Shown here: positions 1-41,497 of the stretch, piece after piece | Layout of the letters: the number at the start of each line of letters is the position of its first letter | Numbering within the stretch: the stretch's first letter is position 1 | Source of the DNA: a virus | Direction: 5' to 3' (one strand) | DNA length: 41,497 nt | Virus genome (UHGV): UHGV-0033333 | Notes under the pieces: generated by a model | What the model was told of the DNA's origin: nothing | Database searches by the model: none | The model's input: only the letters and a program-made list of their open reading frames with translations | Position numbers and translations under genes: made by a program

Positions 1-86
1 TTATTGATTATCGCAGTTGCAATGGGAGAAATAATAGCAGCAATTGCGAGGACAGCAGTAACTGTAATTGTTAGATCAATTTTCAC
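1..86 (-). CDS. 5' part of a membrane-protein gene that runs off the window start and continues in frame into 41191..41497 (gene spans the circular junction)
   Basis: Reverse complement of 84-100 gives AAAGGAG-7nt-GTG. ORF is open from 86 down to position 1 with no stop (VKIDLTITVTAVLAIAAIISPIATAIIN...). Codon phase matches ORF 41191..41472 if base 41497 is joined to base 1. Confidence 0.4.
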   Translation of the reverse strand, partial: MKIDLTITVTAVLAIAAIISPIATAIIN

Positions 87-103
87 AAGAAAACTCCTTT
101 CAT

Positions 104-195
104 AGTACTCGGACATGGCAGTGTCCTGTAACAAAAGAATAGGAGCGGAGGAAAAGAAAGTCAATATTTTTGTCAAAACAGAAGGAGGCGAGTTG
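104..195. promoter_or_regulatory. Conserved bidirectional cassette copy A: minus-strand promoter (-35 TTGACT 164-159, 17-nt spacer, -10 TATTCT 141-136), GGACAtggcagTGTCC palindrome 111-126, plus + strand RBS GAAGGAGGCGAG
   Basis: About 95% identical to 40318-40415 and clearly related to 39600-39693 and 40796-40866. Read directly from sequence. Confidence 0.55.
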
Positions 196-306
196 ATGAA
201 AGACAGAATAATATTCTTTCTTGAAGATGCCGCTATCCCTATCATTAGCGGTATCATAGGAAGTTTTATAGGGATGGGGATAGCGATGTGGTTAGGAATA
301 TTGTGA
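196..306 (+). CDS. 36-aa hydrophobic peptide (MKDRIIFFLEDAAIPIISGIIGSFIGMGIAMWLGIL)
   Basis: ATG 196 lies 7 nt after GGAGGCGAG. The track's ATG 115 start has no RBS. One predicted TM helix. Confidence 0.35.
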   Translation: MKDRIIFFLEDAAIPIISGIIGSFIGMGIAMWLGIL

Positions 307-324
307 TCAAAGAGAGGTGAAAAA

Positions 325-540
325 ATGGTAGAAGCATATAAGCCGCTGTATACAGCAAAGCAGACAGCTCAGATTCTGTTGGTAAATGTAGCCACTGTAT
401 ACGAGCTGATGAACAAGGGGCAGCTTCCGTATCTGATTCTTGGAAAAGGAAATGGAAGTAGGAAGGTTCGTGGAAGTGATCTGGAAAAATTCATTGAAAG
501 TCAGAAACCGGCAGAACCGCAGGGAGGCACAGAAGCATGA
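325..540 (+). CDS. Excisionase/Xis-like HTH DNA-binding protein (MerR/HTH_17-type)
   Basis: 71 aa with motif TAKQTAQILLVNVATVYELMNKGQLPYLILG; RBS AGAGGTGAAAAA. Confidence 0.55.
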   Translation: MVEAYKPLYTAKQTAQILLVNVATVYELMNKGQLPYLILGKGNGSRKVRGSDLEKFIESQKPAEPQGGTEA

Positions 541-690
541 GAGATATAATTGATTCCATTCTGATCGGAGGCTGTGCAAGTTATCTTCCGTTCTGGATCT
601 GGGACAATGCGGGCGGTCAGATTGCCGGGGCACTGGCACTGATCGGAATAGTGTACATAGCAAGGAGGTGGAAAGCATGGACGAACTGAT
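538..690 (+). CDS. 50-aa small membrane protein, translationally coupled to xis (ATGA overlap)
   Basis: MRDIIDSILIGGCASYLPFWIWDNAGGQIAGALALIGIVYIARRWKAWTN. Not in track because under 60 aa. Confidence 0.3.
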
Positions 691-928
691 CAGACTGGAA
701 ATTGAGAACCGGGCACTCTGGAATGTGATCAACGAAGCCGGAAGGATCCTGGAAGACCCATGTACACATCATACGACAAAGGAAAAGAGGGCCAAAAATC
801 TTCTGAACAGGACAGGATACTACATAAACCGTTCCTGCAGGGAAGGGCAGGCATACGAATTCCAGAGCCAGAGATCAAAGAAGAGATTTCTTGAAGAAAT
901 AAAAACACTGACAGGAGCAGATAAATGA
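677..928 (+). CDS. Hypothetical early protein (83 aa)
   Basis: RBS GGAGGTGG precedes ATG 677 (MDELIRLEIENRALW...). Confidence 0.4.
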   Translation: MDELIRLEIENRALWNVINEAGRILEDPCTHHTTKEKRAKNLLNRTGYYINRSCREGQAYEFQSQRSKKRFLEEIKTLTGADK

Positions 929-1110
929 GACTGACAAGAAAGAATCCCAACGGATCCTACAGGATCCCCATGTGTACCCAGAAGACGATCCGCATGGAAT
1001 GGCAGCAGGAAGAATTAAATGTGTTTGGTGAAGTAGCCAACCTTTTGGGGGAATATGAAGATCTCGGGACACCGAAAGAATTAAGAGAACTTTTAAAACA
1101 AAAAAGGTGA
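925..1110 (+). CDS. Hypothetical early protein (61 aa)
   Basis: ATGA overlap with the previous ORF; basic C-terminus. Confidence 0.35.
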   Translation: MRLTRKNPNGSYRIPMCTQKTIRMEWQQEELNVFGEVANLLGEYEDLGTPKELRELLKQKR

Positions 1111-1296
1111 CCCGTGTACGGGAATACACGGGCCGGGTTGTGTCCTCACGACAATAATAATACATTATTATGATAGCATCTGGAGGGCATAGCGTCAAGA
1201 GATTACAGGAGAAATCCTGTAATTTCTTTTACCGAAAAACGGGGGAAAACCGCCGTATTAGGACTTGATTAAGATATTAAAGTTAGGACATACGCT
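1111..1296. repeat. Palindrome-rich intergenic region upstream of rep: putative replication origin (dso)
   Basis: CCCGTGTAcgggaaTACACGGG (1111-1132), ATAATAATacATTATTAT, TTACAGGAgaaaTCCTGTAA (~1204-1223) and CTTGATTAAGATA (1264-1276). Confidence 0.3.
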
Positions 1297-2064
1297 ATGG
1301 TAAACAGATTAGAATACAGCTTCCGGAAAAAAGAAATAATAGAGATTCGTGAGTACCATGATGGAAATTATGGAGCCCGTGGAAAAAAGAGGATAAAAAA
1401 GAAGAAGCCTACAGAAGAACAGATGCGTCTGGTGAATGCACAGAACAAAGCCATGAGGTGCAGACACAGGTTGTTGGAATACTTCACACCGGGGGATTGC
1501 TTCGGAACATGGACCTATGCCATGGGAAACCGTCCTCCTGATATGGCAGCAGCCCTGAACGATTTCCAGAAGGCTATCCGGAAGGTGAGGGCTGAATACA
1601 AGAAAAGAGGATATGAACTTTTCTGGATCCGGAATATCGAAAGAGGCACAAAGGGAGCCTGGCATATCCATTTTGTAGTGAATGAGATCGGTGATACGGC
1701 CAGCATCATGCAGAAAGCCTGGACAAAGGGAGGTACCTATTCCGTGGAGATCCGGAACGACCCGAAGATCTATGATGAGGATTTTACGAAACTGGCCGCC
1801 TACATGACGAAAGATGAGCATACCAGGGAGGAAAAGAAAGATGGAACCCTGGGAAAGCCCCGTCTGAAAGAGTCCAGTTACAACACAAGCCGGAACATGC
1901 CATTGAAAAAACCAAAAAAAGACATGCTGCTTCACTGGAAGAAGGAAGTAAAGCCAAGAAAAGGCTATTACATTTTATCTATCCATGAAGGCAGGAATCC
2001 TTTTACAGGGTACAAATACCGCCGTTATGTGATGGCGAGGATAAAAGTGAACAGGAGGATTTAA
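1297..2064 (+). CDS. HUH-motif rolling-circle replication initiator (Rep_1/pC194-like)
   Basis: WHIHFVV (HUH) and KLAAYMTKDEH (catalytic-Tyr motif similar to pC194 AKYSGKD); 255 aa with a basic C-terminus. Confidence 0.5.
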   Translation: MVNRLEYSFRKKEIIEIREYHDGNYGARGKKRIKKKKPTEEQMRLVNAQNKAMRCRHRLLEYFTPGDCFGTWTYAMGNRPPDMAAALNDFQKAIRKVRAEYKKRGYELFWIRNIERGTKGAWHIHFVVNEIGDTASIMQKAWTKGGTYSVEIRNDPKIYDEDFTKLAAYMTKDEHTREEKKDGTLGKPRLKESSYNTSRNMPLKKPKKDMLLHWKKEVKPRKGYYILSIHEGRNPFTGYKYRRYVMARIKVNRRI

Positions 2065-2463
2065 ATGAAACAGGTACATATATTCCTGATCACGTCAGCG
2101 AAATCACCGGGAAGGCAGAAAGAAGCCTGGTACCGGTACATACTGGTGTGTGACGGTAAGACTCTGGATCAGTGGGAATATGTAAAGGGTATTTCCGGAA
2201 ACCGGCTTATCATGGCATGCGCCATTGCGTCACTGAAAAGAATGACAAAACCGGCCATGATAACGATCCACACAGACAGTTATTACCTGACCAGCGGTCA
2301 TGGGAAACTGGCCAGATGGAAAGATGATGGGTGGAAGCGCCAGAACAAAAAAGAAGTGAAAAATGCAGACCTGTGGCAGCAGCTGGAAGCACTTATGAGA
2401 CCCCACGCAGTCCGCTTCAAAGTGGAGCCTATGGAAATGTATATGGAAAACCCGCCGCGCTGA
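2065..2463 (+). CDS. RNase H-like fold protein, probably catalytically inactive
   Basis: Aligns to E. coli RNase HI: MKQVHIF vs MLKQVEIF, and WKDDGWKRQNKKEVKNADLWQQL vs [23 protein letters not shown]. D10 and E48 are replaced and the H124/D134 tail is missing; only D70 (HTDS) is kept. Confidence 0.55.
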   Translation: MKQVHIFLITSAKSPGRQKEAWYRYILVCDGKTLDQWEYVKGISGNRLIMACAIASLKRMTKPAMITIHTDSYYLTSGHGKLARWKDDGWKRQNKKEVKNADLWQQLEALMRPHAVRFKVEPMEMYMENPPR

Positions 2464-2669
2464 AAGAAATCAACGTTTGTGGGACTTTCAACATGAAAAT
2501 GTGGATAAAAAGATGAAAGACACGTTCCCGCTGAAAGAAATCAAGCTTTTTGCCTGTGAAAAAGCAAAAACCGCAAACAAAATTTTGAATTTGTCCGCGA
2601 TTTTTGAAAAAAAATCCCGCGGCGCAGAAAGCTTTCACAGAAAAAACGTGTCCGCGAAGGGAGAAAATT
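2464..2669. repeat. Intergenic direct repeats (iteron-like)
   Basis: CTGAAAGAAATCAA occurs twice (2461, 2531). Several TCCGCG/CCGCG-containing repeats and an A-rich region. Confidence 0.3.
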
Positions 2670-3161
2670 ATGTTTGAAAAATTTGGAGAAATGAATTCGT
2701 GTGAAGAGATAAATGAACTGGCACAGAACCTGTTTAATGAAGGGGATCTGGACAGTGTACGTATCATGGCAAAAGAAAACGGGATTCCGAGAGATTTTGT
2801 GGAGATGTATCTGGAGGGAGTGATTCCAGAACTATGTGATCCTTTTACTGCGGCAACAGGAAAGCTGGATATGGAAAGCCGGGAGATGAAGCTGCAGGGC
2901 CTCATGTCAGACTGGGTAGAGTACATCAAAGGCATATGCATGGAATCAGACCTGATGGCACGCAAGGTCCGAATGAAGGGTAAGAGCCTGAAAGGCTGTA
3001 TGGCCGTGCTCTTAAAGTTTTCTTTTAATAACAGGGTGACTGTGGATAAGGAAATCGTCAAGGCGGCCGGGATCAGCAACGCAAAGGTCCAGTTTGGCAT
3101 TCCCGGGATGGCTGAGGCAAAAAAGATGATCAAAGAGTATTACCTGGGAGGCAGCAGATGA
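2670..3161 (+). CDS. PcfK-like protein (tentative)
   Basis: RBS GGGAGAAAATT precedes ATG 2670. 163 aa, immediately upstream of and coupled to a PcfJ-like gene. Confidence 0.35.
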   Translation: MFEKFGEMNSCEEINELAQNLFNEGDLDSVRIMAKENGIPRDFVEMYLEGVIPELCDPFTAATGKLDMESREMKLQGLMSDWVEYIKGICMESDLMARKVRMKGKSLKGCMAVLLKFSFNNRVTVDKEIVKAAGISNAKVQFGIPGMAEAKKMIKEYYLGGSR

Positions 3162-5275
3162 AGAAAAAAGAGATTGAAGGGATACCTTACCTGAAACTGA
3201 CTGCATTGAGCCAGAAGAAAGAAGCAAAGTATATCGGTGTGACTGCACTGAAAACAGTCGGCCATGAACAGCATTTTTTCCTGGAAGTATACCGGAATGA
3301 GGAAAACGCAAGGGATATCCCGGTGGTTCGCATTGTAACCACAAAGAAAGATTTTGGATCCTATTTTCCGGAAGAAGAAAAATGGACAAGACAGAAAATA
3401 CAGCCAGGCGGGGAATGTGAAAAACTGATCTGGTACAGCCGGGAAGATTCCGGGGGCTATTCTGGAATGCCAGAGAAAAATATCCTCCAGGGAGAAGAAG
3501 ACCTTGCACGGCTGAAAGCTTTTTATAAAGTTGCGCTCTGGAATGAAAAGCGGTGGTGGGAATATATCCTGAAACAGCAGGAAAACATTGTATGGACTGC
3601 CAGACGCAATGCAGAACAAAGAAAATATGAGCGCCGTCAGGAAGCACTTAATGAACGGATCCGGAATACAAAGAAACTACCGGAAAAAGCAATCCTGAAA
3701 AGGGCAGAAAAAACCAGCCTGGGGCGGACACACTATCTGTATTACAAAAAACACGGCAGCAGGGTACAGATTGCCTGCAGTAAATGCGGCGGGGTCATTG
3801 ATGCGAGATGGAGGCCGGGGGAATCATATGAAAGCCAGATCCAGAGCTGTATAGCCGAGCCGAAAGAAAGCCGGACAGGAACCTGCCCTATGTGTGGGAT
3901 ACAGGGAATCTATAAATGCCAGGGAAAAGTTAAAAGCAGCCATGGAAAAAGTATGTATATGTTCCTGGGACAGAAATACAAAGAAAAAGGAATGGTCGTT
4001 CGGTATCTGAAAATAGAAAAAGACTGGCATCTGGAACTGTGTCCTGGAGATAAAAGGCAGGAGATGCATGGCGCTTATGAAGAACTGTCTGGAGTTGAAA
4101 TTGCAAGGGTATATTTTGAACCGGGAAAAGAAATCCAGAAAGATTACCACAAGCGCAGCTGGTGTTCCGGGGAAGACTTCTGGGATGACTGCAACCTGTA
4201 TGGAACAGCCAATATTACGATCAATGCAGCACCGGTTATGGAAGAAACCTTTGAAGAGATAAAAGGAACCATCTTCCAGTACAGTGCGTTAAAAGAATAT
4301 GCGGCAGCAGTTGAAAATATAGACCTGGTTGAATATTTGAAAAAATATCAGAAAATGCCACAGATTGAATTTCTTGCAAAGGCTGGAATGACCGGAGTTA
4401 TACAGGAACTGCTTAATAACAATGAGAGTATTATCAAAAATAAAAATGCAAAAAACATAGATGGATTCCTGGGGATCAGGAGGGAAAGAGTGAAATACCT
4501 GGCTTCCAGAAATGGAAATCTGGATCTTTTAAAAGCAATGCAGGCAGAAAGAACACTGCAGAAAACGTGGACGGAGGAACAGCTGGAACAGCTGGCCGAA
4601 GCACACATGGACAAAAACAGGATCGGAATAGCAGCCAGGTATATGGGAATCCAGAAACTATTGAACCGGATCAAAAAGTATGCAGGCTGTGAATACGGTA
4701 CAGGCTGTAAAGCAGCAGGAGAGCGGATAAGACAGACAGCGATCACTTACACAGATTACCTGGGAATGAGGCTTTCCCTTGGTTACGATCTTAATAACAC
4801 GGTATACCAGTACCCTCGAGACCTTCAGGCAGAACATGACAGAATGATCTATGAAATGAACAAAGAAAAAATGGATAGACGTTTTGAAGAGGTAAAAAGG
4901 GCATATCCGGATATCAGGAAGAATTACCGTGATCTCCGGGAACGGTATTTTTATGAAGATGATATCTATCTGATCCGTCCGGCCAGATCCGCAGAGGAGA
5001 TCGTGGCAGAGGGAAGGATACTCCATCACTGTGTCGGAAGGGACTGTTATCTGAAAAAACATAATGATGGGAACAGTTTTATCCTGATGCTGCGGTTTAA
5101 AGATAGAGCAGAAACCCCGTACATTACTGTGGAGATTGACGGCTCAAAGCCACATATCATGCAGTGGTATGGATCACATGACAGAAAACCTGATGCAAAA
5201 AACATTCGGAAATGGCTGGACCAGTATATAGCCAGATTAAAGAAGAAACGGTCACTGCTGGCAAAAACTGCCTGA
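3158..5275 (+). CDS. PcfJ-like protein (705 aa) with zinc-ribbon cysteines
   Basis: C-terminal ILHHCVGRDCYLKKH...ITVEIDG motif; CxxC...CPMC cluster in the middle. The PcfK/PcfJ pairing recurs in Firmicutes plasmids and phages. Confidence 0.45.
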   Translation: MKKKEIEGIPYLKLTALSQKKEAKYIGVTALKTVGHEQHFFLEVYRNEENARDIPVVRIVTTKKDFGSYFPEEEKWTRQKIQPGGECEKLIWYSREDSGGYSGMPEKNILQGEEDLARLKAFYKVALWNEKRWWEYILKQQENIVWTARRNAEQRKYERRQEALNERIRNTKKLPEKAILKRAEKTSLGRTHYLYYKKHGSRVQIACSKCGGVIDARWRPGESYESQIQSCIAEPKESRTGTCPMCGIQGIYKCQGKVKSSHGKSMYMFLGQKYKEKGMVVRYLKIEKDWHLELCPGDKRQEMHGAYEELSGVEIARVYFEPGKEIQKDYHKRSWCSGEDFWDDCNLYGTANITINAAPVMEETFEEIKGTIFQYSALKEYAAAVENIDLVEYLKKYQKMPQIEFLAKAGMTGVIQELLNNNESIIKNKNAKNIDGFLGIRRERVKYLASRNGNLDLLKAMQAERTLQKTWTEEQLEQLAEAHMDKNRIGIAARYMGIQKLLNRIKKYAGCEYGTGCKAAGERIRQTAITYTDYLGMRLSLGYDLNNTVYQYPRDLQAEHDRMIYEMNKEKMDRRFEEVKRAYPDIRKNYRDLRERYFYEDDIYLIRPARSAEEIVAEGRILHHCVGRDCYLKKHNDGNSFILMLRFKDRAETPYITVEIDGSKPHIMQWYGSHDRKPDAKNIRKWLDQYIARLKKKRSLLAKTA

Positions 5276-5293
5276 ACCTGAAAGGAGAACTAT

Positions 5294-6538
5294 ATGGAAT
5301 ACGTACAGTTGAGTTTAGAAGATTATATCCAGTGTAAAAATGATATAAAAAATAACCTTGGGACTATCGTAAAGAGTTTTGTCCGGATTGGCTGGCAGCT
5401 GAGCCGGATTGATAAATCAGGGGCATATAAAAATGATGGCTACAATACAGTCGCCGAGTTTGCCAAGGCAGAATATGGCATGAGTGCCACTGGGACAAGC
5501 CGGTTCATCCGGGTATATGAAAAATATTCAGCTCCCGGGGATACTCCCGAATTAAGGGCAGAATACAGAGATTATAACCGTTCCCAGCTGGAAGAGATGC
5601 TGCAGATCCCGGAAGAAGACCATGAGCTGATCCGGCCGGAAGCACACAAAGAAGACATCAGGGAACTGAAACGGTTCAATGCAGAGAATGAATCGAATCC
5701 GGATAACCTGCTGGACTGGAAGACCGCCAAGACCACAGAAGAAAAGATCCAGGCTGTAGTATTTGAGTTCTGGCATGATAACAGGGAAATTCTGAATGTA
5801 CTTTATGGGGAAGAACATACACTGAAAGATATCGCAGAGATGATTTCCCCGTCTGGCAGCAGGAGTTACCGGAAGGGAACGGTATTCCTGATGTTTTATA
5901 GCCTGGAGGCAGGGATACTGGTGAAAGTGTTTGGTTCAGAACCGGAAAAAATGACATATCAGGAACTGGTTGAACGGACGAAGCAGATGTTTGATAAAAA
6001 GGCAGCAGGGAAACACACATGGGAGAATTATTTTTCTGAACAGGAGGAAGAAACACAGAACCATAGCGGTGAGGATACCGTGATGGAGACTGAAACAGAC
6101 AACCAGATACCGGGACAGGACAATATCCTGAACCACCCGGAATATATGCCGAAAACCGAAATTGCGCCGGCGCAAAAGACAGAGGAACAGAAATACAATG
6201 AGCAGCAGGCGAAGATTGACAGGAAAACAAGGGAAAAACTCCGGGAAAAGGAAGACCGGGAAAAAATGGAGCGCCTTCCTTCAGATGAACCTAAGAAAGT
6301 GAAACAGCTGAGAATGCCTTCGTCATATTACTATGATGTGCTGGAAGGAAGAATGCTTTTCTGGTTCTGCAAAAATGATAAATATCATACAGGAGACAGA
6401 ATGGATCTGATGGAATTTAAGGAAGGAAGACATACCGGACGGAGTATCCAGACAGAGATCACATACATATTTGATGATCACACCGGACTGGAGGACGGGT
6501 ACTGCATTCTGGGAATCAAAGTATTGGGTACTATCTAA
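5294..6538 (+). CDS. Hypothetical early protein (414 aa); N-terminal DUF3102-like/HTH-like region and acidic low-complexity middle
   Basis: RBS AAAGGAGAAC. N-terminus IGWQLSRID...TSRFIRVYEKY. Confidence 0.5.
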   Translation: MEYVQLSLEDYIQCKNDIKNNLGTIVKSFVRIGWQLSRIDKSGAYKNDGYNTVAEFAKAEYGMSATGTSRFIRVYEKYSAPGDTPELRAEYRDYNRSQLEEMLQIPEEDHELIRPEAHKEDIRELKRFNAENESNPDNLLDWKTAKTTEEKIQAVVFEFWHDNREILNVLYGEEHTLKDIAEMISPSGSRSYRKGTVFLMFYSLEAGILVKVFGSEPEKMTYQELVERTKQMFDKKAAGKHTWENYFSEQEEETQNHSGEDTVMETETDNQIPGQDNILNHPEYMPKTEIAPAQKTEEQKYNEQQAKIDRKTREKLREKEDREKMERLPSDEPKKVKQLRMPSSYYYDVLEGRMLFWFCKNDKYHTGDRMDLMEFKEGRHTGRSIQTEITYIFDDHTGLEDGYCILGIKVLGTI

Positions 6539-6594
6539 AATCCATATATACAACAAAGGGAGGTGCCTGTACACCTCCCGGAAAGGAGAAAAGC

Positions 6595-6948
6595 ATGTGT
6601 TTAATGTATCCCAAAGTACAGAAGAAAAAGAAGAAACGCATGAAACACCCCAAAAGTATCATACAGGAGAAAGACGGAAGATGTTACCTCTGCATGATGC
6701 TGGACGGGAATTACAGGAAACATCGGTTCATAGATGAACATCATATATTTGGAGGACCAAACAGGAAACATTCCGAGGAAAATGGCCTGAAAGTATATCT
6801 CTGTCCGGATCACCATACCATGGGATCGATGGCAGTACACCGATGTCCGGAAACCATGAATCTTTTACACAGAATCGGTCAGAGAGAGTATGAAAAAGAA
6901 CACTCAAGGCAGCAGTTTATAGAGATTTTTGGAAAGAACTATCTTTAG
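6595..6948 (+). CDS. HNH-like zinc-finger nuclease
   Basis: CYLC...EHHIFGGPNRKHSEENGLKVYLCPDHH (C-x2-C, HH, N, C-x2-HH pattern). Confidence 0.45.
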   Translation: MCLMYPKVQKKKKKRMKHPKSIIQEKDGRCYLCMMLDGNYRKHRFIDEHHIFGGPNRKHSEENGLKVYLCPDHHTMGSMAVHRCPETMNLLHRIGQREYEKEHSRQQFIEIFGKNYL

Positions 6949-6956
6949 GAGGGACG

Positions 6957-7112
6957 ATGGAAAACAAAACCTGTGCAACATGTATTGAGAACGATGATGG
7001 CCTGTGCGACCGCAAAGGGATCCTGATCCATGATGATGATACTTGTGAAAAACACAAAGAGAACTGGCGGGAAGTCATGCTGAGGCAGTTTAACAGAAGG
7101 ACGATGGGGTAA
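6957..7112 (+). CDS. 51-aa Cys-rich (CxxC...C...C) micro-protein
   Basis: RBS AGGAGGGACG precedes ATG 6957 (MENKTCATCIENDDGLCDRKGILIHDDDTCEKHKENW...). Confidence 0.3.
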   Translation: MENKTCATCIENDDGLCDRKGILIHDDDTCEKHKENWREVMLRQFNRRTMG

Positions 7113-7597
7113 TGATCAAAAGAGATGATATCACCAAGGAAGTGCTGGAAAGGTACCTGAACACGGATATGAGTCAGATGGATATAGCAGTTGCTCTGCA
7201 GGCGGCTCCGTCTACCATAGGGAGCTACATGAAAAAATACGGACTGACTAGGGAGAACAGAAGAAATAAAAAACAGAGTAATTACGATGAAGAGCGTATG
7301 AAGAAATATCTGGCTCAGGGAAGAACAAAAGAAGAAATCGCACAGCTGTTTGGAATAAGTGAAAGCACTGTGAACAGATGGGTAACCAGACATCATCTGG
7401 AAAGACCGGCTCAGAAACGGTCGAAACCAAAGAGATCACAGCCGGTTGAGGATAAAAGAAAGAAATGCTCAACCTGTATGTACAAAGAAGCATCAAAAAC
7501 AGCAGGAAACTGTGATTATCTGAGAAAAGTAGGACATAGCCGTGGCTGTCCTGTAATCGGCTGCACAGTATATAAACCTGCAGGGAGGAAGAAATAA
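7112..7597 (+). CDS. Transcriptional regulator with two HTH motifs and a C-terminal Cys cluster
   Basis: MSQMDIAVALQAAPSTIGSY and EEIAQLFGISESTVNRWV; C-terminus CSTCMY...CDYL...GCPVIGC. Confidence 0.45.
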   Translation: MIKRDDITKEVLERYLNTDMSQMDIAVALQAAPSTIGSYMKKYGLTRENRRNKKQSNYDEERMKKYLAQGRTKEEIAQLFGISESTVNRWVTRHHLERPAQKRSKPKRSQPVEDKRKKCSTCMYKEASKTAGNCDYLRKVGHSRGCPVIGCTVYKPAGRKK

Positions 7598-7598
7598 A

Positions 7599-7922
7599 AT
7601 GATTGAAGTATATGATATCAGAGATGCAGAAGATACAGAACCAAAGAAGTTGGATATAACACCGGAGCTGGCACTGGCAGCATATAACATACTGATCCAG
7701 TACTGCCGGCAGCAGGAGATTGAAGAAGGTTCCTGCAATGAATGTATTTTATGCAAGAACTGTCCGGGAATATCAGATCTGGTTCCTATGAACTGGGAAG
7801 AAATCCATTATCCCAGACTGACCGACAACACCATAGAGTACCTGAAAGACGGAAAGGTGCAGAAGATCACATACAATGAACACCAGGAGGCGGAGAAAGC
7901 GTTAAAGGAGATGAATACATGA
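7599..7922 (+). CDS. Hypothetical protein with CNECILCKNC motif
   Basis: RBS GGGAGGAAGAAATAAA; translationally coupled. Confidence 0.45.
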   Translation: MIEVYDIRDAEDTEPKKLDITPELALAAYNILIQYCRQQEIEEGSCNECILCKNCPGISDLVPMNWEEIHYPRLTDNTIEYLKDGKVQKITYNEHQEAEKALKEMNT

Positions 7923-8407
7923 CGAGACCTGAAATTACAACGGGATTATCATTAATGGTTGAAAAGAAAATCAACCCATATAACGATCCTCGCATATACT
8001 GGGCGAAAGAGGTTACGTTTGATTATTCTACAAATCATGCAGTTAGGGTGGATTACATGAAGTTTCTACCGGCGAACAATAGTGTTTCCGGGATAGAAAA
8101 AGGCGATTGCTATTGCTATGAGGTTAAATCCTCAGTTGAAGATTTTTACTCTGGTCATGGGTTGAACTTTATTGGCGATTATAACTACCTGGTTATGCCG
8201 ACAGATGTATATGCTGCGGTATCTCTTGAAATTCCGCATTATGTAGGAGTATATGTACCAGAAGCAAATAATCTTACATGTATTAAAAAAGCAAAGCGAA
8301 GAAATAGGACAAGACCTGTGTCCGAAATTCTTTTGATGATGTTCCGGTCTGCAAACAGAGATTATAGAAAAGCTACAAGAAAGTTAAAGGAGATGCAGGC
8401 ATGTTAG
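7919..8407 (+). CDS. PD-(D/E)XK nuclease-fold protein (MmcB-like), tentative
   Basis: D...EVK arrangement (VRVDYMKF...CYCYEVKSS). Confidence 0.35.
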   Translation: MTRPEITTGLSLMVEKKINPYNDPRIYWAKEVTFDYSTNHAVRVDYMKFLPANNSVSGIEKGDCYCYEVKSSVEDFYSGHGLNFIGDYNYLVMPTDVYAAVSLEIPHYVGVYVPEANNLTCIKKAKRRNRTRPVSEILLMMFRSANRDYRKATRKLKEMQAC

Positions 8408-8511
8408 AGAGGTTAAAACACTGGATATTTTATTCAAGAAGAAAACGCTGCAGACATTGCTGTCTGACATGCGGTTGCTGGGATATATGTGTGAAAGATG
8501 AAGGGGAATAG
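8401..8511 (+). CDS. 36-aa Cys-rich peptide (CRHCCLTCGCWDIC)
   Basis: AAAGGAG lies 10 nt before ATG 8401. Start overlaps the previous gene's stop. Confidence 0.25.
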   Translation: MLERLKHWIFYSRRKRCRHCCLTCGCWDICVKDEGE

Positions 8512-8513
8512 CC

Positions 8514-8696
8514 ATGACATATAAAAACAGTGAAGGTTATCCGGATCCGACACAGGGGAAGGCCATCAGGGCAGCAGGACATATGCCTACACATATTTAC
8601 AACGCATTCACGGTCCTGAACAACACTGCAGGTCTTCTGGGACTGGAGATTACCGGAATCCGGGACAAGAAAACAAAGAAGGAATGGAAACGATAA
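8514..8696 (+). CDS. Hypothetical 60-aa protein
   Basis: RBS GAAGGGG precedes ATG 8514. Confidence 0.4.
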   Translation: MTYKNSEGYPDPTQGKAIRAAGHMPTHIYNAFTVLNNTAGLLGLEITGIRDKKTKKEWKR

Positions 8697-8714
8697 GAAT
8701 GACCAGGAAGGGAG

Positions 8715-9155
8715 ATGATACCAGTGGATCAGAAGGAAAACATTCAGGAAGAAAATGAAAAGAAAAAAGAATATCTCAGATCATATAGAAGATCGGTAAA
8801 AAGAGAGAAACAGATTCTGGCTGAGATTCAGAGATTACGTCAGGATAAGATGTTCCCTTCTATGGTCAATGATGGAATGCCACATGGTGGCAGCCAAACT
8901 GATTTATCAGATTACATAGTTGCTCTGGAACAACAGATTGAAGCACTCAAAAAAGAAAGACTGAGCAAAATAACTCATTACGGTGAAGTTGAAGAAAAGA
9001 TTAAAAAGATGAAGAATGAAGAAGAACAGATGGTTTTAAGGCTCAGATACATAAGAGGGTTAAAGTGGGAAGAGGTAGCACTGGAAATGGGATATGGCTG
9101 GACGCATATTCACAGGATACATGCATCTGCATTGAGAAATTTTAAGATGGAATAG
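8715..9155 (+). CDS. ArpU/RinA-like late-gene transcriptional activator (sigma-70 region-4-like HTH)
   Basis: C-terminal LRLRYIRGLKWEEVALEMGYGWTHIHRIHASALRNF. Position just upstream of the packaging module. Confidence 0.5.
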   Translation: MIPVDQKENIQEENEKKKEYLRSYRRSVKREKQILAEIQRLRQDKMFPSMVNDGMPHGGSQTDLSDYIVALEQQIEALKKERLSKITHYGEVEEKIKKMKNEEEQMVLRLRYIRGLKWEEVALEMGYGWTHIHRIHASALRNFKME

Positions 9156-9243
9156 AATGGTATACTGTGAGTATGATATTATTACGATGAACGAAATGGA
9201 TAAACCCATGCGTTTTCATTTTTTATAATAATCTCCTTAAGCA

Positions 9244-9275
9244 AAAAGACATCTGAAAAGAAGGTGTCTTTTTGT
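9244..9275 (+). terminator. Stem-loop plus T-run (AAAGACAtctgaaaagaaggTGTCTTTTTG)
   Basis: 7-bp stem followed by TTTTT, downstream of the regulator gene. Confidence 0.4.
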
Positions 9276-9287
9276 ATATAAAAACAC

Positions 9288-9316
9288 TTGACATATGGTA
9301 CACCATATGCTATTAT
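9288..9316 (+). promoter_or_regulatory. Consensus sigma-A promoter TTGACA-17-TATTAT with embedded palindrome CATATGGtacaCCATATG (9292-9309)
   Basis: Exact hexamers and spacing read from sequence. The 7-bp inverted repeat in the spacer is a likely regulator site. Confidence 0.5.
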
Positions 9317-9341
9317 ATATACATAAGGAGGTGAGATACAG

Positions 9342-9473
9342 ATGAGTAACAGAAACCGGAAACACCCGGAAAACAAAAAGCCCGATATCGACTGGAAGAG
9401 CTGGCTACTCGGAGCGATAACGGACTTGAGTATCGGAATCATCTTATTGATTCTCGATAAGCTATTAAATTAG
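9342..9473 (+). CDS. 43-aa membrane peptide (MSNRNRKHPENKKPDIDWKSWLLGAITDLSIGIILLILDKLLN)
   Basis: RBS AAGGAGGTG lies 8 nt before ATG. Basic N-terminus plus one TM helix. Followed by stem-loop GAGAGGGGCgaaaGCCCTTCTC (9475-9500). Confidence 0.4.
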   Translation: MSNRNRKHPENKKPDIDWKSWLLGAITDLSIGIILLILDKLLN

Positions 9474-9621
9474 CTGAGAGGGGCGAAAGCCCTTCTCTTA
9501 AACCAAATATAACACAATTGCTCATCTGTGTAAAGTATGCTGTGGAAACTGGGAATATTCTTCATTGCAATCGGACTGGCAAAGCTGGTATATTATCTTA
9601 TTCAGAAACGGAGGGATAACA

Positions 9622-9831
9622 ATGCCGACAGGTAAGCCGAAACCGCAGACAGTAGCATCACAGAAATACCAGGCAAAGGCTGGCTGGATATCGAAGAGCT
9701 ACAAGTTGAAGAAAGAGGTTGTGGAGGCTTATGCTGAAGCCTGCGAGGCAGCAGGAGTCAGCCAGGCAGGACAACTGATGAAGATGATGAAAGAGTTCGC
9801 AGACAATGTGAACAAAGAGCACTCGGAATAA
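9622..9831 (+). CDS. Hypothetical 69-aa protein
   Basis: RBS GGAGGGA precedes ATG 9622 (MPTGKPKPQTVASQKYQAKAGW...). Confidence 0.4.
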   Translation: MPTGKPKPQTVASQKYQAKAGWISKSYKLKKEVVEAYAEACEAAGVSQAGQLMKMMKEFADNVNKEHSE

Positions 9832-9867
9832 CCGGGTGCTTTTTGTATGCCTAAAGGAATGAAATAA

Positions 9868-10173
9868 ATGGATACAGAGACATTGAGTTGGATACAGCAG
9901 TTAATCAGAGACGATAACTTACATGAGTTCTACACATCGCCAGTCTGGCGAAGACTGCAGGCCAGGATTCTGAAAGATAATCATTATGAATGTGAGCGTT
10001 GCAGGAAAAAAGGCCTTGTGGTCAGGGCACGGACAGTGCATCACAGGAAATATCTGAGAAATTATCCGGAATTGGCATTAGATGTTGATAATCTCGAACC
10101 AATCTGTGAACGGTGTCATTACGATGAACATCACAGGAAAAAACCTGGATTCATGAACGAAGAACGGTGGTAG
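9868..10173 (+). CDS. HNH endonuclease (packaging-associated)
   Basis: CERC...HHRKYL...N...CERCH motif, immediately upstream of terS/terL. Confidence 0.8.
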   Translation: MDTETLSWIQQLIRDDNLHEFYTSPVWRRLQARILKDNHYECERCRKKGLVVRARTVHHRKYLRNYPELALDVDNLEPICERCHYDEHHRKKPGFMNEERW

Positions 10174-10282
10174 CCCCCCGGGTAAAAAATACGAAAAAAC
10201 TCTGGGGAACGTGTGACCGGTGAGGGGGTCGCATCCGGAGAAATTCTGAAAAATTCTGAGAAAGTTGAAAGAAGGTGGTAAA

Positions 10283-10603
10283 ATGGCACGTCCAATGAGC
10301 AAAGAAAAGAAGAGAGAAAAAACAGAAGAAAGCCTGAAAAATGCACTGTTACAAAGAAAAATGTCTGACAAATATCTGACGGACAAAGTGGAAGAGTACA
10401 TGTCATTTTACGACGATTTATCGTATATAAATCAAACCCTTATTGATCTTAAACGGAATGAAAACTGCACTCTAAAAACTTATACAGATGCAACAGCAGA
10501 GAAAAGACGTATCTCATCAGAAATGCGCAGCATATTGACTTTCCTGGGACTAAAACCGGAGGATGTGGAACCACCAGGCGGTGAGGAAGATGAAACATTA
10601 TAG
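10283..10603 (+). CDS. Terminase small subunit, P27 family
   Basis: About 106 aa with a basic N-terminus (MARPMSKEKKREKTEESLKNALLQRKMSDKYLTDKVEEYMSFY); overlaps terL. Confidence 0.6.
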   Translation: MARPMSKEKKREKTEESLKNALLQRKMSDKYLTDKVEEYMSFYDDLSYINQTLIDLKRNENCTLKTYTDATAEKRRISSEMRSILTFLGLKPEDVEPPGGEEDETL

Positions 10604-12248
10604 TCCTTATATAGACCCGTATATAAGAATGATAAAAAACAATGAAGTAGAACATTGTGAGTATCAGGATCTTATGATCGACAATATTGTGATTCCGGTT
10701 TTGGACAGGAAAGATGTTGTTATTGATGATGAAAGAATAGAGAAAGGATTATCATTGCAGAAATATTTCCCATACAGACTTATTGAGTGGGAGATATTTT
10801 TATTTGCTTTGATCGTAGGTGTAAAAACACAGGACGGCGATATTTATTTTAATGATATACGTGTTATGGTAGGCAGAGGAAGCGGTAAAAATGGTTTTAT
10901 TTCGTTTCTCTGCTTTTATTTTATGTCACCTTATCATGGAATCAGGGGATACAATATTGACCTGATGGCCAACGCTGAAGATCAGGCAAAAACTTCGTTC
11001 AAAGATGTGTATGAAGTTATCACAGATCCTGTGGACCTGAAATACAAAAATGTACTTAAAAAGAATTACCATGCCACAAAAGAACTGATAACTGGGAAAA
11101 TCACAAAATCTGAACTTCGATTTAATACATCATCGAAAAGAGGAAAGGACAGCAAAAGAACAGGCTGCATTATTTTTGATGAAAAACATGAATATACAGA
11201 TGTTCAGAATATGAACACACTGCAGTCCGGCCTTGGAAAAGTCTGGCATGGAAGGATTATAACGATCACAACAGACGGACATATCCGGGGTGCTGTTCTG
11301 GATCAGGAAAAAGAACAGAACCGGGCAATCCTGAAAGAATATAATCCTATGAACAGAACTCTGGTTTTCTGGTGCCGGATTGAAGATGAAAAGGAATGGA
11401 ATCAGATAGATAAACTTGTGAAGGCGATTCCAAGTCTGAATGATTTTCCGAGCCTGCGGAGCACCATACAGAAAGAAATTATAGACATGCCTTATAAGAT
11501 GGATTATTTTCCGGAATATATGGCGAAAAGGTGTAACTTTCCAATCGGCAACAAAGAGGTAGAAGTTGCTTCATGGGAAGATATCCTTGCTACAGATCAG
11601 GAAATGATTGATCTGGAAGGAAAGAATTGTGTTGGAGGAATCGATTATGCCAAAACAAACGATTTTGTTGTTGCCGGACTTACGTTTCACGTGGACGGAA
11701 AAATCTACCACAGGCAGCATACATTTATCTGTGCCAGATCGAGGGACTTAGGTGGCATTAAAGCGCCGCTGAGAGAATGGGAAGCCAAAGGTGATGTGGA
11801 ATTTGTTGAAGACGTGGAGATACCGCCGGAGCTGATAGCAGAGTGGTTTGAAAAGCAGGGTCAGAAATATAATATCCTGAAAATCGGAATAGATAATTAT
11901 CGCTATTCTTTGATGAATTCAGCACTGAAAAAAGTTGGCTTTGATGCATTTGAACAAAAGAATGTGTATCTGGTACGACCATCAGACATCATGAAAGCGG
12001 CTCCGATCATCAATCATGCATTTGTTACGCACACTGTTGTGTTTGGAGATACACCCATTATGCGATGGTACACAAATAATACTAAAAAACAGACAGATGC
12101 CAAAGGAAATATAACATATGGGAAAATAGAACCAAATTACAGAAAGACAGACGGCTTTATGGAGTTTGTCTGCACAGTGGTCCTTCTGGAAGAGATTCCG
12201 GAAGAAACTGATTATTCCGGAATAAATTTTGATGTATACAGTTATTAG
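10590..12248 (+). CDS. Terminase large subunit (Terminase_1/HK97-type)
   Basis: Walker A-like VGRGSGKNGF and a nuclease C-terminal half; 552 aa. Confidence 0.85.
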   Translation: MKHYSPYIDPYIRMIKNNEVEHCEYQDLMIDNIVIPVLDRKDVVIDDERIEKGLSLQKYFPYRLIEWEIFLFALIVGVKTQDGDIYFNDIRVMVGRGSGKNGFISFLCFYFMSPYHGIRGYNIDLMANAEDQAKTSFKDVYEVITDPVDLKYKNVLKKNYHATKELITGKITKSELRFNTSSKRGKDSKRTGCIIFDEKHEYTDVQNMNTLQSGLGKVWHGRIITITTDGHIRGAVLDQEKEQNRAILKEYNPMNRTLVFWCRIEDEKEWNQIDKLVKAIPSLNDFPSLRSTIQKEIIDMPYKMDYFPEYMAKRCNFPIGNKEVEVASWEDILATDQEMIDLEGKNCVGGIDYAKTNDFVVAGLTFHVDGKIYHRQHTFICARSRDLGGIKAPLREWEAKGDVEFVEDVEIPPELIAEWFEKQGQKYNILKIGIDNYRYSLMNSALKKVGFDAFEQKNVYLVRPSDIMKAAPIINHAFVTHTVVFGDTPIMRWYTNNTKKQTDAKGNITYGKIEPNYRKTDGFMEFVCTVVLLEEIPEETDYSGINFDVYSY

Positions 12249-12263
12249 GAGGGAGGTGTAAAA

Positions 12264-13481
12264 ATGGGATTTTGGAAATGGCTTCAGGGGAAAACACTTG
12301 GAAACAAAAGTGTAGAAGTATCAGCTGAAACGATTGAGAAATATGTTGATCAGGAAAAACTGGCCAATCTGGTAGCAGAAGAACTTACAATCCATTCTGC
12401 AATCAATCTTATTGCGAACAGTATTTCAAAATGTGAATTTCGAACTTTGCAAAACTGGAAAGAATACCAGGGAGAAGAGTATTATGCCTGGAACTATGAA
12501 CCAAACAAAAACCAGAACTCCAGTCAGTTTCTTCAGGAACTTGTGGCGACCCTCCTGTATCGGAATGAATGTCTGGTTGTAGATGCTGGAGGACAGCTGA
12601 TCATTGCAGAAAGCTTTACAAAAGAAGAATATGCAATGAGAGAAACCGTATTCAGCAATGTATACCGTAAAGGATTGACATTCAATCGGATATTTCAGAT
12701 GTCGGAGGTTTTGTATTTTCGATTAAACAATAAAAATATCCGGCAGCTGTTGACAAACCTGTGCAATGGGTACAATGAGCTTCTGAGTGAAGCAGTGGAC
12801 AAATATGAAAAAGCCGGTGGAGAAAAAGGAACATTGCATATCGATGCACAGGCAAGAGGTGCAAAATATGGCAGCAAGTCCTTTGAAGAAGTGTATGAAG
12901 ACCTGATGAATAACAGGTTCAATAAATTTTTTAACAGCAGGAGCGCCGTTCTGCCATTATTTAATGGTTTTACATATACGAAACAGGCAGCAGAACAAAG
13001 CAAAAAGTCAACATCTGAAATGAAAGATATCACAGATGTACTTGATGAAATTGTGATAACAGTTGCCAGAGCATTTAATATTCCGGCTGCGTTACTGAAA
13101 GGTGATGTGTCCGAAATAGATAAAGTTACAAAAAATTTCCTTACCTTCTGTGTGGATCCAATCTGCGAAATGCTTCAGACAGAGATCAACAGGAAAAGGT
13201 ATGGAAAAACAGAAATCCAGAAAGGCAATCAGATCCGGATAAACACTACAACTGTTATGCATACAGATGTGTTTGAAATAGCAGAGAAAATTGACAAGCT
13301 GATCGCCAGTGGAATGTATTGCATTGATGAACTTCGCAGGAAACTTGGTGAAACGGAGTTAAATACTGAAGAAAGCAGGAAACACTGGATGACGAAAAAC
13401 TATGAAGACATGACAGCAGTACAGAAACTCTGGAACCGGGAAAAAGTCTTGTTGTTACCGGAGGGAGGTGAAGGAGAATGA
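12264..13481 (+). CDS. Portal protein (HK97 family)
   Basis: HSAINLIANSISK motif; size and position fit. Confidence 0.8.
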   Translation: MGFWKWLQGKTLGNKSVEVSAETIEKYVDQEKLANLVAEELTIHSAINLIANSISKCEFRTLQNWKEYQGEEYYAWNYEPNKNQNSSQFLQELVATLLYRNECLVVDAGGQLIIAESFTKEEYAMRETVFSNVYRKGLTFNRIFQMSEVLYFRLNNKNIRQLLTNLCNGYNELLSEAVDKYEKAGGEKGTLHIDAQARGAKYGSKSFEEVYEDLMNNRFNKFFNSRSAVLPLFNGFTYTKQAAEQSKKSTSEMKDITDVLDEIVITVARAFNIPAALLKGDVSEIDKVTKNFLTFCVDPICEMLQTEINRKRYGKTEIQKGNQIRINTTTVMHTDVFEIAEKIDKLIASGMYCIDELRRKLGETELNTEESRKHWMTKNYEDMTAVQKLWNREKVLLLPEGGEGE

Positions 13482-14272
13482 AGAACAAAACAAAGTACAG
13501 ATTTGAACAGATGGCAGGGCAGGATATTTATAAACTTTATGTTTATGATGATGTCACTGCATATGGTGATTTTAACTGGAACACGTGGGAATATGATGAA
13601 TCAGAAACCAGTGCAAAATACTTCAGAGATCAGCTGGAGGCAATTCCGGAAAATGGAACGATCGAACTGCATGTAAACAGCAATGGTGGTTCTGTGAAAG
13701 AAGGAGTTGCAATCTATAATCTCCTGAAGCAGCATAAGGCCGAAAAAGTATGTTATGTTGACGGCTTTGCTTATTCTATTGCCAGTGTGATCTGCATGGC
13801 CTGTGATAAAATCGTTATGGGAACAGGCACAAGCATGTTGATCCATAATATGTCCATGTCCGTATATGGAGATGCGAAGATGCTTCGCAAATGCGCAGAT
13901 GACCTGGACGTGCTCATGGAAGCAAACAGAAAGATTTACATGGAACGTGCCAAAAATCTTACGGAAGAACAGCTGATTGAAATGATGGATGCAGAGACAT
14001 TTCTGACACCTGAACAGTGTATGGAGTATGGCTTCTGTGATGAGATAGGAACTGAAACGCCTGACCAGACACAGATCACACAGCAGAACCTGGCTATGAT
14101 CCAGCAGTTACAACAGCAGTTAAGGGAATATCAGTCATTCCGTCAGGAAATGAAACAGTTTGTGCCGGAACCTGCGAATCCGGAACCGAAGAAACCAGAA
14201 ACCAAAGAAAACAAAGTACTCAAAATGATGGGCGCTTTTTTTAATGCAGTAGAAAGGATGGAAAAAGAATGA
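13478..14272 (+). CDS. ClpP-like prohead protease (S14)
   Basis: HVNSNGGSV...GFAYSIASVICMACDK...LIHNMS. Confidence 0.8.
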   Translation: MKNKTKYRFEQMAGQDIYKLYVYDDVTAYGDFNWNTWEYDESETSAKYFRDQLEAIPENGTIELHVNSNGGSVKEGVAIYNLLKQHKAEKVCYVDGFAYSIASVICMACDKIVMGTGTSMLIHNMSMSVYGDAKMLRKCADDLDVLMEANRKIYMERAKNLTEEQLIEMMDAETFLTPEQCMEYGFCDEIGTETPDQTQITQQNLAMIQQLQQQLREYQSFRQEMKQFVPEPANPEPKKPETKENKVLKMMGAFFNAVERMEKE

Positions 14273-15483
14273 AAAACAAAGACCTTTTAAAACAGGAAAA
14301 CATGGAACTCATGCAGGCTTTATCAGAGGCGCTGAAAAACGATGATGATGAGGCTATGGCTGATGCGTTTACGCAGTTTGCAAATGGCGTGCAGGAACGT
14401 ATTATGGAAGAATATGGAGATCTCCGTGAGAGCAGAGACTCCACAATTCTGGCAGCTAGAGGAATCCGCCAGTTGACCAGCGAAGAAAAAGAATTTTATC
14501 AGGCGTGGATTGACGCTTCAAAGTCAGCCAATCCAAAACAGGCGCTGATCGACATCAACAAAGCAATGCCGGAAACCATCATTGATACGGTTATTGATGA
14601 TATGAGGGAAAGCCACCCACTCCTGGACAACATTGATTTTATCAATTGCCAGGGAACAGTAAAGATGATCGTCAATGCAGATAACATTGATCTGGCTACA
14701 TGGAGTGCACTAAATTCTGCAATTGCTACAGAACTTGCAGGCAAGATTGATACACTCAACATGACCATGGCAAAACTGAGTGCATTTATTCCGGTGTCCA
14801 AAGATATGCTGGCACTTGGACCGGTATGGCTGGATAATTATGTGCGTATTATCCTGTCTGAAGCATCAGCGGGAGGTCTGGAAAAAGCAATCCTGAAAGG
14901 CACAGGTAAAGATCAGCCAATCGGTATGTGTAAAAATCTTGATGGAGCAGTAACATTAGGTGTATATCCGGACAAGGATAAAGTAAAACTTACTTCTCTG
15001 GATCCGGAAGAGTACTGTAGAGTTGTAGCACCTCTTGCAAAGAAACCAGATGCTGTAGGAGGATACAGAACGGTTCCGGAAGTGCTTCTGGTGGTGAATC
15101 CGGTAGATTATATTAAAAAAGTACTCCCGTCTTCTACAGTAAGAGCAGCAGACGGCACGTACAAAAATAATGTGTTCCCATATCCTACAAAAGTGGTCCA
15201 GTCTGCTGTCCTGGACGAAAATGAAGCAATCATGGGAATTGCGAAGAAGTATTTCATGGGAATCGGTGCCGGTTCTTCTGGAAGGATCGAATATTCTGAT
15301 GAATACCAGTTCCTGGAAGATAACCGTGTGTATATTACAAAGATGTATGGCATGGGAAGACCGAAAGACAACAACGCTTTCCAGTACCTTGATATCTCAA
15401 AACTGAAACCGCTTCCACTGAAAGTAGAAGTAACCAACACAGAAGAGAATCCTGTGAATACAAAAGCAAAAGCTTCCTCATGA
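14269..15483 (+). CDS. Major capsid protein (HK97 fold)
   Basis: 404 aa directly after the protease gene. Confidence 0.75.
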   Translation: MKNKDLLKQENMELMQALSEALKNDDDEAMADAFTQFANGVQERIMEEYGDLRESRDSTILAARGIRQLTSEEKEFYQAWIDASKSANPKQALIDINKAMPETIIDTVIDDMRESHPLLDNIDFINCQGTVKMIVNADNIDLATWSALNSAIATELAGKIDTLNMTMAKLSAFIPVSKDMLALGPVWLDNYVRIILSEASAGGLEKAILKGTGKDQPIGMCKNLDGAVTLGVYPDKDKVKLTSLDPEEYCRVVAPLAKKPDAVGGYRTVPEVLLVVNPVDYIKKVLPSSTVRAADGTYKNNVFPYPTKVVQSAVLDENEAIMGIAKKYFMGIGAGSSGRIEYSDEYQFLEDNRVYITKMYGMGRPKDNNAFQYLDISKLKPLPLKVEVTNTEENPVNTKAKASS

Positions 15484-15494
15484 GGTAACAGCTT

Positions 15495-15797
15495 ATGAAA
15501 GCAGAAGAACTTTTAAGTGATATCCGGAATTATCTGGATATCACTTATGAAGATCTGGATACAGATAAAAAATTACTGGGGATTATATCCAGAGGAATGG
15601 ATTATCTGGATTCTACAGCCGGGACCGGACAGGATTATTCAAAAGAAATGCTTCCGCGTGCGCTGCTTATGGATTACTGCAGATACGCCAGGAATAATGT
15701 TCTGGAACTCTTTGAAGAAAGCTTCAGGTCAGAACTGCTGACTTTAAGGATTGGGGCGCAGACAGACGACTATGCAAAAGAACACGATTACATTTGA
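15495..15797 (+). CDS. Head-tail connector (gp6-like)
   Basis: 100 aa; position after the capsid gene. Confidence 0.55.
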   Translation: MKAEELLSDIRNYLDITYEDLDTDKKLLGIISRGMDYLDSTAGTGQDYSKEMLPRALLMDYCRYARNNVLELFEESFRSELLTLRIGAQTDDYAKEHDYI

Positions 15798-16116
15798 AAA
15801 GTTTAATGATGGGATAGTTGCAATACATGAGATTGATGATGATGGAAATGCCGGAAACTGTAAAGAAAAAATCCGCTTTTCAGAAAAAACAGTAGGCTAT
15901 AACCGTTATTATGAGGCAATGACTGCAAAAGTTCAGATTGATAAGCTGATCAGAGTGCCGCTTCAGAGATGGCTGACAACAGAATATCTTGCAGTGATCG
16001 GGGCTGATGTTTTTGAAATTCATCAGGTACAGACGATTATGGACTCATTTCCAAAAGCAACAGCTTTGTCACTGCATCTTGCAAGACAAAGGAGAATAGC
16101 AGATGGCGAGCTTTGA
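15772..16116 (+). CDS. Head closure protein (SPP1 gp16-like)
   Basis: Position; first ATG at 15772 (track start 15751 is TTG). Confidence 0.45.
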   Translation: MQKNTITFEKFNDGIVAIHEIDDDGNAGNCKEKIRFSEKTVGYNRYYEAMTAKVQIDKLIRVPLQRWLTTEYLAVIGADVFEIHQVQTIMDSFPKATALSLHLARQRRIADGEL

Positions 16117-16504
16117 AGTAAGCGGATTTGATGAATTACTGACAACTCTGGAACGTCTGGGTAAATTTGATGAAGTTGCCCCAAAGATGATGGAAGCCGG
16201 AATGGAAAAACTCCAGAAAGAGGTAGTGAGTGCTGCTGAAGAACATAAAGATACAGGCGCCATGGCACAGTCTATAAAACCTACAGGTGTGGAAGCGGGT
16301 TATAGCGGTGGGTATTATATGTGTACCCGCCCAACCGGTAAAGATAAAAAAGGCGTCCGAAATATGGCAAAACTTTGCTATCTGGAATTTGGAGTAAAGG
16401 GCAGGGCAGCTACACCGATCATTACCAAAGCTGTAAGCCGCGCAGAACCCCAGGTAGTCCGGGCAATGAAAGAAGTATTTGAAAACGAGGTGAGCCAGAT
16501 GTGA
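16103..16504 (+). CDS. HK97 gp10-family head-tail joining protein
   Basis: 133 aa; position. Confidence 0.5.
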   Translation: MASFEVSGFDELLTTLERLGKFDEVAPKMMEAGMEKLQKEVVSAAEEHKDTGAMAQSIKPTGVEAGYSGGYYMCTRPTGKDKKGVRNMAKLCYLEFGVKGRAATPIITKAVSRAEPQVVRAMKEVFENEVSQM

Positions 16505-16842
16505 GATCTGATGAGAAACTGGAACGGGCTCTCATACCGGCAGGTTTGCCTGTAAGGTATTATGAATATGCCGGGACAAAAGAAACTTATATTGTCTATA
16601 ACGAAGAATATGAAAATCCGGCTGATTTTGGCGATAATCAGTCTTTGGGGTATGTTACCTGGTGGCAGGTGCATATTTTTGCACCAAAGAATTCGGAATT
16701 TCGCCAATATAAGGAAAAGATTACAGAGTCTTTGAAAAAACAGGGATTTACAGTAACGGATATCAGAACGTTATATGAAAAAGAAACAAAAACCATTCAT
16801 GTGGTGATTTACTGCCACACAGAAGAAAGTGAGGAAGAATAA
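16501..16842 (+). CDS. Tail completion protein-like
   Basis: GTGA overlap with the previous gene; position before the major tail gene. Confidence 0.4.
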   Translation: MRSDEKLERALIPAGLPVRYYEYAGTKETYIVYNEEYENPADFGDNQSLGYVTWWQVHIFAPKNSEFRQYKEKITESLKKQGFTVTDIRTLYEKETKTIHVVIYCHTEESEEE

Positions 16843-16843
16843 A

Positions 16844-17404
16844 ATGGCAAAAAAAGGAATTGAGTATGTAGTATTTGGAAAGCTTCAGAATGATGGGTCT
16901 TATAAAGATGGAAAAAGACTGAGTCCGGCAGCTGCTTTTAACGGAACTCCAACAAAGTCTAATGTAAAAGATTACGGAGATAACCGTGTAACAGAAACAG
17001 ATAACTCTGTCACCGGTGGAACGCTCTCTGTAGAGCTTAACAATGATGAAGATGAGATTTATACATATCTTCTGGGAAGCAAACAGTCAGGAGAAGGAGA
17101 AGAAATCATCAGCAATGTAAATGATGAAGCTCCTTTTGTCGGTGTTGGCGCAATTGGGAAGAGCGGTTCAAAATATGTTGCAAAATTCTACAACAAAGTA
17201 CAGTTCTCTGAACCAAATGATGAGAATGCGACAAAACAGGAAAATACCACATTCAATCATGTTACTTTGGAAGGTGAAATTATTGTTCCGGAAAGTGGAG
17301 AATGGAGACGTAGAAAAACTTTTGAAACACTTGCAGAAGCGAAAACATATCTTAATAAGATTGTAGGAATTACAGACCAGTCATCACCAAGTATAGGAGG
17401 CTGA
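16844..17404 (+). CDS. Major tail protein
   Basis: RBS GAGGAAGAATAAA precedes ATG 16844. 186 aa, immediately before the chaperone/TMP genes. Confidence 0.6.
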   Translation: MAKKGIEYVVFGKLQNDGSYKDGKRLSPAAAFNGTPTKSNVKDYGDNRVTETDNSVTGGTLSVELNNDEDEIYTYLLGSKQSGEGEEIISNVNDEAPFVGVGAIGKSGSKYVAKFYNKVQFSEPNDENATKQENTTFNHVTLEGEIIVPESGEWRRRKTFETLAEAKTYLNKIVGITDQSSPSIGG

Positions 17405-17407
17405 TAA

Positions 17408-17794
17408 ATGAGCGATCTCAGACCAAGGGGAATACCGGTAGTTCTGGATGGCATAGAACGCCGGTTTCTTTTTACATTAAACACCATTGATTCAATTCAG
17501 AGCGAAACTGGAAAAAACATGCATGAGGTTATGACAGATCTGGCCGACGATGATATGTCAAATAAAACTCTCAAATATCTTGTTACGGTTCTTCTTAATG
17601 ATGAAACGGAAAGAGAAAAAAGAAAGAACCCGGATACTTCTCTTAAATCGGTGACAGAACAGGAAGTTGGAGATCTGATCGGAATGGATAATCTTGTTGA
17701 AGTGACCAGTGCGGTGCTGACTGCATATGGTTACTCACTTCCAAAAACGGAAGAAGATGACCCAAACCAGGAGAGCGGGCAGCAGAGCAACTGA
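17408..17794 (+). CDS. Tail assembly chaperone (gpG-like), acidic C-terminus
   Basis: Position upstream of the tape measure gene; ends EEDDPNQESGQQSN. Confidence 0.6.
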   Translation: MSDLRPRGIPVVLDGIERRFLFTLNTIDSIQSETGKNMHEVMTDLADDDMSNKTLKYLVTVLLNDETEREKRKNPDTSLKSVTEQEVGDLIGMDNLVEVTSAVLTAYGYSLPKTEEDDPNQESGQQSN

Positions 17795-17958
17795 ATGTTG
17801 CCCGCATGATCTATATTGGATCCATGAAACTGGGATATACAGAAGAACAGTTATTTGAAATGACGCCAAGAAAATTCTTTATGATTTACAATGAATTTAT
17901 GGAAATGAACGGTCTTGGAAAGAAAAGAAAGAACTGTTCTATTGACGATCTTCCGTGA
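17761..17958 (+). CDS. -1 frameshift extension of the tail chaperone (gpGT-like)
   Basis: Slippery heptamer C_CCA_AAC at 17761-17767 in the zero frame. The -1 frame is open from 17761 to the TGA at 17956-17958, a 66-aa extension. Confidence 0.45.
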   Translation, partial: PKPGERAAEQLNVARMIYIGSMKLGYTEEQLFEMTPRKFFMIYNEFMEMNGLGKKRKNCSIDDLP

Positions 17959-18026
17959 TTTTTATTGCAGTTCCTTCTTTGCGGGAGTATAATCAGAATA
18001 TGAAAACAAAGAAGGAGGGCTGCAAG

Positions 18027-18284
18027 ATGATCATATGGAAAATATATTTTAGTATTATTTTGGGTATTGGCATGATAGTCGCAATTGCAGCCGGCTCCGT
18101 GGGATCAGGCGCTATAGTTGCTGCTACGGCTATATTTTATACAGTCTGGCCGGTTGGTGTATTGTGGTTTTGCTTAAAAGGCAAGATAGCCAAAAAGGAA
18201 AAAGACAAGAAAATAAGAGAAGCGTGGAAGAATGATTCTCTGGTTCAGGATATGATAAAAGAAAGAAAAATTCAAAGTAAATAA
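18027..18284 (+). CDS. 85-aa two-TM membrane protein inserted between tail chaperone and tape measure
   Basis: AAGGAGGG lies 5 nt before ATG 18027. MIIWKIYFSIILGIGMIVAIAAGSVGSGAIVAATAIFYTVWPVGVLWFCL followed by a lysine-rich tail. Confidence 0.4.
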   Translation: MIIWKIYFSIILGIGMIVAIAAGSVGSGAIVAATAIFYTVWPVGVLWFCLKGKIAKKEKDKKIREAWKNDSLVQDMIKERKIQSK

Positions 18285-18346
18285 AACATATATATAAGGT
18301 GTCCGATTCGGGCGCCTTTTTGATTGCACAAAAAAGAGGTGTTCAC

Positions 18347-21300
18347 ATGCCAGGAAAAAATGAGATTGTTGCCGGTATACGGCTTGAAGGCGAAAAAGAA
18401 TTTAAACAGGAAGTGACAGCAGTCAATAAAAGTATATCCGCAATGAAATCAGAATTAAAACTGGTGGAGGCACAGTATACCGGCAATGCAAATAGTCTGG
18501 AAGCTTTGACTGCGAAAGATAAAGCTCTAAATAAGATTCTGGAAGAACAGAAGAAAAAAGTAGAGGTTACGAAACAGGCACTGGAGAATGCAAAGGCAGG
18601 TTATTCGTCCAAAGCGGAAAGTGTAGACAAACTCAAACAGGCGCTGGAAGCACAACAGCAGAAGCAGACACAGGCAAACCAGGCATATGAACAGGCAAAA
18701 CAAAAGCTTGAGAAGATGTCGCAGGAAGAGAAAACTTCCGAAAACGCTATTGAGGACCAGAAAGAGGCTGTCAGTAAACTGAAAGAAGAACTGGACCAGC
18801 AGAATACAGCACTGGAAACAGCGAGAAAAGACCTGAATAAGGGTGAAGAAGCTTATCAGAAAATAGGAAATAAAGTCAGTGACTGGCAGACAAAATTAAA
18901 CACAGCAGAATCCCAACTGATCAAAGCCAATCAGGAAGTTCAGAAGAATGCAGCGTATTTAAAGGAAGCTTCAGAATCAGCAGATGGATACGCCTCAAGT
19001 ATTGATGGATTTGGAAAAGAAACTGAAAAAGTTGCTTCTTTTGGCGACATGCTGAAAGCTACTATTACAGGAATGTCTGTAATGGAAGTGGTAAATACAG
19101 TTGGAAATGCCGCAAAAGACGCAGTGAAATATGTCGGAGAAGTCGGATCAGAATTTGAAGCCGGCATGAGTGAAGTAGCAGCTATTTCCGGAGCAACCGG
19201 AAAACAACTTGATTCTTTATCGAATAAAGCGAAAGCACTTGGTTCTTCTACAAAATTCAGTGCGACAGAAGCAGCTTCCGCAATGACAAATATGTCTCTT
19301 GCAGGCTGGTCTGTAGAACAGACACTTTCCGGCATTGATGGTGTTATGCAGCTGGCAGCGGCATCAGGAATGGAACTTTCTGAAGCGTCACAGGTTGTGA
19401 CAGATAACATTTCAGCTTTTAACCTGAACGCTACAGATGCCATAAATATTGCAGATATGATGGCATACGCACAGGCAAACAGTTCTACTACAGCAGCAGA
19501 GCTGGGACAGGCTTATAAGAACTCAGCTGCCAATATGCACGCAGCAGGGCAGGATATTGAGACTACAACCTCTCTTCTGGAAGCACTGGCAAATAATGGC
19601 TTAAGAAGTGCGGAAGCGGGCACAGCGTTGGCTGCCATCATGCGAGACCTGACCTCAAAAATGTCAGATGGTGCGATCTTGATTGGGGATACTTCTGTGC
19701 AGGTTATGGACGCGCAGGGGAATTTCAGGGATTTTACAGATATTCTGAAAGATGTTGAAACAGCTACAGACGGAATGGGCGATGCTCAGAAACAGTCCGC
19801 TTTATTATCGACATTTACTGCTGATTCAATCAAAGGCCTGAACATGATGCTGTCAACAGGTGCTGATGAAATTGCCGGATACGAGGAAAACCTAAGAAAC
19901 TGTTCCGGTGCAGCACAGGATATGTCAGATGTGATGCAGGACAACCTGCAGGGAAAACTTACAGAATTAGGATCTGCAACAGAAGGTCTTGGCATTGCTG
20001 CCTATAATCTGGTGTCTGGTCCGCTTCAGGGAGTGGTAGAGCTTGCCACAACTGCGGTGTCCGGTCTTACAAAAATCATAAGTCCTGCAGAGCAGGCAGT
20101 TGACGAATACTATCAGGCAATCATGGACGGTGCTGAAAAAGCAAAGCAGAACATACAGTCCATATCGGAAGGATGGGAAACAGCAACAGAAGATGCTGAT
20201 CGTATTTCTACACTGGGAAAGCGCCTGGAAGAGCTTAATGGTATAGAAGATAAAACAAATGTTCAGAAACAGGAAATGTCGGCAATTGTATCCGAACTGT
20301 CACAGAATATTCCGGAACTGGCCAGCGCTTATGATGAAGAAAACGGTAAACTGAACATTACCAATACGGAACTGAGAGAACTGATCGATAATTATGAAAA
20401 GTCGGCGATCAAGCAGGCAGCTCTTGCAGCCACTCAGGAACTGGTGAACCAGAAACTGGAAGCACAGGTTCAGATTGAAAAAGCGAAAGCAGGACAGGAA
20501 ACAACAGAAGCCAGACTGAAATTACTGGAACAGGAACGTGATCTCATCAATGAGATCATGGTTGCACAGCAGAATGGTGACTATTCTAAAGATTACCAGA
20601 CAGAAGCTCTTGCGTTGTACCAAAAAGCTCTTGAAGATGGCATTATCACAATGGACGAATTTTCCGAAGCACAGGAACAGATAGGTGATTCCAAGATGGG
20701 AAACCGCCTTGCGGCTCTGAATGGAGAATTTTATGCAGGCGGTGATGCGGCAGGAATTATGAGTGCTTCGATTTCCGAACTTTCAGATAAATCTGGTGAT
20801 TACAGCAAGGTGATCGAAGAACAATCCAAGGTGACAAAAGACTGTGACAGCCAGATACAAGAATATACGGATACTGCTGAAAAGATGTATGGTGTCACTA
20901 CAGACAATACAGATGCAACCAATGAGAACACGGATGCAACAGATGGAAATACTGATGCTGTGAATGCCAACAGCACGGCGCTGGAAGGACAGGCAGAAGC
21001 GGCAGCAGATGCAGCTAAAGCGGCCTATGATGCGGCAGAACAGCAAAAAGATGCAGCACAGACAGTTGTAGATGCGTATACAAGTGCTAAAGATTCTATT
21101 CAGTCAGATTTTGAAAACAAGATCAGCCTTTCTGATATGTTTGATCAGTCAGAAGACGGTGGCATCGATCTTACGGTAGAAGAAATGACCAAAAATCTGC
21201 AATCTCAGGTAGATGCAATGAAACGTTACCGGGAAAATATGCAGACGGTCATAGAATCACTGGGAGATAAAGTTTCTCCGGAGTTTATCCAGTATATCCA

Positions 21301-24300
21301 GGACATGGGTATGGAAGGAGCAAACACTCTGGAACATATGGTGACAACTCTGGAAAAACAGGGTACGGAACCTATTGAGGAAATGGCAAAAGCCTGGTCA
21401 GATGCAATGAATGTTTCTGATGATATTGCATCTTCGGCAGCTGCAAACCAGACTGCAACGGAACAGGCAGCAGGAGAATTCGGATCCACAGCGGCAGAAT
21501 GGGAATCTGTCTGGAATGCGATTTCGGCAGCTACCAGTAACGGCGTAAAGGGGTGGAGTTCTGACTATACGGAGGAACTACAGTCTCAGGTTGCGGATAT
21601 CGTATCTGTAGCGCAGGAATGTGGGATTAAAATCCCGGATGGCCTTGCTGATGGTATTGCTTCAGGGGAAATTACTCCGATAGATGCTGTAACCAGGTTG
21701 AAGACAAATGTCCAGGGGCAGATGGAGGGTTTGGTACAGATTGCTCAGGATTCGGGTATTGAGATACCGAAAGAAATCACCAGAGGTATAGAGTCAGGTG
21801 GCAAAGATGCTGTCAGTGCATACAATTCCCTGATCCAGTTAATCTCCCAGAAAGCACCGGAATTATACAATGCAATATCAAGTACAGATAGCGCCGGCGC
21901 AATGACAGAAAGCCTGAGCCAGACAGGACAGCAGGCGGGTGAAGCAATTGCTTCCGGAATTGAATCAGAAAAAGACAATATCAGCAGCGCTGTTTCTTCT
22001 GCAATGAGTGGAACAGATGCGTCAGCGGACAATGGTGCATTTGAGTCTATGGGAGAAAATATAGGAACTTCCATAGCAAAAGGAATTGAGAGCAAAAAGT
22101 CAGAGATCAATTCAGCTCTTTCGTCAGCGATGAGCGCAGACGGAGTCCAGGCAGGGGGCGGATTTGAAGCGCTTGGCCAGCAGATCGCTTCAGGGATTGC
22201 TTCCGGAATCAGTTCACAGCAGAACACGGTTGCAAACTCAGCATCAGAGGTGACACAGAAAGCACTTGTAGCAATAGTAAAACAGGCGAGAAGTTTCCAG
22301 AGTGCAGGAAGCACAGCTGCAAGCCTGTATGCAGCAGGAATTTCTTCCGGTGCAGGAACAGCTTCAGGCACGGCAGCAAGAATGGCAGCATCAGCGCTGG
22401 CAGGGGCAAACGCATATACAGGTTCGTTTAGTTCAGTCGGGTACAACATGGCAGTAGGGGTTGCGGCAGGAATCACCAATGGTTCTTCGCTTGCGATTAA
22501 TGCGGCAGTTAGCATGGCAGCCAGGACACTGTCGGAAACAAAAAAAGCATTAAAGATCAATTCTCCTTCCAAGGTATTCAGAGATAAAGTTGGTACTTCG
22601 ATTGGTGAAGGAATGGCAGCCGGTATTGAGATGAGCCAGAAAAATGCGATAGATGCATCTGTAAATATGGCCAGGTCAGTACTGGAAGCTTCACAGAATG
22701 AACTGGATATTCATTCGCCTTCCAAAAAGTTCCGTACTGCAGTAGGGCATCAGATCGGTAAAGGTATGGCTTTTGGAATCAAAGATAAAGCTTCACTTGC
22801 TTCAAAACAGGCATCAAGAATGTCTATGAATGTTTATACCAAAGCAACAAACTGGATGAAGCAGTATAAAAAAGCCAATAAAGTTACTTTAAGTGATACC
22901 GTTTATTTCTGGCGGCAGGTGGAAAAACACACTAAGGCAGGAACGAAAGCATATAAAAAAGCTGTCAAACAGGAAATGTCTGCAGCCAGAGCCCAGCTCA
23001 CGGCAACACTTGGAAATTCAACTCTTGCATCAAAGATTGCGAATAATTTTGGGGTTTCTTCTACGAAGAAAAGTGGAAAGAAGACTGTAAAAAAGGGAAC
23101 AGAAGAATATTATTCCGAAGTCTATTCAGCTGCTGAGAAATACCTGAAAAATTATGAAACCCTCCACAATATGTCCACAGCTCAGGAGATCGCTTACTGG
23201 AATGGAGTAAAAGGACGCCTGAAAAATGGTACTCAGGCCTGGTATGATGCGACTGCAAAGATAAAGGAATTACAGGCGCAGCAGGTTCAGGAACAGAAAG
23301 AAGCACGTCAGATCCATGCAAATGTTCAGGAAAGCATTCTGGATAAATACAAAACCTATTACAAAGTATCTGCGAAGGCAGAGATGCAGTACTGGGACAA
23401 GGCAAGAAAACAGTTTGCAGTTGGAACAGACGAAAGGATCAATGCAGATAAAAAATACCTGGAAGCTCTTCAGAATTTTTATGATGAAAGAAAAAAACTG
23501 GATGAAGATTATGCAGAAAATTCCAAGAAGATAAATGACGAACTGTCAGACAACGTTAAAGAATTGCAGGATACTTATAAAGATGCTGTGAAAAGCAGAA
23601 AAGAAGATATCCTGTCACAGATGAATCTGTTTGAAGCATGGGATTCCTCGGGGTATGATGCAGATACTTTGCTGTACAATCTCAAAACGCAGGTCGCAGG
23701 ACTTACATTGTGGGAACAGCAGCTGGAAGAACTTGGAAAGAAAAATATCTCAAAAGATCTTCTGGACGAACTGAAAGAGATGGGACCAGATGCAGCGGCT
23801 TCCATATACAGCCTGAACCACATGACAGAAGAACAGCTGAAAGATTACGAAGAGCTGTGGAAACAGAAAAATGCTCTGGCGGAGTCGCAGGCAGTTAAGG
23901 ACAATGAAAATCTGAGAAATGATACCAATGAACAGATTAAAAATCTAAGACTGGACGCTCAGGCAGAATTAAATGCACTGAACGCTGAATACAGATCAGC
24001 GCTTGCGGAATTAAATACCGGAATGGAAAGTGATCTTTCGAGCCTTCTGGACAGGGCCGGAAGCATTGGAGAAGATGCAGTATCTGGTCTGATCGGCGGG
24101 ATCAGAAAAGCATCAAATTCTGTAGATGTTTATAACAGTACAACGCAGGTAGTATCGACCATATCTTCTAATCTTGGCGAATTGAAACAGGAAGGCAGTA
24201 CTATTGGAAAAGGCACTCTGGACAGCCTTCTGGCCGGGATGCTCGATTATAACAAGATTGAGACAGCGACACAAAATGTATTTCAGTCAGTACGCCAGTC

Positions 24301-24622
24301 CATGCTGAAGAATGCACAGGATGAGCTACAGGGGCAGCAGGAGAAACTGGAAACACAGCTGCAGACATTAAATTTTGCAGGAATGGCGATTATAAACGAT
24401 GCATTGAGCGGATACACACCAGGAAATACGGTCGTGAATGTAGATACAGGGAAAATGGCAGAAGCGATAGATCAGCTTGAAACCAGGTTTGCAGATCTTG
24501 TATCGATTATGTCAGATTTAAAAGTAGTTCTGGATTCAGGAGAACTGGTTGGTGCACTTCAACCGGAGATAAGCAGACAGACAGCAATGGCATCAGTGAG
24601 AACAAACAGGGGGAGATTGTAA
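18347..24622 (+). CDS. Tail tape measure protein (2091 aa)
   Basis: RBS AAAAAGAGGTG precedes ATG 18347. Coiled-coil N-terminus, Ala/Ser/Gly-rich repeats, and tandem (I/K)NSPSK(V/K)FR...IG(E/K)GMA(A/F)GI motifs at 22550-22800. Confidence 0.9.
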   Translation: MPGKNEIVAGIRLEGEKEFKQEVTAVNKSISAMKSELKLVEAQYTGNANSLEALTAKDKALNKILEEQKKKVEVTKQALENAKAGYSSKAESVDKLKQALEAQQQKQTQANQAYEQAKQKLEKMSQEEKTSENAIEDQKEAVSKLKEELDQQNTALETARKDLNKGEEAYQKIGNKVSDWQTKLNTAESQLIKANQEVQKNAAYLKEASESADGYASSIDGFGKETEKVASFGDMLKATITGMSVMEVVNTVGNAAKDAVKYVGEVGSEFEAGMSEVAAISGATGKQLDSLSNKAKALGSSTKFSATEAASAMTNMSLAGWSVEQTLSGIDGVMQLAAASGMELSEASQVVTDNISAFNLNATDAINIADMMAYAQANSSTTAAELGQAYKNSAANMHAAGQDIETTTSLLEALANNGLRSAEAGTALAAIMRDLTSKMSDGAILIGDTSVQVMDAQGNFRDFTDILKDVETATDGMGDAQKQSALLSTFTADSIKGLNMMLSTGADEIAGYEENLRNCSGAAQDMSDVMQDNLQGKLTELGSATEGLGIAAYNLVSGPLQGVVELATTAVSGLTKIISPAEQAVDEYYQAIMDGAEKAKQNIQSISEGWETATEDADRISTLGKRLEELNGIEDKTNVQKQEMSAIVSELSQNIPELASAYDEENGKLNITNTELRELIDNYEKSAIKQAALAATQELVNQKLEAQVQIEKAKAGQETTEARLKLLEQERDLINEIMVAQQNGDYSKDYQTEALALYQKALEDGIITMDEFSEAQEQIGDSKMGNRLAALNGEFYAGGDAAGIMSASISELSDKSGDYSKVIEEQSKVTKDCDSQIQEYTDTAEKMYGVTTDNTDATNENTDATDGNTDAVNANSTALEGQAEAAADAAKAAYDAAEQQKDAAQTVVDAYTSAKDSIQSDFENKISLSDMFDQSEDGGIDLTVEEMTKNLQSQVDAMKRYRENMQTVIESLGDKVSPEFIQYIQDMGMEGANTLEHMVTTLEKQGTEPIEEMAKAWSDAMNVSDDIASSAAANQTATEQAAGEFGSTAAEWESVWNAISAATSNGVKGWSSDYTEELQSQVADIVSVAQECGIKIPDGLADGIASGEITPIDAVTRLKTNVQGQMEGLVQIAQDSGIEIPKEITRGIESGGKDAVSAYNSLIQLISQKAPELYNAISSTDSAGAMTESLSQTGQQAGEAIASGIESEKDNISSAVSSAMSGTDASADNGAFESMGENIGTSIAKGIESKKSEINSALSSAMSADGVQAGGGFEALGQQIASGIASGISSQQNTVANSASEVTQKALVAIVKQARSFQSAGSTAASLYAAGISSGAGTASGTAARMAASALAGANAYTGSFSSVGYNMAVGVAAGITNGSSLAINAAVSMAARTLSETKKALKINSPSKVFRDKVGTSIGEGMAAGIEMSQKNAIDASVNMARSVLEASQNELDIHSPSKKFRTAVGHQIGKGMAFGIKDKASLASKQASRMSMNVYTKATNWMKQYKKANKVTLSDTVYFWRQVEKHTKAGTKAYKKAVKQEMSAARAQLTATLGNSTLASKIANNFGVSSTKKSGKKTVKKGTEEYYSEVYSAAEKYLKNYETLHNMSTAQEIAYWNGVKGRLKNGTQAWYDATAKIKELQAQQVQEQKEARQIHANVQESILDKYKTYYKVSAKAEMQYWDKARKQFAVGTDERINADKKYLEALQNFYDERKKLDEDYAENSKKINDELSDNVKELQDTYKDAVKSRKEDILSQMNLFEAWDSSGYDADTLLYNLKTQVAGLTLWEQQLEELGKKNISKDLLDELKEMGPDAAASIYSLNHMTEEQLKDYEELWKQKNALAESQAVKDNENLRNDTNEQIKNLRLDAQAELNALNAEYRSALAELNTGMESDLSSLLDRAGSIGEDAVSGLIGGIRKASNSVDVYNSTTQVVSTISSNLGELKQEGSTIGKGTLDSLLAGMLDYNKIETATQNVFQSVRQSMLKNAQDELQGQQEKLETQLQTLNFAGMAIINDALSGYTPGNTVVNVDTGKMAEAIDQLETRFADLVSIMSDLKVVLDSGELVGALQPEISRQTAMASVRTNRGRL

Positions 24623-25338
24623 TGAAAATAGGCGAATGGGACGTAAAAGAAGCCGGTGCACGCCAGCACAGAGTAACATTTGGGAATAATACGATCTCCA
24701 ACGCCAGTGAATGGGTAAAGGGGAGCCTGAACCCAACGTTGCTGGGAAATACTGTGGGATTAAAAACAATCAGGACAGTACTGGTAGTAAAAGGAAAAGA
24801 CAGGGAAGAAATTCTGGGCAGAAAAAGCCTGATCATCTCGAAATGTCTGGAACCGGTTATCCTGACGCTGGATAACTATCAGCATCGGTTTTATGCTGTT
24901 TTGAAGAAAACAGACACAGATGAAACATCTATGAACCGATGGCATCTGCTCACGCTGGAATGGAATTGTTATGAATTTGGAGACAGGATCACACAGATTT
25001 TTGAAGGGTGCGAAACAATGTCGGTTTACAATCCTGGAAATATGATCACTCCGGCAACTATTCATATTTGGCCGCAGATTGGGACAGCCACTTTGACGGT
25101 TGCAGGAATTTCAAGAAGTCTGGTGATGGAAGAAAACTATGAGGTTGTAGTAAAAAATACCGAAGCAGGAAAAGAAATCATACTGGACGGAGAGACGGGG
25201 CTTATTACAGAGGCAGGACAGATAAAAGCAGGAGACGTGGAAATATGGGAACTTCCGTCATTACTGCCTGGCGAGAATACCATAACTGTGAGCACGACTG
25301 TAAATGTAACAATAACATTTTTACCAAGATATATGTAA
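24622..25338 (+). CDS. Distal tail protein (Dit)
   Basis: ATGA overlap with TMP; 238 aa. Confidence 0.7.
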   Translation: MKIGEWDVKEAGARQHRVTFGNNTISNASEWVKGSLNPTLLGNTVGLKTIRTVLVVKGKDREEILGRKSLIISKCLEPVILTLDNYQHRFYAVLKKTDTDETSMNRWHLLTLEWNCYEFGDRITQIFEGCETMSVYNPGNMITPATIHIWPQIGTATLTVAGISRSLVMEENYEVVVKNTEAGKEIILDGETGLITEAGQIKAGDVEIWELPSLLPGENTITVSTTVNVTITFLPRYM

Positions 25339-25351
25339 GTGAGGTGGTAAT

Positions 25352-27622
25352 GTGCTGAGGGTATATGATAAAGACCACAAGGCGCTGGGATATATAGATG
25401 AATATAAAGATTTAAAAATAGAAAGTGTTGCCTCGACAGGGGATAAGACACTTTCTTTTACATATACAGGGAAAAAAGTTTTTGAAACAGAGTACTATGT
25501 GCAGACAGAAGATGATGAGTATGTTATCAAAGAAGAAAACCAGAGCATGGACGGATTTCCCCAGTATGTGGGAGTTCTCAACCTGGAGGAACTGGAAGGC
25601 AAACCGTGGAACTCTTTTTCAGTAAAAGATTCAACGATTGAAGAAGCAGCAAGACTTGCCCTTGCAGGAACTGGCTGGATCGTTGGAAAATGCGATGTAA
25701 AGAAAAAACGTAATGCAGGAATGCTGAAAGTGACATCGAAGGATATTATTGATAAACTGGCTACCGCTTTTTTGTGTGAAATAAAATATGATACAAGGAA
25801 TAAAACGGTATCTTTTTATAATGAGGTAGGAGAAGACAAAGGAGCCTATTTTATCAAAGGGTTGAATCTGAAAAAACTCAGTAGAAAATCAGACAGTTAT
25901 GATTATTACACTCAGATCATTCCGATCGGTGCCAATAATTTGAGCATTGAAAGCGTTAATGACGGAAAAAAATATCTTGAAAATTACCAGTATTCCACAA
26001 AAAAACGAGCCTATATCTGGAATGATGATTCTTATACAGATGCACAGGCTTTAAAAGAGGATGCAGAATTAAAACTACAGGATCTGTCGAAACCGGCTGA
26101 ATCTTATTCTGTTACAGTGGGAGATCTGGCACGGCAGAAAAAACAATACTCTATACTTGAGTATCATGTAGGAGACAAAATCTGGCTGACAGACAGCACT
26201 ACCAGAACCAGGGTGAAACAGAGAATTGTCAAGATGACAGAATATCCTCAGACACCTGAGAAAAACACCTGTGAAATCGCAAATACGGTTCTGACATTTG
26301 AAGAACTTCAGCAGAAATATAAAGAAGCAGCAGAAATTGTAAATACAGTTGTTTCAGGTGATGGACGGTATACAGGTACAATAAATGTTTCCGATATTCT
26401 GAATTTTGAAGCCGGACTTTCTGAAAGTGATGTGGTTTCAGGCATAAACAGTAATATTGACAGCCTGAACAGAAGCCTTAAAGAATTAAAACTTAAAGTA
26501 GGAACGATAGAAACCAACTATCTTACTGCAGAAGAGGCAGATATCAAATACGCTTCAATAGAGAAGATAAATGCTATTGATGCGTATATCGAAAGTATAA
26601 ATGCAAAATATGCCGAATTTCGGAATGCGACAGCTGATAGATTCAAGGCAACAGATGCTCAGATAAATAACTTATCAGTTCAGAAGGCAGATATTGATCT
26701 TGCAAATGTAAAAAATGCATGGCTTGAAAATGGAATTATTATTGATGGTTCTATCGGATCAGCAGCTATTGGTGATGGTGCAATTACCAATGCCAAGATT
26801 GCTGACGCTACGATTGAAGCGGCTAAAATTAAATCAATTAATGCAGATGATATCACAACCGGAACACTGAAAACAGGCCGTCTGATCATCACAGGTGAAG
26901 ATGGCAAGGATTCAATTGTAAAGGCTATTAATATTGCCAACGGTGTATCTGAAGCAGAAGTCAATGGTCAGAAGATACAGGCGGCATCTATTGAAGTAGC
27001 TGATTTGTCCGCATTTAAGGCTAAGATTGCCGGTTTCGATATGAATGGCAACGCAATCTATAGCGGGAAAGAATCCATTAAGGATCCAAAAAGCGGCATT
27101 TATATTTCAACCACCGGAATCGGAATGGGTGATGGATCTCTTACCGGAAAAGACGAAGCACCTATGCAGGCTTATGCTGACGGAAGCTTCAAGCTTATTG
27201 GTAAGAATTCACTGTTCGACTTTAACACCGTAACCGGCGAATTAAATATAGAAGCAGATAGTTTTAAAGTAGCATCTAAAACAGTCGCTACGTCAGACGA
27301 TGTCGAAGAACTTAGAGATGAAATCACTACATTACTACGAATAGAATCTTCAAGAGGAACCACTTTTAAGAATAATGCTATCGCCACAGTATTGTCAGTA
27401 GTCATCTATCATGGAAAACGGAGGATAGAAGACTCTAAGACTATGAAGGAGGTATTTGGCTCCGGAGCATATCTCCAGTGGTATTGGCAGAGACTTGACG
27501 ACAATTCTTATGGAGTTCTTTCTTCATCAGATTCTCGGTTTAGTGATGAAGGATTTCATTTCACAATATCTCCGACAGACGTTGATGTAAAAACAGACTT
27601 TAGATGCGAATTAATTGTATGA
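25352..27622 (+). CDS. Tail-associated lysin/Tal (prophage tail endopeptidase-type baseplate protein)
   Basis: 756 aa after Dit; N-terminus MLRVYDKDHKALGYIDEYKDLKIE typical of siphovirus Tal. Confidence 0.7.
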   Translation: MLRVYDKDHKALGYIDEYKDLKIESVASTGDKTLSFTYTGKKVFETEYYVQTEDDEYVIKEENQSMDGFPQYVGVLNLEELEGKPWNSFSVKDSTIEEAARLALAGTGWIVGKCDVKKKRNAGMLKVTSKDIIDKLATAFLCEIKYDTRNKTVSFYNEVGEDKGAYFIKGLNLKKLSRKSDSYDYYTQIIPIGANNLSIESVNDGKKYLENYQYSTKKRAYIWNDDSYTDAQALKEDAELKLQDLSKPAESYSVTVGDLARQKKQYSILEYHVGDKIWLTDSTTRTRVKQRIVKMTEYPQTPEKNTCEIANTVLTFEELQQKYKEAAEIVNTVVSGDGRYTGTINVSDILNFEAGLSESDVVSGINSNIDSLNRSLKELKLKVGTIETNYLTAEEADIKYASIEKINAIDAYIESINAKYAEFRNATADRFKATDAQINNLSVQKADIDLANVKNAWLENGIIIDGSIGSAAIGDGAITNAKIADATIEAAKIKSINADDITTGTLKTGRLIITGEDGKDSIVKAINIANGVSEAEVNGQKIQAASIEVADLSAFKAKIAGFDMNGNAIYSGKESIKDPKSGIYISTTGIGMGDGSLTGKDEAPMQAYADGSFKLIGKNSLFDFNTVTGELNIEADSFKVASKTVATSDDVEELRDEITTLLRIESSRGTTFKNNAIATVLSVVIYHGKRRIEDSKTMKEVFGSGAYLQWYWQRLDDNSYGVLSSSDSRFSDEGFHFTISPTDVDVKTDFRCELIV

Positions 27623-27635
27623 GGAGGAAATCAAA

Positions 27636-28706
27636 ATGGCAATAAAAGCAACCGATCAGATGACACTTATTGACGTAACTGACGCGTATTCAGTCATGCT
27701 CACAAGTGAAGCATATACATTTGTTGGTGGAACTGGCGGTGTTGGATCAGGACAGTCCTGTACTACAGAGGTAGTGGCGTTCTGTGGAACAAATCAGTGT
27801 AACGCATTGTCTGTAGTTACCAAGGATATAATCTGCCCAGATGGGATTACAGCATCCGTAAGTGGTAGTGGTACTTCAAAAGTTACTATTAAATTTACTA
27901 CAAATGCCACGATATCGAACGCTTGCGAAGCAACTATTCCTGTTACGGTAGACGGCATCACAGTTAATAAGAAATTCTCTTTTGCTGTAGCCAAAGCAGG
28001 AAATAATGGTACATCTGTCGGCGTGTCATCTACAGAGGTTAAATACCAGGTAGGTAACAGTGGAACAGAAGTACCACAAGGAACCTGGGAAACAAACGTG
28101 CCAGGAATGGCTAACGGTCAGTATCTGTGGACGCGAACTATTGTACGGTATTCAGATGGTAAATCTACAACGTCTTACAGCGTATCCTATAAAGGAACCA
28201 ACGGTACGAACGGTAACAACGGAACGTCTGTTACAGTAAGTAGCACCTCCGTTACATACCAGGTAGGAAATAGCGGAACAGACAAGCCTACTGGAACATG
28301 GTCAACATCAGTACCGCAGGTTGGAAACGGTCAGTATCTTTGGACAAAGACTGTTGTTAACTATTCTGATGGCAAGTCAACAGAGGCATATAGTGTGTCT
28401 TATAAAGGAACTAATGGTACGAATGGTAAAGACGGAGCTGCAGGAGCAGATGCTATAACACTGAGCATCACATCTTCAGCTGGTACTGTATTTAAAAATA
28501 ATTCAGGATCAACAATCCTTACCGCTCACGTATTTAAGGGCGGTGTTGAACAGACTGTAGCTGATAACGGATCGGTTGCTGGGATCGGGACTGTTAAATG
28601 GTATAAAGTCGGCAGTACAACCCCAATCGCTACAGGAAAAACATTAACTATAACAGCTAACGATGTAGCACATACTCAGGCTTATAATTGTCAGCTTGAG
28701 GGATAA
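27636..28706 (+). CDS. Tail fibre protein 1 with two ~64-aa tandem repeats
   Basis: The repeat V(K/T)[14 protein letters not shown]...NGQYLWT(R/K)[22 protein letters not shown] occurs twice. Confidence 0.55.
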
Positions 28707-28720
28707 GGAGGTGTCAGGCT

Positions 28721-31141
28721 ATGGCAGTAAAGGCCAAAGCTGAGATAACCATCTCAAGAATTATAGACATTGATAAGACAACACGGTATTACCTATTACA
28801 ATCATCAACTATAGCGGCTCCGTCTAAACCAACAGATGGGGCTGCTATTGGTTCTAACTGGAGTAAGACCGAGCCATCGTATTCGTCAGGGTCCACCAGT
28901 ACATTATATTTTGTTGATCAGACAGTGTATTCCAACGGTGTTATCAAGTATTCTGAAGTATCCAAATCATCAAGCTATGAAGCAGCAAAAGAGGCATGGA
29001 ACAAAGCTAATAGTGCGCAGAATTCAGCCACCAATGCAAATAATAAGATTGATCGAGGATTGAACAGATGGGCAATTCAGCAGTTCCCACAATCAGATCC
29101 GACTAAATCAACGATTGATTTAATAGTTGGATTAAATGCTGTCGGCGCATACGATTATGCAGATTCTGATCTCAACATTTCAAACATGGGGATATTGCTA
29201 GCTGATCATTACATTGGTTATGCAGTGACAAAAGTAAAATTTACAGAAACAGTCGACGTTGATATGTCTTTCATATCTGACGATGGAGCTACCGTGTATT
29301 TAAATGGTGTTCAAGCAGTACATAATGAGGCATATACGTCAACTGCAGAAGCTACAACGTTCGCTTTCAAGAAGGGCTGGAATGTAATAGAAGTAGTATG
29401 GAACGAAGGCGTTGGCGGCGATGGATTTAAATTTACCCCAAGCATATCGTCAAATGAGAAATGTGAACGAATGGATTGCTATTTAGATGTATGCACGGCT
29501 GAGACAGCTTACAAAAAAGTTTCTTCCGTGCTCACCGTTCAGAATGAATATTACCTCTCTTCCTCAGCGACTGCTTTATCTGGCGGGGCATGGTCTACGA
29601 CAGCGCCTACGTGGGTAAATGGAATGTATATGTGGCAGCGAACCGTTAAGGTGGACGGAGCCGGCAATAAGACATATACACCAGATCAAAATGGAGTATG
29701 TATTGCCGGAGCTAAAGGCGAAACGGGAGCTACTGGAGCTCAGGGACCCCAGGGTGTTAAAGGCGAGACTGGAGCTCAGGGACCCCAAGGAGAAAAAGGA
29801 GCTACTGGTGCAACGGGTTCTCAAGGCCCTCAAGGTGAAAAGGGTGCAACGGGAGCAACAGGTCCCCAGGGTCCACAAGGAGAAAAAGGTAGTACTGGTC
29901 CTCAAGGCCCAACCGGACCGCAAGGCCCAACGGGTAACGGCATATCATCTACCGCCATCACATACCAGCTCTGTGCATCTCAGACAACTCCTCCAACAGG
30001 AGAGTGGTTGAGTTCACCGCCCAAAACAGATCTTATTAAGCCATATCTCTGGACTCGAACCGTCATATCCTACACCAATGGGACAAGCTCAACGTCATAC
30101 AGTGTAAGCAGCACGTTCGACAGCCTGCAGATCGGTGGAAAGAATTTGATCCAACAAAGTACCTTTACAACATCTGATGACAATGACAAAAAGAATTGGA
30201 ATTTGTCGTTTGGAAACAACTTTACTGAATGGACATATACCGACCAGGGGTTGCATTTTATTACGAATACAGATGGGGTTGTCGATTCTAATTGTTGTGG
30301 ACCACGTATAAAAAGAAAAACGATGGGATATAAAACTGGTGACACCTTAACATTTTCAGCGGAAGTTAAGGGCACGGTAGGAACGGGCCAACCATTAATG
30401 CAATATTGGGCAACGACCAAAGATTCTAATAATTATTGGAGTAGACGTGTTTTTGGGGAATCGTTGAAGAATGTAAAAATAGATACGTGGACTAGATTAT
30501 CTGTGACAGTCGTATTAGATGATCTTAATAGTGATGACGAATGTGATTATTTCTTTATTGGTGCTGCGTTTAACTCAGATATATATATACGCAATCTCAA
30601 ACTCGAAATCGGCAACATCGCTACAGACTGGACGCCAGCTCCAGAAGATTTCCAGTCCGACCTGTCCAATTTATCCGGGAGAGTCACAGATGCCGAAACC
30701 AATATAAGCAATAACTCTCAGCAGATCCAGCTTCAGGCAACTCAGACAGAGGTATTGGCCGATAACTTGAATGTCTATATGGATAAGACCAACACGTTTA
30801 CTGGTGATGTAAATAGTTGGCGAATGACATGGGAAAAGCTTATTCGTACCGCAGAAGCCGACGTAGCTAACCATCAGGATTACATTACATTTCAAAATGG
30901 AGATATTATCCTTGGGGAATCAGCAAGTAATCTTAAGCTGAAGATTGCAAATGACTCTATTCAGTTCAAAGGCACCGACGATGTTGAAGTAACGCCAGAT
31001 GCAGACGCAACAGCTTGGATCACGGGTCAGAAATTCAATATCAACGAAGGTGAAGTTCATAAAGCGTTCCGGGTAGGACATCTGCAGTTCTTACCAAGAC
31101 CAAATGGAAACTTCGCAATAAGCATTATAGAGGAGGGATGA
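28721..31141 (+). CDS. Tail fibre protein 2: PA14-like domain, collagen-like GXY tract, CBM-like domain
   Basis: [14 protein letters not shown] (PA14-like). About 25 uninterrupted G-X-Y triplets. The YLWTRT...Y.NG module flanks the collagen tract. Confidence 0.7.
29706..29940 (+). repeat. Collagen-like tandem nucleotide repeats (GXY tract) inside fibre gene 2
   Basis: Repeating ggagctactgg / caaggccc units encoding [16 protein letters not shown]...[10 protein letters not shown]. Confidence 0.8.
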
Positions 31142-31142
31142 T

Positions 31143-32810
31143 ATGGCTACAGGATATTATCGAATTTATTCATATGAACTCAAGTTGACAACGGACAAAG
31201 TGACAACGATTCAAGTAAAAGCAGAAGGTGATGTAACTGGGTTGTATCCAATGCTGATTTATTCTATAGGCGATTCAGAATATAATCTTTGTGATGCTAC
31301 TCTCGTCGGACTTGCAACTGGTTCAACTGACGTGTATGAATATGAATGGACACCACCTACTACTGAAATAGCAGGATATATTCCGTCATCTGAATCTTCT
31401 ACGATTACATTTGGTGTCAATACTCACCGTCGGGGTGAGAGTGCGGTTGTTAAAACTCTGAAAAACTACACGGGTGCTTCTATAACAGTGAATCAATCAC
31501 TCAAGCCGACAATAGATGCCGGGCTCACAAAAACACATGATTTTCTCAGCGAAAGTGTATCTAAAATAACAGATCATAATATCACAATTGAGTTGTCATG
31601 CTTATTTGGAGCATCACAAGATATCGAAATAAGAACTGATGGCAATTTTAATTTTGGAGCACATGTACCAGCGTTTTATACAAAAACTAAAAAGATATCT
31701 GCAGCTTTGGGGAGATTTGATTCTGGCGATGCTGATTCAAAAAAAATCGAAGTGGATATAATTGTCACTGATTCGAGAGGGCGAAGATCGTCAAAATCTC
31801 TTTTTATAACTGTTTATAAATATAATCCACCAGAGATAACAACAGCTATCGTTACCAGAAACGAAAATGAACAACCTTCACTGGAATTTGCTTGTAAGTA
31901 TCAGTCGTCTGTGGCAGGATCAACGAATAACCTAAAGTTTTTCTACATTAGATGTCTCAATGATGACCCAGATTACAATACAGATCTTATTGGCAAAGCA
32001 TCGCCGCAAGAACTGGCAGGGACTTATGACATCACAAAAACTTATAAGTTTGAGGTGTGCGTCAAGGATTCCGTGGCCATAGTGACTACTTATAAAGAAT
32101 TAGTCTTACCCAGTGAAAAGCTTGCTATGGACATCGGGGCTGATGGTAAGACAGTTACCTTCTTTGGCACATCACCAAGTTCGTCCGATAAAGAGGCTCT
32201 GAGAATAGGTGATTTTGCTTCATTTGCAGCTGACAAATCTGAGTTGACGAAAGAGTTGTATATGAAGAATCGGATATACACAAATTATTCTATTTGGGGA
32301 TTAAAGCCAAGTAGTAACGAATGGATTGCAACATTTGAACCTCAATCAGCTGGCGGTAATACTGTAGTTGGTTGGGGTAATTATGATAAAGGTTCTGGGG
32401 ATACCAATGTATATGGCAATCGGGTCTTTTTGTACGCAAAAGAAGCAAAAGGTCTTGGATTTATACCATATTATAAACCAGGAGATTCATTCAGTATTGA
32501 CATGTTTACTTCAGGTTTTATTACAAATTCTGGCACTGAGTTATGGTTTACAGTTCCATTGGATAAACCTTTGCTTGGTGTAACATCAGTAAGCGTCACA
32601 ACGGGTAACGGCTTTCAGGTGAGACAGAATAACAAGTATCTATATGGAAGTTCCGCTGGAGCTTGTGCAAAACCAAAAGCATACACAAATACAAGTTTAA
32701 TCCCAGGAAAAATTGGAATAAATGTATGTGGTGTGTTTGGAAATACGACTAATGTCGTAAATAACAGCTCATGCGGCATCAGAGCTATGATAACGATCAA
32801 ATTCTCATAA
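31143..32810 (+). CDS. Tail fibre/receptor-binding accessory protein 3 (555 aa)
   Basis: ATGATATGG overlap with fibre 2; beta-rich with no enzymatic motif seen. Confidence 0.45.
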   Translation: MATGYYRIYSYELKLTTDKVTTIQVKAEGDVTGLYPMLIYSIGDSEYNLCDATLVGLATGSTDVYEYEWTPPTTEIAGYIPSSESSTITFGVNTHRRGESAVVKTLKNYTGASITVNQSLKPTIDAGLTKTHDFLSESVSKITDHNITIELSCLFGASQDIEIRTDGNFNFGAHVPAFYTKTKKISAALGRFDSGDADSKKIEVDIIVTDSRGRRSSKSLFITVYKYNPPEITTAIVTRNENEQPSLEFACKYQSSVAGSTNNLKFFYIRCLNDDPDYNTDLIGKASPQELAGTYDITKTYKFEVCVKDSVAIVTTYKELVLPSEKLAMDIGADGKTVTFFGTSPSSSDKEALRIGDFASFAADKSELTKELYMKNRIYTNYSIWGLKPSSNEWIATFEPQSAGGNTVVGWGNYDKGSGDTNVYGNRVFLYAKEAKGLGFIPYYKPGDSFSIDMFTSGFITNSGTELWFTVPLDKPLLGVTSVSVTTGNGFQVRQNNKYLYGSSAGACAKPKAYTNTSLIPGKIGINVCGVFGNTTNVVNNSSCGIRAMITIKFS

Positions 32811-32822
32811 GGAGGAATCAAA

Positions 32823-33089
32823 ATGGCATTATCTAAAACGATAATTCAGAATGATGGTGTTCCGACCAATTATCATCGGATATTTTTCATTCAGCAGACA
32901 GTTAACCAGCAGACATCTATTGCTGTGTTATCTTATGTAAGTGAAGAAAACCGGATAGAAGATCTGGATAAAATGATTTACAAAAAAGCAACTACATACG
33001 AAATTCCTTACGATGAAACAATGACGACAGAAAAAGCATATGAATATCTTAAAACACTTCCTGAATTCGAAGGCGCAGAAGATATATAA
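32823..33089 (+). CDS. Hypothetical 88-aa protein (fibre-associated?)
   Basis: RBS AAGGAGGAATCAAA. Confidence 0.4.
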   Translation: MALSKTIIQNDGVPTNYHRIFFIQQTVNQQTSIAVLSYVSEENRIEDLDKMIYKKATTYEIPYDETMTTEKAYEYLKTLPEFEGAEDI

Positions 33090-33137
33090 TTTGCGCCGGC
33101 GCAACAGAGGGGAGGTGAAATATTGAAAGAAATACTT

Positions 33138-33437
33138 ATGCAGACCTACACCATTGTCCTGCCTATAATCCTGGGGTATATCGTCTGGCTTCTGAAGAAC
33201 CAGAAAAAGGACCGGGACGCAAACAGCAAGGGAACCATGCTCCTGCTTCGTGTACAGCTGATCGAATATCACACAAAGTACATGAAAGAAGGGAGTATCC
33301 CATCGTATGCCTATGAGAACTTTAATGAGATGTACCAGGCATATCATGAGCTGGGCGGGAATAGTATGGTGACAAAAATGAAAAAAGAAATTGATGAATT
33401 GCATTTAAAGAAAAAGGAGAATGACCATGGATATTAA
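33138..33437 (+). CDS. N-terminally membrane-anchored protein preceding the holin
   Basis: One TM helix (IVLPIILGYIVWLL) then a soluble domain. Confidence 0.4.
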   Translation: MQTYTIVLPIILGYIVWLLKNQKKDRDANSKGTMLLLRVQLIEYHTKYMKEGSIPSYAYENFNEMYQAYHELGGNSMVTKMKKEIDELHLKKKENDHGY

Positions 33438-33759
33438 TGTAATGATGCAGTATGTAACCTATGGACTGGCACTGATCGGCGTGCTTGCCTTCCTGGTATC
33501 AGTTATTGTGCAGGTGATCAAAGAGATGCCGGGGCTTAAGAAAATCCCCACAAGTGTTGTGGCACTTGTTACATCATTGATCCTGTGCCCTGTAACGCTG
33601 GCGTTTCTGTGCGCATATTATAAAGTATCAATCACAGACTATTATATTTTTGCTTCTTTCGTTGCCGCATTTATTGTATATCTGGTTTCGACAGGCGGCT
33701 GGGAGAAGGTAAAATCCATCTGGGACAGAACAAAGTATAAAGATTCTGAGGGCGAGTGA
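33421..33759 (+). CDS. Holin (3 TM, charged C-terminus)
   Basis: TM segments at about residues 13-35, 44-66 and 75-97; C-terminus KVKSIWDRTKYKDSEGE. Directly upstream of the endolysin. Confidence 0.6.
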   Translation: MTMDINVMMQYVTYGLALIGVLAFLVSVIVQVIKEMPGLKKIPTSVVALVTSLILCPVTLAFLCAYYKVSITDYYIFASFVAAFIVYLVSTGGWEKVKSIWDRTKYKDSEGE

Positions 33760-33794
33760 TCGTCCTCTTTTTTTGATTCTTAGGAGGGATTCTC

Positions 33795-35216
33795 ATGGAA
33801 ATCAAAGGCATTGATGTTTCTGCATGGCAGAAAAAGATTGACTGGAAAAAAGTGGCGGCCTATGGAATGGATTTTGCCATTATCCGGATCACGGAAGCGG
33901 GAAATGTGATCGACCCGTATTTTGAAGCTAACTACAAAGGCTGCATGGAAAATAAAATTCCTGTTGGCGTGTACCGGTATTCTTATGCAATGAACATAGC
34001 GGAGATACAGAGTGAAGCAAGGAAAATCGTCAGCATTCTGAATGGACGGAAGATCCAGTATCCGGTGTTCCTGGACCTGGAATATAATTCACAGCGCCGC
34101 CTTGGGACTGAGAGTATCCACAAGATGGCTGAGGCTTTCCGGGAGATCATTGTGGCAGCAGGCTATGAATTCGGAATTTATTGCAATGTGGACTGGTATA
34201 ACACAGTGATCTGTTCTCATCTGAAAAAATATGATTTCTGGATCGCCCGCTATCCCGCTAATGACAAGGGAGTTCTGGTGGAACGGCTCCGGCCGGATTT
34301 CGGAATTGGCTGGCAGTACAGCGGTAAGGCCGTGATCCCGGGTATTTCCGGAAAAGTAGACAGGAATGTGTTTTATAAGGATTACAGCAAAACAGAACCG
34401 AAGAAGGAGGAAACTACGATGGATAAGTTAAAAGAATTCACAGACCTTGGGGATTATTATGCCGGTGAAACGACAGGTATCCCATATCTGGAAAAGAAAT
34501 CAGCGGCATATCTGGACGATTTCCAGAAGAATGCCGGTTACAAAAATTATACAAAATTTGCCCGTGATGTAAACTCCTGGGGACAGCCGGGGTGTCAGGG
34601 GCAGCCATGGTGTGCCGTATACCAGTTCTGGAAACTGGTAAAAGTATTTGGCCTTGCAAAAGCCCTCCAGATCATGGGCGGTGGTTTCTACAACTGCCAG
34701 AGTGTTACACGACATGCACAGACAAAAGGGACCTGGAAGAAAACACCGAAGAAAGGTGCACTGATCATCTTCCGGAACGGCGCACATATTGGTTCTGTGC
34801 GGAAATTTGACACTACTTACGTATACACCAACGAAGGAAATACTTCCAGTGCTTCCGGAGTGATCGCCAACGGTGGCTCCTGCAGGAATAAGAAGTACAA
34901 ACTGACTTCAAGAGACATTGACGGTTATGTATGGATTGATTATGGAACGGGAACAGATCAGAAATCTACAGAGACAGCGAAGACTCTGAGTAAGACACCG
35001 AATTGGGTAGGAAAAGTCACCGCAACAGAACTGAATGTCCGTTCCTGGGCGGGCAAAGAGAATCCAACCATCAAGAAGTGGCCGCTTCTGAAGAAAGGAA
35101 ATCTGGTGGACGTGTGTGACATCATTAAAGCCGCAAACGGATCCGGTTGGTACTATATCCGGATTGCCGGTAAGTACTATGGATTTGTAGCAGCAACGTA
35201 TATCAAAAAACAGTAA
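33795..35216 (+). CDS. Endolysin: GH25 muramidase + CHAP/NlpC-like domain + SH3b
   Basis: GIDVSAWQKKIDWKKV...FAIIRITEAG (GH25). QPWCAVYQ...GALIIFRNGAHIGSV (Cys/His). C-terminal WYYIRIAGKYYGFVAATYI (SH3b). Confidence 0.8.
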   Translation: MEIKGIDVSAWQKKIDWKKVAAYGMDFAIIRITEAGNVIDPYFEANYKGCMENKIPVGVYRYSYAMNIAEIQSEARKIVSILNGRKIQYPVFLDLEYNSQRRLGTESIHKMAEAFREIIVAAGYEFGIYCNVDWYNTVICSHLKKYDFWIARYPANDKGVLVERLRPDFGIGWQYSGKAVIPGISGKVDRNVFYKDYSKTEPKKEETTMDKLKEFTDLGDYYAGETTGIPYLEKKSAAYLDDFQKNAGYKNYTKFARDVNSWGQPGCQGQPWCAVYQFWKLVKVFGLAKALQIMGGGFYNCQSVTRHAQTKGTWKKTPKKGALIIFRNGAHIGSVRKFDTTYVYTNEGNTSSASGVIANGGSCRNKKYKLTSRDIDGYVWIDYGTGTDQKSTETAKTLSKTPNWVGKVTATELNVRSWAGKENPTIKKWPLLKKGNLVDVCDIIKAANGSGWYYIRIAGKYYGFVAATYIKKQ

Positions 35217-35227
35217 TAAACGGAACA

Positions 35228-35262
35228 AAAACCCCCGGAAGTCTCGCACACTTCCGGGGGGT
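35228..35262. terminator. Bidirectional intrinsic terminator CCCCCGGAAGTctcgcacACTTCCGGGGG
   Basis: 11-bp GC-rich stem; A5 upstream and T-containing tail downstream (T5 on the minus strand). Confidence 0.55.
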
Positions 35263-35306
35263 TGCTTTGCTCATGATAAATATAATTTCTTTCTTTAGCT
35301 GTTTTC

Positions 35307-35335
35307 AGCATATGCTATTAAATCCGAAAAGTCAA
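35307..35335 (-). promoter_or_regulatory. Minus-strand promoter TTGACT-17-TATGCT of the GAAAGTCAA family; would give a ~75-nt transcript ending at the 35228-35262 terminator
   Basis: AGTCAA at 35330-35335 and agcata at 35307-35312 on the + strand. Shares AAAAGTCAACCAGA with cassette D. Confidence 0.3.
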
Positions 35336-35357
35336 CCAGATTTTTGGATAAAAAATA

Positions 35358-35386
35358 TATGACACCCTCATAAACTATGGTATAAT
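35358..35386 (+). promoter_or_regulatory. Extended -10 promoter (TGgTATAAT, 35378-35386) for the small peptide gene
   Basis: TG at 35378-35379, TATAAT at 35381-35386; TGACAC 15 nt upstream. Confidence 0.4.
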
Positions 35387-35411
35387 ACAGGACAATAAGC
35401 CCGGAGGTGAA

Positions 35412-35498
35412 ATGATGAAATATGTAGGATTATTTTTCATTATATTAGCTGGCAATATTGTAGCACATTATATCTGTAAATGGATTGATAAAAAGTAA
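35412..35498 (+). CDS. 28-aa hydrophobic peptide (MMKYVGLFFIILAGNIVAHYICKWIDKK), type I toxin-like architecture
   Basis: RBS GGAGGTGAAATG. Own promoter. Stem-loop CCCCGGCAGgtacccatCTGCCGGGG and T6 follow (35505-35550). Confidence 0.35.
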   Translation: MMKYVGLFFIILAGNIVAHYICKWIDKK

Positions 35499-35547
35499 AA
35501 AACTCCCCGGCAGGTACCCATCTGCCGGGGATATTGTATCACCTTTT

Positions 35548-35827
35548 TTGTCTACCATTTGTCTACCGTAGACAGAAATTCATATAATATAACAGGAAAT
35601 CACAGAACACGAAAACAAACATAAAACACCGATAAATGTTGATTTTAAAGCATTTTTAGGGTACAATAAAAAACCGTAGAATGCATAAAATTAACAAAAA
35701 CCTTTAAATGAAGTACATGGAAACGCTTGAATACTGATGCCGTATTTTAGCGGAATACAGGCATTTCGGACAATTAAATAATGAGGTTTGTCTACAAATT
35801 GTCTACCGTTTTTTCAGCGGTAGACAA
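35548..35827. other. Candidate attP: two clusters of TTGTCTACC integrase-type repeats flanking an AT-rich core
   Basis: TTGTCTACC at 35548-35556, 35559-35567 (with palindrome TGTCTACcGTAGACA), 35788-35796 (TTGTCTACA) and 35799-35807, plus inverted copy CGGTAGACAA at 35818-35827 overlapping the int stop. Confidence 0.45.
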
Positions 35828-37040
35828 TTTTTGCTGTAGCTGCTTCAAAAAGTTCCACTGCCTGGTTCTGCATTTTCTCCGTATTGGTTATGTAACGTTC
35901 GATGGTTGTCTTGATATTCTTATGGCCCAGGCGCTCCATGATTGCCTTAGGAGAAGCTCCGCTTTCTGCCAGAATAGTTCCATGTGTATGTCTCAGACAG
36001 TGTGCATGGAAATTTTCATAACCAAGCTTTTTCTTTATAATCCGGACACAATATTTCATGCTTTCATTATTTAACATTTCTCCATTTTCTTTTGCGATAG
36101 GCCATACTTCCGTATATCCTTCAGGAGCATTCTGATTAGCAGGAAGCCAGTGCAGATAAGATCTCTGGTCCACGTAAGTCTTTGTGTAATATTCTCCATA
36201 ACGTAACCGGTTCATTTTCATAACAGTAAGCTCTGACTTCAATAAGGATTCCAGAGTAGCACCGATTTTGATGGTGCGGAAGGAATCATATTTGGGGTTC
36301 TTGTAATACCATTTCTTATCCAGGTCTTTCTGCAGCTGTCTCTTTACTGAAAGAGTATGATTTTTAAAATCAATGTCGTGCATCAGATCAAGACCAAAAC
36401 ATTCCCCGATCCGCAGTCCGGTATAATAACAGATCATCAGAGGTAGATAGTAGTGCGTGCCATTAAAATGATTACGGATATCCTCCCACTCTTTTCCTAC
36501 ACAGACATATTCCATATGCGCCTTTGTTTCCGGATTAACCGCAACCTTTGGTACTAGGGTGAGTGAGCAGGGATTAGTCTTCAGGTACTGACAGGGATAT
36601 ATGGCGTATTTCAACGCACCGGACAAAATGCCACGGAAGTTAGCCATGCTCTGTGCAGAGAGGTCTTTTTCGTTCTTGAGACTGTCAATCCATTGCTGAA
36701 TGGCAGCAGGCGTAAGTGAGGCAAGCTTATAATGTCCAAGAGCCGGTTTGATATGTAGCTTGATAGCCGATTCATAGGCATCATAGGTATTGTCTGTACA
36801 GTTGGTTTTTACATAGCTCTGCATCCAGAAATCCAGATAATCAGACAGCGACATCTCAGATGGCCGAAACACAGTTCCTGCATTGTCATATTCAGCCTTT
36901 GCTTTAGTTCCTGCAGCAATAGCATCTGCCTTTGTCCGGAAGCCTCCTTTTGAAATAGATTTCCGTTTCCCGTCTACTCTGGCACATTCAAAACTGTATT
37001 CCCATGATTTTCCACGTTTTTTGGTTCTTAATTCGCCCAT
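35814..37040 (-). CDS. int: Tyrosine integrase
   Basis: HCLRHTHGT...LGHKNIKTTIERYIT catalytic region. RBS AAGGAAGGTGA precedes ATG at 37040 (MGELRTKKRGKSWEY...). Confidence 0.85.
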   Translation of the reverse strand: MGELRTKKRGKSWEYSFECARVDGKRKSISKGGFRTKADAIAAGTKAKAEYDNAGTVFRPSEMSLSDYLDFWMQSYVKTNCTDNTYDAYESAIKLHIKPALGHYKLASLTPAAIQQWIDSLKNEKDLSAQSMANFRGILSGALKYAIYPCQYLKTNPCSLTLVPKVAVNPETKAHMEYVCVGKEWEDIRNHFNGTHYYLPLMICYYTGLRIGECFGLDLMHDIDFKNHTLSVKRQLQKDLDKKWYYKNPKYDSFRTIKIGATLESLLKSELTVMKMNRLRYGEYYTKTYVDQRSYLHWLPANQNAPEGYTEVWPIAKENGEMLNNESMKYCVRIIKKKLGYENFHAHCLRHTHGTILAESGASPKAIMERLGHKNIKTTIERYITNTEKMQNQAVELFEAATAKIVYR

Positions 37041-37204
37041 AATATCACCTTCCTTTTTAAAATTGGGTACAAAAATAACAGCCACACAGATGTTCTGGTT
37101 GTGCGTCTGCTCCGAAGATGATACAATAATTCTTGCAAAATGAGCATCTCTTCGGAGATCTGAATCGTCCTGGTGCGCCAACACTGGGGCGATTTTTTAT
37201 AAGT

Positions 37205-37241
37205 GAAATAAAAAAGGTGCTGCCATAATGACAACACCTTT
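37205..37241 (-). terminator. Minus-strand intrinsic terminator (AAAGGTG...CACCTTT + T-run) between the immunity operon and int
   Basis: 7-bp stem; minus strand reads CACCTTTTTTATTT. Confidence 0.45.
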
Positions 37242-37249
37242 AGAAATAA

Positions 37250-37334
37250 CCTAAGTAACAAGATGGGCGGCGTATCCATCATCTCAGGTACTCTTGCGAG
37301 TGTGTCGGGAGCCTTTCCGACCTTTGTTACTTAG
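37250..37334 (-). other. 85-nt structured element: 11/12-bp closing stem (CCTAAGTAACAA / TTGTTACTTAG) enclosing internal hairpins
   Basis: Inner hairpin GTCGGgagcctttCCGAC; starts right after the stop of ORF 37338..37520. Confidence 0.35.
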
Positions 37335-37337
37335 ATA

Positions 37338-37758
37338 TTAATCTATGCCATCATTATAAGAAAATATTCTCTGTTTGTCAAATTTTTTTAACCGACCATT
37401 TTCTATTCCATGCTGTAGTTTTCCGGGCGTAATAGTGTGTAGAGTGGCAACGTAGAGATAATCTGCGGCTATGTCAAGCTTTATTCCTATTTGTACATTT
37501 TCACTCATTATCTTAACCAATTCAAAAACTTGTTCCTTTTTCGTTTGGATTCACACCGATATAATCGGGATCTTCAACAATAGAAGACAGAAAAGATAAA
37601 TACGGGAGACATTCAGGGTGTCTTTTCTCAATGTGCTTCTGCAAACCTTCTGACTGATAAATGAAATCATGATTCAAAGGCGTTGGAAGATAATTATTAA
37701 ATTGTGGATTGAATGGAGCGGCTATAAATACTTTTGATTTCATTTTTATTCCCAGCAA
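37338..37758 (-). pseudogene. Two adjacent small ORFs (78 aa and 60 aa) offset by 1 nt: possible frameshifted single gene or recoding site
   Basis: TGA at 37522-37524 is followed by in-line ORF 37338..37520, which starts only at TTG with no RBS. Upstream part contains HIEKRHPE. Confidence 0.25.
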
Positions 37759-38196
37759 TTAGTCTGATAATTTGAGTTGCAAAAGTTTCTGGTGATATCC
37801 AGTCATTCTGGATATCTGTTCAATAGTAAATTCTCTGTATTCCTCAAAGAATGAATCAGGAAGCAGTAATTCCATAGCAAATTTGTTGGCTTCGATTTCC
37901 TTCTTGGAATTTAACAAAAGTGTTTTGTTACGGATAAAATAACAATTTTCCTTCCGGTGCAGGATAGCATGTCCGAGTTCATGAGCCATGACCAGACGCA
38001 TCTCATGTTCCGGAAGATTCTGATTGATAAATATGTAGCGGTGATTTTTCAGGAACATATAACAGCCTTCAAATTGCAGATCACATATCTGGTATAAAAC
38101 ACCAAGCTGATCAGCAATAGCAAAAGGATCTGATGTTCCTGTTTTTCTTTTGTAGTAAGAAACAATCTTCTTGATATTACGATTCAAGTAATTCAC
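37759..38196 (-). CDS. ImmA/IrrE-family metallopeptidase (anti-repressor protease)
   Basis: HELGHAILH (HEXXH) motif; directly downstream of the XRE repressor. Confidence 0.8.
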   Translation of the reverse strand: MNYLNRNIKKIVSYYKRKTGTSDPFAIADQLGVLYQICDLQFEGCYMFLKNHRYIFINQNLPEHEMRLVMAHELGHAILHRKENCYFIRNKTLLLNSKKEIEANKFAMELLLPDSFFEEYREFTIEQISRMTGYHQKLLQLKLSD

Positions 38197-38610
38197 CTAC
38201 TCTTTGTATTTCTTAGGAGTGTACTTTTCTTTGTTAATGATCTTTAATCTCTTTAAAGCAATTTCCAGTTCATCACGGAAGAGCTCTGCAGCTTCCGGAC
38301 TCAATTCCTCACCATTATAACTTGCAGGTCCATCTTCGCCAGAGGTGAGCTTTTCCATGATGTTGTCCAGATCTTTTGAAATATCTTTATTATCTTTTTC
38401 AGATAAACCGTCTGCGTCAATTCCTTTTAATAGGTAATCAGTACTCACATCAAAATAGTTTGCAATTAACAAGAGTTTTTCTGCGCTTGGATTAGGATTC
38501 GATTTCCATTTTGAAATAGTACCCTTTCCAAACCCTAATTCTTTTTCTAAATCGGATTGGTTGATTCCTTTTTTATCACAAAGAGAGATTACTCTGTTGA
38601 ATAAATTCAT
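38197..38610 (-). CDS. XRE-family HTH repressor (ImmR/CI-like)
   Basis: N-terminal HTH (QSDLEKELGFGKGTISKWKSN); acidic linker; divergent from cro. Confidence 0.8.
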   Translation of the reverse strand: MNLFNRVISLCDKKGINQSDLEKELGFGKGTISKWKSNPNPSAEKLLLIANYFDVSTDYLLKGIDADGLSEKDNKDISKDLDNIMEKLTSGEDGPASYNGEELSPEAAELFRDELEIALKRLKIINKEKYTPKKYKE

Positions 38611-38643
38611 ATCAGTCCTTTCTGAAAAAATTCAACAAAAGGC

Positions 38644-38672
38644 TTGACAAATGATGAATATATTCATATAAT
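38644..38672 (+). promoter_or_regulatory. Rightward PR-like promoter TTGACA-17-TATAAT with 14-bp perfect palindromic operator ATGAATATATTCAT (38654-38667) in the spacer
   Basis: Exact consensus hexamers and spacing. Imperfect operator copies TGAATAAATTCA (38686-38697) and TGAATATTTTCA (38789-38800). Confidence 0.55.
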
Positions 38673-38750
38673 CATATCTAACAGATGAATAAATTCAACA
38701 AAAACCTTGTAAGATGAATTATTTCAATTTAAATTTGTTTGGTTACAGAT

Positions 38751-38779
38751 ATAATAGAATATTTTCATCGGAAAGTCAA
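38751..38779 (-). promoter_or_regulatory. Leftward promoter TTGACT-17-TATTAT toward immR, face-to-face with PR
   Basis: AGTCAA at 38774-38779 and ATAATA at 38751-38756 on the + strand; same GAAAGTCAATAT context as cassettes A-C. Confidence 0.45.
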
Positions 38780-38803
38780 TATAAATGTTGAATATTTTCA
38801 TCT

Positions 38804-39022
38804 ATGAAAGGAGGAACGAAGGTGATTTATGACAATATCCGAGCAATCTGCGATAAGAAAAATATTTCTATTAAGCAGGTGGAAAGAGAACTGGGGTTTT
38901 CAAACTCAAGTATTTGCAAATGGAATGAATGTGAGCCGAGTGTTTGGAAGGTGCAGAAAGTAGCAGATTATCTTGGTGTATCTATGGAATATCTGTTATC
39001 AGACCAGAAGGAGGCAAGTTGA
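38804..39022 (+). CDS. Cro-like XRE HTH protein
   Basis: IKQVERELGFSNSSICKWN. Likely real start is GTG 38822 (AAAGGAGG + 7 nt). Confidence 0.65.
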   Translation: MKGGTKVIYDNIRAICDKKNISIKQVERELGFSNSSICKWNECEPSVWKVQKVADYLGVSMEYLLSDQKEAS

Positions 39023-39023
39023 A

Positions 39024-39212
39024 GTGCGAGAATGGATTGTACTGATTATAGCAGTAGTTTCTGTTATCCAATGGATTAAATGGAAAATCACTGCACAGGC
39101 ATTAATTTATTATAACGAGAAAAACCAATACAAACATCCCGGAAAAACAGAAATGGGAGAGTGCATTGGCTTTGTCGTGGAAAACACCATCAAAGATTTA
39201 ATTGGCCGTTGA
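39024..39212 (+). CDS. 62-aa small membrane protein after cro
   Basis: GAAGGAGG lies 9 nt before GTG 39024. N-terminal TM helix WIVLIIAVVSVIQWIKW. Confidence 0.35.
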   Translation: MREWIVLIIAVVSVIQWIKWKITAQALIYYNEKNQYKHPGKTEMGECIGFVVENTIKDLIGR

Positions 39213-39585
39213 CCATCTGAGTAAGAACGGAAGCTGCAATCTGCGATATTACATTCAGAGAAAAAGAACCTACGTTTCCACTGATCTTTTTGACTTTTTC
39301 CCAAACAGTGTCAGAACGCACGCTTTCAAGAAATTGATAGCCAGTGTATGTAATGCGGTACACATCAAGAGCAACGATTGCATCATCTCCGTCATTTCGG
39401 TAACAAACGATGAAACCTGCATCGTCAAGCACGAGTAATGTGTTGGCGATTTCTTCAATGGAAAAATTAATTTTTCCGGGAAGATCAAAAACGCTGATTT
39501 CATTAATTTCCAGATCTGAATTCATAGTGAGATTTTCTTCCAGATAAAGCATAACAGTACGAATGCATTCGGGGTTAAGTTTCAT
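39190..39585 (-). CDS. Hypothetical 131-aa protein (YjcQ-like winged-helix?, tentative)
   Basis: Driven by cassette B promoter; RBS AAAGGAG 6 nt before ATG. Confidence 0.5.
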   Translation of the reverse strand: MKLNPECIRTVMLYLEENLTMNSDLEINEISVFDLPGKINFSIEEIANTLLVLDDAGFIVCYRNDGDDAIVALDVYRITYTGYQFLESVRSDTVWEKVKKISGNVGSFSLNVISQIAASVLTQMVNGQLNL

Positions 39586-39599
39586 TTTGTTCTCCTTTC

Positions 39600-39693
39600 T
39601 TTTATTCAGACATGGCGGTGTCTCGTAATAAAAGAATAGGAGCGTAGTAGCAGAAAGTCAATATTTTTTATCAGACAAGAAGGAGGCGAGCTA
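39600..39693. promoter_or_regulatory. Conserved bidirectional cassette copy B
   Basis: AGACAtggcggTGTCT (39608-39623, covarying stem); -10 TATTCT (39638-39633); -35 TTGACT (39661-39656); + strand RBS GAAGGAGGCGAG. Confidence 0.55.
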
Positions 39694-40050
39694 ATGTTTT
39701 TTCGAAAAAAGAAAACAGAACCTAGCACCAGGCAATACCCACCAGCATTTAATGATGATCCACCATGTTTACATGTCACAACCGACTACGCAGATAATAA
39801 GATTTTTTCCCGAGAGTTACATATCGCTTTATCGGACCGCGACTGGTGTGAATTTGTAAAACAAGATTTTTATCCTCAGTTAATTGAATGGGTTCGTCAT
39901 TTGGAAAATATCGAAATTCCACATAACATTGAAAAATACTACTCAGATACTGGCAGCATTTCGGTGGCTGACCAGATAAAATCAGCCGCCGAAATGGTGG
40001 GAAAAACAGGACTCAAGTGTGTTCCGGATTCTGTAATCCACCAGAAATAA
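39694..40050 (+). CDS. Hypothetical 118-aa protein
   Basis: ATG 7 nt after GGAGGCGAG; 3' end overlaps the convergent gene 40013..40300. Confidence 0.5.
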   Translation: MFFRKKKTEPSTRQYPPAFNDDPPCLHVTTDYADNKIFSRELHIALSDRDWCEFVKQDFYPQLIEWVRHLENIEIPHNIEKYYSDTGSISVADQIKSAAEMVGKTGLKCVPDSVIHQK

Positions 40051-40300
40051 CTTTGAAATTGGGCTTAATATCAGTCTTTTCTAAATCAATAATTCCATAG
40101 CTGTCAAGAAGCCGTAACGTAAGACCTGTTGCTAAAGAGACAGATGTGGTTGCGATTATAGAAGCAAGCTGAGATGAAATAACATTAATATCTTGGGAAA
40201 AATCAATTTGAGAAAGCATGGTCTCGATTTGCTTCGAATTAGAAGAAACCAGAGATAAGGTGTTATCCATAATAAATTGATTGAGTTCTTCAGATGTCAT
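40013..40300 (-). CDS. Hypothetical 95-aa protein
   Basis: Driven by cassette C promoter; 5' UTR carries the GGACAccaccaTGTCC hairpin. Confidence 0.5.
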   Translation of the reverse strand: MTSEELNQFIMDNTLSLVSSNSKQIETMLSQIDFSQDINVISSQLASIIATTSVSLATGLTLRLLDSYGIIDLEKTDIKPNFKVISGGLQNPEHT

Positions 40301-40317
40301 AAATTATCATATTCCTT

Positions 40318-40415
40318 TCGTAATATTCGGACATGGTGGTGTCCTGTAATACAAGAATAGGAGCGGAGGAAAAGAAAGTCAATATTTTTGTTAAAACAGA
40401 AGGAGGCGAGTTGAG
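40318..40415. promoter_or_regulatory. Conserved bidirectional cassette copy C (nearly identical to A)
   Basis: GGACAtggtggTGTCC (40329-40344); -10 TATTCT (40359-40354); -35 TTGACT (40382-40377); RBS GAAGGAGGCGAG. Confidence 0.55.
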
Positions 40416-40619
40416 ATGGAGTACAAGGAATGGGAAAAACAAAGAACTGCCGCACTGGAAGTATTCCGGGAATTTTTAAAAACACTTCCGAAAAAAGGCT
40501 TTACACTGCGGCAGATGGAAATGATCGGAAATGAAGCAAAAAATGAAGTTGAAAATGTCATTACCGATATTAAAGAAAAATTAGTGCTTACTGAAGATCT
40601 GACTGACCTTCTGAAATAG
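40416..40619 (+). CDS. Hypothetical 67-aa protein
   Basis: ATG follows GGAGGCGAGTTGAG; 3' overlap with the convergent minus-strand gene. Confidence 0.5.
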   Translation: MEYKEWEKQRTAALEVFREFLKTLPKKGFTLRQMEMIGNEAKNEVENVITDIKEKLVLTEDLTDLLK

Positions 40620-40773
40620 AATCACGGATTTTCTTCAGAAGTCTGCGATACAAAACAGCAAATTCAAAAGCATTATTTTCAGTAATTGCCTCACCACGAA
40701 GTTGATAGTCGTGAATTGCTGCCTGGATAGCGAGGTCATGAGCACGCTGTTCAATACTGATATCTTTGTACAT
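40588..40773 (-). CDS. Hypothetical 61-aa protein (start MYKDISIEQ...)
   Basis: AAAGGAG lies 8 nt before ATG 40773. The track's 40791 start lacks an RBS. Confidence 0.45.
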   Translation of the reverse strand: MYKDISIEQRAHDLAIQAAIHDYQLRGEAITENNAFEFAVLYRRLLKKIRDSISEGQSDLQ

Positions 40774-40795
40774 AAAAAAATCTCCTTTCATTTTA

Positions 40796-40866
40796 CTCGG
40801 ACATGGCAGTGCCCTGTAAGAAAAAGATAGGAGAATAATAAGTAAAAGTCAACCAGAACATAGCAA
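40796..40866. promoter_or_regulatory. Cassette copy D (diverged): GGACAtggcagTGCCC, -10 TATCTT, -35 TTGACT (40852-40847)
   Basis: Shares ACTCGGACATGGCAGTG with A and AAAAGTCAACCAGA with 35325-35340. Confidence 0.45.
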
Positions 40867-41063
40867 ATTACCTATTTGGTATAGAGAAAGGAGCATAGAG
40901 GGGTGAGAAAACATAAAAGAGTAAATACGATATCAATCTTCCTTTCAGCTCTCTTGTGTGCCCTACTTAGAGCAACCGGAAAGCTGGAAGGAAACTTCGA
41001 ATTTTCTCAGACATATATGCTGCTGTATTTGTGTATCAGAAGTGTTTTAAAACAGGAGAAACA

Positions 41064-41228
41064 ATGACTAATTACATTATCTTGGCCAGTGTTTGGGTAG
41101 TTGCGCTGGTATGTTGGAGAATAATGAAAAAAATAGAACCTGAAATAGCAAGCGCTTATCTGGTATATGTCTTGATTATATGCATATTAGTTACAGCGTT
41201 TGGAGTAAGTTACTTATCTCAGGTTTAA
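41064..41228 (+). CDS. 54-aa two-TM membrane peptide (MTNYIILASVWVVALVCWRIMKK...)
   Basis: RBS AACAGGAGAAACA precedes ATG 41064. Confidence 0.4.
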   Translation: MTNYIILASVWVVALVCWRIMKKIEPEIASAYLVYVLIICILVTAFGVSYLSQV

Positions 41229-41497
41229 TTTGTTCAAGTAAAGCTGTGGCATTATCAAAATCTGAAATTATAATAGCAGAATTAATGTCAATCATAGTTT
41301 TGGCAAGATGATCAGGAGCGTAAGCAAGCGCGAGGAAATAATATTCACCGTAATCTTTTTGAGACGGACTGTCAGCATAGTGAATACATTTTCCTGTGTA
41401 TCTAAGGTACTTCTCAAAAATTGAACGAATGTAGTAAGTGGTATTTTCGAGATGCTTTTGTTCGAGTTCCATACGCTTAAGCTTAAGTTGATAACGA
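41191..41497 (-). CDS. 3' part of the junction-spanning gene (continues from 1..86); internal ATG at 41472
   Basis: Minus frame is open from 41497 to the stop at 41191. Codon phase is continuous with the window-start ORF when the ends are joined. Confidence 0.4.
   Translation of the reverse strand, partial: RYQLKLKRMELEQKHLENTTYYIRSIFEKYLRYTGKCIHYADSPSQKDYGEYYFLALAYAPDHLAKTMIDINSAIIISDFDNATALLEQIKPEISNLLQTL

Follow-up and report, generated by a model that had tools for sequence, protein, structure and literature searches.

Does the 41,497-bp sequence of virus genome UHGV-0033333 (the window, meaning the whole stretch of DNA analysed) represent a complete and correctly closed phage genome, and in which form does that genome occur in metagenomes? 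An earlier note on the same DNA had proposed an exact, gap-free circular unit, since one minus-strand gene seemed to run through the linearization point and the integrase region seemed to follow the lysis genes in phage (attP) order. Comparison with public assemblies bears this out. We put the probability at roughly 90% that the window is one complete genome unit, assembled as a cycle, of a temperate, siphovirus-like Blautia (Lachnospiraceae) phage with an HK97-type head and a long tail. Feature coordinates are collected in Table 1.

Table 1 Features of the 41,497-bp window discussed in the text.
Feature	Position	Strand	Remarks
Junction gene, 5' part	1..86	-	GTG 86 start; hydrophobic N-terminal segment, probably transmembrane
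Cassette copy 1	95..196		Divergent intergenic element; contains the RBS (94-100) of the junction gene
HTH_17/excisionase-family DNA-binding protein	325..540	+	Candidate Xis or early regulator
55-bp end overlap of the 41,552-bp contig	7142..7196		Assembler overlap signalling a cycle; arbitrary cut of scaffold_1564 inside gene 7112-7597
HNH endonuclease	9868..10173	+	PF01844; directly upstream of TerS and TerL
Small terminase (TerS)	10265..10603	+	HNH-terminase block 9868..12248
Large terminase (TerL)	10563..12248	+	HNH-terminase block 9868..12248
Endolysin (Glyco_hydro_25 + CHAP)	33795..35216	+	Final gene of the late operon
Terminator-like bidirectional hairpin	35232..35260		3' of the endolysin
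28-aa hydrophobic ORF (MMKYVGLFFIILAGNIVAHYICKWIDKK)	35412..35498	+	Own promoter-like site 35359-35386, RBS, terminator 35504-35531
attP left (P) arm	35548..35575		TTGTCTAC, two direct copies and one imperfect inverted copy
attP core	35704..35738		35 bp, differing at 2 positions from attB in the Blautia MAG L014; 35708-35733 (ATGAAGTACATGGAAACGCTTGAATA) perfect, 26 bp
attP right (P') arm	35788..35827		TTGTCTAC, two direct copies and one inverted copy; overlaps the integrase stop codon
Tyrosine integrase	35814..37040	-	408 aa from ATG; Arm-DNA-bind_4, SAM-like and catalytic domains
Skipping-rope RNA (Rfam RF02924)	37254..37331	-	Perfect promoter consensus upstream, terminator downstream
ImmA-like M78 metallopeptidase	37759..38196	-	HELGH motif
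ImmR/CI-like XRE repressor	38197..38610	-	Lysogeny module
Cro-like XRE protein	38804..39022	+	Divergent from the repressor
Cassette copy 2	39592..39693		67% identical to copy 1
Cassette copy 3	40313..40414		92% identical to copy 1
Cassette copy 4	40783..40884		62% identical to copy 1
Junction gene, 3' part	41191..41497	-	Last base of codon 29, codons 30-130, stop 41191-41193; open frame, homologues align here

Closure of the unit and the gene across the join

Contigs from three different ENA samples (L002/L011, L007 and L008) are collinear with the window across the 41497|1 join, gap-free and at 99.2-100% identity. In addition, the ENA contig ERZ28615007 scaffold_1564 from sample SAMEA4766310 is 41,552 bp long and its first 55 bases are the same as its last 55; its unique length is thus 41,552 - 55 = 41,497 bp, the length of the window. 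It is 100% identical to the window in every part read, and window positions 17923-23794 were compared instead with a contig from another sample (L195), which has no mismatches there. The stretch repeated at the ends of scaffold_1564 is crossed unbroken by four contigs (L093, L095, L096 and L098). Closure was judged on assembled contigs, which by themselves give the same unit whether the DNA was a free circle, part of a concatemer or a tandem prophage.

The point at which the window was opened is an arbitrary base within a small membrane-protein gene, and its ends are biologically meaningless, given that the virion DNA probably ends at a cos site near 10,228, in the HNH-TerS spacer. This placement is deduced from relatives: six of their IMG/VR contigs (L109, L110, L119, L121, L122 and L148) start at the base homologous to window ~10228, and one of the six has a 25-bp terminal overlap near that point. 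The genes around it come in the same order as in HK97-like cos phages: HNH, TerS, TerL, portal (PF04860), ClpP-type protease and HK97-fold capsid (PF05065).

With the final 700 bases of the window placed before its first 400, the minus-strand frame described in the earlier note reads from GTG 86 across 1|41497 without a stop and encodes a protein of 130 aa, with an RBS (AAAGGAG) separated from the GTG by a 7-nt spacer. Over 41191-41497 the remaining two minus frames contain 15 and 3 stops, and at the minus-strand stop frequency of 0.038 per codon a run of 102 open codons is unlikely to arise by chance (about 0.02). A database search found 98 homologues of the protein, which has no Pfam match; they are mostly 130-131 aa long and cover residues 11-140 of a 140-aa version that public gene calls start at ATG 116. 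The modal length of the family, 130 aa, favours the GTG 86 start chosen by the earlier reader. Nine of the 98 homologues were aligned; they conserve the motif SPIATAIINNRYQ, and N28 and N29 do not vary among them. Codon 29 (Asn) is assembled from window bases 2, 1 and 41497 and thus straddles the join.

An in-frame ATG is present at 41472, so that the join might be an artefact, or the long frame a chance one, and the true gene a 93-aa ORF wholly inside the window. We consider this explanation practically negligible: the segment coded by bases 1-86 is present at the N-terminus of nearly all homologues and the join lies inside the invariant motif of the family, which together rule out the 93-aa ORF as a real gene, and three independent assemblies read through the join. 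One 130-aa protein is the appropriate annotation for the gene at the window ends.

The repeated cassette previously noticed on both sides of the join is likewise real and is present in four copies. Copy 1 carries the palindrome CGGACATGGCAGTGTCCTG at 110-128, at 164..136 a promoter-like site that points leftward (TTGACT-17-TATTCT), and GAAGGAGG together with ATG 196, serving a rightward 36-aa membrane peptide. The small proteins of the early region have no Pfam match.

Gene order, attP and integration into Blautia

Gene order along the circle is late genes, lysis, attP, int, immA/immR, cro, early and replication genes, HNH and terminase. The phage order proposed in the earlier note (endolysin, attP, integrase, ImmA, ImmR, Cro) was confirmed for every element, except that attP and int do not follow the lysis cassette directly: the terminator-like hairpin and the 28-aa ORF intervene after the endolysin. 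This ORF, for which no Pfam match was found, forms a moron-like insertion that separates the lysis genes from attP. The structural and lysis set is full (TerS, TerL, portal, ClpP protease, HK97 capsid, neck, tail terminator, major tail, tape measure protein, Dit, Tal and GH25/CHAP endolysin), and Rep and RNase H are also encoded. Rep, the replication initiator, is of the REP_ORF2-G2P family, with PHROG 'rolling circle' relatives.

The integrase scores 79 bits against PF00589 (cut-off 27) and 28.1 bits against Arm-DNA-bind_4 (cut-off 22.3), and its translation shows GLRIGE, HCLRHTH, LGHKN and ERY with the R...HxxR...Y residues. It is called as a 408-aa gene in contig L001 as well, a relative at 96-97% identity; the 456-aa ORF from an upstream GTG is probably too long. 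Exact copies of TTGTCTAC number six in the window versus 1.2 expected by chance, and five of the six lie within attP. The repeats flanking the core are probably arm-type integrase binding sites, a prediction by analogy with lambda-type systems, which share with this phage the N-terminal arm-binding domain and arm-type repeats on either side of a core common to attB. The P' arm is retained in the attL of L007 and L001.

The attP core equals the last 10 codons plus stop (MKYMETLEY*) of a Blautia PucR-family regulator gene, and the crossover is bracketed to 35708-35733. As in other integration systems that restore a 3' end, the core repeats the 3' end of its target gene and thereby keeps the host ORF whole, and in the lysogen the C-terminus of the host PucR-family protein is unchanged. 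In contrast to lambda-type integration, this phage targets a PucR-family gene instead of a tRNA gene or lambda attB, and has a long core (26 bp of perfect match, 35 bp of imperfect match). No tRNA genes were found in the window, hence attP is not tRNA-derived.

That the phage integrates follows from this match to a host gene end together with three kinds of host sequence. An empty attB with the 26-bp perfect core match is present in the Blautia MAG L014; the metagenome contig L007 holds an occupied attL, with host YitT and PucR-like genes followed by phage DNA from window 35705; and in L013 a decayed related prophage at the same site is flanked by 33-bp repeats (attL and attR). In L001, too, YitT and PucR-like host genes abut phage DNA at the same core. 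The host genus is taken from the record titles. A split copy in a host genome flanked by repeats of the attP core, for which the earlier note proposed a search, is documented in part by the attL next to Blautia genes, the empty attB and the decayed relative. No attR belonging to this very phage came to light: the five contigs that carry an identical endolysin are all in attP form, the contig from the L007 sample ends within the endolysin, and an exact-pattern scan of JGI metagenomes for attP and attR found nothing. The predicted attR would read from window ...AACAAAAACCTTTAA through ATGAAGTACATGGAAACGCTTGAATA into host TTGATCGCACG. The 3' end of the PucR-family gene appears to be occupied by other prophages or remnants in several Blautia species; downstream of attB in L017, L020 and L037 the integrase was not detected at E < 1e-10, though arm-like TTGTCTAC motifs are present there.

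The lysogeny module resembles the ImmR/ImmA switch of ICEBs1, phage phi105 and many Firmicutes prophages, with an XRE repressor directly upstream of a co-oriented M78 HEXXH metallopeptidase and both genes divergent from a small Cro-like XRE gene; repressor cleavage is putative here. The divergent operator region (38611-38803) contains two 32-nt repeats and consensus promoters. Unlike in the ICEBs1/phi105-type switch, a PBECR3-like small protein and the skipping-rope RNA lie between immA and int.

The life cycle suggested by these features would run as follows, with functions assigned by analogy to ImmA, Xis and the arm sites. The integrase would bind the TTGTCTAC arm sites that flank the core, and attP x attB recombination would fall within the final 10 codons of the host gene. 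The phage would bring a synonymous replacement 3' end and so leave the host protein unchanged. The XRE repressor would then hold lysogeny and the ImmA-like M78 protease would release it. After excision, possibly aided by the HTH_17 protein, the circle would replicate via the Rep/RNase H/PcfJ module, and terminase and HNH would cut concatemers at the predicted cos near 10,228 so that linear DNA is packaged.

attP-form and integrated contigs in metagenomes

An identical 2,091-aa tape measure protein is encoded on 10 contigs. Contigs in attP form come from no fewer than four or five samples (L002/L011, L008, L012 and L101), and only one contig represents the integrated form of this phage. On the life cycle outlined above, the attP-form contigs in bulk metagenomes represent excised or replicating phage DNA, or virion DNA. 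The phage is present in ENA/Logan assemblies, but exact-pattern scans of IMG/VR for the junction and of JGI metagenomes for attP and attR did not find it.

The assembled unit could also have arisen from tandem prophages or replication concatemers that the assembler collapsed to a cycle, in which case the same 41,497-bp unit would need no monomeric circle. A de Bruijn-graph cycle with a 55-bp overlap looks the same for a circle and for tandem repeats, and an integrated form does exist (L007). Even so we regard this explanation as improbable, given attP-form contigs in at least four or five samples against one integrated contig of this phage and intact excision, replication and packaging modules; concatemers are, besides, a normal stage of phage replication. 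More doubtful still is a phage-plasmid, that is, an extrachromosomal circle kept by the rolling-circle-type Rep and integrating only occasionally. The predominance of attP-form contigs in bulk metagenomes and the family of the replication initiator would suit it, but no partition (Par) genes were seen, Rep has no match in 72,556 plasmid records and has its relatives in Lachnospiraceae phages, and the integrase/attP apparatus is complete and accompanied by a documented attL. Thus, of the options in the earlier note, the excised temperate phage or assembled circle stands, and the plasmid-like prophage is disfavoured by the integrated form, by an integrase with predicted arm sites and by the plasmid search.

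Rather than either of these, we favour one genome unit of a temperate phage assembled as a cycle. A bolder, speculative extension, which we think unlikely, is a double life in which integration at the PucR-family gene alternates with long persistence as an extrachromosomal circle via the rolling-circle-type Rep, RNase H and PcfJ, the four-copy palindrome-bearing promoter cassette and the skipping-rope RNA belonging to an undescribed circuit that controls genes expressed in that state. If true, it would account for the excess of attP-form over integrated contigs in bulk, rather than virome, gut metagenomes.

Relatives and use as a reference

Neither the 3-kb junction region nor window 10000-34000 gave a megablast match among 50,697 GenBank phage records; no close relative of the phage has been deposited. 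Among cultured phages its nearest counterpart is Clostridium phage phiCs5676-1 (OR574845.1; host [Clostridium] scindens; 41,350 bp), which is of the same size class and at the protein level 43% identical in TerL and 47% in Rep. Both share one circular order: terminase, head, tail, lysis, integrase (-), repressor (-), cro (+), Rep, RNase H, two large proteins of unknown function and HNH. However, there is no nucleotide-level similarity, the host belongs to another genus, and phiCs5676-1 alone has a second integrase and an additional helicase/PAPS-reductase/ParB block that separates its lysis genes from int, whereas the tape measure gene of the phage described here is almost twice as long.

The result is correct but ordinary, a new phage of a well-known kind that changes no concept. 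The window can be used as a complete, correctly closed genome, and the main value of this is bookkeeping. What is added is the Blautia host, the exact attP/attB pair at the 3' end of a PucR-family gene and the probable cos position. Given that few gut Lachnospiraceae phages have been cultured, a complete genome with a defined host and integration site, present again and again across at least 10 assemblies, is a useful reference.

Circular closure of the genome

Exact-protein matching with the HTH_17 gene product (325-540) retrieved contigs belonging to several samples in ENA and Logan. In BLAST alignments, three of these, each from a different sample, are collinear with the end of the window and then directly with its start, at identities across the join of 100% (L002, ERZ28615007), 99.2–100% (L007, ERZ28614167) and 99.98–100% (L008, ERZ27287408). 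One 41,552-bp contig, comprising the pieces L002, L011 and L094, has identical first and last 55 bases (window 7142-7196), the overlap with which de Bruijn assemblers end a cyclic contig, and 41,552 − 55 = 41,497. Its cut falls inside gene 7112-7597 and is spanned by contigs from other samples (L093, L095, L096 and L098). The region 17923-23794, outside the three pieces, has zero mismatches to L195, a contig from a third sample, and an identical 2,091-aa tape measure protein is found on 10 contigs. Given the join-crossing contigs, the 55-bp terminal overlap and the 10 identical tape measures, the 41,497-bp circle is exact and has been assembled repeatedly; the earlier note had suggested an exact, gap-free circular molecule.

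The gene proposed to span the join was examined by six-frame translation of the last 700 and first 400 bases joined together. The minus frame from GTG 86, which has AAAGGAG at 94-100 ahead of it and a spacer of 7 nt, is open through 1|41497 to a stop at 41191-41193 and gives a product of 130 aa. The remaining two minus frames of 41191-41497 hold 15 and 3 stops; at a minus-strand stop frequency of 0.038 per codon, the 102-codon open run is unlikely in itself. Homology search returned 98 homologues, mostly of 130–131 aa, and ruled out as a real gene a 93-aa ORF from ATG 41472 that lies wholly within the window. Nine homologues aligned with the window protein conserve its hydrophobic N-terminal segment and the motif SPIATAIINNRYQ, with N28 and N29 invariant throughout. 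Window bases 2, 1 and 41497 make up codon 29, so a base missing or added at the join would break the invariant motif; the proposed stop-free continuity over the join is thereby borne out. The homologues span residues 11–140 of the 140-aa version started at ATG 116, and by this comparison the GTG 86 start fits the family better than the 140-aa call of public gene callers.

Physical form of the DNA

The attP form is present in at least four or five samples (L002/L011, L008, L012 and L101) and the integrated form of this phage in one (L007), a pattern consistent with an inducible prophage that yields plentiful excised or replicating DNA. Contigs alone would look alike for monomer circles, concatemers and tandem prophages, and an assembler could have collapsed tandem prophages or replication concatemers into the cycle; we regard such an origin of the attP-form contigs as very unlikely. 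The earlier note had also allowed for a plasmid-like prophage. The Rep initiator is rolling-circle-like (REP_ORF2-G2P), and this option is weak: none of 72,556 plasmids matches the protein, its relatives sit in Lachnospiraceae phages, no partition genes are seen in the window and phage integration is documented.

The virion DNA is probably linear with cos ends. The HNH gene adjoins the terminase genes, and IMG/VR holds relatives with TerL identities of up to 88%. Six IMG/VR contigs in three sequence groups (L109/L110/L119, L121/L122 and L148) have as their first base the homologue of window ~10228, in the HNH–TerS spacer (~10174-10264) and immediately past the conserved GTGACCGGnGAGGGG, and one 35,544-bp relative contig has a 25-bp terminal overlap at the same base. 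Contigs starting there come from several metagenomes, and L193 is also among the loci of this observation. Position ~10228 is probably the cos site of the lineage, a candidate for which the shared starts are suggestive and not proof. The window's own ends are arbitrary whether or not the cos ends hold.

Gene content and small elements

Genes were assigned from Pfam matches precomputed for identical proteins and from PHROG scans, and the predicted set is that of a complete temperate siphovirus-type phage. The labels given earlier to endolysin, int, immA, immR and cro all proved correct.

Predicted features of the window, by module
Feature	Coordinates	Strand	Module	Remark
HTH_17/excisionase-family protein	325-540		early
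REP_ORF2-G2P replication initiator	1297-2064		early
RNase H	2065-2463		early
PcfJ-like protein	3158-5275		early	705 aa
DUF3850 protein	5294-6538		early	414 aa
Sigma70_r4/DUF1492-type transcriptional regulator	8715-9155		early	late function suggested by position
HNH endonuclease	9868-10173		packaging and head
TerS	10265-10603		packaging and head
TerL	to 12248		packaging and head
Portal	12264-13481		packaging and head
ClpP-type protease	13478-14272		packaging and head
HK97-fold capsid	14269-15483		packaging and head
Neck, tail terminator, major tail	16103-17404		tail
Tape measure	18299/18347-24622		tail	2,091-2,107 aa
Dit	24622-25338		tail
Tal	25352-27622		tail
Three large fibre-like proteins	to 32810		tail
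Holin-like small membrane protein	33427-33759		lysis	from position and apparent hydrophobic segments
GH25 + CHAP endolysin	33795-35216		lysis
Mini-gene	35359-35531			between endolysin terminator and attP
28-aa hydrophobic ORF MMKYVGLFFIILAGNIVAHYICKWIDKK	35412-35498			within mini-gene
Putative arm-type clusters	35548-35575, 35788-35827			flanking the core
Perfect attP core stretch ATGAAGTACATGGAAACGCTTGAATA	35708-35733
Integrase	35814-37040	minus	lysogeny
Skipping-rope RNA (Rfam RF02924)	37254-37331	minus	lysogeny	promoter 37381..37353, terminator 37241..37213
PBECR3-like small protein	37522-37758	minus	lysogeny
M78 HEXXH peptidase	37759-38196	minus	lysogeny
XRE repressor	38197-38610	minus	lysogeny
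Cro-like XRE gene	38804-39022	plus	lysogeny
102-nt cassettes	95-196, 39592-39693, 40313-40414, 40783-40884			four copies

The replication module (1297-6538) is made up of the REP_ORF2-G2P initiator, RNase H and the PcfJ-like and DUF3850 proteins, and holds no recognisable helicase or primase. The tape measure is very long for a 41-kb phage and its size implies a tail of roughly 300 nm. An 806-aa fibre-like protein carries collagen-like Gly-X-Y repeats (29732-29884; 36-nt repeat family D3).

The skipping-rope RNA is a strong match (74.4 bits, with the gathering score at 36.7), folds well (z = -4.5) and lies between the integrase and the PBECR3-like/ImmA gene pair. With a perfect sigma-70 consensus promoter (TTGACA-17-TATAAT) upstream and an intrinsic terminator downstream, it forms a transcription unit of its own. 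This orphan motif has been described as terminator-followed, with an unknown function and an associated nearby protein (Weinberg et al. 2017, PMC5737381). The intergenic cassette, which among the fetched loci occurs only in copies of this phage, always stands between one leftward and one rightward small gene and holds RBSs for both; neighbouring gene pairs around the cassettes converge with a 3' overlap of 32–38 nt. Each copy contains the palindrome CGGACATGGnnGTGTCCTG (4 matches against 0 expected) and a leftward promoter-like site (TTGACT-17-TATTCT), and the cassette may be a shared operator for some regulator. The mini-gene is self-contained, with a promoter-like ATGACA-16-TATAAT with TG, an RBS (GGAGGTG) and a strong terminator; its 28-aa ORF has no Pfam match, and in appearance it resembles a moron or a type I toxin-like peptide.

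Integration site and relation to known phages

Two contigs, L007 and L001, carry two bacterial genes, one for a YitT-family membrane protein and the other for a PucR-family regulator (GGDEF_2/HTH_30), and the phage DNA directly abuts them, starting at window 35705 and running into int. A search of GTDB genomes with the PucR-family protein showed the flanking genes to be from Blautia (99% identical to uncultured Blautia UMGS1434, 98% to B. intestinihominis). In the Blautia MAG L014, the 3' end of the PucR-family gene agrees with 35704-35738 of the window at all but 2 of 35 bp, the perfect core stretch included. The left mismatch is host-type and the right one phage-type in the L007 attL, hence the crossover lies within these 26 bp. 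The core encodes MKYMETLEY*, and the C-terminus of the host protein is unchanged in the lysogen. The arrangement follows a classical strategy, insertion at the 3' end of a gene with restoration of that gene. The arm-binding domain of the integrase scores above the Pfam cut-off. Chance would give 1.2 copies of the octamer TTGTCTAC in the window, which has 6; five of these are grouped in two clusters of similar build that flank the core, and we read them as putative arm-type sites, giving an attP of about 280 bp.

A split host copy flanked by repeats of the attP core was found in part. The L007 attL and the L014 attB are in place, and L013 (7057-9196, uncultured Blautia sp. UMGS1434) retains at the same attB 2.1 kb of a related prophage between imperfect 33-bp direct repeats of the core. 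This remnant, in which a fragment of integrase is fused beside a full-length endolysin of 70% identity, shows the expected attR architecture. The attR of this exact phage was not recovered: all five contigs with an identical endolysin are in attP form, and the one contig from the sample of L007 ends within the endolysin. Arm motifs of the TTGTCTAC type also stand immediately after the same PucR-family gene in three further loci (L017, L020 and L037). Together with the L013 remnant, this suggests a recurrent phage integration site in Blautia.

In the GenBank phage set, no relative was found at the nucleotide level. At the protein level the nearest is Clostridium phage phiCs5676-1, which infects [Clostridium] scindens (TerL 43%, Rep 47% identical); its circular gene order matches that of the window, with lysis, int(-), repressor(-), cro(+), Rep, RNase H ... 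HNH, and it shares the replication module; Butyrivibrio phages share Rep. Close relatives with different cargo are 96–97% identical in the early region. In contig L001 a SIR2_2-domain gene, likely for defence, separates int from the M78 peptidase (5584-7176), and in L003 and L004 (2878-6439) YqaJ/RecT/RusA replace the Rep/RNase H/PcfJ module and HicAB is added; such swaps are typical mosaicism. The earlier note's call was right and its surprise value is small. The phage has lambda-type integration, an ImmR/ImmA-type lysogeny switch and HK97/HNH-type packaging, and since all three are textbook systems, it adds an example to what is known.

Follow-up and report, generated by a model that had tools for sequence, protein, structure and literature searches.

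A covarying leader hairpin in repeated promoter cassettes of temperate phages of gut Lachnospiraceae

5′-Terminal stem-loops, in concert with ribosome binding, stabilize mRNAs, as exemplified by ompA and by Bacillus subtilis aprE (reviewed in PMC3997798). Stem-loops are also coupled to promoters in phage genomes. Specifically, T4-type phages carry promoter-early stem-loops (PeSLs), in which the stem-loop is an effective terminator and the whole forms a promoter–terminator composite (PMC2839356, PMC4122927). Here, we consider a hairpin that resembles both systems in part. It lies in the virus genome UHGV-0033333, of which the whole analyzed stretch of 41,497 nt is called the window. A dyad of the type GGACA-N6-TGTCC occurs there at exactly four places, each inside a repeated cassette of ~100 bp. 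We propose, with a probability of about 55%, that the dyad is an RNA-level cis-element: the 5′-end stem-loop of leftward mRNAs, carried within a mobile promoter–leader cassette and likely serving 5′-end protection. The geometry is that of the known 5′-terminal stabilizers that act together with ribosome binding, and for this reason 5′-end protection is the function we favor.

The window reads as a circular or circularly permuted temperate phage genome in which one open reading frame (ORF) crosses from the end into the start. Because the window is circular, the four cassettes form a single array immediately to the right of cro. The hairpins are the following, with pairing given for the transcribed strand.

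Copy A, 111..126, minus strand: GGACA-CUGCCA-UGUCC, −6.8 kcal/mol with flanks; dyad letters GGACAtggcagTGTCC.
Copy B, 39608..39623, minus strand: AGACA-CCGCCA-UGUCU, terminal pair A-U replacing G-C, −4.2 kcal/mol; dyad letters AGACAtggcggTGTCT.
Copy C, 40329..40344, minus strand: GGACA-CCACCA-UGUCC; dyad letters GGACAtggtggTGTCC.
Copy D, 40799..40814, minus strand: GGGCA-CUGCCA-UGUCC, pair 3 a G-U wobble; dyad letters GGACAtggcagTGCCC.

These are the four places singled out by the first-pass annotation, and both a pattern count and a covariance model recover them. The pattern RGACA-N6-TGYCY yields 8 strand-hits in the window against 0.48 expected, a count reached in 0 of 100 shuffles; its sole further match, at 3873-3888, is not in any cassette. 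The covariance model, built from the homolog alignment presented below, recovers these four copies and no others, each on the minus strand. All four dyads are in register within a repeat family of ~102 nt with 62–92% identity. Copy A had been drawn as 104-126; the dyad proper occupies 111-126, and the other seven bases are flank. The left-arm G-to-A change of copy B does have its C-to-T partner in the right arm, as had been reported. The single mismatch assigned to copy D is a genuine departure on the plus strand, but the minus strand reads GGGCA...UGUCC, so the supposed mismatch becomes a G-U wobble upon transcription and the pair is intact. Folding of the four hairpins with short flanks gives −4.2 to −6.8 kcal/mol, a weak fold (−4 to −7 kcal/mol) with modest z-scores against shuffles. 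Taken alone, the one compensatory change seen in four copies carries little weight; the strength of the case comes from more than 100 homologous cassettes.

Read along the minus strand, every cassette has the same order: a −35 box (TTGACT), 17 nt, a −10 box (TATTCT; TATCTT in copy D), 9 nt ending in TTACA, one arm of the 5-bp stem, the 6-nt loop, and the return arm. On the 3′ side of the stem come GAGUA (GAAUA in copies B and C), a short A-rich spacer, the SD GAAAGGAG, 7–9 nt, and the start codon; the SD begins about 10 nt after the hairpin ends. The parts lie as follows.

Cassette A, 89..164, minus strand: −35 TTGACT 164-159, −10 TATTCT 141-136, predicted +1 at A129, hairpin 126-111.
Cassette A, continued, minus strand: GAGUA 110-106, SD GAAAGGAG 101-94, GTG start at 86.
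Cassette B, 39588..39661, minus strand: −35 39661-39656, −10 39638-39633, predicted +1 at 39626, SD 39599-39592, ATG 39585.
Cassette C, 40307..40382, minus strand: −35 40382-40377, −10 40359-40354, predicted +1 at 40347, SD 40320-40313, ATG 40300.
Cassette D, 40777..40852, minus strand: −35 40852-40847, −10 TATCTT 40829-40824, predicted +1 at 40817, SD 40790-40783, ATG 40773.
Partial fifth cassette copy, 38988..39025, plus strand: the right-hand part, with the rightward ribosome site GAAGGAGGC, at the cro end; it has neither promoter nor dyad.

In 128 of 138 copies, 9 nt separate the −10 box from the stem, despite a variable spacer sequence. From promoter geometry, transcription is predicted to start at the first A of TTACA (129, 39626, 40347, and 40817) because the usual −10-to-start spacing is 7 nt, and the hairpin would then occupy about +4 to +19. 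By this reckoning, the position of +10 to +25 originally given for it is too far downstream. No T-run follows the dyad on either strand, and a terminator scan calls no intrinsic terminator at the cassettes. The partial fifth copy suggests that the rightward ORFs are cotranscribed from the cro promoter.

Three further candidates were rejected. Folding predicts an outer helix, UAC/GUA, around the hairpin, but this helix lacks covariation and its C-A mismatches are uncompensated; in the folding model, the same flank pairing could possibly serve as a 2-bp closure of the 5′ end. A small plus-strand ORF starting at a loop ATG (115-306, 40333-40479) has no SD, and its ATG is lost in homologs with other stems. 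Contig ends, considered as evidence for 5′ ends, proved uninformative: the same gene lies at seven contig places, and one end is 57 nt upstream. Separately, we note that the transcribed strand of the 17-nt spacer between −35 and −10 is rich in pyrimidines in almost every copy (142-158, 39639-39655, 40360-40376, and ~100 homologous cassettes); the other strand is purine-rich and contains GGAG-like runs.

Homologs were sought in IMG/VR and in one genome per GTDB species by a stem-blind scan. Specifically, the pattern ACTC-N5-TGGCAG-N5-TGTAA fixed the loop and flanks and left the 10 stem positions free, and hits were selected on context alone, namely a −10-like box 3–6 nt upstream and an SD downstream. 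The result was 109 distinct cassettes with 33 different stems from phages and prophages of Lachnospiraceae. Example stems are GGCAU/AUGCC, GGCUC/GAGCC, GGGCA/UGCCC, GGUCA/UGACC, and GACCU/AGGUC. Among the 545 pair cells of the 109 cassettes, 496 are Watson–Crick, 38 are G-U, 10 are A-C, and 1 is other. Hits lacking the promoter and SD context pair at chance level, and the filter missed only two real cassettes. A pattern based on the dyad also found true homologs, together with many matches that are a coding motif in unrelated genes; it was left out of the covariation analysis because it constrains the stem. The promoter-side pattern GAATAGGAGC-N10-GAAAGTCAAT has zero matches in viral contigs, and a looser version gave chance matches only.

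In an alignment of 105 cassettes, 98.1% of cells pair, compared to 69% in shuffles, and 150 cells are changed on both sides, figures that none of 500 shuffles attains. When the partner is slid by 1–3 columns, pairing drops to 14–42%. Covariance analysis across homologous phages had been put forward as the check on the dyad, and its outcome is that compensatory change keeps the pairing, which strongly supports the RNA hairpin of the two forms originally offered. Pairs 1 and 2 are almost always G-C, and pairs 3–5 are freely C-G, G-C, A-U, or U-A. Stem pairing, rather than stem sequence, is conserved. The opposite holds for the unpaired parts: in copies outside the ascertainment, conservation is at least 90% for the loop and flanks versus 40–50% for the inner stem and 40–60% for the linkers. 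The parts conserved to this degree are the loop C-Y-G-C-C-A and the flanks ACA/GAGUA (TACAGG and CCGAGUA when the basal stem is included). Applied to homologous loci, the covariance model finds extra copies in many of them, with the loop variants CCGCCA, CCACCA, CUGGCA, CUGCAA, UUGCAG, and UCGCAC. In a few copies, the stem measures 4 or 6 bp, or the loop 4 nt. Where genome records name a host, it mostly belongs to the Lachnospiraceae (Acetatifactor, Hungatella, Tyzzerella, and metagenome-assembled genomes, or MAGs), with one Butyricicoccus and another Eubacteriales MAG, and the motif-bearing records come from human, mouse, and goat gut. The hairpin is a real, widespread, and strongly covarying phage leader motif on the minus strand.

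Rfam 15 returned only chance-level eukaryotic matches (E ≥ 0.37), including in a 131-nt search centered on copy A. The cassette region has no DNA match among GenBank phages, and the literature on DUF2513 and on Lachnospiraceae prophage stem-loop promoters yielded no description of the motif. The motif is small, and its likeliest function would be a conventional one.

The alternative originally offered to the hairpin was a dyad-symmetric operator. The notion is that a dimeric regulator binds double-stranded DNA and represses all of the leftward promoters, with half-sites that have coevolved within each phage lineage. In keeping with this idea, the 16-bp palindrome overlaps +1 to +20 of the predicted start, a classical operator position; two copies in one phage share a stem more often (17 of 50 pairs identical) than do copies from different phages (7.7%); and the HTH_17 gene beside the cassette array is conserved in the closest relatives. 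However, the pattern of conservation is the reverse of what a dimeric site calls for: the half-sites are the least conserved part, and the nonpalindromic spacer and flanks are the most conserved. Moreover, 21 of the 50 within-phage copy pairs differ by a two-sided change, for example GGCCA/TGGCC together with GGGTA/TACCC, and arm spacing shifts in the copies with 4-bp or 6-bp stems or 4-nt loops. The immunity region points the same way. Between immR and cro (38595-38803), 6 or 7 palindromes TGAATAnATTCA (TGAATA-n-ATTCA) surround both a perfect rightward promoter (TTGACA-17-TATAAT, 38644-38672) and a leftward one. These palindromes are probably the ImmR/Cro operators, and the region contains no GGACA dyad; ImmR and Cro, nominated as candidate binders of the dyad in the first-pass annotation, are thus unlikely to be so. 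Mixed stems in one phage, variable stem length, and unrelated immunity operators together make a dimeric DNA operator a quite improbable explanation. As a side observation on the same region, its leftward promoter (38779-38751) shares ATATTGACTTTC with the −35 regions of the cassettes.

Departures from pairing also differ between the strands, which is a further point against a DNA site. The transcribed strand has 37–38 G-U departures versus 9–10 A-C (about 10 nonpairs), whereas the opposite strand across homologs has 9 G-U and 38 nonpairs. Most of the G-U excess comes from the terminal pair (26 vs 3; inner pairs 12 vs 7), and counted by distinct stems the excess is 14 vs 5 (p = 0.06); the asymmetry is thus supporting evidence only. 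The same counts bear on which strand functions. Conceivably, the rightward lytic transcript, or a sense–antisense pair, is the relevant molecule, and the hairpin is an intercistronic stabilizer or a kissing-loop entry site for antisense control. Copy A does fold slightly better as plus-strand RNA (−9.0 kcal/mol, with an extra U-G pair), cassettes A–C precede rightward ORFs with strong ribosome sites, and every module of the array is a convergent, 3′-overlapping gene pair. Yet copy D forms no hairpin on the plus strand, the 38 plus-strand nonpairs among homologs compare with 10 on the minus strand, and the register of the hairpin is fixed to the leftward −10 box and SD, not to any rightward signal. 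Every copy has its promoter and SD on the minus strand. We consider a function on the rightward or antisense RNA highly improbable.

The genes that surround and follow the cassettes are listed here.

Integrase, 35814-37184, minus strand.
ImmA-type protease, 37759-38196, minus strand.
XRE repressor, 38197-38610, minus strand.
Cro-like gene, 38804-39022, plus strand.
HTH_17 gene, 325-540, adjoining the cassette array.
Leftward gene behind cassette A, 1..86 (5′ part) and 41191..41497 (3′ part), minus strand: 130 aa, N-terminal hydrophobic segment, crosses the window end; no Pfam match.
Leftward gene behind cassette B, 39190..39585, minus strand: DUF2513, 131 aa (PF10711, E 1.9e-19).
Leftward gene behind cassette C, 40013..40300, minus strand: 95 aa; no family match.
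Leftward gene behind cassette D, 40588..40773, minus strand: 61 aa, no Pfam match; member of a small 'EQRAHDLAI' family also found behind the motif in other phages.

The modules between cassettes (39023-39585, 39694-40300, 40416-40773, and 41065-41497 plus 1-86) each contain one rightward and one leftward small ORF. The two ORFs of a module converge with a 3′ overlap of 23–38 nt, and no terminator was found between them. Two other sites in the window deserve mention. On the minus strand at 1100-1198, a strong terminator-like hairpin and its T-run (1134-1100) come within ~30 nt after a promoter-like site of the TG-extended type (1198-1170); the arrangement could produce a small RNA of ~60 nt or could stop leftward transcription entering the cassette array. 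An 806-aa ORF (28721-31141), probably a tail fiber, contains four tandem 36-nt repeats (29732-29884) that specify collagen-like G-X-Y triplets.

Across ~100 motif loci, gene orientation is consistent. Integrase genes lie on the motif strand in 15 cases and on the other strand in 0, the corresponding counts for ImmA are 16 and 0, and homologs of the early lytic genes of the window are all opposite to the motif strand (0/11, 0/24, and 0/9). This consistency shows that the motif drives genes in the lysogeny orientation, antisense within the early lytic region. The genes themselves are diverse: 150 motif copies are followed by 123 distinct proteins with a median length of 74 aa. A Pfam scan of 88 downstream proteins gave 8 DUF2513, 2 KTSC, 1 Abi_alpha, and 1 match to a TIR-like defense effector model, and the rest were mostly unmatched.

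Comparison with close relatives (L023, L083, and L087) reveals what the cassettes do to genome architecture. The immunity module (37784-39023) and the HTH_17 gene (309-548) are 78–90% identical among these phages. Between them, only cassettes of 70–120 bp align, and the genes that they flank differ. Thus, accessory genes are exchanged at cassette borders, and the cassettes are the conserved joints of swappable modules. The arrangement suggests that recombination at these joints passes modules from phage to phage.

DUF2513 and KTSC genes of Streptococcus and Solobacterium phages were considered as carriers of the motif and rejected: they have repeated promoters and no hairpin. Specifically, Streptococcus phage Javan240 and Solobacterium phage SMO_1P possess antisense DUF2513 and KTSC genes that lack the hairpin. 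Hence, such genes do not generally require it, and the hairpin is an addition specific to the Lachnospiraceae phage group. In Javan240, a promoter cassette, TTCCTTTCTAAATTTGGTATAAT, is repeated before two antisense accessory genes, again with no hairpin (L319 2440-2500 and 3420-3470), and the ORF pairs of this phage have the same convergent layout as the modules of the window (L319 2501-2995). Repeated promoter cassettes in front of lysogeny-oriented accessory genes may be general among Firmicute temperate phages.

The mechanism that we favor for the hairpin, 5′-end protection, can be pictured as follows. Temperate phages of gut Lachnospiraceae set a cassette of ~70–100 bp before many unrelated small accessory genes. 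The cassette supplies a sigma-A-type −35/−10 promoter, TTACA with the predicted start site, and then the hairpin and GAGUA, with a spacer rich in A leading to a strong SD. The genes behind it point the same way as those for integrase, ImmA, and repressor, antisense to the early lytic operon. Each leftward mRNA would carry, at about +4 to +19, a 5-bp stem (two G-C pairs at the base and three covarying pairs) capped by the 6-nt loop C-Y-G-C-C-A. With the predicted start, at most three 5′ nucleotides would remain unpaired, and possibly none if A+1 and C+2 pair with the G-U of GAGU, an arrangement that folding predicts and that covariation does not support. The hairpin could thereby shield the 5′ end from 5′-end-dependent decay (entry of the RppH, RNase J1, or RNase Y/E type), and hairpin plus strong ribosome site would yield stable, well-translated messages.

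The weak fold of the hairpin, and its absence from the comparable accessory genes of Javan240 and SMO_1P, count against the favored reading. A further observation speaks against a purely passive stabilizer: the conserved loop and the GAGUA flank are not needed by it. Because passive stabilization leaves this conservation unexplained, the main rival, or a second function, is an RNA operator. The hypothesis is that a common RNA-binding protein of host or phage reads the CYGCCA loop and GAGUA and thereby controls translation, by repression or activation, or decay of the full set of accessory mRNAs. Single-stranded parts conserved to at least 90% on a scaffold whose inner pairs vary are the classical signature of such reading, and with its end ~10 nt upstream of the SD, the hairpin lies within range of the 30S binding region. 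There is precedent as well, as HTH proteins bind 5′-UTR hairpins of phage counter-defense operons (PMC13551039). Finally, DUF2513, likely a winged-helix protein, is the commonest gene product behind the motif (8 of 88). DUF2513 fails as a universal partner, however, being present in only ~14 of 100 loci. Among ~100 motif loci, no phage protein co-occurs broadly apart from immunity and integration proteins (integrase, ImmA, and repressor), so a reader, if it exists, is more likely host-encoded. Nor is there an Aca-type layout, with the cognate regulator inside the operon, and an RNA operator does not demand a strictly fixed distance from the −10 box. An RNA operator as the chief role of the hairpin is therefore possible but, in our estimate, well short of an even bet. 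The shared regulator that the first-pass annotation envisaged is plausible because the loop and flanks are so conserved. A common factor may also read the hairpin in addition to the protection that we favor.

Extending the operator idea, the hairpin could be the cis-element of an undescribed posttranscriptional regulon, in which one factor, of host or phage, reads CYGCCA and GAGUA on dozens of unrelated prophage accessory mRNAs in gut Lachnospiraceae. We hold this idea tentatively, as a minority expectation. If correct, the whole gene set would be switched together, for example between lysogeny and induction, and the genes could function in defense or superinfection exclusion.

The fixed distance from the −10 box invites another interpretation: that RNA polymerase itself is the target of the nascent hairpin. 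Like HK022 put or lambda nut boxB, the hairpin could mediate promoter-proximal pausing, escape, or antitermination and let leftward transcription reach immR and int. The stem-loop is boxB-like in size, and with no terminator-like sites between cassettes, leftward transcripts could reach cro, immR, and int. Against this possibility, a boxA-like partner is absent, no N-like or Q-like gene lies beside the motif at ~100 loci, each promoter serves one small gene, and put elements are much larger and have two stems. We judge an action on polymerase improbable. To return to 5′-end protection, the observations on which it builds are a real minus-strand hairpin, a fixed −10 distance, diverse downstream genes, and cassettes bordering swapped modules; the start site, an effect on stability or translation, and any trans-acting factor are what we infer.

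Temperate phages of gut Lachnospiraceae are abundant in humans and animals, and their small accessory genes are almost entirely uncharacterized. A compact promoter–hairpin–SD cassette offers a handle on cargo expressed from prophages, including the candidate Abi_alpha and TIR-like proteins, and it is a cis-element for accessory-gene expression that is open to test. If a trans factor reads the loop, the motif would define a phage-wide posttranscriptional regulon. If there is none, the cassette is a natural, portable high-expression leader for Clostridia.

Finally, we compare the element with its closest known counterparts. Lambda-type nut boxB, an element of early phage leaders, resembles the hairpin here in its 5-bp stem and small conserved loop, and its stems covary between phages. 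Unlike lambda nut, the present loci have no boxA, no N-like protein near the motif (~100 loci), and no long terminator-containing operon, and the loop is the hexaloop CYGCCA, not a GNRA-like pentaloop. The C1 operators of phage P1 and the stoperators of mycobacteriophage L5 resemble the dyad in that many copies of one short site lie beside scattered phage promoters. Those are asymmetric double-stranded DNA sites with conserved sequence, whereas the arms here vary and covary, which indicates base pairing, not the reading of half-sites.

Control of anti-CRISPR genes by Aca1 and Aca2 provides a closer likeness: in accessory or counter-defense genes, promoter and ribosome site flank an inverted repeat, and a conserved leader RNA hairpin presents a motif common to several operons (PMC13551039). 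An Aca operon includes the gene for its HTH regulator; the genes behind the present motif are diverse, and among 88, 8 are DUF2513 and none is HTH_3-like or Aca-like. In its proposed mode of action, the element comes nearest to the 5′-terminal stabilizer hairpins. The leaders of Escherichia coli ompA and papA and of B. subtilis aprE share with the present leader a short hairpin near the 5′ end (predicted here) and a strong ribosome site next to it (PMC3997798). As in those stabilizers, there is no U-tract, and action would be in cis on a single message. Unlike them, the present element keeps the sequence of its loop and flanks in front of more than 100 unrelated genes and travels with its own promoter as a repeated cassette; stabilization itself belongs to our proposed mechanism.

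PeSLs, in turn, resemble the cassette as a whole. The hairpin here lacks the feature that defines a PeSL, a stem-loop that is a terminator: its place is within the leader, past the promoter, and no U-tract follows it. The phages are temperate, siphovirus-like, and of Firmicutes, with lysogeny-oriented cassette genes. Nonetheless, like PeSLs, these are small, repeated cassettes of a strong sigma-70-type promoter and a stem-loop, set among small nonessential genes of variable regions (PMC2839356, PMC4122927). PeSL cassettes mark the borders of gene replacements between related phages, and the cassettes here do so with respect to L023, L083, and L087. As for the repeated cassette, the window has four copies with 62–92% identity and TTGACT-17-TATTCT promoters, and 123 distinct small genes lie downstream of the motif copies.

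Follow-up and report, generated by a model that had tools for sequence, protein, structure and literature searches.

A conserved three-gene cassette encoding two small membrane peptides and a putative autorepressor ahead of the packaging genes of gut Lachnospiraceae phages

The cassette at approximately 9288-9844 of the window (the whole 41,497-nt stretch of the virus genome UHGV-0033333) carries three genes, pep1, pep2 and a gene for a 69-aa putative ribbon-helix-helix (RHH) regulator (Table 1). Our preferred reading, to which we give about an even chance, is that 9288-9844 is an autonomous, self-repressed unit of a temperate Lachnospiraceae siphophage and a hybrid toxin-antitoxin (TA)-like module, with pep1 as its probable membrane toxin. 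On this reading the module would be new in joining RNA controls of type I to a protein autorepressor of its own. Three distinct controls (the operator, the fold of the mRNA and an antisense promoter) seem to keep pep1 silent, as would be expected for a toxin gene. By sequence comparison, the unit is conserved immediately ahead of the packaging genes in well in excess of a hundred phage contigs and prophages of gut Lachnospiraceae. A sequence-only reading of the window had taken pep1 to be tightly repressed and potentially toxic; this is strengthened by two further predicted controls, a start-codon-sequestering helix and a conserved antisense promoter.

Table 1. Coordinates of the cassette features in the window
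Feature	Position	Strand	Description
Upstream terminator	9241-9275	+	A-run/stem/T-run; about -18 kcal/mol including the flanking A/T runs
P_op	9288-9316	+	near-consensus sigma-A promoter; TTGACA 9288-9293, 17 nt, TATTAT 9311-9316
Operator dyad	9292-9309		perfect 8-2-8 palindrome CATATGGT-AC-ACCATATG; fills the P_op spacer
pep1 Shine-Dalgarno (SD)	9325-9334	+	AAGGAGGTGA
Long-range helix, 5' strand	9336-9349	+	holds the pep1 AUG (9342-9344)
pep1	9342-9473	+	43-aa ORF; basic N-terminus, C-terminal transmembrane segment
GAAA-looped hairpin	9476-9497	+	9-bp GC-rich stem directly 3' of the pep1 stop codon
P_as	9506-9534	-	convergent antisense promoter; -35 TTTACA 9534-9529, 17 nt, TG-n-TATATT, -10 9511-9506
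Long-range helix, 3' strand	9518-9531	+	anti-start element UUGCUCAUCUGUGU; ends 5 nt before the pep2 AUG
pep2	9537-9635	+	32-aa single-transmembrane peptide; own SD absent
Regulator gene	9622-9831	+	69-aa putative RHH protein; SD GGAGGG at 9610-9615
Cassette terminator	9818-9844	+	intrinsic: AGCACTCGG-AATAA-CCGGGTGCT then T-run; regulator stop codon in the loop

Extent, genes and genome position

The sequence-only reading had drawn a single-gene mini-cassette ending at 9500. All the features that it listed are present in the sequence where it placed them; the unit itself extends further, as a three-gene operon running to the terminator at 9818-9844. The GAAA-looped hairpin, which had been taken as the insulating 3' end, was found in every one of 51 distinct cassettes, with a mean energy of -19.6 kcal/mol, and is more stable on the plus strand in 46 of the 51, owing to G.U pairs. 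Its tail reads TTAAACCA in the window and is rich in A throughout the 51 cassettes. Neither strand carries a U-tract, which ruled out a role as terminator. A stem and T-run follow the regulator gene in 40/51 distinct cassettes, and a homolog of the regulator is located downstream in every related locus with enough sequence. We read the cassette as one operon because the hairpin after pep1 lacks a U-tract, a terminator follows the regulator gene and the regulator homolog lies downstream; transcription from P_op should run past the GAAA stem and through pep2 and the regulator gene to that terminator. A plus-strand promoter for pep2 and the regulator was not found between the hairpin and pep2, where scores are at background. 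On the other flank, the upstream terminator consists of a core stem (9248-9254/9262-9268) and the TTTTT behind it (9269-9273). Transcripts of the late regulator would end here. The terminator is probably bidirectional, since an A-run and a T-run flank the stem, and is also a candidate stop for the predicted antisense RNA. Similar A-run/stem/T-run terminators lie upstream of the promoter in many, not all, relatives.

Both peptides are encoded by genuine coding genes under purifying selection, with 726 synonymous against 232 non-synonymous differences for pep1 and 466 against 57 for pep2. The earlier view of the 43-aa ORF as a real small membrane-peptide gene is borne out by the pep1 counts. The Kyte-Doolittle 19-residue maximum of pep1 is 2.08, and the six other pep1 variant types tested all reach 1.7 or more. 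The 3' end of pep2 overlaps the start of the regulator gene. The pep1 family comprises at least 299 clusters, mostly of 36-47 aa and without family assignment, which bear only 'hypothetical protein' when they are named at all. Neither pep1 nor pep2 has a significant match in Pfam, NCBIfam, PADLOC or PHROGs (the best PHROG match of pep1 is marginal, E = 0.098), and an Rfam search of 9150-9900 returned no family at even E = 1; in these five resources pep1 shows no homology to any described type I toxin or antitoxin family.

The identical promoter and dyad are present in 69 viral contigs, and a pep1-type peptide is found 3' of them in each of the 69 with enough sequence. The promoter scaffold is common to more than 120 viral contigs, and the cassette design also occurs in 17 Lachnospiraceae species. 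The comparative search for the peptide in related phages, which had been suggested as a check, thus found it to be conserved. Literature searches found no account of the cassette, and the paper on phage phiRgPS_6 (PMC10072058) does not discuss it.

The location of the cassette is fixed. In all viral and genomic loci with readable flanks (the position counts cover cassette-bearing loci only) it stands ahead of packaging (HNH/terminase-like) genes, and in the window and those relatives where the gene was identified it directly follows a sigma-r4/DUF1492 (RinA/ArpU-like) late regulator. At 17 of 17 genomic loci the downstream ORFs are consistent with a packaging module, and at the 13 with enough downstream sequence they include an ORF of terminase-large-subunit size; no orphan cassettes in prophage remnants were seen among the 17. 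The claim that the cassette belongs to no recognizable phage module does not agree with this fixed place, from late regulator to HNH/terminase, in very divergent phages. Such constancy, unlike the sporadic distribution of typical TA modules or morons, counts against the TA-like reading and hints that the cassette may serve phage development.

Promoter, operator and putative repressor

P_op has an extended -10 element (TG at 9308-9309, giving TG-n-TATTAT) and a predicted transcription start at about 9323. It is the sole 11/12 consensus match in the 5.5 kb scanned. Over the whole window there are 5 matches of at least 11/12 (1.4 expected) and 7 distinct perfect palindromes with 8-bp arms (3.3 in shuffles), so that promoter and palindrome, each alone, are not strongly beyond chance. 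We take the feature as real because the two coincide and are conserved, and in this the sequence-only reading, which had described a consensus promoter with an embedded operator, was correct.

The dyad has one copy only in the window and one copy per locus in each of 17 representative genomes, which rules it out as a multi-copy CI or host-regulon operator. In other phages the same promoter scaffold holds different dyads at the same position, the half-sites of which co-change symmetrically by double substitutions (CATAAGGT..ACCTTATG and CATATCGT..ACGATATG). Operator class corresponds to regulator class in 62 of 65 distinct cassettes (18/18, 33/33 and 11/14); the mismatches are three distinct cassettes that pair the CATACGTA operator with the 'wrong' regulator class. 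The pep1 types that lie between operator and regulator are shuffled across the operator and regulator classes. Cassettes of HicA-HicB or XRE type have the same promoter scaffold with yet other operators. Because the operator and regulator classes co-vary, and given the HicB precedent, we infer that the dyad is the target of the operon's own regulator. The sequence-only reading had asked which phage protein binds the dyad; co-variation names the product of 9622-9831, in the same operon, as the likely candidate, and the 69-aa protein would then be the autorepressor of P_op.

The regulator matches phrog_3887, 'transcriptional regulator', with E = 1.8e-4, and its homolog gp58 of phage phiRgPS_6 is annotated as RHH. 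An RHH_5 match (E = 0.03) was obtained for only 1 of 36 regulator homologs in Pfam, and hhalign against CopG gave the expected register with only 0.8% probability. RHH proteins begin with a beta-strand, which two helices with a G-x-S/T turn follow; the AlphaFold2 monomer is all-helical (pLDDT 63). No significant match to the RHH fold was found in Pfam (36 homologs), in PDB sequence and profile searches or by hhalign against CopG, and family searches revealed no homology of the regulator or the peptides to HicA/HicB or any other TA family.

Predicted control of pep1 at the RNA level

The pep1 start codon is located in a predicted long-range helix, the anti-start strand of which lies 45 nt beyond the pep1 stop codon. 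The helix is part of the minimum-free-energy fold (window fold -76.2 kcal/mol, z = -6.7). When 67 distinct cassette RNAs were folded without constraint, all three start-codon bases paired within the 32 nt that precede the pep2 AUG in 61 of them, with a mean pairing probability of 0.93. The SD of pep1, which forms a duplex of about -15 kcal/mol with the anti-SD, is predicted to be mostly unpaired (mean probability of pairing 0.32). The helix is thus predicted to sequester the start codon while the SD stays free. The anti-start element co-changes with the start context of pep1 (AUGAGC, AUGGG, AAUG and UUGAGGGA), with compensatory changes at positions -1 and +4. Of the cells, 76% are paired, as compared to 26-42% when the register is slid, and the duplex energy is -14.9 kcal/mol with the own partner, -9.8 kcal/mol with those of other start-context classes and -5.5 kcal/mol with shuffled partners. 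Unrelated cassettes with UUG starts have matching anti-start elements. Anchored alignments and per-sequence folding were used throughout; a plain MAFFT alignment of whole cassettes misaligned the motif region through indels, and RNAalifold run on it gave no structure. The start region and the anti-start element form an inverted repeat, which might be thought to mark the recombinase sites of an invertible segment. This was ruled out, since the orientation of pep1 is uniform in all readable cassettes of the 69 contigs and recurrent G.U pairs favour pairing in plus-strand RNA.

P_as matches the consensus at 10 of 12 positions, with the TG, and its predicted transcription start (about 9499) is at the base of the hairpin. 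All 46 of the 46 distinct cassettes have a minus-strand promoter here with a spacer of exactly 17 nt, and at least four versions of its sequence exist. On the plus strand the region scores at background, with nothing of comparable quality, and the same score is reached in 1.8% of shuffles. The promoter points back across pep1 and an antisense RNA is predicted.

The helix may also be a translational toggle in which a single SD is shared by the start codons of pep1 and pep2, making the cassette a new three-component module, although we regard this as doubtful. The helix leaves 3-4 nt between its one end and the pep1 SD, and 4-5 nt between its other end and the pep2 AUG. In 49 cassettes with the helix the anti-SD duplex of pep2 averages -0.9 kcal/mol, whereas in the two helix-less cassettes pep2 has a real SD. 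In the closed form the pep1 AUG would be buried and the pep1 SD would stand beside the SD-less pep2 AUG, so that only pep2, the presumed antidote or partner, would be made; pep1 would be made only in the open form. If true, toggle, antisense promoter and dedicated repressor would define a new class of three-component TA or decision module, placed where early and late genes of gut phages meet. Structure-coupled translation could be tested directly on the start-codon helix and the SD-less second cistron paired with it.

Interpretation and comparison with known systems

In the preferred TA-like reading, the near-consensus P_op would otherwise be constitutive, and the operator fills its spacer. 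The 69-aa product would bind the dyad as a symmetric oligomer and repress its own operon, as the co-variation and the HicB precedent suggest. In the full-length mRNA the paired start codon would block translation of pep1, and P_as would give rise to an antisense RNA running from the base of the 3' hairpin back across pep1. pep1 would be made only on failure or override of these controls. Possible triggers are a transcription block through which the regulator or the antisense RNA is lost, infection by a different phage, prophage loss and massive read-through late in the lytic phase. The released peptide would damage or depolarise the membrane, and pep2 may be its partner or antidote. Membrane type I toxins are characterised by small size, hydrophobicity and sequestering mRNA elements (PMC8309996). 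pep1 resembles them as a small (<60 aa) hydrophobic membrane peptide with, in the predicted fold of 61/67 distinct RNAs, a cis element that sequesters its start, and these likenesses support its assignment as type I toxin-like. In most known type I toxins the positive charge is C-terminal, in HokB N-terminal (PMC8309996); that of pep1 is N-terminal, unlike most.

A somewhat unlikely explanation is that the peptides are benign accessory membrane proteins under the same regulation, serving superinfection exclusion or an 'entry pulse'. In the latter version the cassette, at most about 0.9 kb from the predicted right cos end, would be on the DNA expected to enter first; the unrepressed promoter would fire at once and then be shut by its own repressor, like P22 immI. 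Transcription towards HNH and the presumed cos site in every readable locus fits such a role, as does the host-type consensus promoter, which with negative autoregulation would give a fast self-limiting burst. Terminators on both flanks would insulate the unit, and the combination of strong promoter, RHH autorepressor and intercistronic convergent promoter parallels P22 Pant-arc-sar-ant. However, a product needed quickly should not have its start sequestered (61/67 RNAs) and face an antisense promoter. The cos position and injection polarity are drawn by analogy from HK97/lambda-type phages, the phiRgPS_6 paper gives no terminus data (PMC10072058), and family searches found no likeness of the peptides to known exclusion proteins.

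It is distinctly unlikely that the cassette serves late-gene or lysis control, its promoter or upstream read-through feeding the HNH-terminase-structural operon and the peptides, as holin modulators or membrane anchors for instance, being the first of the late proteins. The location directly ahead of HNH/TerS/TerL and, where identified, directly after the late regulator fits such a function. The gap from the cassette terminator to the HNH start codon is only about 23 nt, too short for a separate promoter, and a conserved extended -10 element after the late regulator gene (TG 9173-9174, TATTAT 9176-9181) implies that late transcripts probably traverse the cassette. The same scaffold, however, drives HicAB modules at another site, between the tail and lysis genes, which argues for a module promoter rather than a late one; the perfect -35 and -10 need no activator, terminators flank the unit and the operator pairs with the cassette's own regulator. 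The window already has its own holin-like genes and endolysin (33123-35216), and the lysis-timing role that had been considered for the peptide finds no positive support. Very improbable, finally, is a classical two-component type I TA locus at about 9229-9535, in which an antisense RNA would be the only partner of the peptide, with pep2 and the RHH gene as unrelated neighbours. The small hydrophobic peptide, the convergent downstream promoter and the translation-blocking fold are type I hallmarks, but pep1 and pep2 are not separated by a terminator, the pep2 AUG directly adjoins the anti-start element, the SD of pep2 is missing exactly where the helix exists, and the DNA-binding gene always follows and co-varies with the operator.

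If pep1 is toxic, the TA-like module would represent a new family in which a single operon is controlled both at the RNA level (type I) and by a protein repressor (type II-like), and would be a candidate for prophage addiction or abortive infection in gut bacteria. The cassette is common, with at least 299 peptide clusters and 346 regulator clusters, and entirely unannotated, pep2 being missed by gene callers. Blautia, Mediterraneibacter, Faecalimonas and further abundant Lachnospiraceae of the human gut have prophages with the cassette. A cultivable phage-host pair with the cassette, phiRgPS_6 and R. gnavus JCM 6515 (PMC10072058), makes the predictions testable. The co-varying operator and regulator sets are a natural collection of orthogonal repressor-promoter pairs on one scaffold.

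The type I loci bsrG/SR4 (SPbeta), txpA/RatA and yonT/SR6 of Firmicutes, which have convergent antisense RNAs with 3' overlap, are likewise prophage-borne and encode a membrane peptide of <60 aa, with a downstream antisense promoter firing back over the 3' end of the toxin gene and mRNA structure that limits translation (PMC8309996). The cassette has no sequence or Rfam similarity to these loci, its peptide has the charge N-terminal and the transmembrane segment C-terminal, and it adds a putative operator and protein autorepressor of its own and a second membrane peptide; its antisense RNA is only predicted. In hok/sok (through fold-back inhibition, fbi) and AapA1/IsoA1, long-distance 5'-3' pairing in the full-length toxin mRNA hides the translation start, and a long-range pairing with this effect is predicted for the cassette mRNA. 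Here, in contrast, the start codon itself would be paired with the SD free, and its 3' partner is found not at the end of the mRNA but shortly before a second cistron. A mok-like leader frame is absent, and the hosts are Gram-positive. The N-terminal positive charge of pep1 is shared with HokB, the charged N-terminus of which is in the cytoplasm (PMC8309996).

Type II HicAB operons and the three-component omega-epsilon-zeta system have a toxin-like gene first, a DNA-binding (RHH) gene last and a palindromic operator in the operon's own promoter, a plan to which the predicted roles of the cassette's parts would conform. In related phages, HicA-HicB cassettes share exactly this promoter and 5'-UTR scaffold, each with an operator of its own, and have a different genome position. 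Unlike HicA or zeta, pep1 and pep2 are membrane peptides; RNA-level controls are added, and for the regulator DNA binding, rather than neutralisation of pep1, is what the evidence suggests. In P22 immI, which lies outside the main immunity region of this temperate phage, a strong promoter is repressed by an RHH protein of the same operon, and an intercistronic convergent promoter makes the sar antisense RNA. The predicted arrangement of promoter, RHH gene and convergent promoter in the cassette is similar to that of Pant-arc-ant and sar, but the products are membrane peptides instead of an antirepressor, the RHH gene is last instead of first, and the predicted antisense RNA would target the upstream cistron.

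In T4 genes 38 and 25 a hairpin bridges a split ribosome binding site, and in the cassette RNA structure would likewise bring a distant SD near a start codon; the element that would be bridged here, on inference, is about 180 nt long, holds a whole cistron and has the AUG of that cistron in the stem. Morons such as HK97 gp15, lambda bor/lom and stx downstream of Q are likewise autonomous promoter-gene-terminator units in or beside the late operon and can be expressed from the prophage. The cassette has its own promoter and terminator (9288-9316 and 9818-9844, plus the upstream terminator), as a moron does. Morons, however, are sporadic, whereas the cassette, always ahead of HNH/terminase-like genes where the flanks are readable, combines a fixed position with an elaborate control circuit conserved across very divergent phages.

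The cassette and its extent

The sequence-only reading described a terminator-like hairpin, a consensus promoter with a palindromic operator in its spacer, a strong RBS (AAGGAGGTGA), a 43-aa ORF (pep1) and a GAAA-looped stem, and all of these are present (see table). The operator is a perfect CATATGGT-AC-ACCATATG dyad. The limits proposed, 9229-9500 with one peptide gene, are too narrow; a second peptide gene (pep2, 32 aa), the gene of a 69-aa putative ribbon-helix-helix (RHH) regulator and a terminator follow. Neither a near-consensus promoter nor a palindrome with 8-bp arms is by itself rare in the window (five sites match at 11/12 or better, where 1.4 are expected, and seven distinct palindromes occur, where shuffles give 3.3), and the feature is accepted as real because it is conserved, not because of either singly.

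Positions of the features in the window
Feature	Position	Strand	Remarks
RinA/ArpU-like late regulator	8715-9155		sigma-70 region 4/DUF1492; upstream of cassette
Extended -10 element (within 9153-9240)	TG 9173-9174; TATTAT 9176-9181		poor -35; directly 3' of RinA/ArpU-like stop codon
Upstream hairpin with T-run	9248-9254/9262-9268		core stem
Cassette promoter	TTGACA 9288-9293; TATTAT 9311-9316		17-nt spacer; extended -10 TG
Operator	9292-9309		fills promoter spacer
pep1	9342-9473	plus	43 aa
GAAA-looped stem	9476-9497		9 bp
Antisense promoter	9534..9506	minus	TTTACA, 17 nt, TG-n-TATATT; between hairpin and pep2
pep2	9537-9635	plus	32 aa
Promoter-like site inside pep2	9565-9594	plus	TTGCAA-18-TATATT with TG
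Regulator	9622-9831	plus	69 aa; phrog_3887 'transcriptional regulator'
Stem and T-run	9818-9844		canonical; after third gene
HNH-TerS intergenic region	10174-10282		opens with CCCCCCGGG
Skipping-rope RNA (Rfam RF02924)	37254-37331	minus	74 bits (gathering score 36.7); adjoins integrase gene
Promoter of TTGACA-17-TATAAT type	-35 from 37381	minus	12/12; just upstream of skipping-rope RNA
XRE/CI-like repressor gene	38197-38610	minus	
Sigma-A promoter	38644	plus	12/12; just past repressor gene start, directed away

The Ruminococcus phage phiRgPS_6 and one faecal phage contig share the promoter, dyad and 5' UTR of the window. Behind these come a peptide that is not annotated, a GC hairpin, another small ORF with a transmembrane segment and a gene that carries the annotation RHH. 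An exact-pattern scan found promoter and dyad in 69 viral contigs. The comparative search for the peptide proposed in the sequence-only reading was positive; wherever these contigs have enough sequence, the promoter precedes a peptide of 36-47 aa, and a homolog of the 69-aa protein lies downstream. These peptides, of at least six divergent sequence types, have an N-terminus rich in Lys/Arg and a C-terminus that is hydrophobic. Their family falls into at least 299 clusters (90% identity), of which not one is assigned to a known family and the few with a name are just 'hypothetical protein'. Substitutions are of coding type in both peptides (synonymous/non-synonymous 726/232 for pep1, 466/57 for pep2). 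Promoter and dyad occur in 17 Lachnospiraceae species, one copy per locus, with packaging-like ORFs downstream; the flanking HNH and TerL proteins of related cassettes are merely 23-42% identical. Homologs of the 69-aa protein are on record from Blautia, Sellimonas and Mediterraneibacter, and the identical protein is found on 17 contigs. Four of these were examined; all four are ENA metagenome assemblies, and the label of one names a Hadza sample.

The hairpin that follows pep1 is kept in 51/51 distinct cassettes, with the plus strand more stable in 46 owing to G.U pairs. We rejected it as a terminator because its tail is A-rich in every cassette. The canonical stem and T-run after the third gene recurs in 40 of the 51 and, with the conserved layout, therefore defines the unit as promoter/operator, pep1, hairpin, pep2, regulator and terminator. 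Public gene calls for four loci (L153-L156) include pep1 (43 aa) and never pep2 (32 aa), and the phiRgPS_6 annotation omits both. In locus L029 (10880-11060), a pep1 frameshift inside a poly-A (Lys codon) tract gives a 60-aa read-through product; the A-runs that code for the lysines at the N-terminus may be slippery.

The window is a temperate siphophage or prophage, with a tyrosine integrase, an ImmA/XRE immunity pair and a GH25+CHAP endolysin; HNH, TerS and TerL lie downstream of the 69-aa ORF. The HNH-TerS intergenic region may be the cos region; if so, no more than some 0.9 kb would separate the cassette from the right genome end. The phiRgPS_6 record has a C-rich run, CCCCCCTCCC, near its end. 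The plus-strand promoter at 38644 probably serves early lytic transcription in the genetic switch.

Operator, regulator and antisense promoter

When the dyad was freed and the promoter scaffold kept, the scan returned at least 120 contigs, with other dyads in the spacer and, in one class, direct repeats. Half-sites are altered jointly (CATAAGGT..ACCTTATG and CATATCGT..ACGATATG), which suggests that the ligand is a symmetric protein. With the operator varies the regulator downstream, in three classes (distinct cassettes in agreement are given as fractions): CATATGGT-(T/A)A-ACCATATG with ..TKGFK.. (18/18), CATATGGT-(GC/AC/GT)-ACCATATG with ..SKSYK.. (33/33) and CATACGTA(T/C)ACGTAT(A/G)TG with ..RPQDKWD..KTYK(V/I)N.. 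(11/14); the pep1 types encoded in between are mixed across all three. From this co-variation we infer that the last gene encodes an operator-binding autorepressor. Its RHH fold was sought and gained no confirmation. Three distinct cassettes are mismatched. In L083 (and three further loci of the same combination) and L128, a CATACGTATACGTAT operator accompanies the regulator class usual for CATATGGT-TA-ACCATATG; these cassettes look like recombinants, and may be de-repressed or a sign of another binding protein. The promoter-like site inside pep2 could give regulator-only transcripts; by eye, one relative (L012) has no clear counterpart.

Other operators on this scaffold accompany peptide-hairpin-peptide cassettes ending in an XRE regulator, or HicA+HicB(RHH) pairs. 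The HicA-HicB operons have their own operators (AATATAATTATAT in L091, L107, L110, L112, L124 and L125; AATGTGTA repeats in L073, L104 and L115) and an identical promoter and 5'-UTR scaffold, TTGACA-17-TATTATATA-4-TAAGGAGGT. The L091 module has tail genes on one side and the holin and endolysin genes on the other.

A minus-strand promoter with a spacer of exactly 17 nt occupies the same place in 46/46 distinct cassettes, in the versions TTTACA/TATATT, TTTTCA/TATAAT, TAGACA/TAAAAT and TTGCAA/TATTTT; in the -10 hexamer as read on the minus strand, T1, A2 and T6 never vary. Its score is reached by 1.8% of shuffles, and no plus-strand promoter above background was found there. The predicted start, about 9499, is the hairpin base, so the RNA would run antisense over pep1; the dyad hairpin and the upstream A-run/stem/T-run terminator are candidate ends.

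The predicted start-codon helix

The RNA of 9323-9545 has a predicted fold of -76.2 kcal/mol (z = -6.7), in which 9336-9349 and 9518-9531 form a closing helix that buries the AUG of pep1, as in phiRgPS_6. When 67 distinct cassette RNAs were folded without constraints, 61 had the whole start codon, all three bases, paired with the 32 nt preceding the pep2 AUG; the predicted mean pairing probability is 0.93 for the start codon and 0.32 for the mostly free SD. The helix is 76% paired on the anchored alignment against 26-42% when slid, with compensatory exchanges at positions -1 (G-C to A-U) and +4 (A-U to G-C). Mean duplex energies are -14.9 kcal/mol with the own partner, -9.8 with partners of other classes and -5.5 with shuffled partners. 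Cassettes of unrelated sequence with UUG starts have matching anti-start elements.

In the 49 helix-bearing cassettes pep2 has no SD (-0.9 kcal/mol; pep1, -15). Two cassettes alone, L090 and L080 (second cassette), lack the helix, and in these two alone pep2 is preceded by an SD of its own. The helix begins 2-7 nt downstream of GGAGG and ends 3-8 nt upstream of the pep2 AUG, and pep2 translation would therefore be tied to it in some way. The most novel interpretation, a translational toggle in which one SD serves both pep1 and pep2, seems improbable.

Putative function and relation to known systems

We judge the chances about even that the cassette is a silenced putative toxin, joining type I toxin-antitoxin logic (criteria from PMC8309996) to a type II-like autorepressor. 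Here pep1 would be a tail-anchored membrane peptide behind a self-repressed consensus promoter, further silenced by the predicted start-codon lock and the convergent antisense promoter; HicAB in related phages is served by the same scaffold. Against this reading stand the atypical charge polarity of pep1, the fixed position adjoining the packaging genes and the negative outcome of protein and RNA family searches, which gave no homology to any known family. An extended -10 after the RinA/ArpU-like gene is also common to L012, L014, L020 and L062. In the window this is a candidate late promoter, whose RNA would enter the 9241-9275 terminator and then the cassette. The fixed position together with this element keeps two other functions alive: an entry pulse or exclusion, which seems rather improbable, and late-gene control, which is less probable still and is opposed by the HicAB versions elsewhere in the genome, as these speak for a promoter that belongs to the module and not to late transcription.

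Literature searches found no published description of this cassette. It is best called a combination of features of several known kinds; its closest analogues are convergent type I loci like bsrG/SR4, hok fold-back inhibition, HicAB or omega-type autoregulation, and the P22 immI architecture.

Follow-up and report, generated by a model that had tools for sequence, protein, structure and literature searches.

The DNA analyzed here, hereafter the window, comprises 41,497 nucleotides and represents the circularly permuted genome of a temperate phage, which carries genes for the large terminase subunit, a portal protein, a major head protein, and an endolysin. We focused on the 211-bp spacer that separates a leftward unit of repressor, protease, and integrase genes from a rightward gene for a Cro-like protein. 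The features of this region are compiled in Table 1. The immA-like and immR genes are codirectional and abut at 38196/38197; cotranscription of the two genes is predicted, as is an anti-repressor role for the immA-like gene product. The start of cro was assigned to the GTG codon at 38822, which is located 7 nt after the AAGGAGG sequence and whose position is aligned in relatives. The ATG at 38804 was discarded as the start codon. The closest relatives of the locus were found among IMG/VR gut viral contigs and on a contig of Blautia ammoniilytica, and more distant ones originated from many Lachnospiraceae. A blastn search in distant mode with positions 37700 to 39100 yielded no match in the phage collection, and relatives among cultured phages were identified by protein search only.

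Table 1. Genes, predicted promoters, and candidate operators of the immR-cro region (positions refer to the window; operator centers are given relative to the predicted start sites)
Feature	Position	Strand	Remarks
Tyrosine integrase gene	35814-37184	-	Phage_integrase match, E=5.2e-22
Short PBECR3-like ORF	between integrase and immA-like genes	-	leftward block
immA-like metalloprotease gene (predicted anti-repressor)	37759-38196	-	Pfam Peptidase_M78, E=3.4e-17; HELGH motif in translation
immR-like XRE-family repressor gene, 137 aa	38197-38610	-	Pfam HTH_3, E=4.6e-11; PHROG transcriptional regulator/repressor families
Candidate operator A, TGAATAAATTCA	38598-38609		over immR start codon; center PR -75.5, PL +140.5
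Candidate operator B, TGAAAAAATTCA	38623-38634		center PR -50.5, PL +115.5; mirror partner of G
PR, predicted rightward (lytic/cro) promoter, TTGACA(38644-38649)-17-TATAAT(38667-38672)	38644-38672	+	12/12; predicted TSS ~38679
Candidate operator C, perfect 14-bp palindrome ATGAATATATTCAT	38654-38667 (core 38655-38666)		PR spacer; center PR -18.5, PL +83.5
Promoter-like match TTGAAT-16-TATGAT	38698-38671	-	9/12
Candidate operator D, TGAATAAATTCA	38686-38697		between start sites; center PR +12.5, PL +52.5
Candidate operator E, TGAATTATTTCA	38715-38726		between start sites; center PR +41.5, PL +23.5
Promoter-like match TTTAAA-16-TATAAT	38728-38755	+	10/12
PL, predicted leftward (immR/lysogenic) promoter, TTGACT(38779-38774)-17-TATTAT(38756-38751)	38751-38779	-	10/12; predicted TSS ~38744
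Candidate operator F, aGAATATTTTCA, one arm imperfect	38756-38767		PL spacer; center PL -17.5, PR +82.5; mirror of C
Candidate operator G, TGAATATTTTCA	38789-38800		center PL -50.5, PR +115.5; mirror partner of B
cro ribosome-binding site, AAGGAGG	38808-38814	+	sequence; GAGG aligned in relatives
cro-like XRE HTH gene, 66 aa, GTG start	38822-39022	+	Pfam HTH_3/HTH_26; PHROG transcriptional regulator families; start aligned in relatives
DUF2513 gene with own promoter-like site	39190-39585	-	points at cro and immR

Promoters were called as matches to the sigma-70/sigma-A consensus in AT-rich DNA, and transcription start sites (TSSs) were predicted 7 nt past the -10 element. A preliminary description of this DNA had proposed a rightward promoter, PR, and a leftward promoter, PL, about 100 bp to the right of it. 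Both elements are present as described, and the predicted start sites, which face each other at a distance of 65 bp, were reproduced. PR adjoins immR yet points rightward, giving a predicted leader of approximately 143 nt to cro, and PL adjoins cro yet points leftward, with a predicted leader of 134 nt to the immR ATG. A scan of positions 38100 to 39300 returned no terminator-like site, so neither of the two leaders contains one. Folding of the leaders was modest (z = -1.2 and -2.2), with the pairing arising from inverted operator copies, and an Rfam scan of 38400 to 41497 returned only one subthreshold chance match. Neither result supports a structured RNA element.

The strict pattern TTGAC[AT]-N17-TAT[AT]AT occurs four times on both strands of the 41.5-kb window, compared to 0.04 occurrences expected. 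PR and PL account for two of them. A more general scan for promoter-like sequences in 38100 to 39300 returned four matches versus 4.8 expected from shuffles. Since these were not enriched and include two other candidates within the spacer, sequence alone does not settle the geometry. A perfect leftward promoter is also present elsewhere in the window, at 37381-37353; it was considered as a conserved Pint and rejected, as it was not found in relatives.

The spacer is also densely populated with candidate operators. The exact core TGAA-N4-TTCA is found nine times in the window, for which 1.85 occurrences would be expected. Six of them fall within 38598 to 38800, starting at positions 38598, 38623, 38655, 38686, 38715, and 38789, and only three more are located in the remaining 41 kb. 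Including one near-exact site at 38756, seven candidate operators (A to G) are contained in approximately 200 bp. The palindrome ATGAATATATTCAT (operator C) had previously been placed exactly within the PR spacer. It is indeed located there with 13 of its bases, whereas the -10 element begins with its final T. The same description listed D and G as degenerate half-operators flanking PL. Both of them proved to be full TGAA-N4-TTCA cores, and D is positioned between the start sites at PR +12.5. The remaining four sites (A, B, E, and F) had been missed.

The arrangement of the operators is roughly mirror symmetric, with C and F residing in the promoter spacers and B and G being centered at -50.5 of PR and PL, respectively. 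The two promoters represent imperfect inverted copies of one module, composed of an operator, 6 nt, the -35 element, an operator-holding spacer, and the -10 element. The arms of the inverted repeat span 38623-38637/38786-38800 and 38653-38665/38757-38769, and the center of dyad symmetry is near 38711. The path of the PL transcript to immR crosses sites E, D, C, B, and A. Among the seven sites, D is the one that is perfect most frequently in the relatives, and a perfect operator occupies the same position in Bacillus phage BMBtp1. At the position of B, several other specificity types also retain an operator.

Conservation of the promoters was evaluated using 68 related immR-cro loci from IMG/VR and GTDB, which yielded 51 distinct spacers, the one of the window included. 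Their ImmR and Cro proteins are 38 to 97% and 27 to 97% identical, respectively, and the spacers are 187 to 270 bp long, mostly 210 to 220 bp. It should be noted that these regions are phylogenetically related, so that counts overstate their independence; they span at least nine operator-specificity groups. Promoters were counted if they matched at least 10 of 12 consensus positions, and expected numbers were obtained from composition-matched shuffles. A rightward promoter near immR was present in 49 of the 51 regions (2.1 in shuffles), and 37 contained a leftward promoter near cro (1.9 in shuffles). Both promoters of a face-to-face pair reached the threshold in 36 regions, whereas 0.07 would be expected from shuffles. 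Back-to-back pairs at the same threshold were found in none of the 51 regions. The best rightward promoter was located 68 to 85 nt from the immR start and the best leftward promoter 61 to 89 nt from the cro start, resulting in TSS gaps of 50 to 93 bp with a median of 65 bp. PR had the higher consensus score, which is only a proxy for strength, in 36 of 49 regions, and PL had the higher one in 4. In some subgroups PL scores only 8 to 9 of 12, and one subgroup combines a weaker -35 element, TTGCAA, with an extended -10 element, TGTGaTATACT, at the place of PL.

An alignment of 21 of these regions illustrates how promoters and operators behave. The TTGACA-17-TATAAT by immR and the reverse-strand TTGAC[AT]-17-TAtaaT by cro are both fixed. 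The operators are wholly different between groups, for example, GTAGA-N6-TCTAC, CGCAA-N4-TTGCG, CATGA-N6-TCATG, and GAGAA..TTCTC. The promoters of the window very probably face each other in a layout that is conserved in dozens of relatives, and the comparative evidence supports the geometry proposed in the preliminary description rather than a lambda-like one.

The same comparison bears on the source of cro transcripts. In principle, cro could be transcribed from the proximal match at 38728-38755 (TSS ~38762), the -10 elements then overlapping in a divergent orientation, and the promoter at 38644 would give rise to a short leader or antisense RNA only. This match reaches 10/12, its TATAAT is perfect, and it would provide cro with a conventional leader of 45 to 60 nt. 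However, it is unique to the window, being absent already in relative L001, whose ImmR is 97% identical, and its -35 element is unconserved in the alignment. The 12/12 match of PR, on the other hand, lies by immR, where a promoter is kept in 49 of the 51 regions together with operators at fixed positions, and the stretch from 38679 to cro is devoid of terminator-like sites. We therefore regard transcription of cro from the proximal match as very improbable.

Coliphage 186 served as a control for the promoter scan. Its annotated pR and pL promoters were recovered, with a predicted gap of 63 bp compared to approximately 62 bp annotated. The same scan predicted back-to-back promoters in Lactobacillus phage phig1e, Listeria phage B054, and Geobacillus phage GBSV1, which argues against a bias towards convergence. 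Face-to-face promoters were predicted in the Bacillus phages BMBtp1 and BCJA1c and in Ruminococcus gnavus phage phiRgPS_6, which have spacers of 220 to 320 bp and predicted TSS gaps of 97, 118, and 65 bp, respectively. BMBtp1 carries perfect operators at PR +10.5 and PL -48.5. Some of the more distant metagenomic ImmR homologues were also back-to-back. As both outcomes were obtained among homologues from cultured phages, the two predicted geometries appear to coexist among homologous repressors, and the face-to-face arrangement appears to be specific to a clade.

The existence of back-to-back homologues raises the question of whether immR might be transcribed in the classical manner from TTGAAT-16-TATGAT (38698-38671, TSS ~38664) beside PR, with the match at 38779-38751 being incidental or minor. 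This candidate scores 9/12 and is shared by the closest relatives L001, L055, and L081. Besides phig1e, B054, and GBSV1, back-to-back promoters have a precedent in ICEBs1, whose PimmR and Pxis are described as divergent (PMC11318856). The -35 element of the candidate in the window, however, is an arm of operator D and is gone in every relative with another operator sequence. Across the 51 regions, a leftward promoter of at least 10/12 near immR was found only once, which is below the 3.0 observed in shuffles. Furthermore, the back-to-back intergenic regions of B054 and GBSV1 are approximately 160 bp long, compared to 211 bp here. Transcription of immR from this site is, in our judgment, quite improbable. 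We consider it likely that the locus constitutes a lysis/lysogeny switch with convergent promoters, belonging to a siphovirus-like temperate phage whose host is a Blautia-like member of the Lachnospiraceae.

Across the relatives, at least seven operator types could be distinguished: TGAA, GTAGA, CGCAA, TTAGA, CAGAA, CTTAG, and AGAA. Site positions were alike in all seven, at approximately -50.5, -19, and +12.5 of PR and at -17.5 and -50.5 of PL. The operator type tracks the recognition helix of ImmR, with GKGTISKWKS being paired with TGAA, GRGSIGKLRN with GTAGA, ARSYISKFKN with CGCAA, and TTATLTSWKQ with CTTAG. A natural swap is provided by the comparison of the window with relatives L004, L007, and L074, in which Cro is 97% identical, whereas the ImmR helices and the operators are different, the L004 type being GTAGA-N6-TCTAC. 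Since near-identical Cro proteins are accompanied by different ImmR helices and operators, the candidate operators are assigned to ImmR. The change from the window-type to the L004-type sequence occurs at the center of site G and suggests a module exchange at this site.

Operator F is part of the block TAGAATATTTT, which shows no variation among the 21 aligned relatives, and the PL-region block AAAATATTCTA does not vary across about 30 relatives despite differing ImmR specificities. The latter block is more conserved than a promoter needs and could be a protein-binding site. Its exact core, GAATATTTTC, occurs only three times in the window, twice here (at F and G) and once, at 37360-37369, in the spacer of the leftward promoter at 37381-37353. 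With regard to the block as a candidate Cro operator, helix 3 of Cro is alike in most of the block-bearing loci, with L051 and L103 as exceptions. In addition, the leftward DUF2513 unit is without a predicted terminator before cro, and PL may therefore not be the sole source of immR transcripts. These observations could be accommodated if GTCAA...TAGAATATTTT were no working promoter but served mainly to bind a protein, either Cro or a host factor, and immR were transcribed from further right, for example by read-through from DUF2513, in a PRE-like manner. We consider this improbable. In subgroups without the block, among them the one with the extended -10 element, a leftward pair of -35 and -10 elements is retained at an unchanged distance from cro, and a promoter and a binding site can coexist in the same sequence.

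To our knowledge, face-to-face transcriptional interference is a textbook mechanism for which coliphages 186 and P2 provide nearly all of the basis. For 186, Callen et al. reportedly found 5.6-fold interference in 2004. As in 186 and P2, the predicted lytic and lysogenic promoters of our phage converge between divergent genes for a repressor and a lytic regulator. The 186 likeness noted in the preliminary description extends to the spacing, the annotated start sites of 186 being approximately 62 bp apart versus 65 bp here. In both phages, repressor sites (candidate sites in our case) cover the lytic promoter and are read through by the lysogenic transcript, and further sites flank the core. 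The proteins, however, are unrelated. BLASTP did not align ImmR significantly with 186 CI (E=0.07 over 12 residues) and returned no significant alignment of Cro with Apl. The resemblance to 186 is analogous, not homologous. Other differences include a protease partner, ImmA, in place of control by Tum or LexA, an XRE-type Cro instead of the Cox/Apl excisionase-repressor, and a Firmicute host. Moreover, an operator is also located inside the predicted lysogenic promoter here, and the operator layout is mirrored. The promoters score 12/12 and 10/12 here compared to 9/12 and 8/12 in 186. The record of 186 (NC_001317.1) describes pL as 'inhibited by convergent pR promoter; activated by CI repression of pR'.

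In its gene module, the locus resembles ICEBs1 of Bacillus subtilis, in which an XRE repressor, an M78-family ImmA protease, and an integrase are transcribed together, opposite to the lytic or transfer operon. The six sites bound by ImmR in ICEBs1 extend over both promoters, and ImmA cleaves this repressor (PMC8960796); the seven candidate sites predicted here similarly span both promoters. Differences are the convergence of the promoters predicted here, although the layout is arguably not defining for the protein family, the fact that our element is a phage and not an ICE, and the first rightward gene, which encodes a Cro-like HTH protein in place of xis.

Convergent promoters have been proposed before in this setting. 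For phi5 and phi12, two ImmR/ImmA-type prophages of Clostridium clostridioforme LM41, PhagePromoter predicted a convergent pair, and 186-like interference was suggested (PMC11318856). These prophages share with our phage a Lachnospiraceae host and a convergent pair in the repressor-regulator intergenic region. That proposal was a software prediction for two prophages, made without operator analysis, comparative test, or experiment. A Firmicute mobile element in which a repressor gene is convergent with the operon it represses is pCF10 of Enterococcus faecalis, where interference and complementary 5' RNAs from prgQ/prgX contribute to a bistable switch (PMC3181467). It differs in its 223-nt overlap, dedicated antisense RNAs, peptide-pheromone control, the RNPP-family PrgX, and being a plasmid. 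Among the cultured phages, phig1e (cpg/cng switch), B054, and GBSV1 possess full-length repressor homologues of about 35 to 38% identity, and B054 and GBSV1 also share the protease and integrase context, but their predicted promoters are back-to-back. BMBtp1, BCJA1c, and phiRgPS_6 have homologous repressor and protease genes together with predicted face-to-face promoters, although their repressors are only 33 to 41% identical. In the literature searched, we found neither a published account of the face-to-face geometry in these three phages nor an experiment on convergent ImmR/ImmA-type switches.

From the sequence elements, their conservation and fixed positions, and the covariation of operators with the ImmR helix, all of which were returned by the programs used, we infer promoter activity, the assignment of proteins to sites, and interference, leading to the following model. 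PR would drive cro and the early genes and PL would drive immR-immA, and probably int, the two units overlapping head-on by approximately 65 bp. In a lysogen, ImmR bound to C and D would silence the consensus-strength PR. This would relieve the weaker PL of head-on interference by sitting-duck, collision, or occlusion mechanisms, so that ImmR would indirectly sustain its own synthesis. At high ImmR levels, PL would be limited by occupation of site F, the imperfect operator in its spacer, resulting in negative feedback. A second negative feedback could be exerted by bound sites E, D, C, B, and A acting as roadblocks to polymerases from PL. Upon induction, ImmA would cleave ImmR, as it does in ICEBs1, PR would fire and overrun PL, and Cro would be made, locking the lytic state. 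The complementary 65-nt 5' ends of the two transcripts might provide a further level of control by antisense RNA, as in pCF10 (PMC3181467).

How transcriptional interference operates and how a short interpromoter distance affects it has been described, and a short gap combined with a stronger interfering promoter favors the sitting-duck mechanism (PMC5001618). Repressor roadblocking at an interfering promoter is discussed in the same work. It is conceivable, though unlikely, that the promoters are real and convergent but interference between them is negligible, regulation being achieved solely by ImmR and Cro occupying the spacer operators. Operators at about -18 in both promoters would be enough to repress each of them directly. 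The evidence against this explanation is circumstantial: the narrow TSS gap of 50 to 93 bp is kept across very diverged relatives, and PR is systematically nearer to the consensus than PL, a combination that maximizes sitting-duck interference (PMC5001618).

Given the earlier prediction in the LM41 prophages (PMC11318856), the idea of convergent promoters is itself not new. What is added here is the conservation of the layout, which covers dozens of diverged switches and extends to Bacillus phages, a mirrored arrangement of seven candidate operators at fixed positions, the covariation of operators with ImmR, and the presence of both geometries among homologues. We tentatively propose that a large clade of ImmR/ImmA phages of Firmicutes, ranging from gut Lachnospiraceae to Bacillus, may have independently evolved a 186-like switch from two mirror-image promoter-operator modules. 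In such a switch, the repressor would sustain itself by silencing the opposing promoter and would be throttled by transcription through five of its own operators.

If functional, the layout would be widespread in prophages of abundant human gut Firmicutes and would have evolved independently with different proteins. Since homologous repressors elsewhere are predicted to act between back-to-back promoters, this family would be a natural system for studying why and how the geometry of a switch changes. It offers dozens of natural variants with swapped operator specificities, differing promoter gaps, and homologues of the opposite geometry. With these variants, the effect of promoter arrangement on prophage stability and induction could be examined, which bears on the ecology of gut phages and on the building of switches for Clostridia.

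Switch geometry was not uniform among the related repressor loci (L numbers; relatives and cultured phages). Back-to-back promoters were found at seven loci with homologous repressors (L056, L057, L064, L067, L101, L105, and L112), and the homologous repressors of phig1e (L142), B054 (L146), and GBSV1 (L147) were likewise associated with back-to-back promoters. The spacer spans approximately 160 bp in B054 and GBSV1, whereas it ranges from 190 to 320 bp in the face-to-face clade. Judged from promoter matches, the geometry of the switch appears to have changed within the repressor family.

The predicted leftward immR promoter, PL, contains a short block, TAGAATATTTT, that was unchanged in approximately 30 relatives (loci L001 to L034, L051, L054, L082, and L103), regardless of the type of ImmR operator. 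The block could serve as an operator for Cro, be an ancestral half-site that became frozen, or mark a recombination hot spot. The -35 context of PL, GAAAGTCAATAT, is also common to the repeats located between 39592 and 40852. Each of the three copies is flanked by leftward and rightward small genes and harbors a leftward TTGACT-17-TAT(T/C)(C/T)T match, the hairpin GACATGGnGGTGTC, and the rightward RBS CAGAAGGAGGCGAG. No terminator was predicted between the DUF2513 gene and cro/immR, and this leftward unit could be a source of antisense or read-through transcription, resembling PRE.

Features in and beyond the switch region
Feature	Position	Strand	Remark
DUF2513 gene (PHROG 585)	39190-39585	-	Directly 3' of cro, oriented toward cro and immR
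Block TAGAATATTTT	38755-38765		PL-strand sequence AAAATATTCTA; lies near -22 to -11 relative to PL
Promoter match TTGACA-17-TATAAT (12/12)	37353-37381	-	Perfect consensus, leftward
Promoter match TTGACA-17-TATTAT	9288-9316	+	5' of packaging and structural genes
Intergenic repeat, three copies	39592-39697, 40313-40417, 40783-40852		70-105 bp
PBECR3-like nuclease ORF, then separate 60-aa ORF	37338-37758	-	

The likely start of the integrase gene is approximately 300 nt downstream of the perfect-consensus promoter match, which holds the palindrome AGAATATTTTCT inside its spacer. Three exact copies of the 10-mer GAATATTTTC occur in the window: one in this match and the other two in operators F and G, which are TGAA-N4-TTCA sites of the switch. 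The match may represent a separately regulated int promoter that responds to the same regulator as the switch; its counterpart was sought in the relatives and was not found. The PBECR3-like ORF encodes only 78 aa, compared to the 115 positions of the profile; splitting or decay may have affected this gene. Ahead of the packaging genes, a perfect 18-bp palindrome, CATATGGTACACCATATG, fills the spacer of the rightward match; this match could be a promoter for middle or late expression that carries its own operator.

The switch regions of relatives showed a deletion and a probable exchange. A 31-bp deletion in L012 removes the -35 element of the rightward promoter, PR, and part of the spacer, both of which are retained in the otherwise identical L013. 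L012 may be a prophage without PR that is non-inducible. In L004, L007, and L074, Cro is 97% identical to that of the window and the ImmR helix is different. Exactly at the center of operator G (GAATATTTT, 38789-38800), their own sequence type gives way to that of the window, a switch which suggests that immunity regions are exchanged as modules at a shared operator core.

Follow-up and report, generated by a model that had tools for sequence, protein, structure and literature searches.

A predicted promoter-plus-RNA-hairpin unit recurs ahead of variable accessory genes in temperate phages of Lachnospiraceae

Promoter-early stem-loop cassettes (PeSLs) were described in T4-type phages (Arbiol et al. 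2010, PMC2839356; Comeau et al. 2014, PMC4122927), in which mini-circles are excised via recombination between neighbouring motifs (PMC2839356; PMC4122927). Like the cassettes reported here, PeSLs consist of a roughly 100-bp conserved intergenic motif with a sigma-70-type promoter, a stem-loop and a Shine-Dalgarno (SD) sequence, which is repeated in plastic regions ahead of ORFan-like genes; in both cases the motif marks the breakpoints at which close relatives differ by an insertion, deletion or replacement, and for both a transcriptional insulation of their own has been proposed. The two differ in the following respects: (i) PeSLs occur in lytic T4-like myoviruses, whereas the cassettes belong to temperate phages of Gram-positive Lachnospiraceae, (ii) PeSLs are early promoters co-directional with the genes of their region, whereas the cassettes oppose the early operon and point toward cI, (iii) the stem-loop is G/C-rich and variable in position in PeSLs, while in the cassettes it keeps a fixed place in the 5' UTR and combines a covarying stem with a conserved loop, and (iv) the terminator function of PeSLs would be at best partial in the cassettes. 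Lambdoid morons, as presented in passages of PMC2839356, are extra genes between conserved neighbours, missing from some relatives, with their own promoter and plausible expression from the prophage; the cassette genes resemble them in position and, as predicted, in promoter and expression. The same passages give classical morons unrelated promoters and a terminator and regard illegitimate recombination as their likely route of arrival. Unlike morons, dozens of unrelated cassette genes have one conserved promoter-leader in common, and no terminator was found downstream of any cargo gene in the DNA studied here, where their 3' ends overlap the convergent neighbour. Finally, the start-associated sequences (SAS/ESAS) of Cluster K mycobacteriophages (Pope et al. 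2011, PMC3203893) are likewise conserved one-orientation repeats; they include an SD-like AGGAG, directly precede start codons of non-structural genes unrelated to one another, often have an inverted repeat alongside, and are phage-specific and rare in the host (PMC3203893). However, they are 13-bp elements at the ribosome-binding site (RBS) of co-directional genes and have no promoter (PMC3203893), whereas the cassette spans about 80 nt, includes a predicted promoter and marks reverse-oriented genes.

The window, that is the whole 41,497-nt stretch of DNA analysed (UHGV virus genome UHGV-0033333), is a circularly permuted temperate phage, and Pfam recognised an integrase, cI and ImmA in it. 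Between cro and an HTH_17 xis-like gene lie four related intergenic cassettes (A-D), all predicted to function in the minus-strand direction. An earlier note on this DNA had reported four such cassettes, and all of them were recovered at about the positions it gave:

38804-39022, plus strand: cro-like HTH gene (Pfam HTH_3/HTH_26), left border of the variable island
326-541, plus strand: HTH_17 (excisionase-like) gene (Pfam PF12728), right border of the island
38988-39025, plus strand: cro 3' end with the next RBS ("junction"; repeat family D3), copied as the right-hand parts of A (165-195), B (39662-39693) and C (40383-40415)
90-167, minus strand: cassette A (nhmmer, 67.4 bits), upstream of L130 (GTG start at 86)
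164-136, minus strand: predicted promoter of A (promoter scan), -35 TTGACT 164-159, CTCC 145-142, -10 TATTCT 141-136
126-94, minus strand: leader of A (folds), hairpin 126-111 (GGACA CUGCCA UGUCC), SD GAAAGGAG 101-94, then UUUUCUU
39591-39663, minus strand: cassette B (nhmmer, 50.4 bits), upstream of L131
39661-39633, minus strand: predicted promoter of B, -35 39661-39656, -10 39638-39633
39623-39592, minus strand: leader of B, hairpin 39623-39608 (AGACA/UGUCU, compensated stem), SD 39599-39592
40308-40384, minus strand: cassette C (nhmmer, 58.8 bits), upstream of L95
40382-40312, minus strand: parts of C, -35 40382-40377, -10 40359-40354, hairpin 40344-40329, SD-like GAAAGGAA 40319-40312
40778-40855, minus strand: cassette D (nhmmer, 63.5 bits), upstream of L61
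40852-40824, minus strand: predicted promoter of D, -35 40852-40847, -10 TATCTT 40829-40824
40814-40782, minus strand: leader of D, hairpin 40814-40799 (with a G.U pair on minus-strand RNA), SD 40789-40782, then seven U

Cassettes A and C had been called about 95% identical, and their cores (109-196 and 40327-40414) indeed matched at 83/88 positions (94%); over about 108 nt, identity with A amounted to 88% for C, 80% for B and 67% for D. A 29-nt core pattern occurred twice in the window against 0.00 occurrences expected, and GGACA-N6-TGTCC, with up to one mismatch, six times against 0.85. The minus-strand promoter-like site TTGACT-17-TATTCT was present at 164-136, 39661-39633 and 40382-40354, with TTGACT-17-TATCTT in D, and the proposal that each leftward gene has its own sigma-A promoter agrees with a promoter-like site before each of them (17-bp spacer, consensus match). 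Other elements that had been ascribed to every cassette were less general: the AAAGGAG RBS is replaced by AAAGGAA in C, the rightward RBS GAAGGAGGCGAG is missing from D, and the GGACA-N6-TGTCC element appears as the compensated pair AGACA/TGTCT in B and as GGACA/TGCCC in D, where it pairs only as G.U, on minus-strand RNA.

The gene sizes of the earlier note were right, and two further rightward ORFs (R62 and R54b) were present:

39190-39585, minus strand: L131, 131 aa, DUF2513 (YjcQ-like; PF10711, E = 1.9e-19; phrog_585), cargo of cassette B, with homologues behind cassettes in 11 loci
40013-40300, minus strand: L95, 95 aa, cargo of cassette C, no family match and no homologue among the fetched loci
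40588-40773, minus strand: L61, 61 aa, ATG at 40773, 8 nt past the SD, cargo of cassette D
41191-41497, minus strand: 3' part of L130, cargo of cassette A, continuing from window positions 86-1
1-86, minus strand: 5' part of L130, GTG start at 86-84
39024-39212, plus strand: R62, 62 aa, early-strand, one TM helix, homologues in relatives L003, L036 and L091
39694-40050, plus strand: R118, early-strand, seven homologue clusters at 70-96% identity
40416-40619, plus strand: R67, early-strand ORF, no homologue among the fetched loci
40903-41067, plus strand: R54a, early-strand ORF, GTG start
41064-41228, plus strand: R54b, 54 aa, 2-TM peptide, convergent partner of L130
196-306, plus strand: R36, 36-aa TM peptide, directly after cro in relative L123

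L130 spans the circular join (86 to 1, then 41497 to 41191) and is roughly 130 aa long; 104 clusters of homologues, the majority of full length (130-131 aa), validate the join. In the predicted structure of L130 (model pLDDT 92) a four-helix bundle comes after an N-terminal TM helix; a fold search gave no informative match.

We then looked at how far the cassette extends beyond the window. An 18-nt degenerate pattern, searched in IMG/VR contigs and 185,579 GTDB species genomes, was found in more than 120 IMG/VR contigs among the matches listed and in 24 of the species genomes, nearly all labelled Lachnospiraceae (the exceptions were one Subdoligranulum variabile MAG, one Ruminococcus MAG and one "uncultured bacterium"). 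A cassette profile (nhmmer) retrieved 206 copies in at least 148 viral or Lachnospiraceae loci, among them one in the cultured Ruminococcus gnavus phage phiRg507T2/2 (MT980836.1, about 24978-25059; 62.8 bits), located before the backward gene gp27. The 122 distinct proteins encoded behind cassettes fell into 57 unrelated clusters of small proteins, the named families being DUF2513, Abi_alpha, DUF4145 and KTSC. The four repeats of the window are copies of a roughly 80-base, predicted promoter-plus-RNA-hairpin unit that stands before small, highly variable accessory genes. That they might instead be a generic host repeat or chance similarity, unlinked to the flanking genes, has a negligible probability; beyond the general AT-richness of the region nothing in its favour was found, while the core pattern was expected zero times in shuffles, the rarity of the 18-nt pattern among species genomes contradicts a host repeat, and the cassettes stand constantly immediately upstream of a start codon with fixed SD spacing. 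Orientation speaks against it too: in all 136 cassettes that share a locus with an XRE-family gene, the cassette points toward that gene, which lies downstream (in 129 of them an XRE gene is on the same strand), and in these 136/136 scorable cases the direction is cI-ward.

The layout had been regarded as non-standard, but it recurs, as 39 of the 148 loci hold 2-5 cassettes, always co-oriented. The backward cargo gene stands just beyond cro, against the early lytic operon, and points toward cI and the integrase. In phage lambda, P_RE, oop and P_aQ are leftward promoters or antisense RNAs inside the early right operon; these promoters are weak, depend on CII and drive no accessory cargo. The cassettes resemble them in being located beyond cro, aimed at cI and against the early lytic transcript, and RNAs from both would therefore be antisense to early genes. 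Unlike the lambda promoters, the cassettes have good -35 and -10 elements and one protein-coding gene each.

The consensus of the family reads TTGNNN-17-(CTCC)TATNNT, a 5-bp hairpin with the loop CUGCCA, GAGUA and then the SD GAAAGGAG. Among 134 distinct copies, 132 have a 17-bp spacer; TTG and TATNNT are both conserved, and CTCC almost always precedes the -10 element, a frequency inflated by the search pattern, which required CTCC. Promoter activity, start site and expression in the lysogen are predictions that rest on these consensus matches. The hairpin begins about 3 nt past the predicted start and follows the promoter immediately in every copy. Its 5-bp stem was predicted independently by RNAalifold; 93.8% of stem cells were paired compared with 85.8% in shuffles (0/500 shuffles reached the observed value), and changes on both sides affected 57 stem cells compared with 16.6. 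Six different stem sequences were found among the copies, and they vary even within one genome (three variants in the window; GGGCA, GGCAU and GGCUC in L142), whereas the loop, C-N-G-C-C-A, is conserved, and so are the flanking UAC and GAGUA. GGACA-N6-TGTCC, which had been taken as the identity of the element, is therefore only one variant of a covarying RNA hairpin. On the gene strand G.U cells outnumbered A.C cells 42 to 14, which favours the leftward RNA as the form in which the hairpin would act.

These data bear on two alternatives. According to the first, GGACA-N6-TGTCC (+4 to +19) works as double-stranded DNA and is the operator of a phage-encoded dimeric repressor that unites all cassettes in one regulon, for which the Aca proteins that control acr promoters offer a model. 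The element is palindromic and overlaps the predicted start in every copy, a typical repressor position, and XRE-family HTH genes are the commonest cassette neighbours (101/148 loci). We nevertheless consider an operator improbable, since the stem differs within single genomes while complementarity is kept, G.U pairs outnumber A.C pairs on one strand, the conserved loop is asymmetric, and the operator motif of the switch region, where seven operator-like palindromes cluster at 38597-38801, is different and absent from all cassettes. According to the second, the hairpin, its loop and GAGUA form a nascent-RNA site for a phage or host protein, similar to boxB/nut-N or to a translational operator, through which all backward genes would be switched on or off together or RNA polymerase would be modified. 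The covarying stem, the conserved loop, UAC and GAGUA, and the constant place right after the promoter fit such a site, as do the hairpin geometry and loop when compared with nut (boxA/boxB), and structural insulation alone would need no conserved loop. In a lambda-type nut site, a short hairpin with a conserved loop lies just past a promoter, and an N-like antiterminator bound there allows polymerase to read through terminators further downstream. However, XRE, Bro-N and integrase are the only common families in cassette loci, with no candidate RNA-binding protein co-occurring; neither an N-like protein nor downstream terminators were identified when looked for, antitermination seems unnecessary for one short gene per cassette, and Rfam gave no match at the cassettes, either at the gathering threshold or at E ≤ 10. 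We regard this alternative as unlikely.

Instead, we think it probable, if by no means assured, that the unit is a mobile, moron-like, one-way cassette of temperate Lachnospiraceae phages that brings its own promoter, insulation and homology for module exchange. Since no cassette contains the switch-region operator, the promoter would fire independently of the immunity repressor, so that lysogens would produce the cargo, as in the case of morons. The 5'-proximal hairpin would act as RNA, by stabilising the mRNA or by binding a protein. An imperfect palindrome of roughly 55 nt, with CTCC...TAT and AAAGGAG as its outer arms, would exist only in RNA entering from upstream. CTCC pairs with the SD in the minimum free energy structure of 89/101 distinct copies, and the palindrome folds at -14.6 kcal/mol compared with -11.0 when the left arm is shuffled (p = 4e-17); a left/right-arm swap test gave a weak signal (-12.6 versus -12.0 kcal/mol, p = 0.014), and the outer helix shows no covariation because CTCC and GGAG are almost invariant. 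In folds of the window cassettes, RNA beginning at the predicted start left the SD free, whereas inclusion of the left arm sequestered it (-12.6 to -19.9 kcal/mol), the extended hairpin of B being the strongest (-19.9 kcal/mol, z = -6.1). As the SD would be paired with CTCC in any read-through RNA, the cassette probably insulates each backward gene: translation would be limited to transcripts born at the cassette's own promoter, while the early lytic transcript, made from the other strand, would still pass. Read-through RNA might also be partly terminated where a U-tract follows, as in A and D. The tract past the SD is T-rich (mean 3.2 T in 8 nt, background 1.75), with at least four T in only 43% of the copies, and since B and C are not among these, termination cannot be general. 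Neither a pure stabiliser nor a pure insulator would account for the conservation of the loop and of GAGUA.

The cassettes had also been described as bidirectional. Across the 148 loci, however, what is conserved runs one way only, namely a promoter, a leader hairpin and an SD that serve the leftward gene. The rightward part with GAAGGAGGCGAG is a duplicate of the junction at 38988-39025, found in close relatives only, and window positions 163-312 align to the cro end and R36 of relative L123. The rightward genes are ordinary early genes; in line with the suggestion that they sit in the cro-distal early transcript with no promoter of their own, homologues of R118 occur in ordinary early operons. 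The alternating gene pattern arises because backward modules are interleaved with these genes.

The description of a modular, duplicated, moron-like island was supported. Between relatives, homology breaks at cassette edges. Homology stops at the cro stop codon (39022/39023) and resumes at 309; in between, relatives match the window at cassettes only, and this interval ranges from 1269 nt (one cassette) to 2803 nt (four cassettes). Relative L003 has R62, L131 and cassette B in common with the window, exactly up to the -35 element, so that the breakpoints of indels and replacements are the cro stop, 309 and the -35 of cassette B. Genes between conserved neighbours are present in some of the relatives compared and absent from others, as with morons. 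The cassette, together with the junction duplicated in this lineage, probably supplies homology for module exchange: these patches of roughly 80-100 bp would allow gene modules to be inserted, lost and swapped, as PeSLs do in T4-type phages. Breaks at the edges would also be expected if a module, promoter included, had moved by other means. A homologue of L130 occurs in L159 without any cassette, which is thus dispensable for that cargo. Integron attC arrays consist of co-oriented cassettes that lack promoters and are set apart by imperfect palindromes, beside an IntI-type integrase and a Pc promoter. Such an array was rejected, given a predicted promoter for each unit and the interleaving with opposite-strand genes; there is no common recombinase either, because cassette loci carry either tyrosine or serine phage integrases.

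It was also proposed that the genes form toxin-antitoxin-like modules. Of the convergent 3' overlaps of 32-38 nt reported for the array, those of R118/L95 (38 nt), R67/L61 (32 nt) and R54b/L130 (38 nt) were confirmed, while R62 and L131 overlap by 23 nt. In type I toxin-antitoxin loci of Firmicutes prophages, a toxin mRNA and an antisense RNA converge and overlap at their 3' ends. The cassette pairs resemble these loci in their overlapping ends and in having one small membrane peptide (R54b, R62, R36), but the opposing transcript is protein-coding, pairing is conserved for some pairs only and no toxin family was recognised. A type I system with a non-coding antisense RNA was rejected, as the opposing transcripts carry conserved protein genes such as L130 with its 104 homologue clusters. 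A broader version would be a two-gene toxin-antitoxin or exclusion module, in which a small membrane peptide from the early strand and its partner from the lysogeny strand control one another by being transcribed convergently with overlapping 3' ends. Its best hint is a single pair, L130 with the 2-TM peptide R54b, co-conserved with a 32-38 nt overlap in four lineages at 48-100% identity (L153-L160); furthermore, the F5-F9 pair is fixed in 21/24 loci with a 31-nt overlap, 27/35 distinct convergent pairs overlap, and several rightward ORFs encode TM peptides. Other pairs are not fixed, however: R118 homologues face another backward gene, the partners of DUF2513 vary, and fixed pairs may merely reflect close kinship of the loci. 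In addition, the leftward partners are proteins rather than sRNAs, R118 and R67 are both non-hydrophobic, no toxin or antitoxin family was matched and PADLOC found nothing for the window proteins, which makes such modules rather doubtful.

A bolder version of the preferred one-way cassette is possible, if only tentatively. The unit would then be a mobile "socket" peculiar to gut Lachnospiraceae phages, with three functions: its promoter would be constitutive, a palindrome serving as both anti-SD and terminator would insulate one strand only, silencing read-through RNA and letting the lytic transcript pass on the other, and the 5' RNA hairpin would be read by a factor. Through homology, its arrays would pick up and reshuffle accessory genes, as an integrase-free integron might, and act as counter-promoters, their leftward transcription opposing leaky early lytic transcription in the manner of P_RE/oop and so stabilising lysogeny.

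Among the phages of the human gut, temperate ones infecting Lachnospiraceae rank with the most common, and the majority of their accessory genes have yet to be characterised. Since the cassette is present in a cultured pair, phiRg507T2/2 and R. gnavus JCM 6515T, every inference made here is directly testable, and the unit may also find use as a compact, insulated expression part for Lachnospiraceae. The covarying hairpin is a defined regulatory element with no Rfam match. The conserved promoter-leader gives an easily recognised search handle for accessory genes from 57 unrelated clusters, by which candidate lysogen-expressed genes can be found in metagenomes, and it would be a second, independent example of the PeSL principle, regulatory cassettes doubling as recombination linkers, in a temperate, Gram-positive setting.

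The two ends of the window read as one continuous region, as expected of a circularly permuted phage genome. On the minus strand, an open reading frame starts at a GTG at 86-84, crosses position 1 and ends at 41497-41191, encoding a protein of 130 aa (L130). A search with this joined protein returned 104 homologue clusters, the majority of them full-length (130-131 aa), so the end-to-end join is real, and the window is a circularly permuted complete genome of a temperate phage of about 41.5 kb. Its closest matches in host genomes were Blautia prophages, one in Blautia sp. HCP28S3_G10 (locus L147, 94% over 1.4 kb) and a second in B. intestinalis (locus L131). The landmarks of the genome are as follows:

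GH25-type lysin region, first in the listed gene order
35814-37184, minus strand: tyrosine integrase
37254-37331 (with flanks 37206-37379), minus strand: skipping-rope RNA (Rfam RF02924, 74.4 bits; gathering score 36.7)
Between the skipping-rope RNA and the cI-like gene: ImmA-type M78 peptidase
38197-38610, minus strand: cI-like repressor
38804-39022, plus strand: cro-like gene
326-541, plus strand: HTH_17 excisionase-like gene, next after the island

This gene order around cro and the HTH_17 gene places the island in the early lytic operon, just past cro, and the cassette-driven genes share their direction with cI. The skipping-rope RNA, flanked by the integrase gene on one side and the PBECR3-like and ImmA genes on the other, comes with a TTGACA-17-TATAAT promoter and a terminator of its own, and its region is 87-93% conserved in loci L113, L093, L131 and L147. 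A 78-aa open reading frame (37522-37758, minus strand) adjoins the ImmA gene downstream and matches PBECR3, a Barnase/EndoU/ColicinE5/RelE-like nuclease family, with 29.9 bits (cut-off 30); as the match spans part of the profile, it may be a truncated toxin-like gene. Elsewhere, a strong terminator-like hairpin (1109-1134, minus strand; 11 pairs, then a T-run) and a 14-nt inverted repeat (1197-1228) lie in the gap of about 190 nt before the gene starting near 1297, and a TG-extended promoter-like site lies at 1198-1170 on the minus strand.

Four related intergenic cassettes had been proposed for the island in the earlier note, and all of them were recovered by a repeat finder, by MAFFT alignment and by a profile search:

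90-167: cassette A
39591-39663: cassette B
40308-40384: cassette C
40778-40855: cassette D

The cores of A and C are identical at 83 of 88 bases, and 0.00 matches to the 29-nt core pattern were expected in shuffles; the cassettes are therefore real and better than chance. A minus-strand promoter-like site, TTGACT-17-TATTCT or TATCTT, was likewise found in all four. Other elements described as common to every copy needed correction: the short palindrome is always there, but not always as GGACA-N6-TGTCC (B has the stem AGACA/TGTCT and D GGACA/TGCCC), the leftward Shine-Dalgarno (SD) sequence AAAGGAG is AAAGGAA in C, and the rightward GAAGGAGGCGAG ribosome-binding site is found in A, B and C but not in D. 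The list of rightward genes had lacked two open reading frames, R62 (39024-39212) and R54b, and the convergent overlaps, given as 32-38 nt, measured 23, 38, 32 and 38 nt. On the gene strand, the consensus consists of TTGNNN, 17 bp, TATNNT (with CTCC before it), 5 nt, UAC A, a 5-bp stem closing a CUGCCA loop, GAGUA, 4-6 nt, GAAAGGAG, 7-10 nt and the start codon. A 17-bp promoter spacer is shared by 132 of the 134 distinct copies, and with transcription starting 6-8 nt past the -10, as predicted, only about 3 nt would precede the hairpin in the RNA. No conserved rightward promoter was found in the cassettes, the lone 9/12 match (40281-40310) being unique to C.

The cassettes had also been described as bidirectional, and this part of the description did not hold. 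The rightward ribosome-binding part of A, B and C turned out to duplicate roughly the final 25 nt of cro together with the ribosome-binding site that follows it (38988-39025; repeat family D3). In locus L123, the 36-aa rightward frame R36 directly follows cro, and window positions 163-312 align over the cro end of that locus, and in loci L003 and L063 an even longer piece of the cro 3' end is kept past the -35. In other phage groups the sequence past the -35 is unrelated, and hence the conserved unit is one-directional; the rightward part seen here is a scar, specific to this lineage, left by insertion at the cro-distal junction. The 118-aa rightward protein R118 is a real gene product, as indicated by seven homologue clusters at 70-96% identity; its homologues are located in ordinary early operons, followed by a different backward gene with a diverged cassette.

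A strict degenerate pattern spanning all four window copies was found in 4 IMG/VR contigs, and a looser 18-nt pattern (CATGG..GT..C..GTA........ATAGGAG) in more than 120 among the matches listed. The same 18-nt pattern occurred in 24 of 185,579 GTDB species genomes, nearly all labelled Lachnospiraceae (e.g. Dorea, Blautia, Acetatifactor, Faecalimonas), the other labels being one Subdoligranulum variabile MAG, one Ruminococcus MAG and one "uncultured bacterium". A cassette profile built from the pattern instances identified 206 copies in 148 viral or Lachnospiraceae loci (1.33 Mb); 39 of the loci contain 2-5 copies, always co-oriented and spaced by 450-1300 nt. This distribution rules out a generic host repeat, which the earlier note had named as one finding that would overturn its reading. 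A Rfam search gave no family match at the window cassettes, and INPHARED blastn with the whole island gave no match. Only a short, permissive blastn with cassette A detected the unit in the cultured Ruminococcus gnavus phages phiRg507T2/2 and phiRg507T2/3 (62.8 bits), in front of gp27, a 51-aa gene reversed within the cro-to-ERF early operon and lying on the cI/integrase strand; promoters go unmentioned in the paper describing these phages (PMC10072058). In phiRg507T2/2, whose host is R. gnavus JCM 6515T, this cassette lies at about 24978-25059 of MT980836.1. Diverged cassettes with shorter or different hairpins (GGGC-ACU-GCCC, GGCUC/GAGCC, GGCUG/CAGCC) were noticed at L148 2357-2438, L148 4568-4630 and L156 2919-2997. 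The backward gene behind L148 4568-4630 had been missed by the gene callers of the source assembly, so backward cargo genes, i.e. those behind a cassette, are probably under-annotated in public data.

The leader hairpin is a conserved structure, and most likely acts in RNA. RNAalifold applied to 93 distinct sequences predicted exactly the 5-bp stem, with double changes in four of five pairs and variants including GGGCA/UGCCC, GGACA/UGUCC, GGCAU/AUGCC, GGCUC/GAGCC, GGUGU/ACACC and GGGUA/UACCC. Pairing was observed in 93.8% of stem cells versus 85.8% after shuffling, and 57 cells versus 16.6 were changed on both sides, values reached in 0 of 500 shuffles in either case; with the 3' partner slid, only 17-47% of cells paired. 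The flanking UAC/GUA pairs never covary, and the loop and GAGUA are conserved across copies. Gene-strand G.U cells outnumber A.C cells, which are G.U on the opposite strand, by 42 to 14, and this favours the leftward transcript as the structured RNA, although the sequences are non-independent. Such a palindrome might instead be a DNA operator, but its stem differs within one genome, with three variants in the window and three in locus L142, which disfavours a single sequence-reading DNA-binding protein. Two other ideas about the leader were rejected. The AUG in the hairpin shares the cargo frame in 32 of 125 copies, close to the one-third that chance would give, and where out of frame it opens uORFs of 2-39 codons; it is thus not a start codon, nor is the leader an N-terminal peptide. 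Kissing with the skipping-rope RNA was discarded as well, since the UGGCAG of that RNA sits in its terminator stem and varies among relatives.

Around this hairpin lies an outer palindrome, in which the CTCC-TAT upstream of the predicted transcription start is complementary to AAAGGAG. The CTCC-to-GGAG fold has a mean energy of -14.6 kcal/mol. Shuffling the left arm weakens it to -11.0 kcal/mol (p = 4e-17), and the inner hairpin alone reaches -4.9 kcal/mol. In 89 of 101 distinct copies the fold joins CTCC to the SD. When the window copies were folded as RNA from the predicted start, the SD was unpaired or marginally paired, whereas with the left arm included it was sequestered (-12.6 to -19.9 kcal/mol, z -2.2 to -6.1). 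Covariation between the arms is not expected, as both are constrained by other functions. A specific covariation of the -10-proximal with the SD-proximal arm was not retained, since a test with left/right-arm chimeras was weakly positive, and we limit the claim to generic complementarity. The 8 nt past the SD are T-rich (mean 3.2 T versus 1.75 in other SD-to-start spacers; at least four T in 43% of cassettes versus 13%), and A (UUUUCUU) and D (U7), but not B and C, look terminator-like there. As the other strand has no U-tract, early lytic transcription should, by prediction, pass the cassettes.

The open reading frames behind the 206 copies encode 122 distinct proteins, which group into 57 unrelated clusters and are mostly of 50-290 aa and without a family; DUF2513 (the 131-aa window protein L131), Abi_alpha, DUF4145 and KTSC were recognizable. 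For the window cargo, Pfam and PHROGs identified DUF2513 alone, and PADLOC gave no match with the window proteins. Many cargo proteins of 50-60 aa, including window L61 (40588-40773), share a loose pattern (alignment A3), namely an N-terminal helix "E..AHDLA...", then "L(S/T).(D/E)E" and "Y..xY"; they may form one fast-evolving superfamily, although BLAST and jackhmmer do not unite them. The commonest neighbour family is the XRE-type HTH (101 of 148 loci), followed by Bro-N antirepressors and serine integrases. All 136 cassettes sharing a locus with an XRE-family gene have it downstream, in 129 cases on the same strand, meaning that cassettes always point from the early region to the lysogeny module. 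A convergent neighbour follows 77 of 113 scorable driven genes, and 27 of 35 distinct convergent family pairs overlap by 4-59 nt, the background gene calls for comparison being crude. An integron analogy was dismissed, since each unit has its own promoter, the units are interleaved with opposite-strand genes, and the loci, which carry either tyrosine or serine phage integrases, have no recombinase in common.

One convergent gene pair is conserved. L130 has homologues in three other lineages (69%, 57% and 48% identity), each a lone backward gene on the strand of the cI/S24 repressor and integrase, converging with a 32-38 nt overlap on a 51-54-aa peptide with two transmembrane helices homologous to R54b (41064-41228, plus strand). 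The pair is thus kept in four lineages (loci L153-L160) down to 48% identity. Upstream of the L130 homologues, four loci have a recognizable cassette (30 bits, stem GGCUG/CAGCC), three have a degenerate version, and one has a TGGTATAAT promoter unrelated to it. This makes L130 and R54b a two-gene module with the cassette as an exchangeable front end. The model of the L130 family (pLDDT 92) has a transmembrane helix running into a four-helix bundle, i.e. a membrane-anchored protein, and a structural search with it returned only generic helical bundles without an informative match. The two proteins may form a membrane-acting module whose genes are split between the lytic strand and the lysogeny strand.

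Mosaic breakpoints lie at the edges of the cassettes. In close relatives (loci L001, L004, L006, L048, L063, L024 and L113) Cro is about 95% identical, and the HTH_17 protein is about 96-97% identical in L006, L048 and L004. In these relatives, DNA homology breaks off after cro, at its stop (39022/39023), and picks up again at 309, with only cassettes matching between. Between cro and the HTH_17 gene, the shortest interval is 1269 nt and has a single cassette, and the longest is that of the window, with 2803 nt and four cassettes. In locus L003, cI and cro differ, yet R62, protein L131 and cassette B are common with the window, the similarity running from the junction at 38969 exactly to the -35 at 39661, where it ends. 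The same pattern is reported for the promoter-early stem-loop cassettes (PeSLs) of T4-type phages, conserved promoter and stem-loop units that border ORFans and bring about insertions and deletions via homologous recombination and mini-circles (PMC2839356). The cassettes differ from PeSLs in phage type, orientation, and nature and position of the stem-loop, so they are not members of that class; by analogy, they would work most like PeSLs and morons.

Seven palindromes resembling ATGAATAWATTCAT (up to 3 mismatches) occupy the cI-cro intergenic region (38597-38801) and are probably the immunity operators. A search for ATGAATAWATTCAT at the same tolerance found none in any cassette, and cI operators were therefore rejected as a cassette component; this is consistent with, though not proof of, repressor-independent expression in the lysogen. 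A leftward TTGACT-17-TATTAT site at 38779-38751 has the GAAAGTCAATAT -35 context in common with the cassettes.

The moron-like reading in the earlier note is partly right. The cassettes form a family of portable promoter-leader units that flag accessory genes running backward through the early region in temperate phages of Lachnospiraceae. Their 5' RNA hairpin covaries, an anti-SD palindrome encloses it, and mosaic breakpoints fall where the cassettes end. From these features we infer promoter activity, expression in the lysogen, a role of the hairpin, insulation and recombination, and a cultured phage-host system carrying the cassette is now at hand for experiments.
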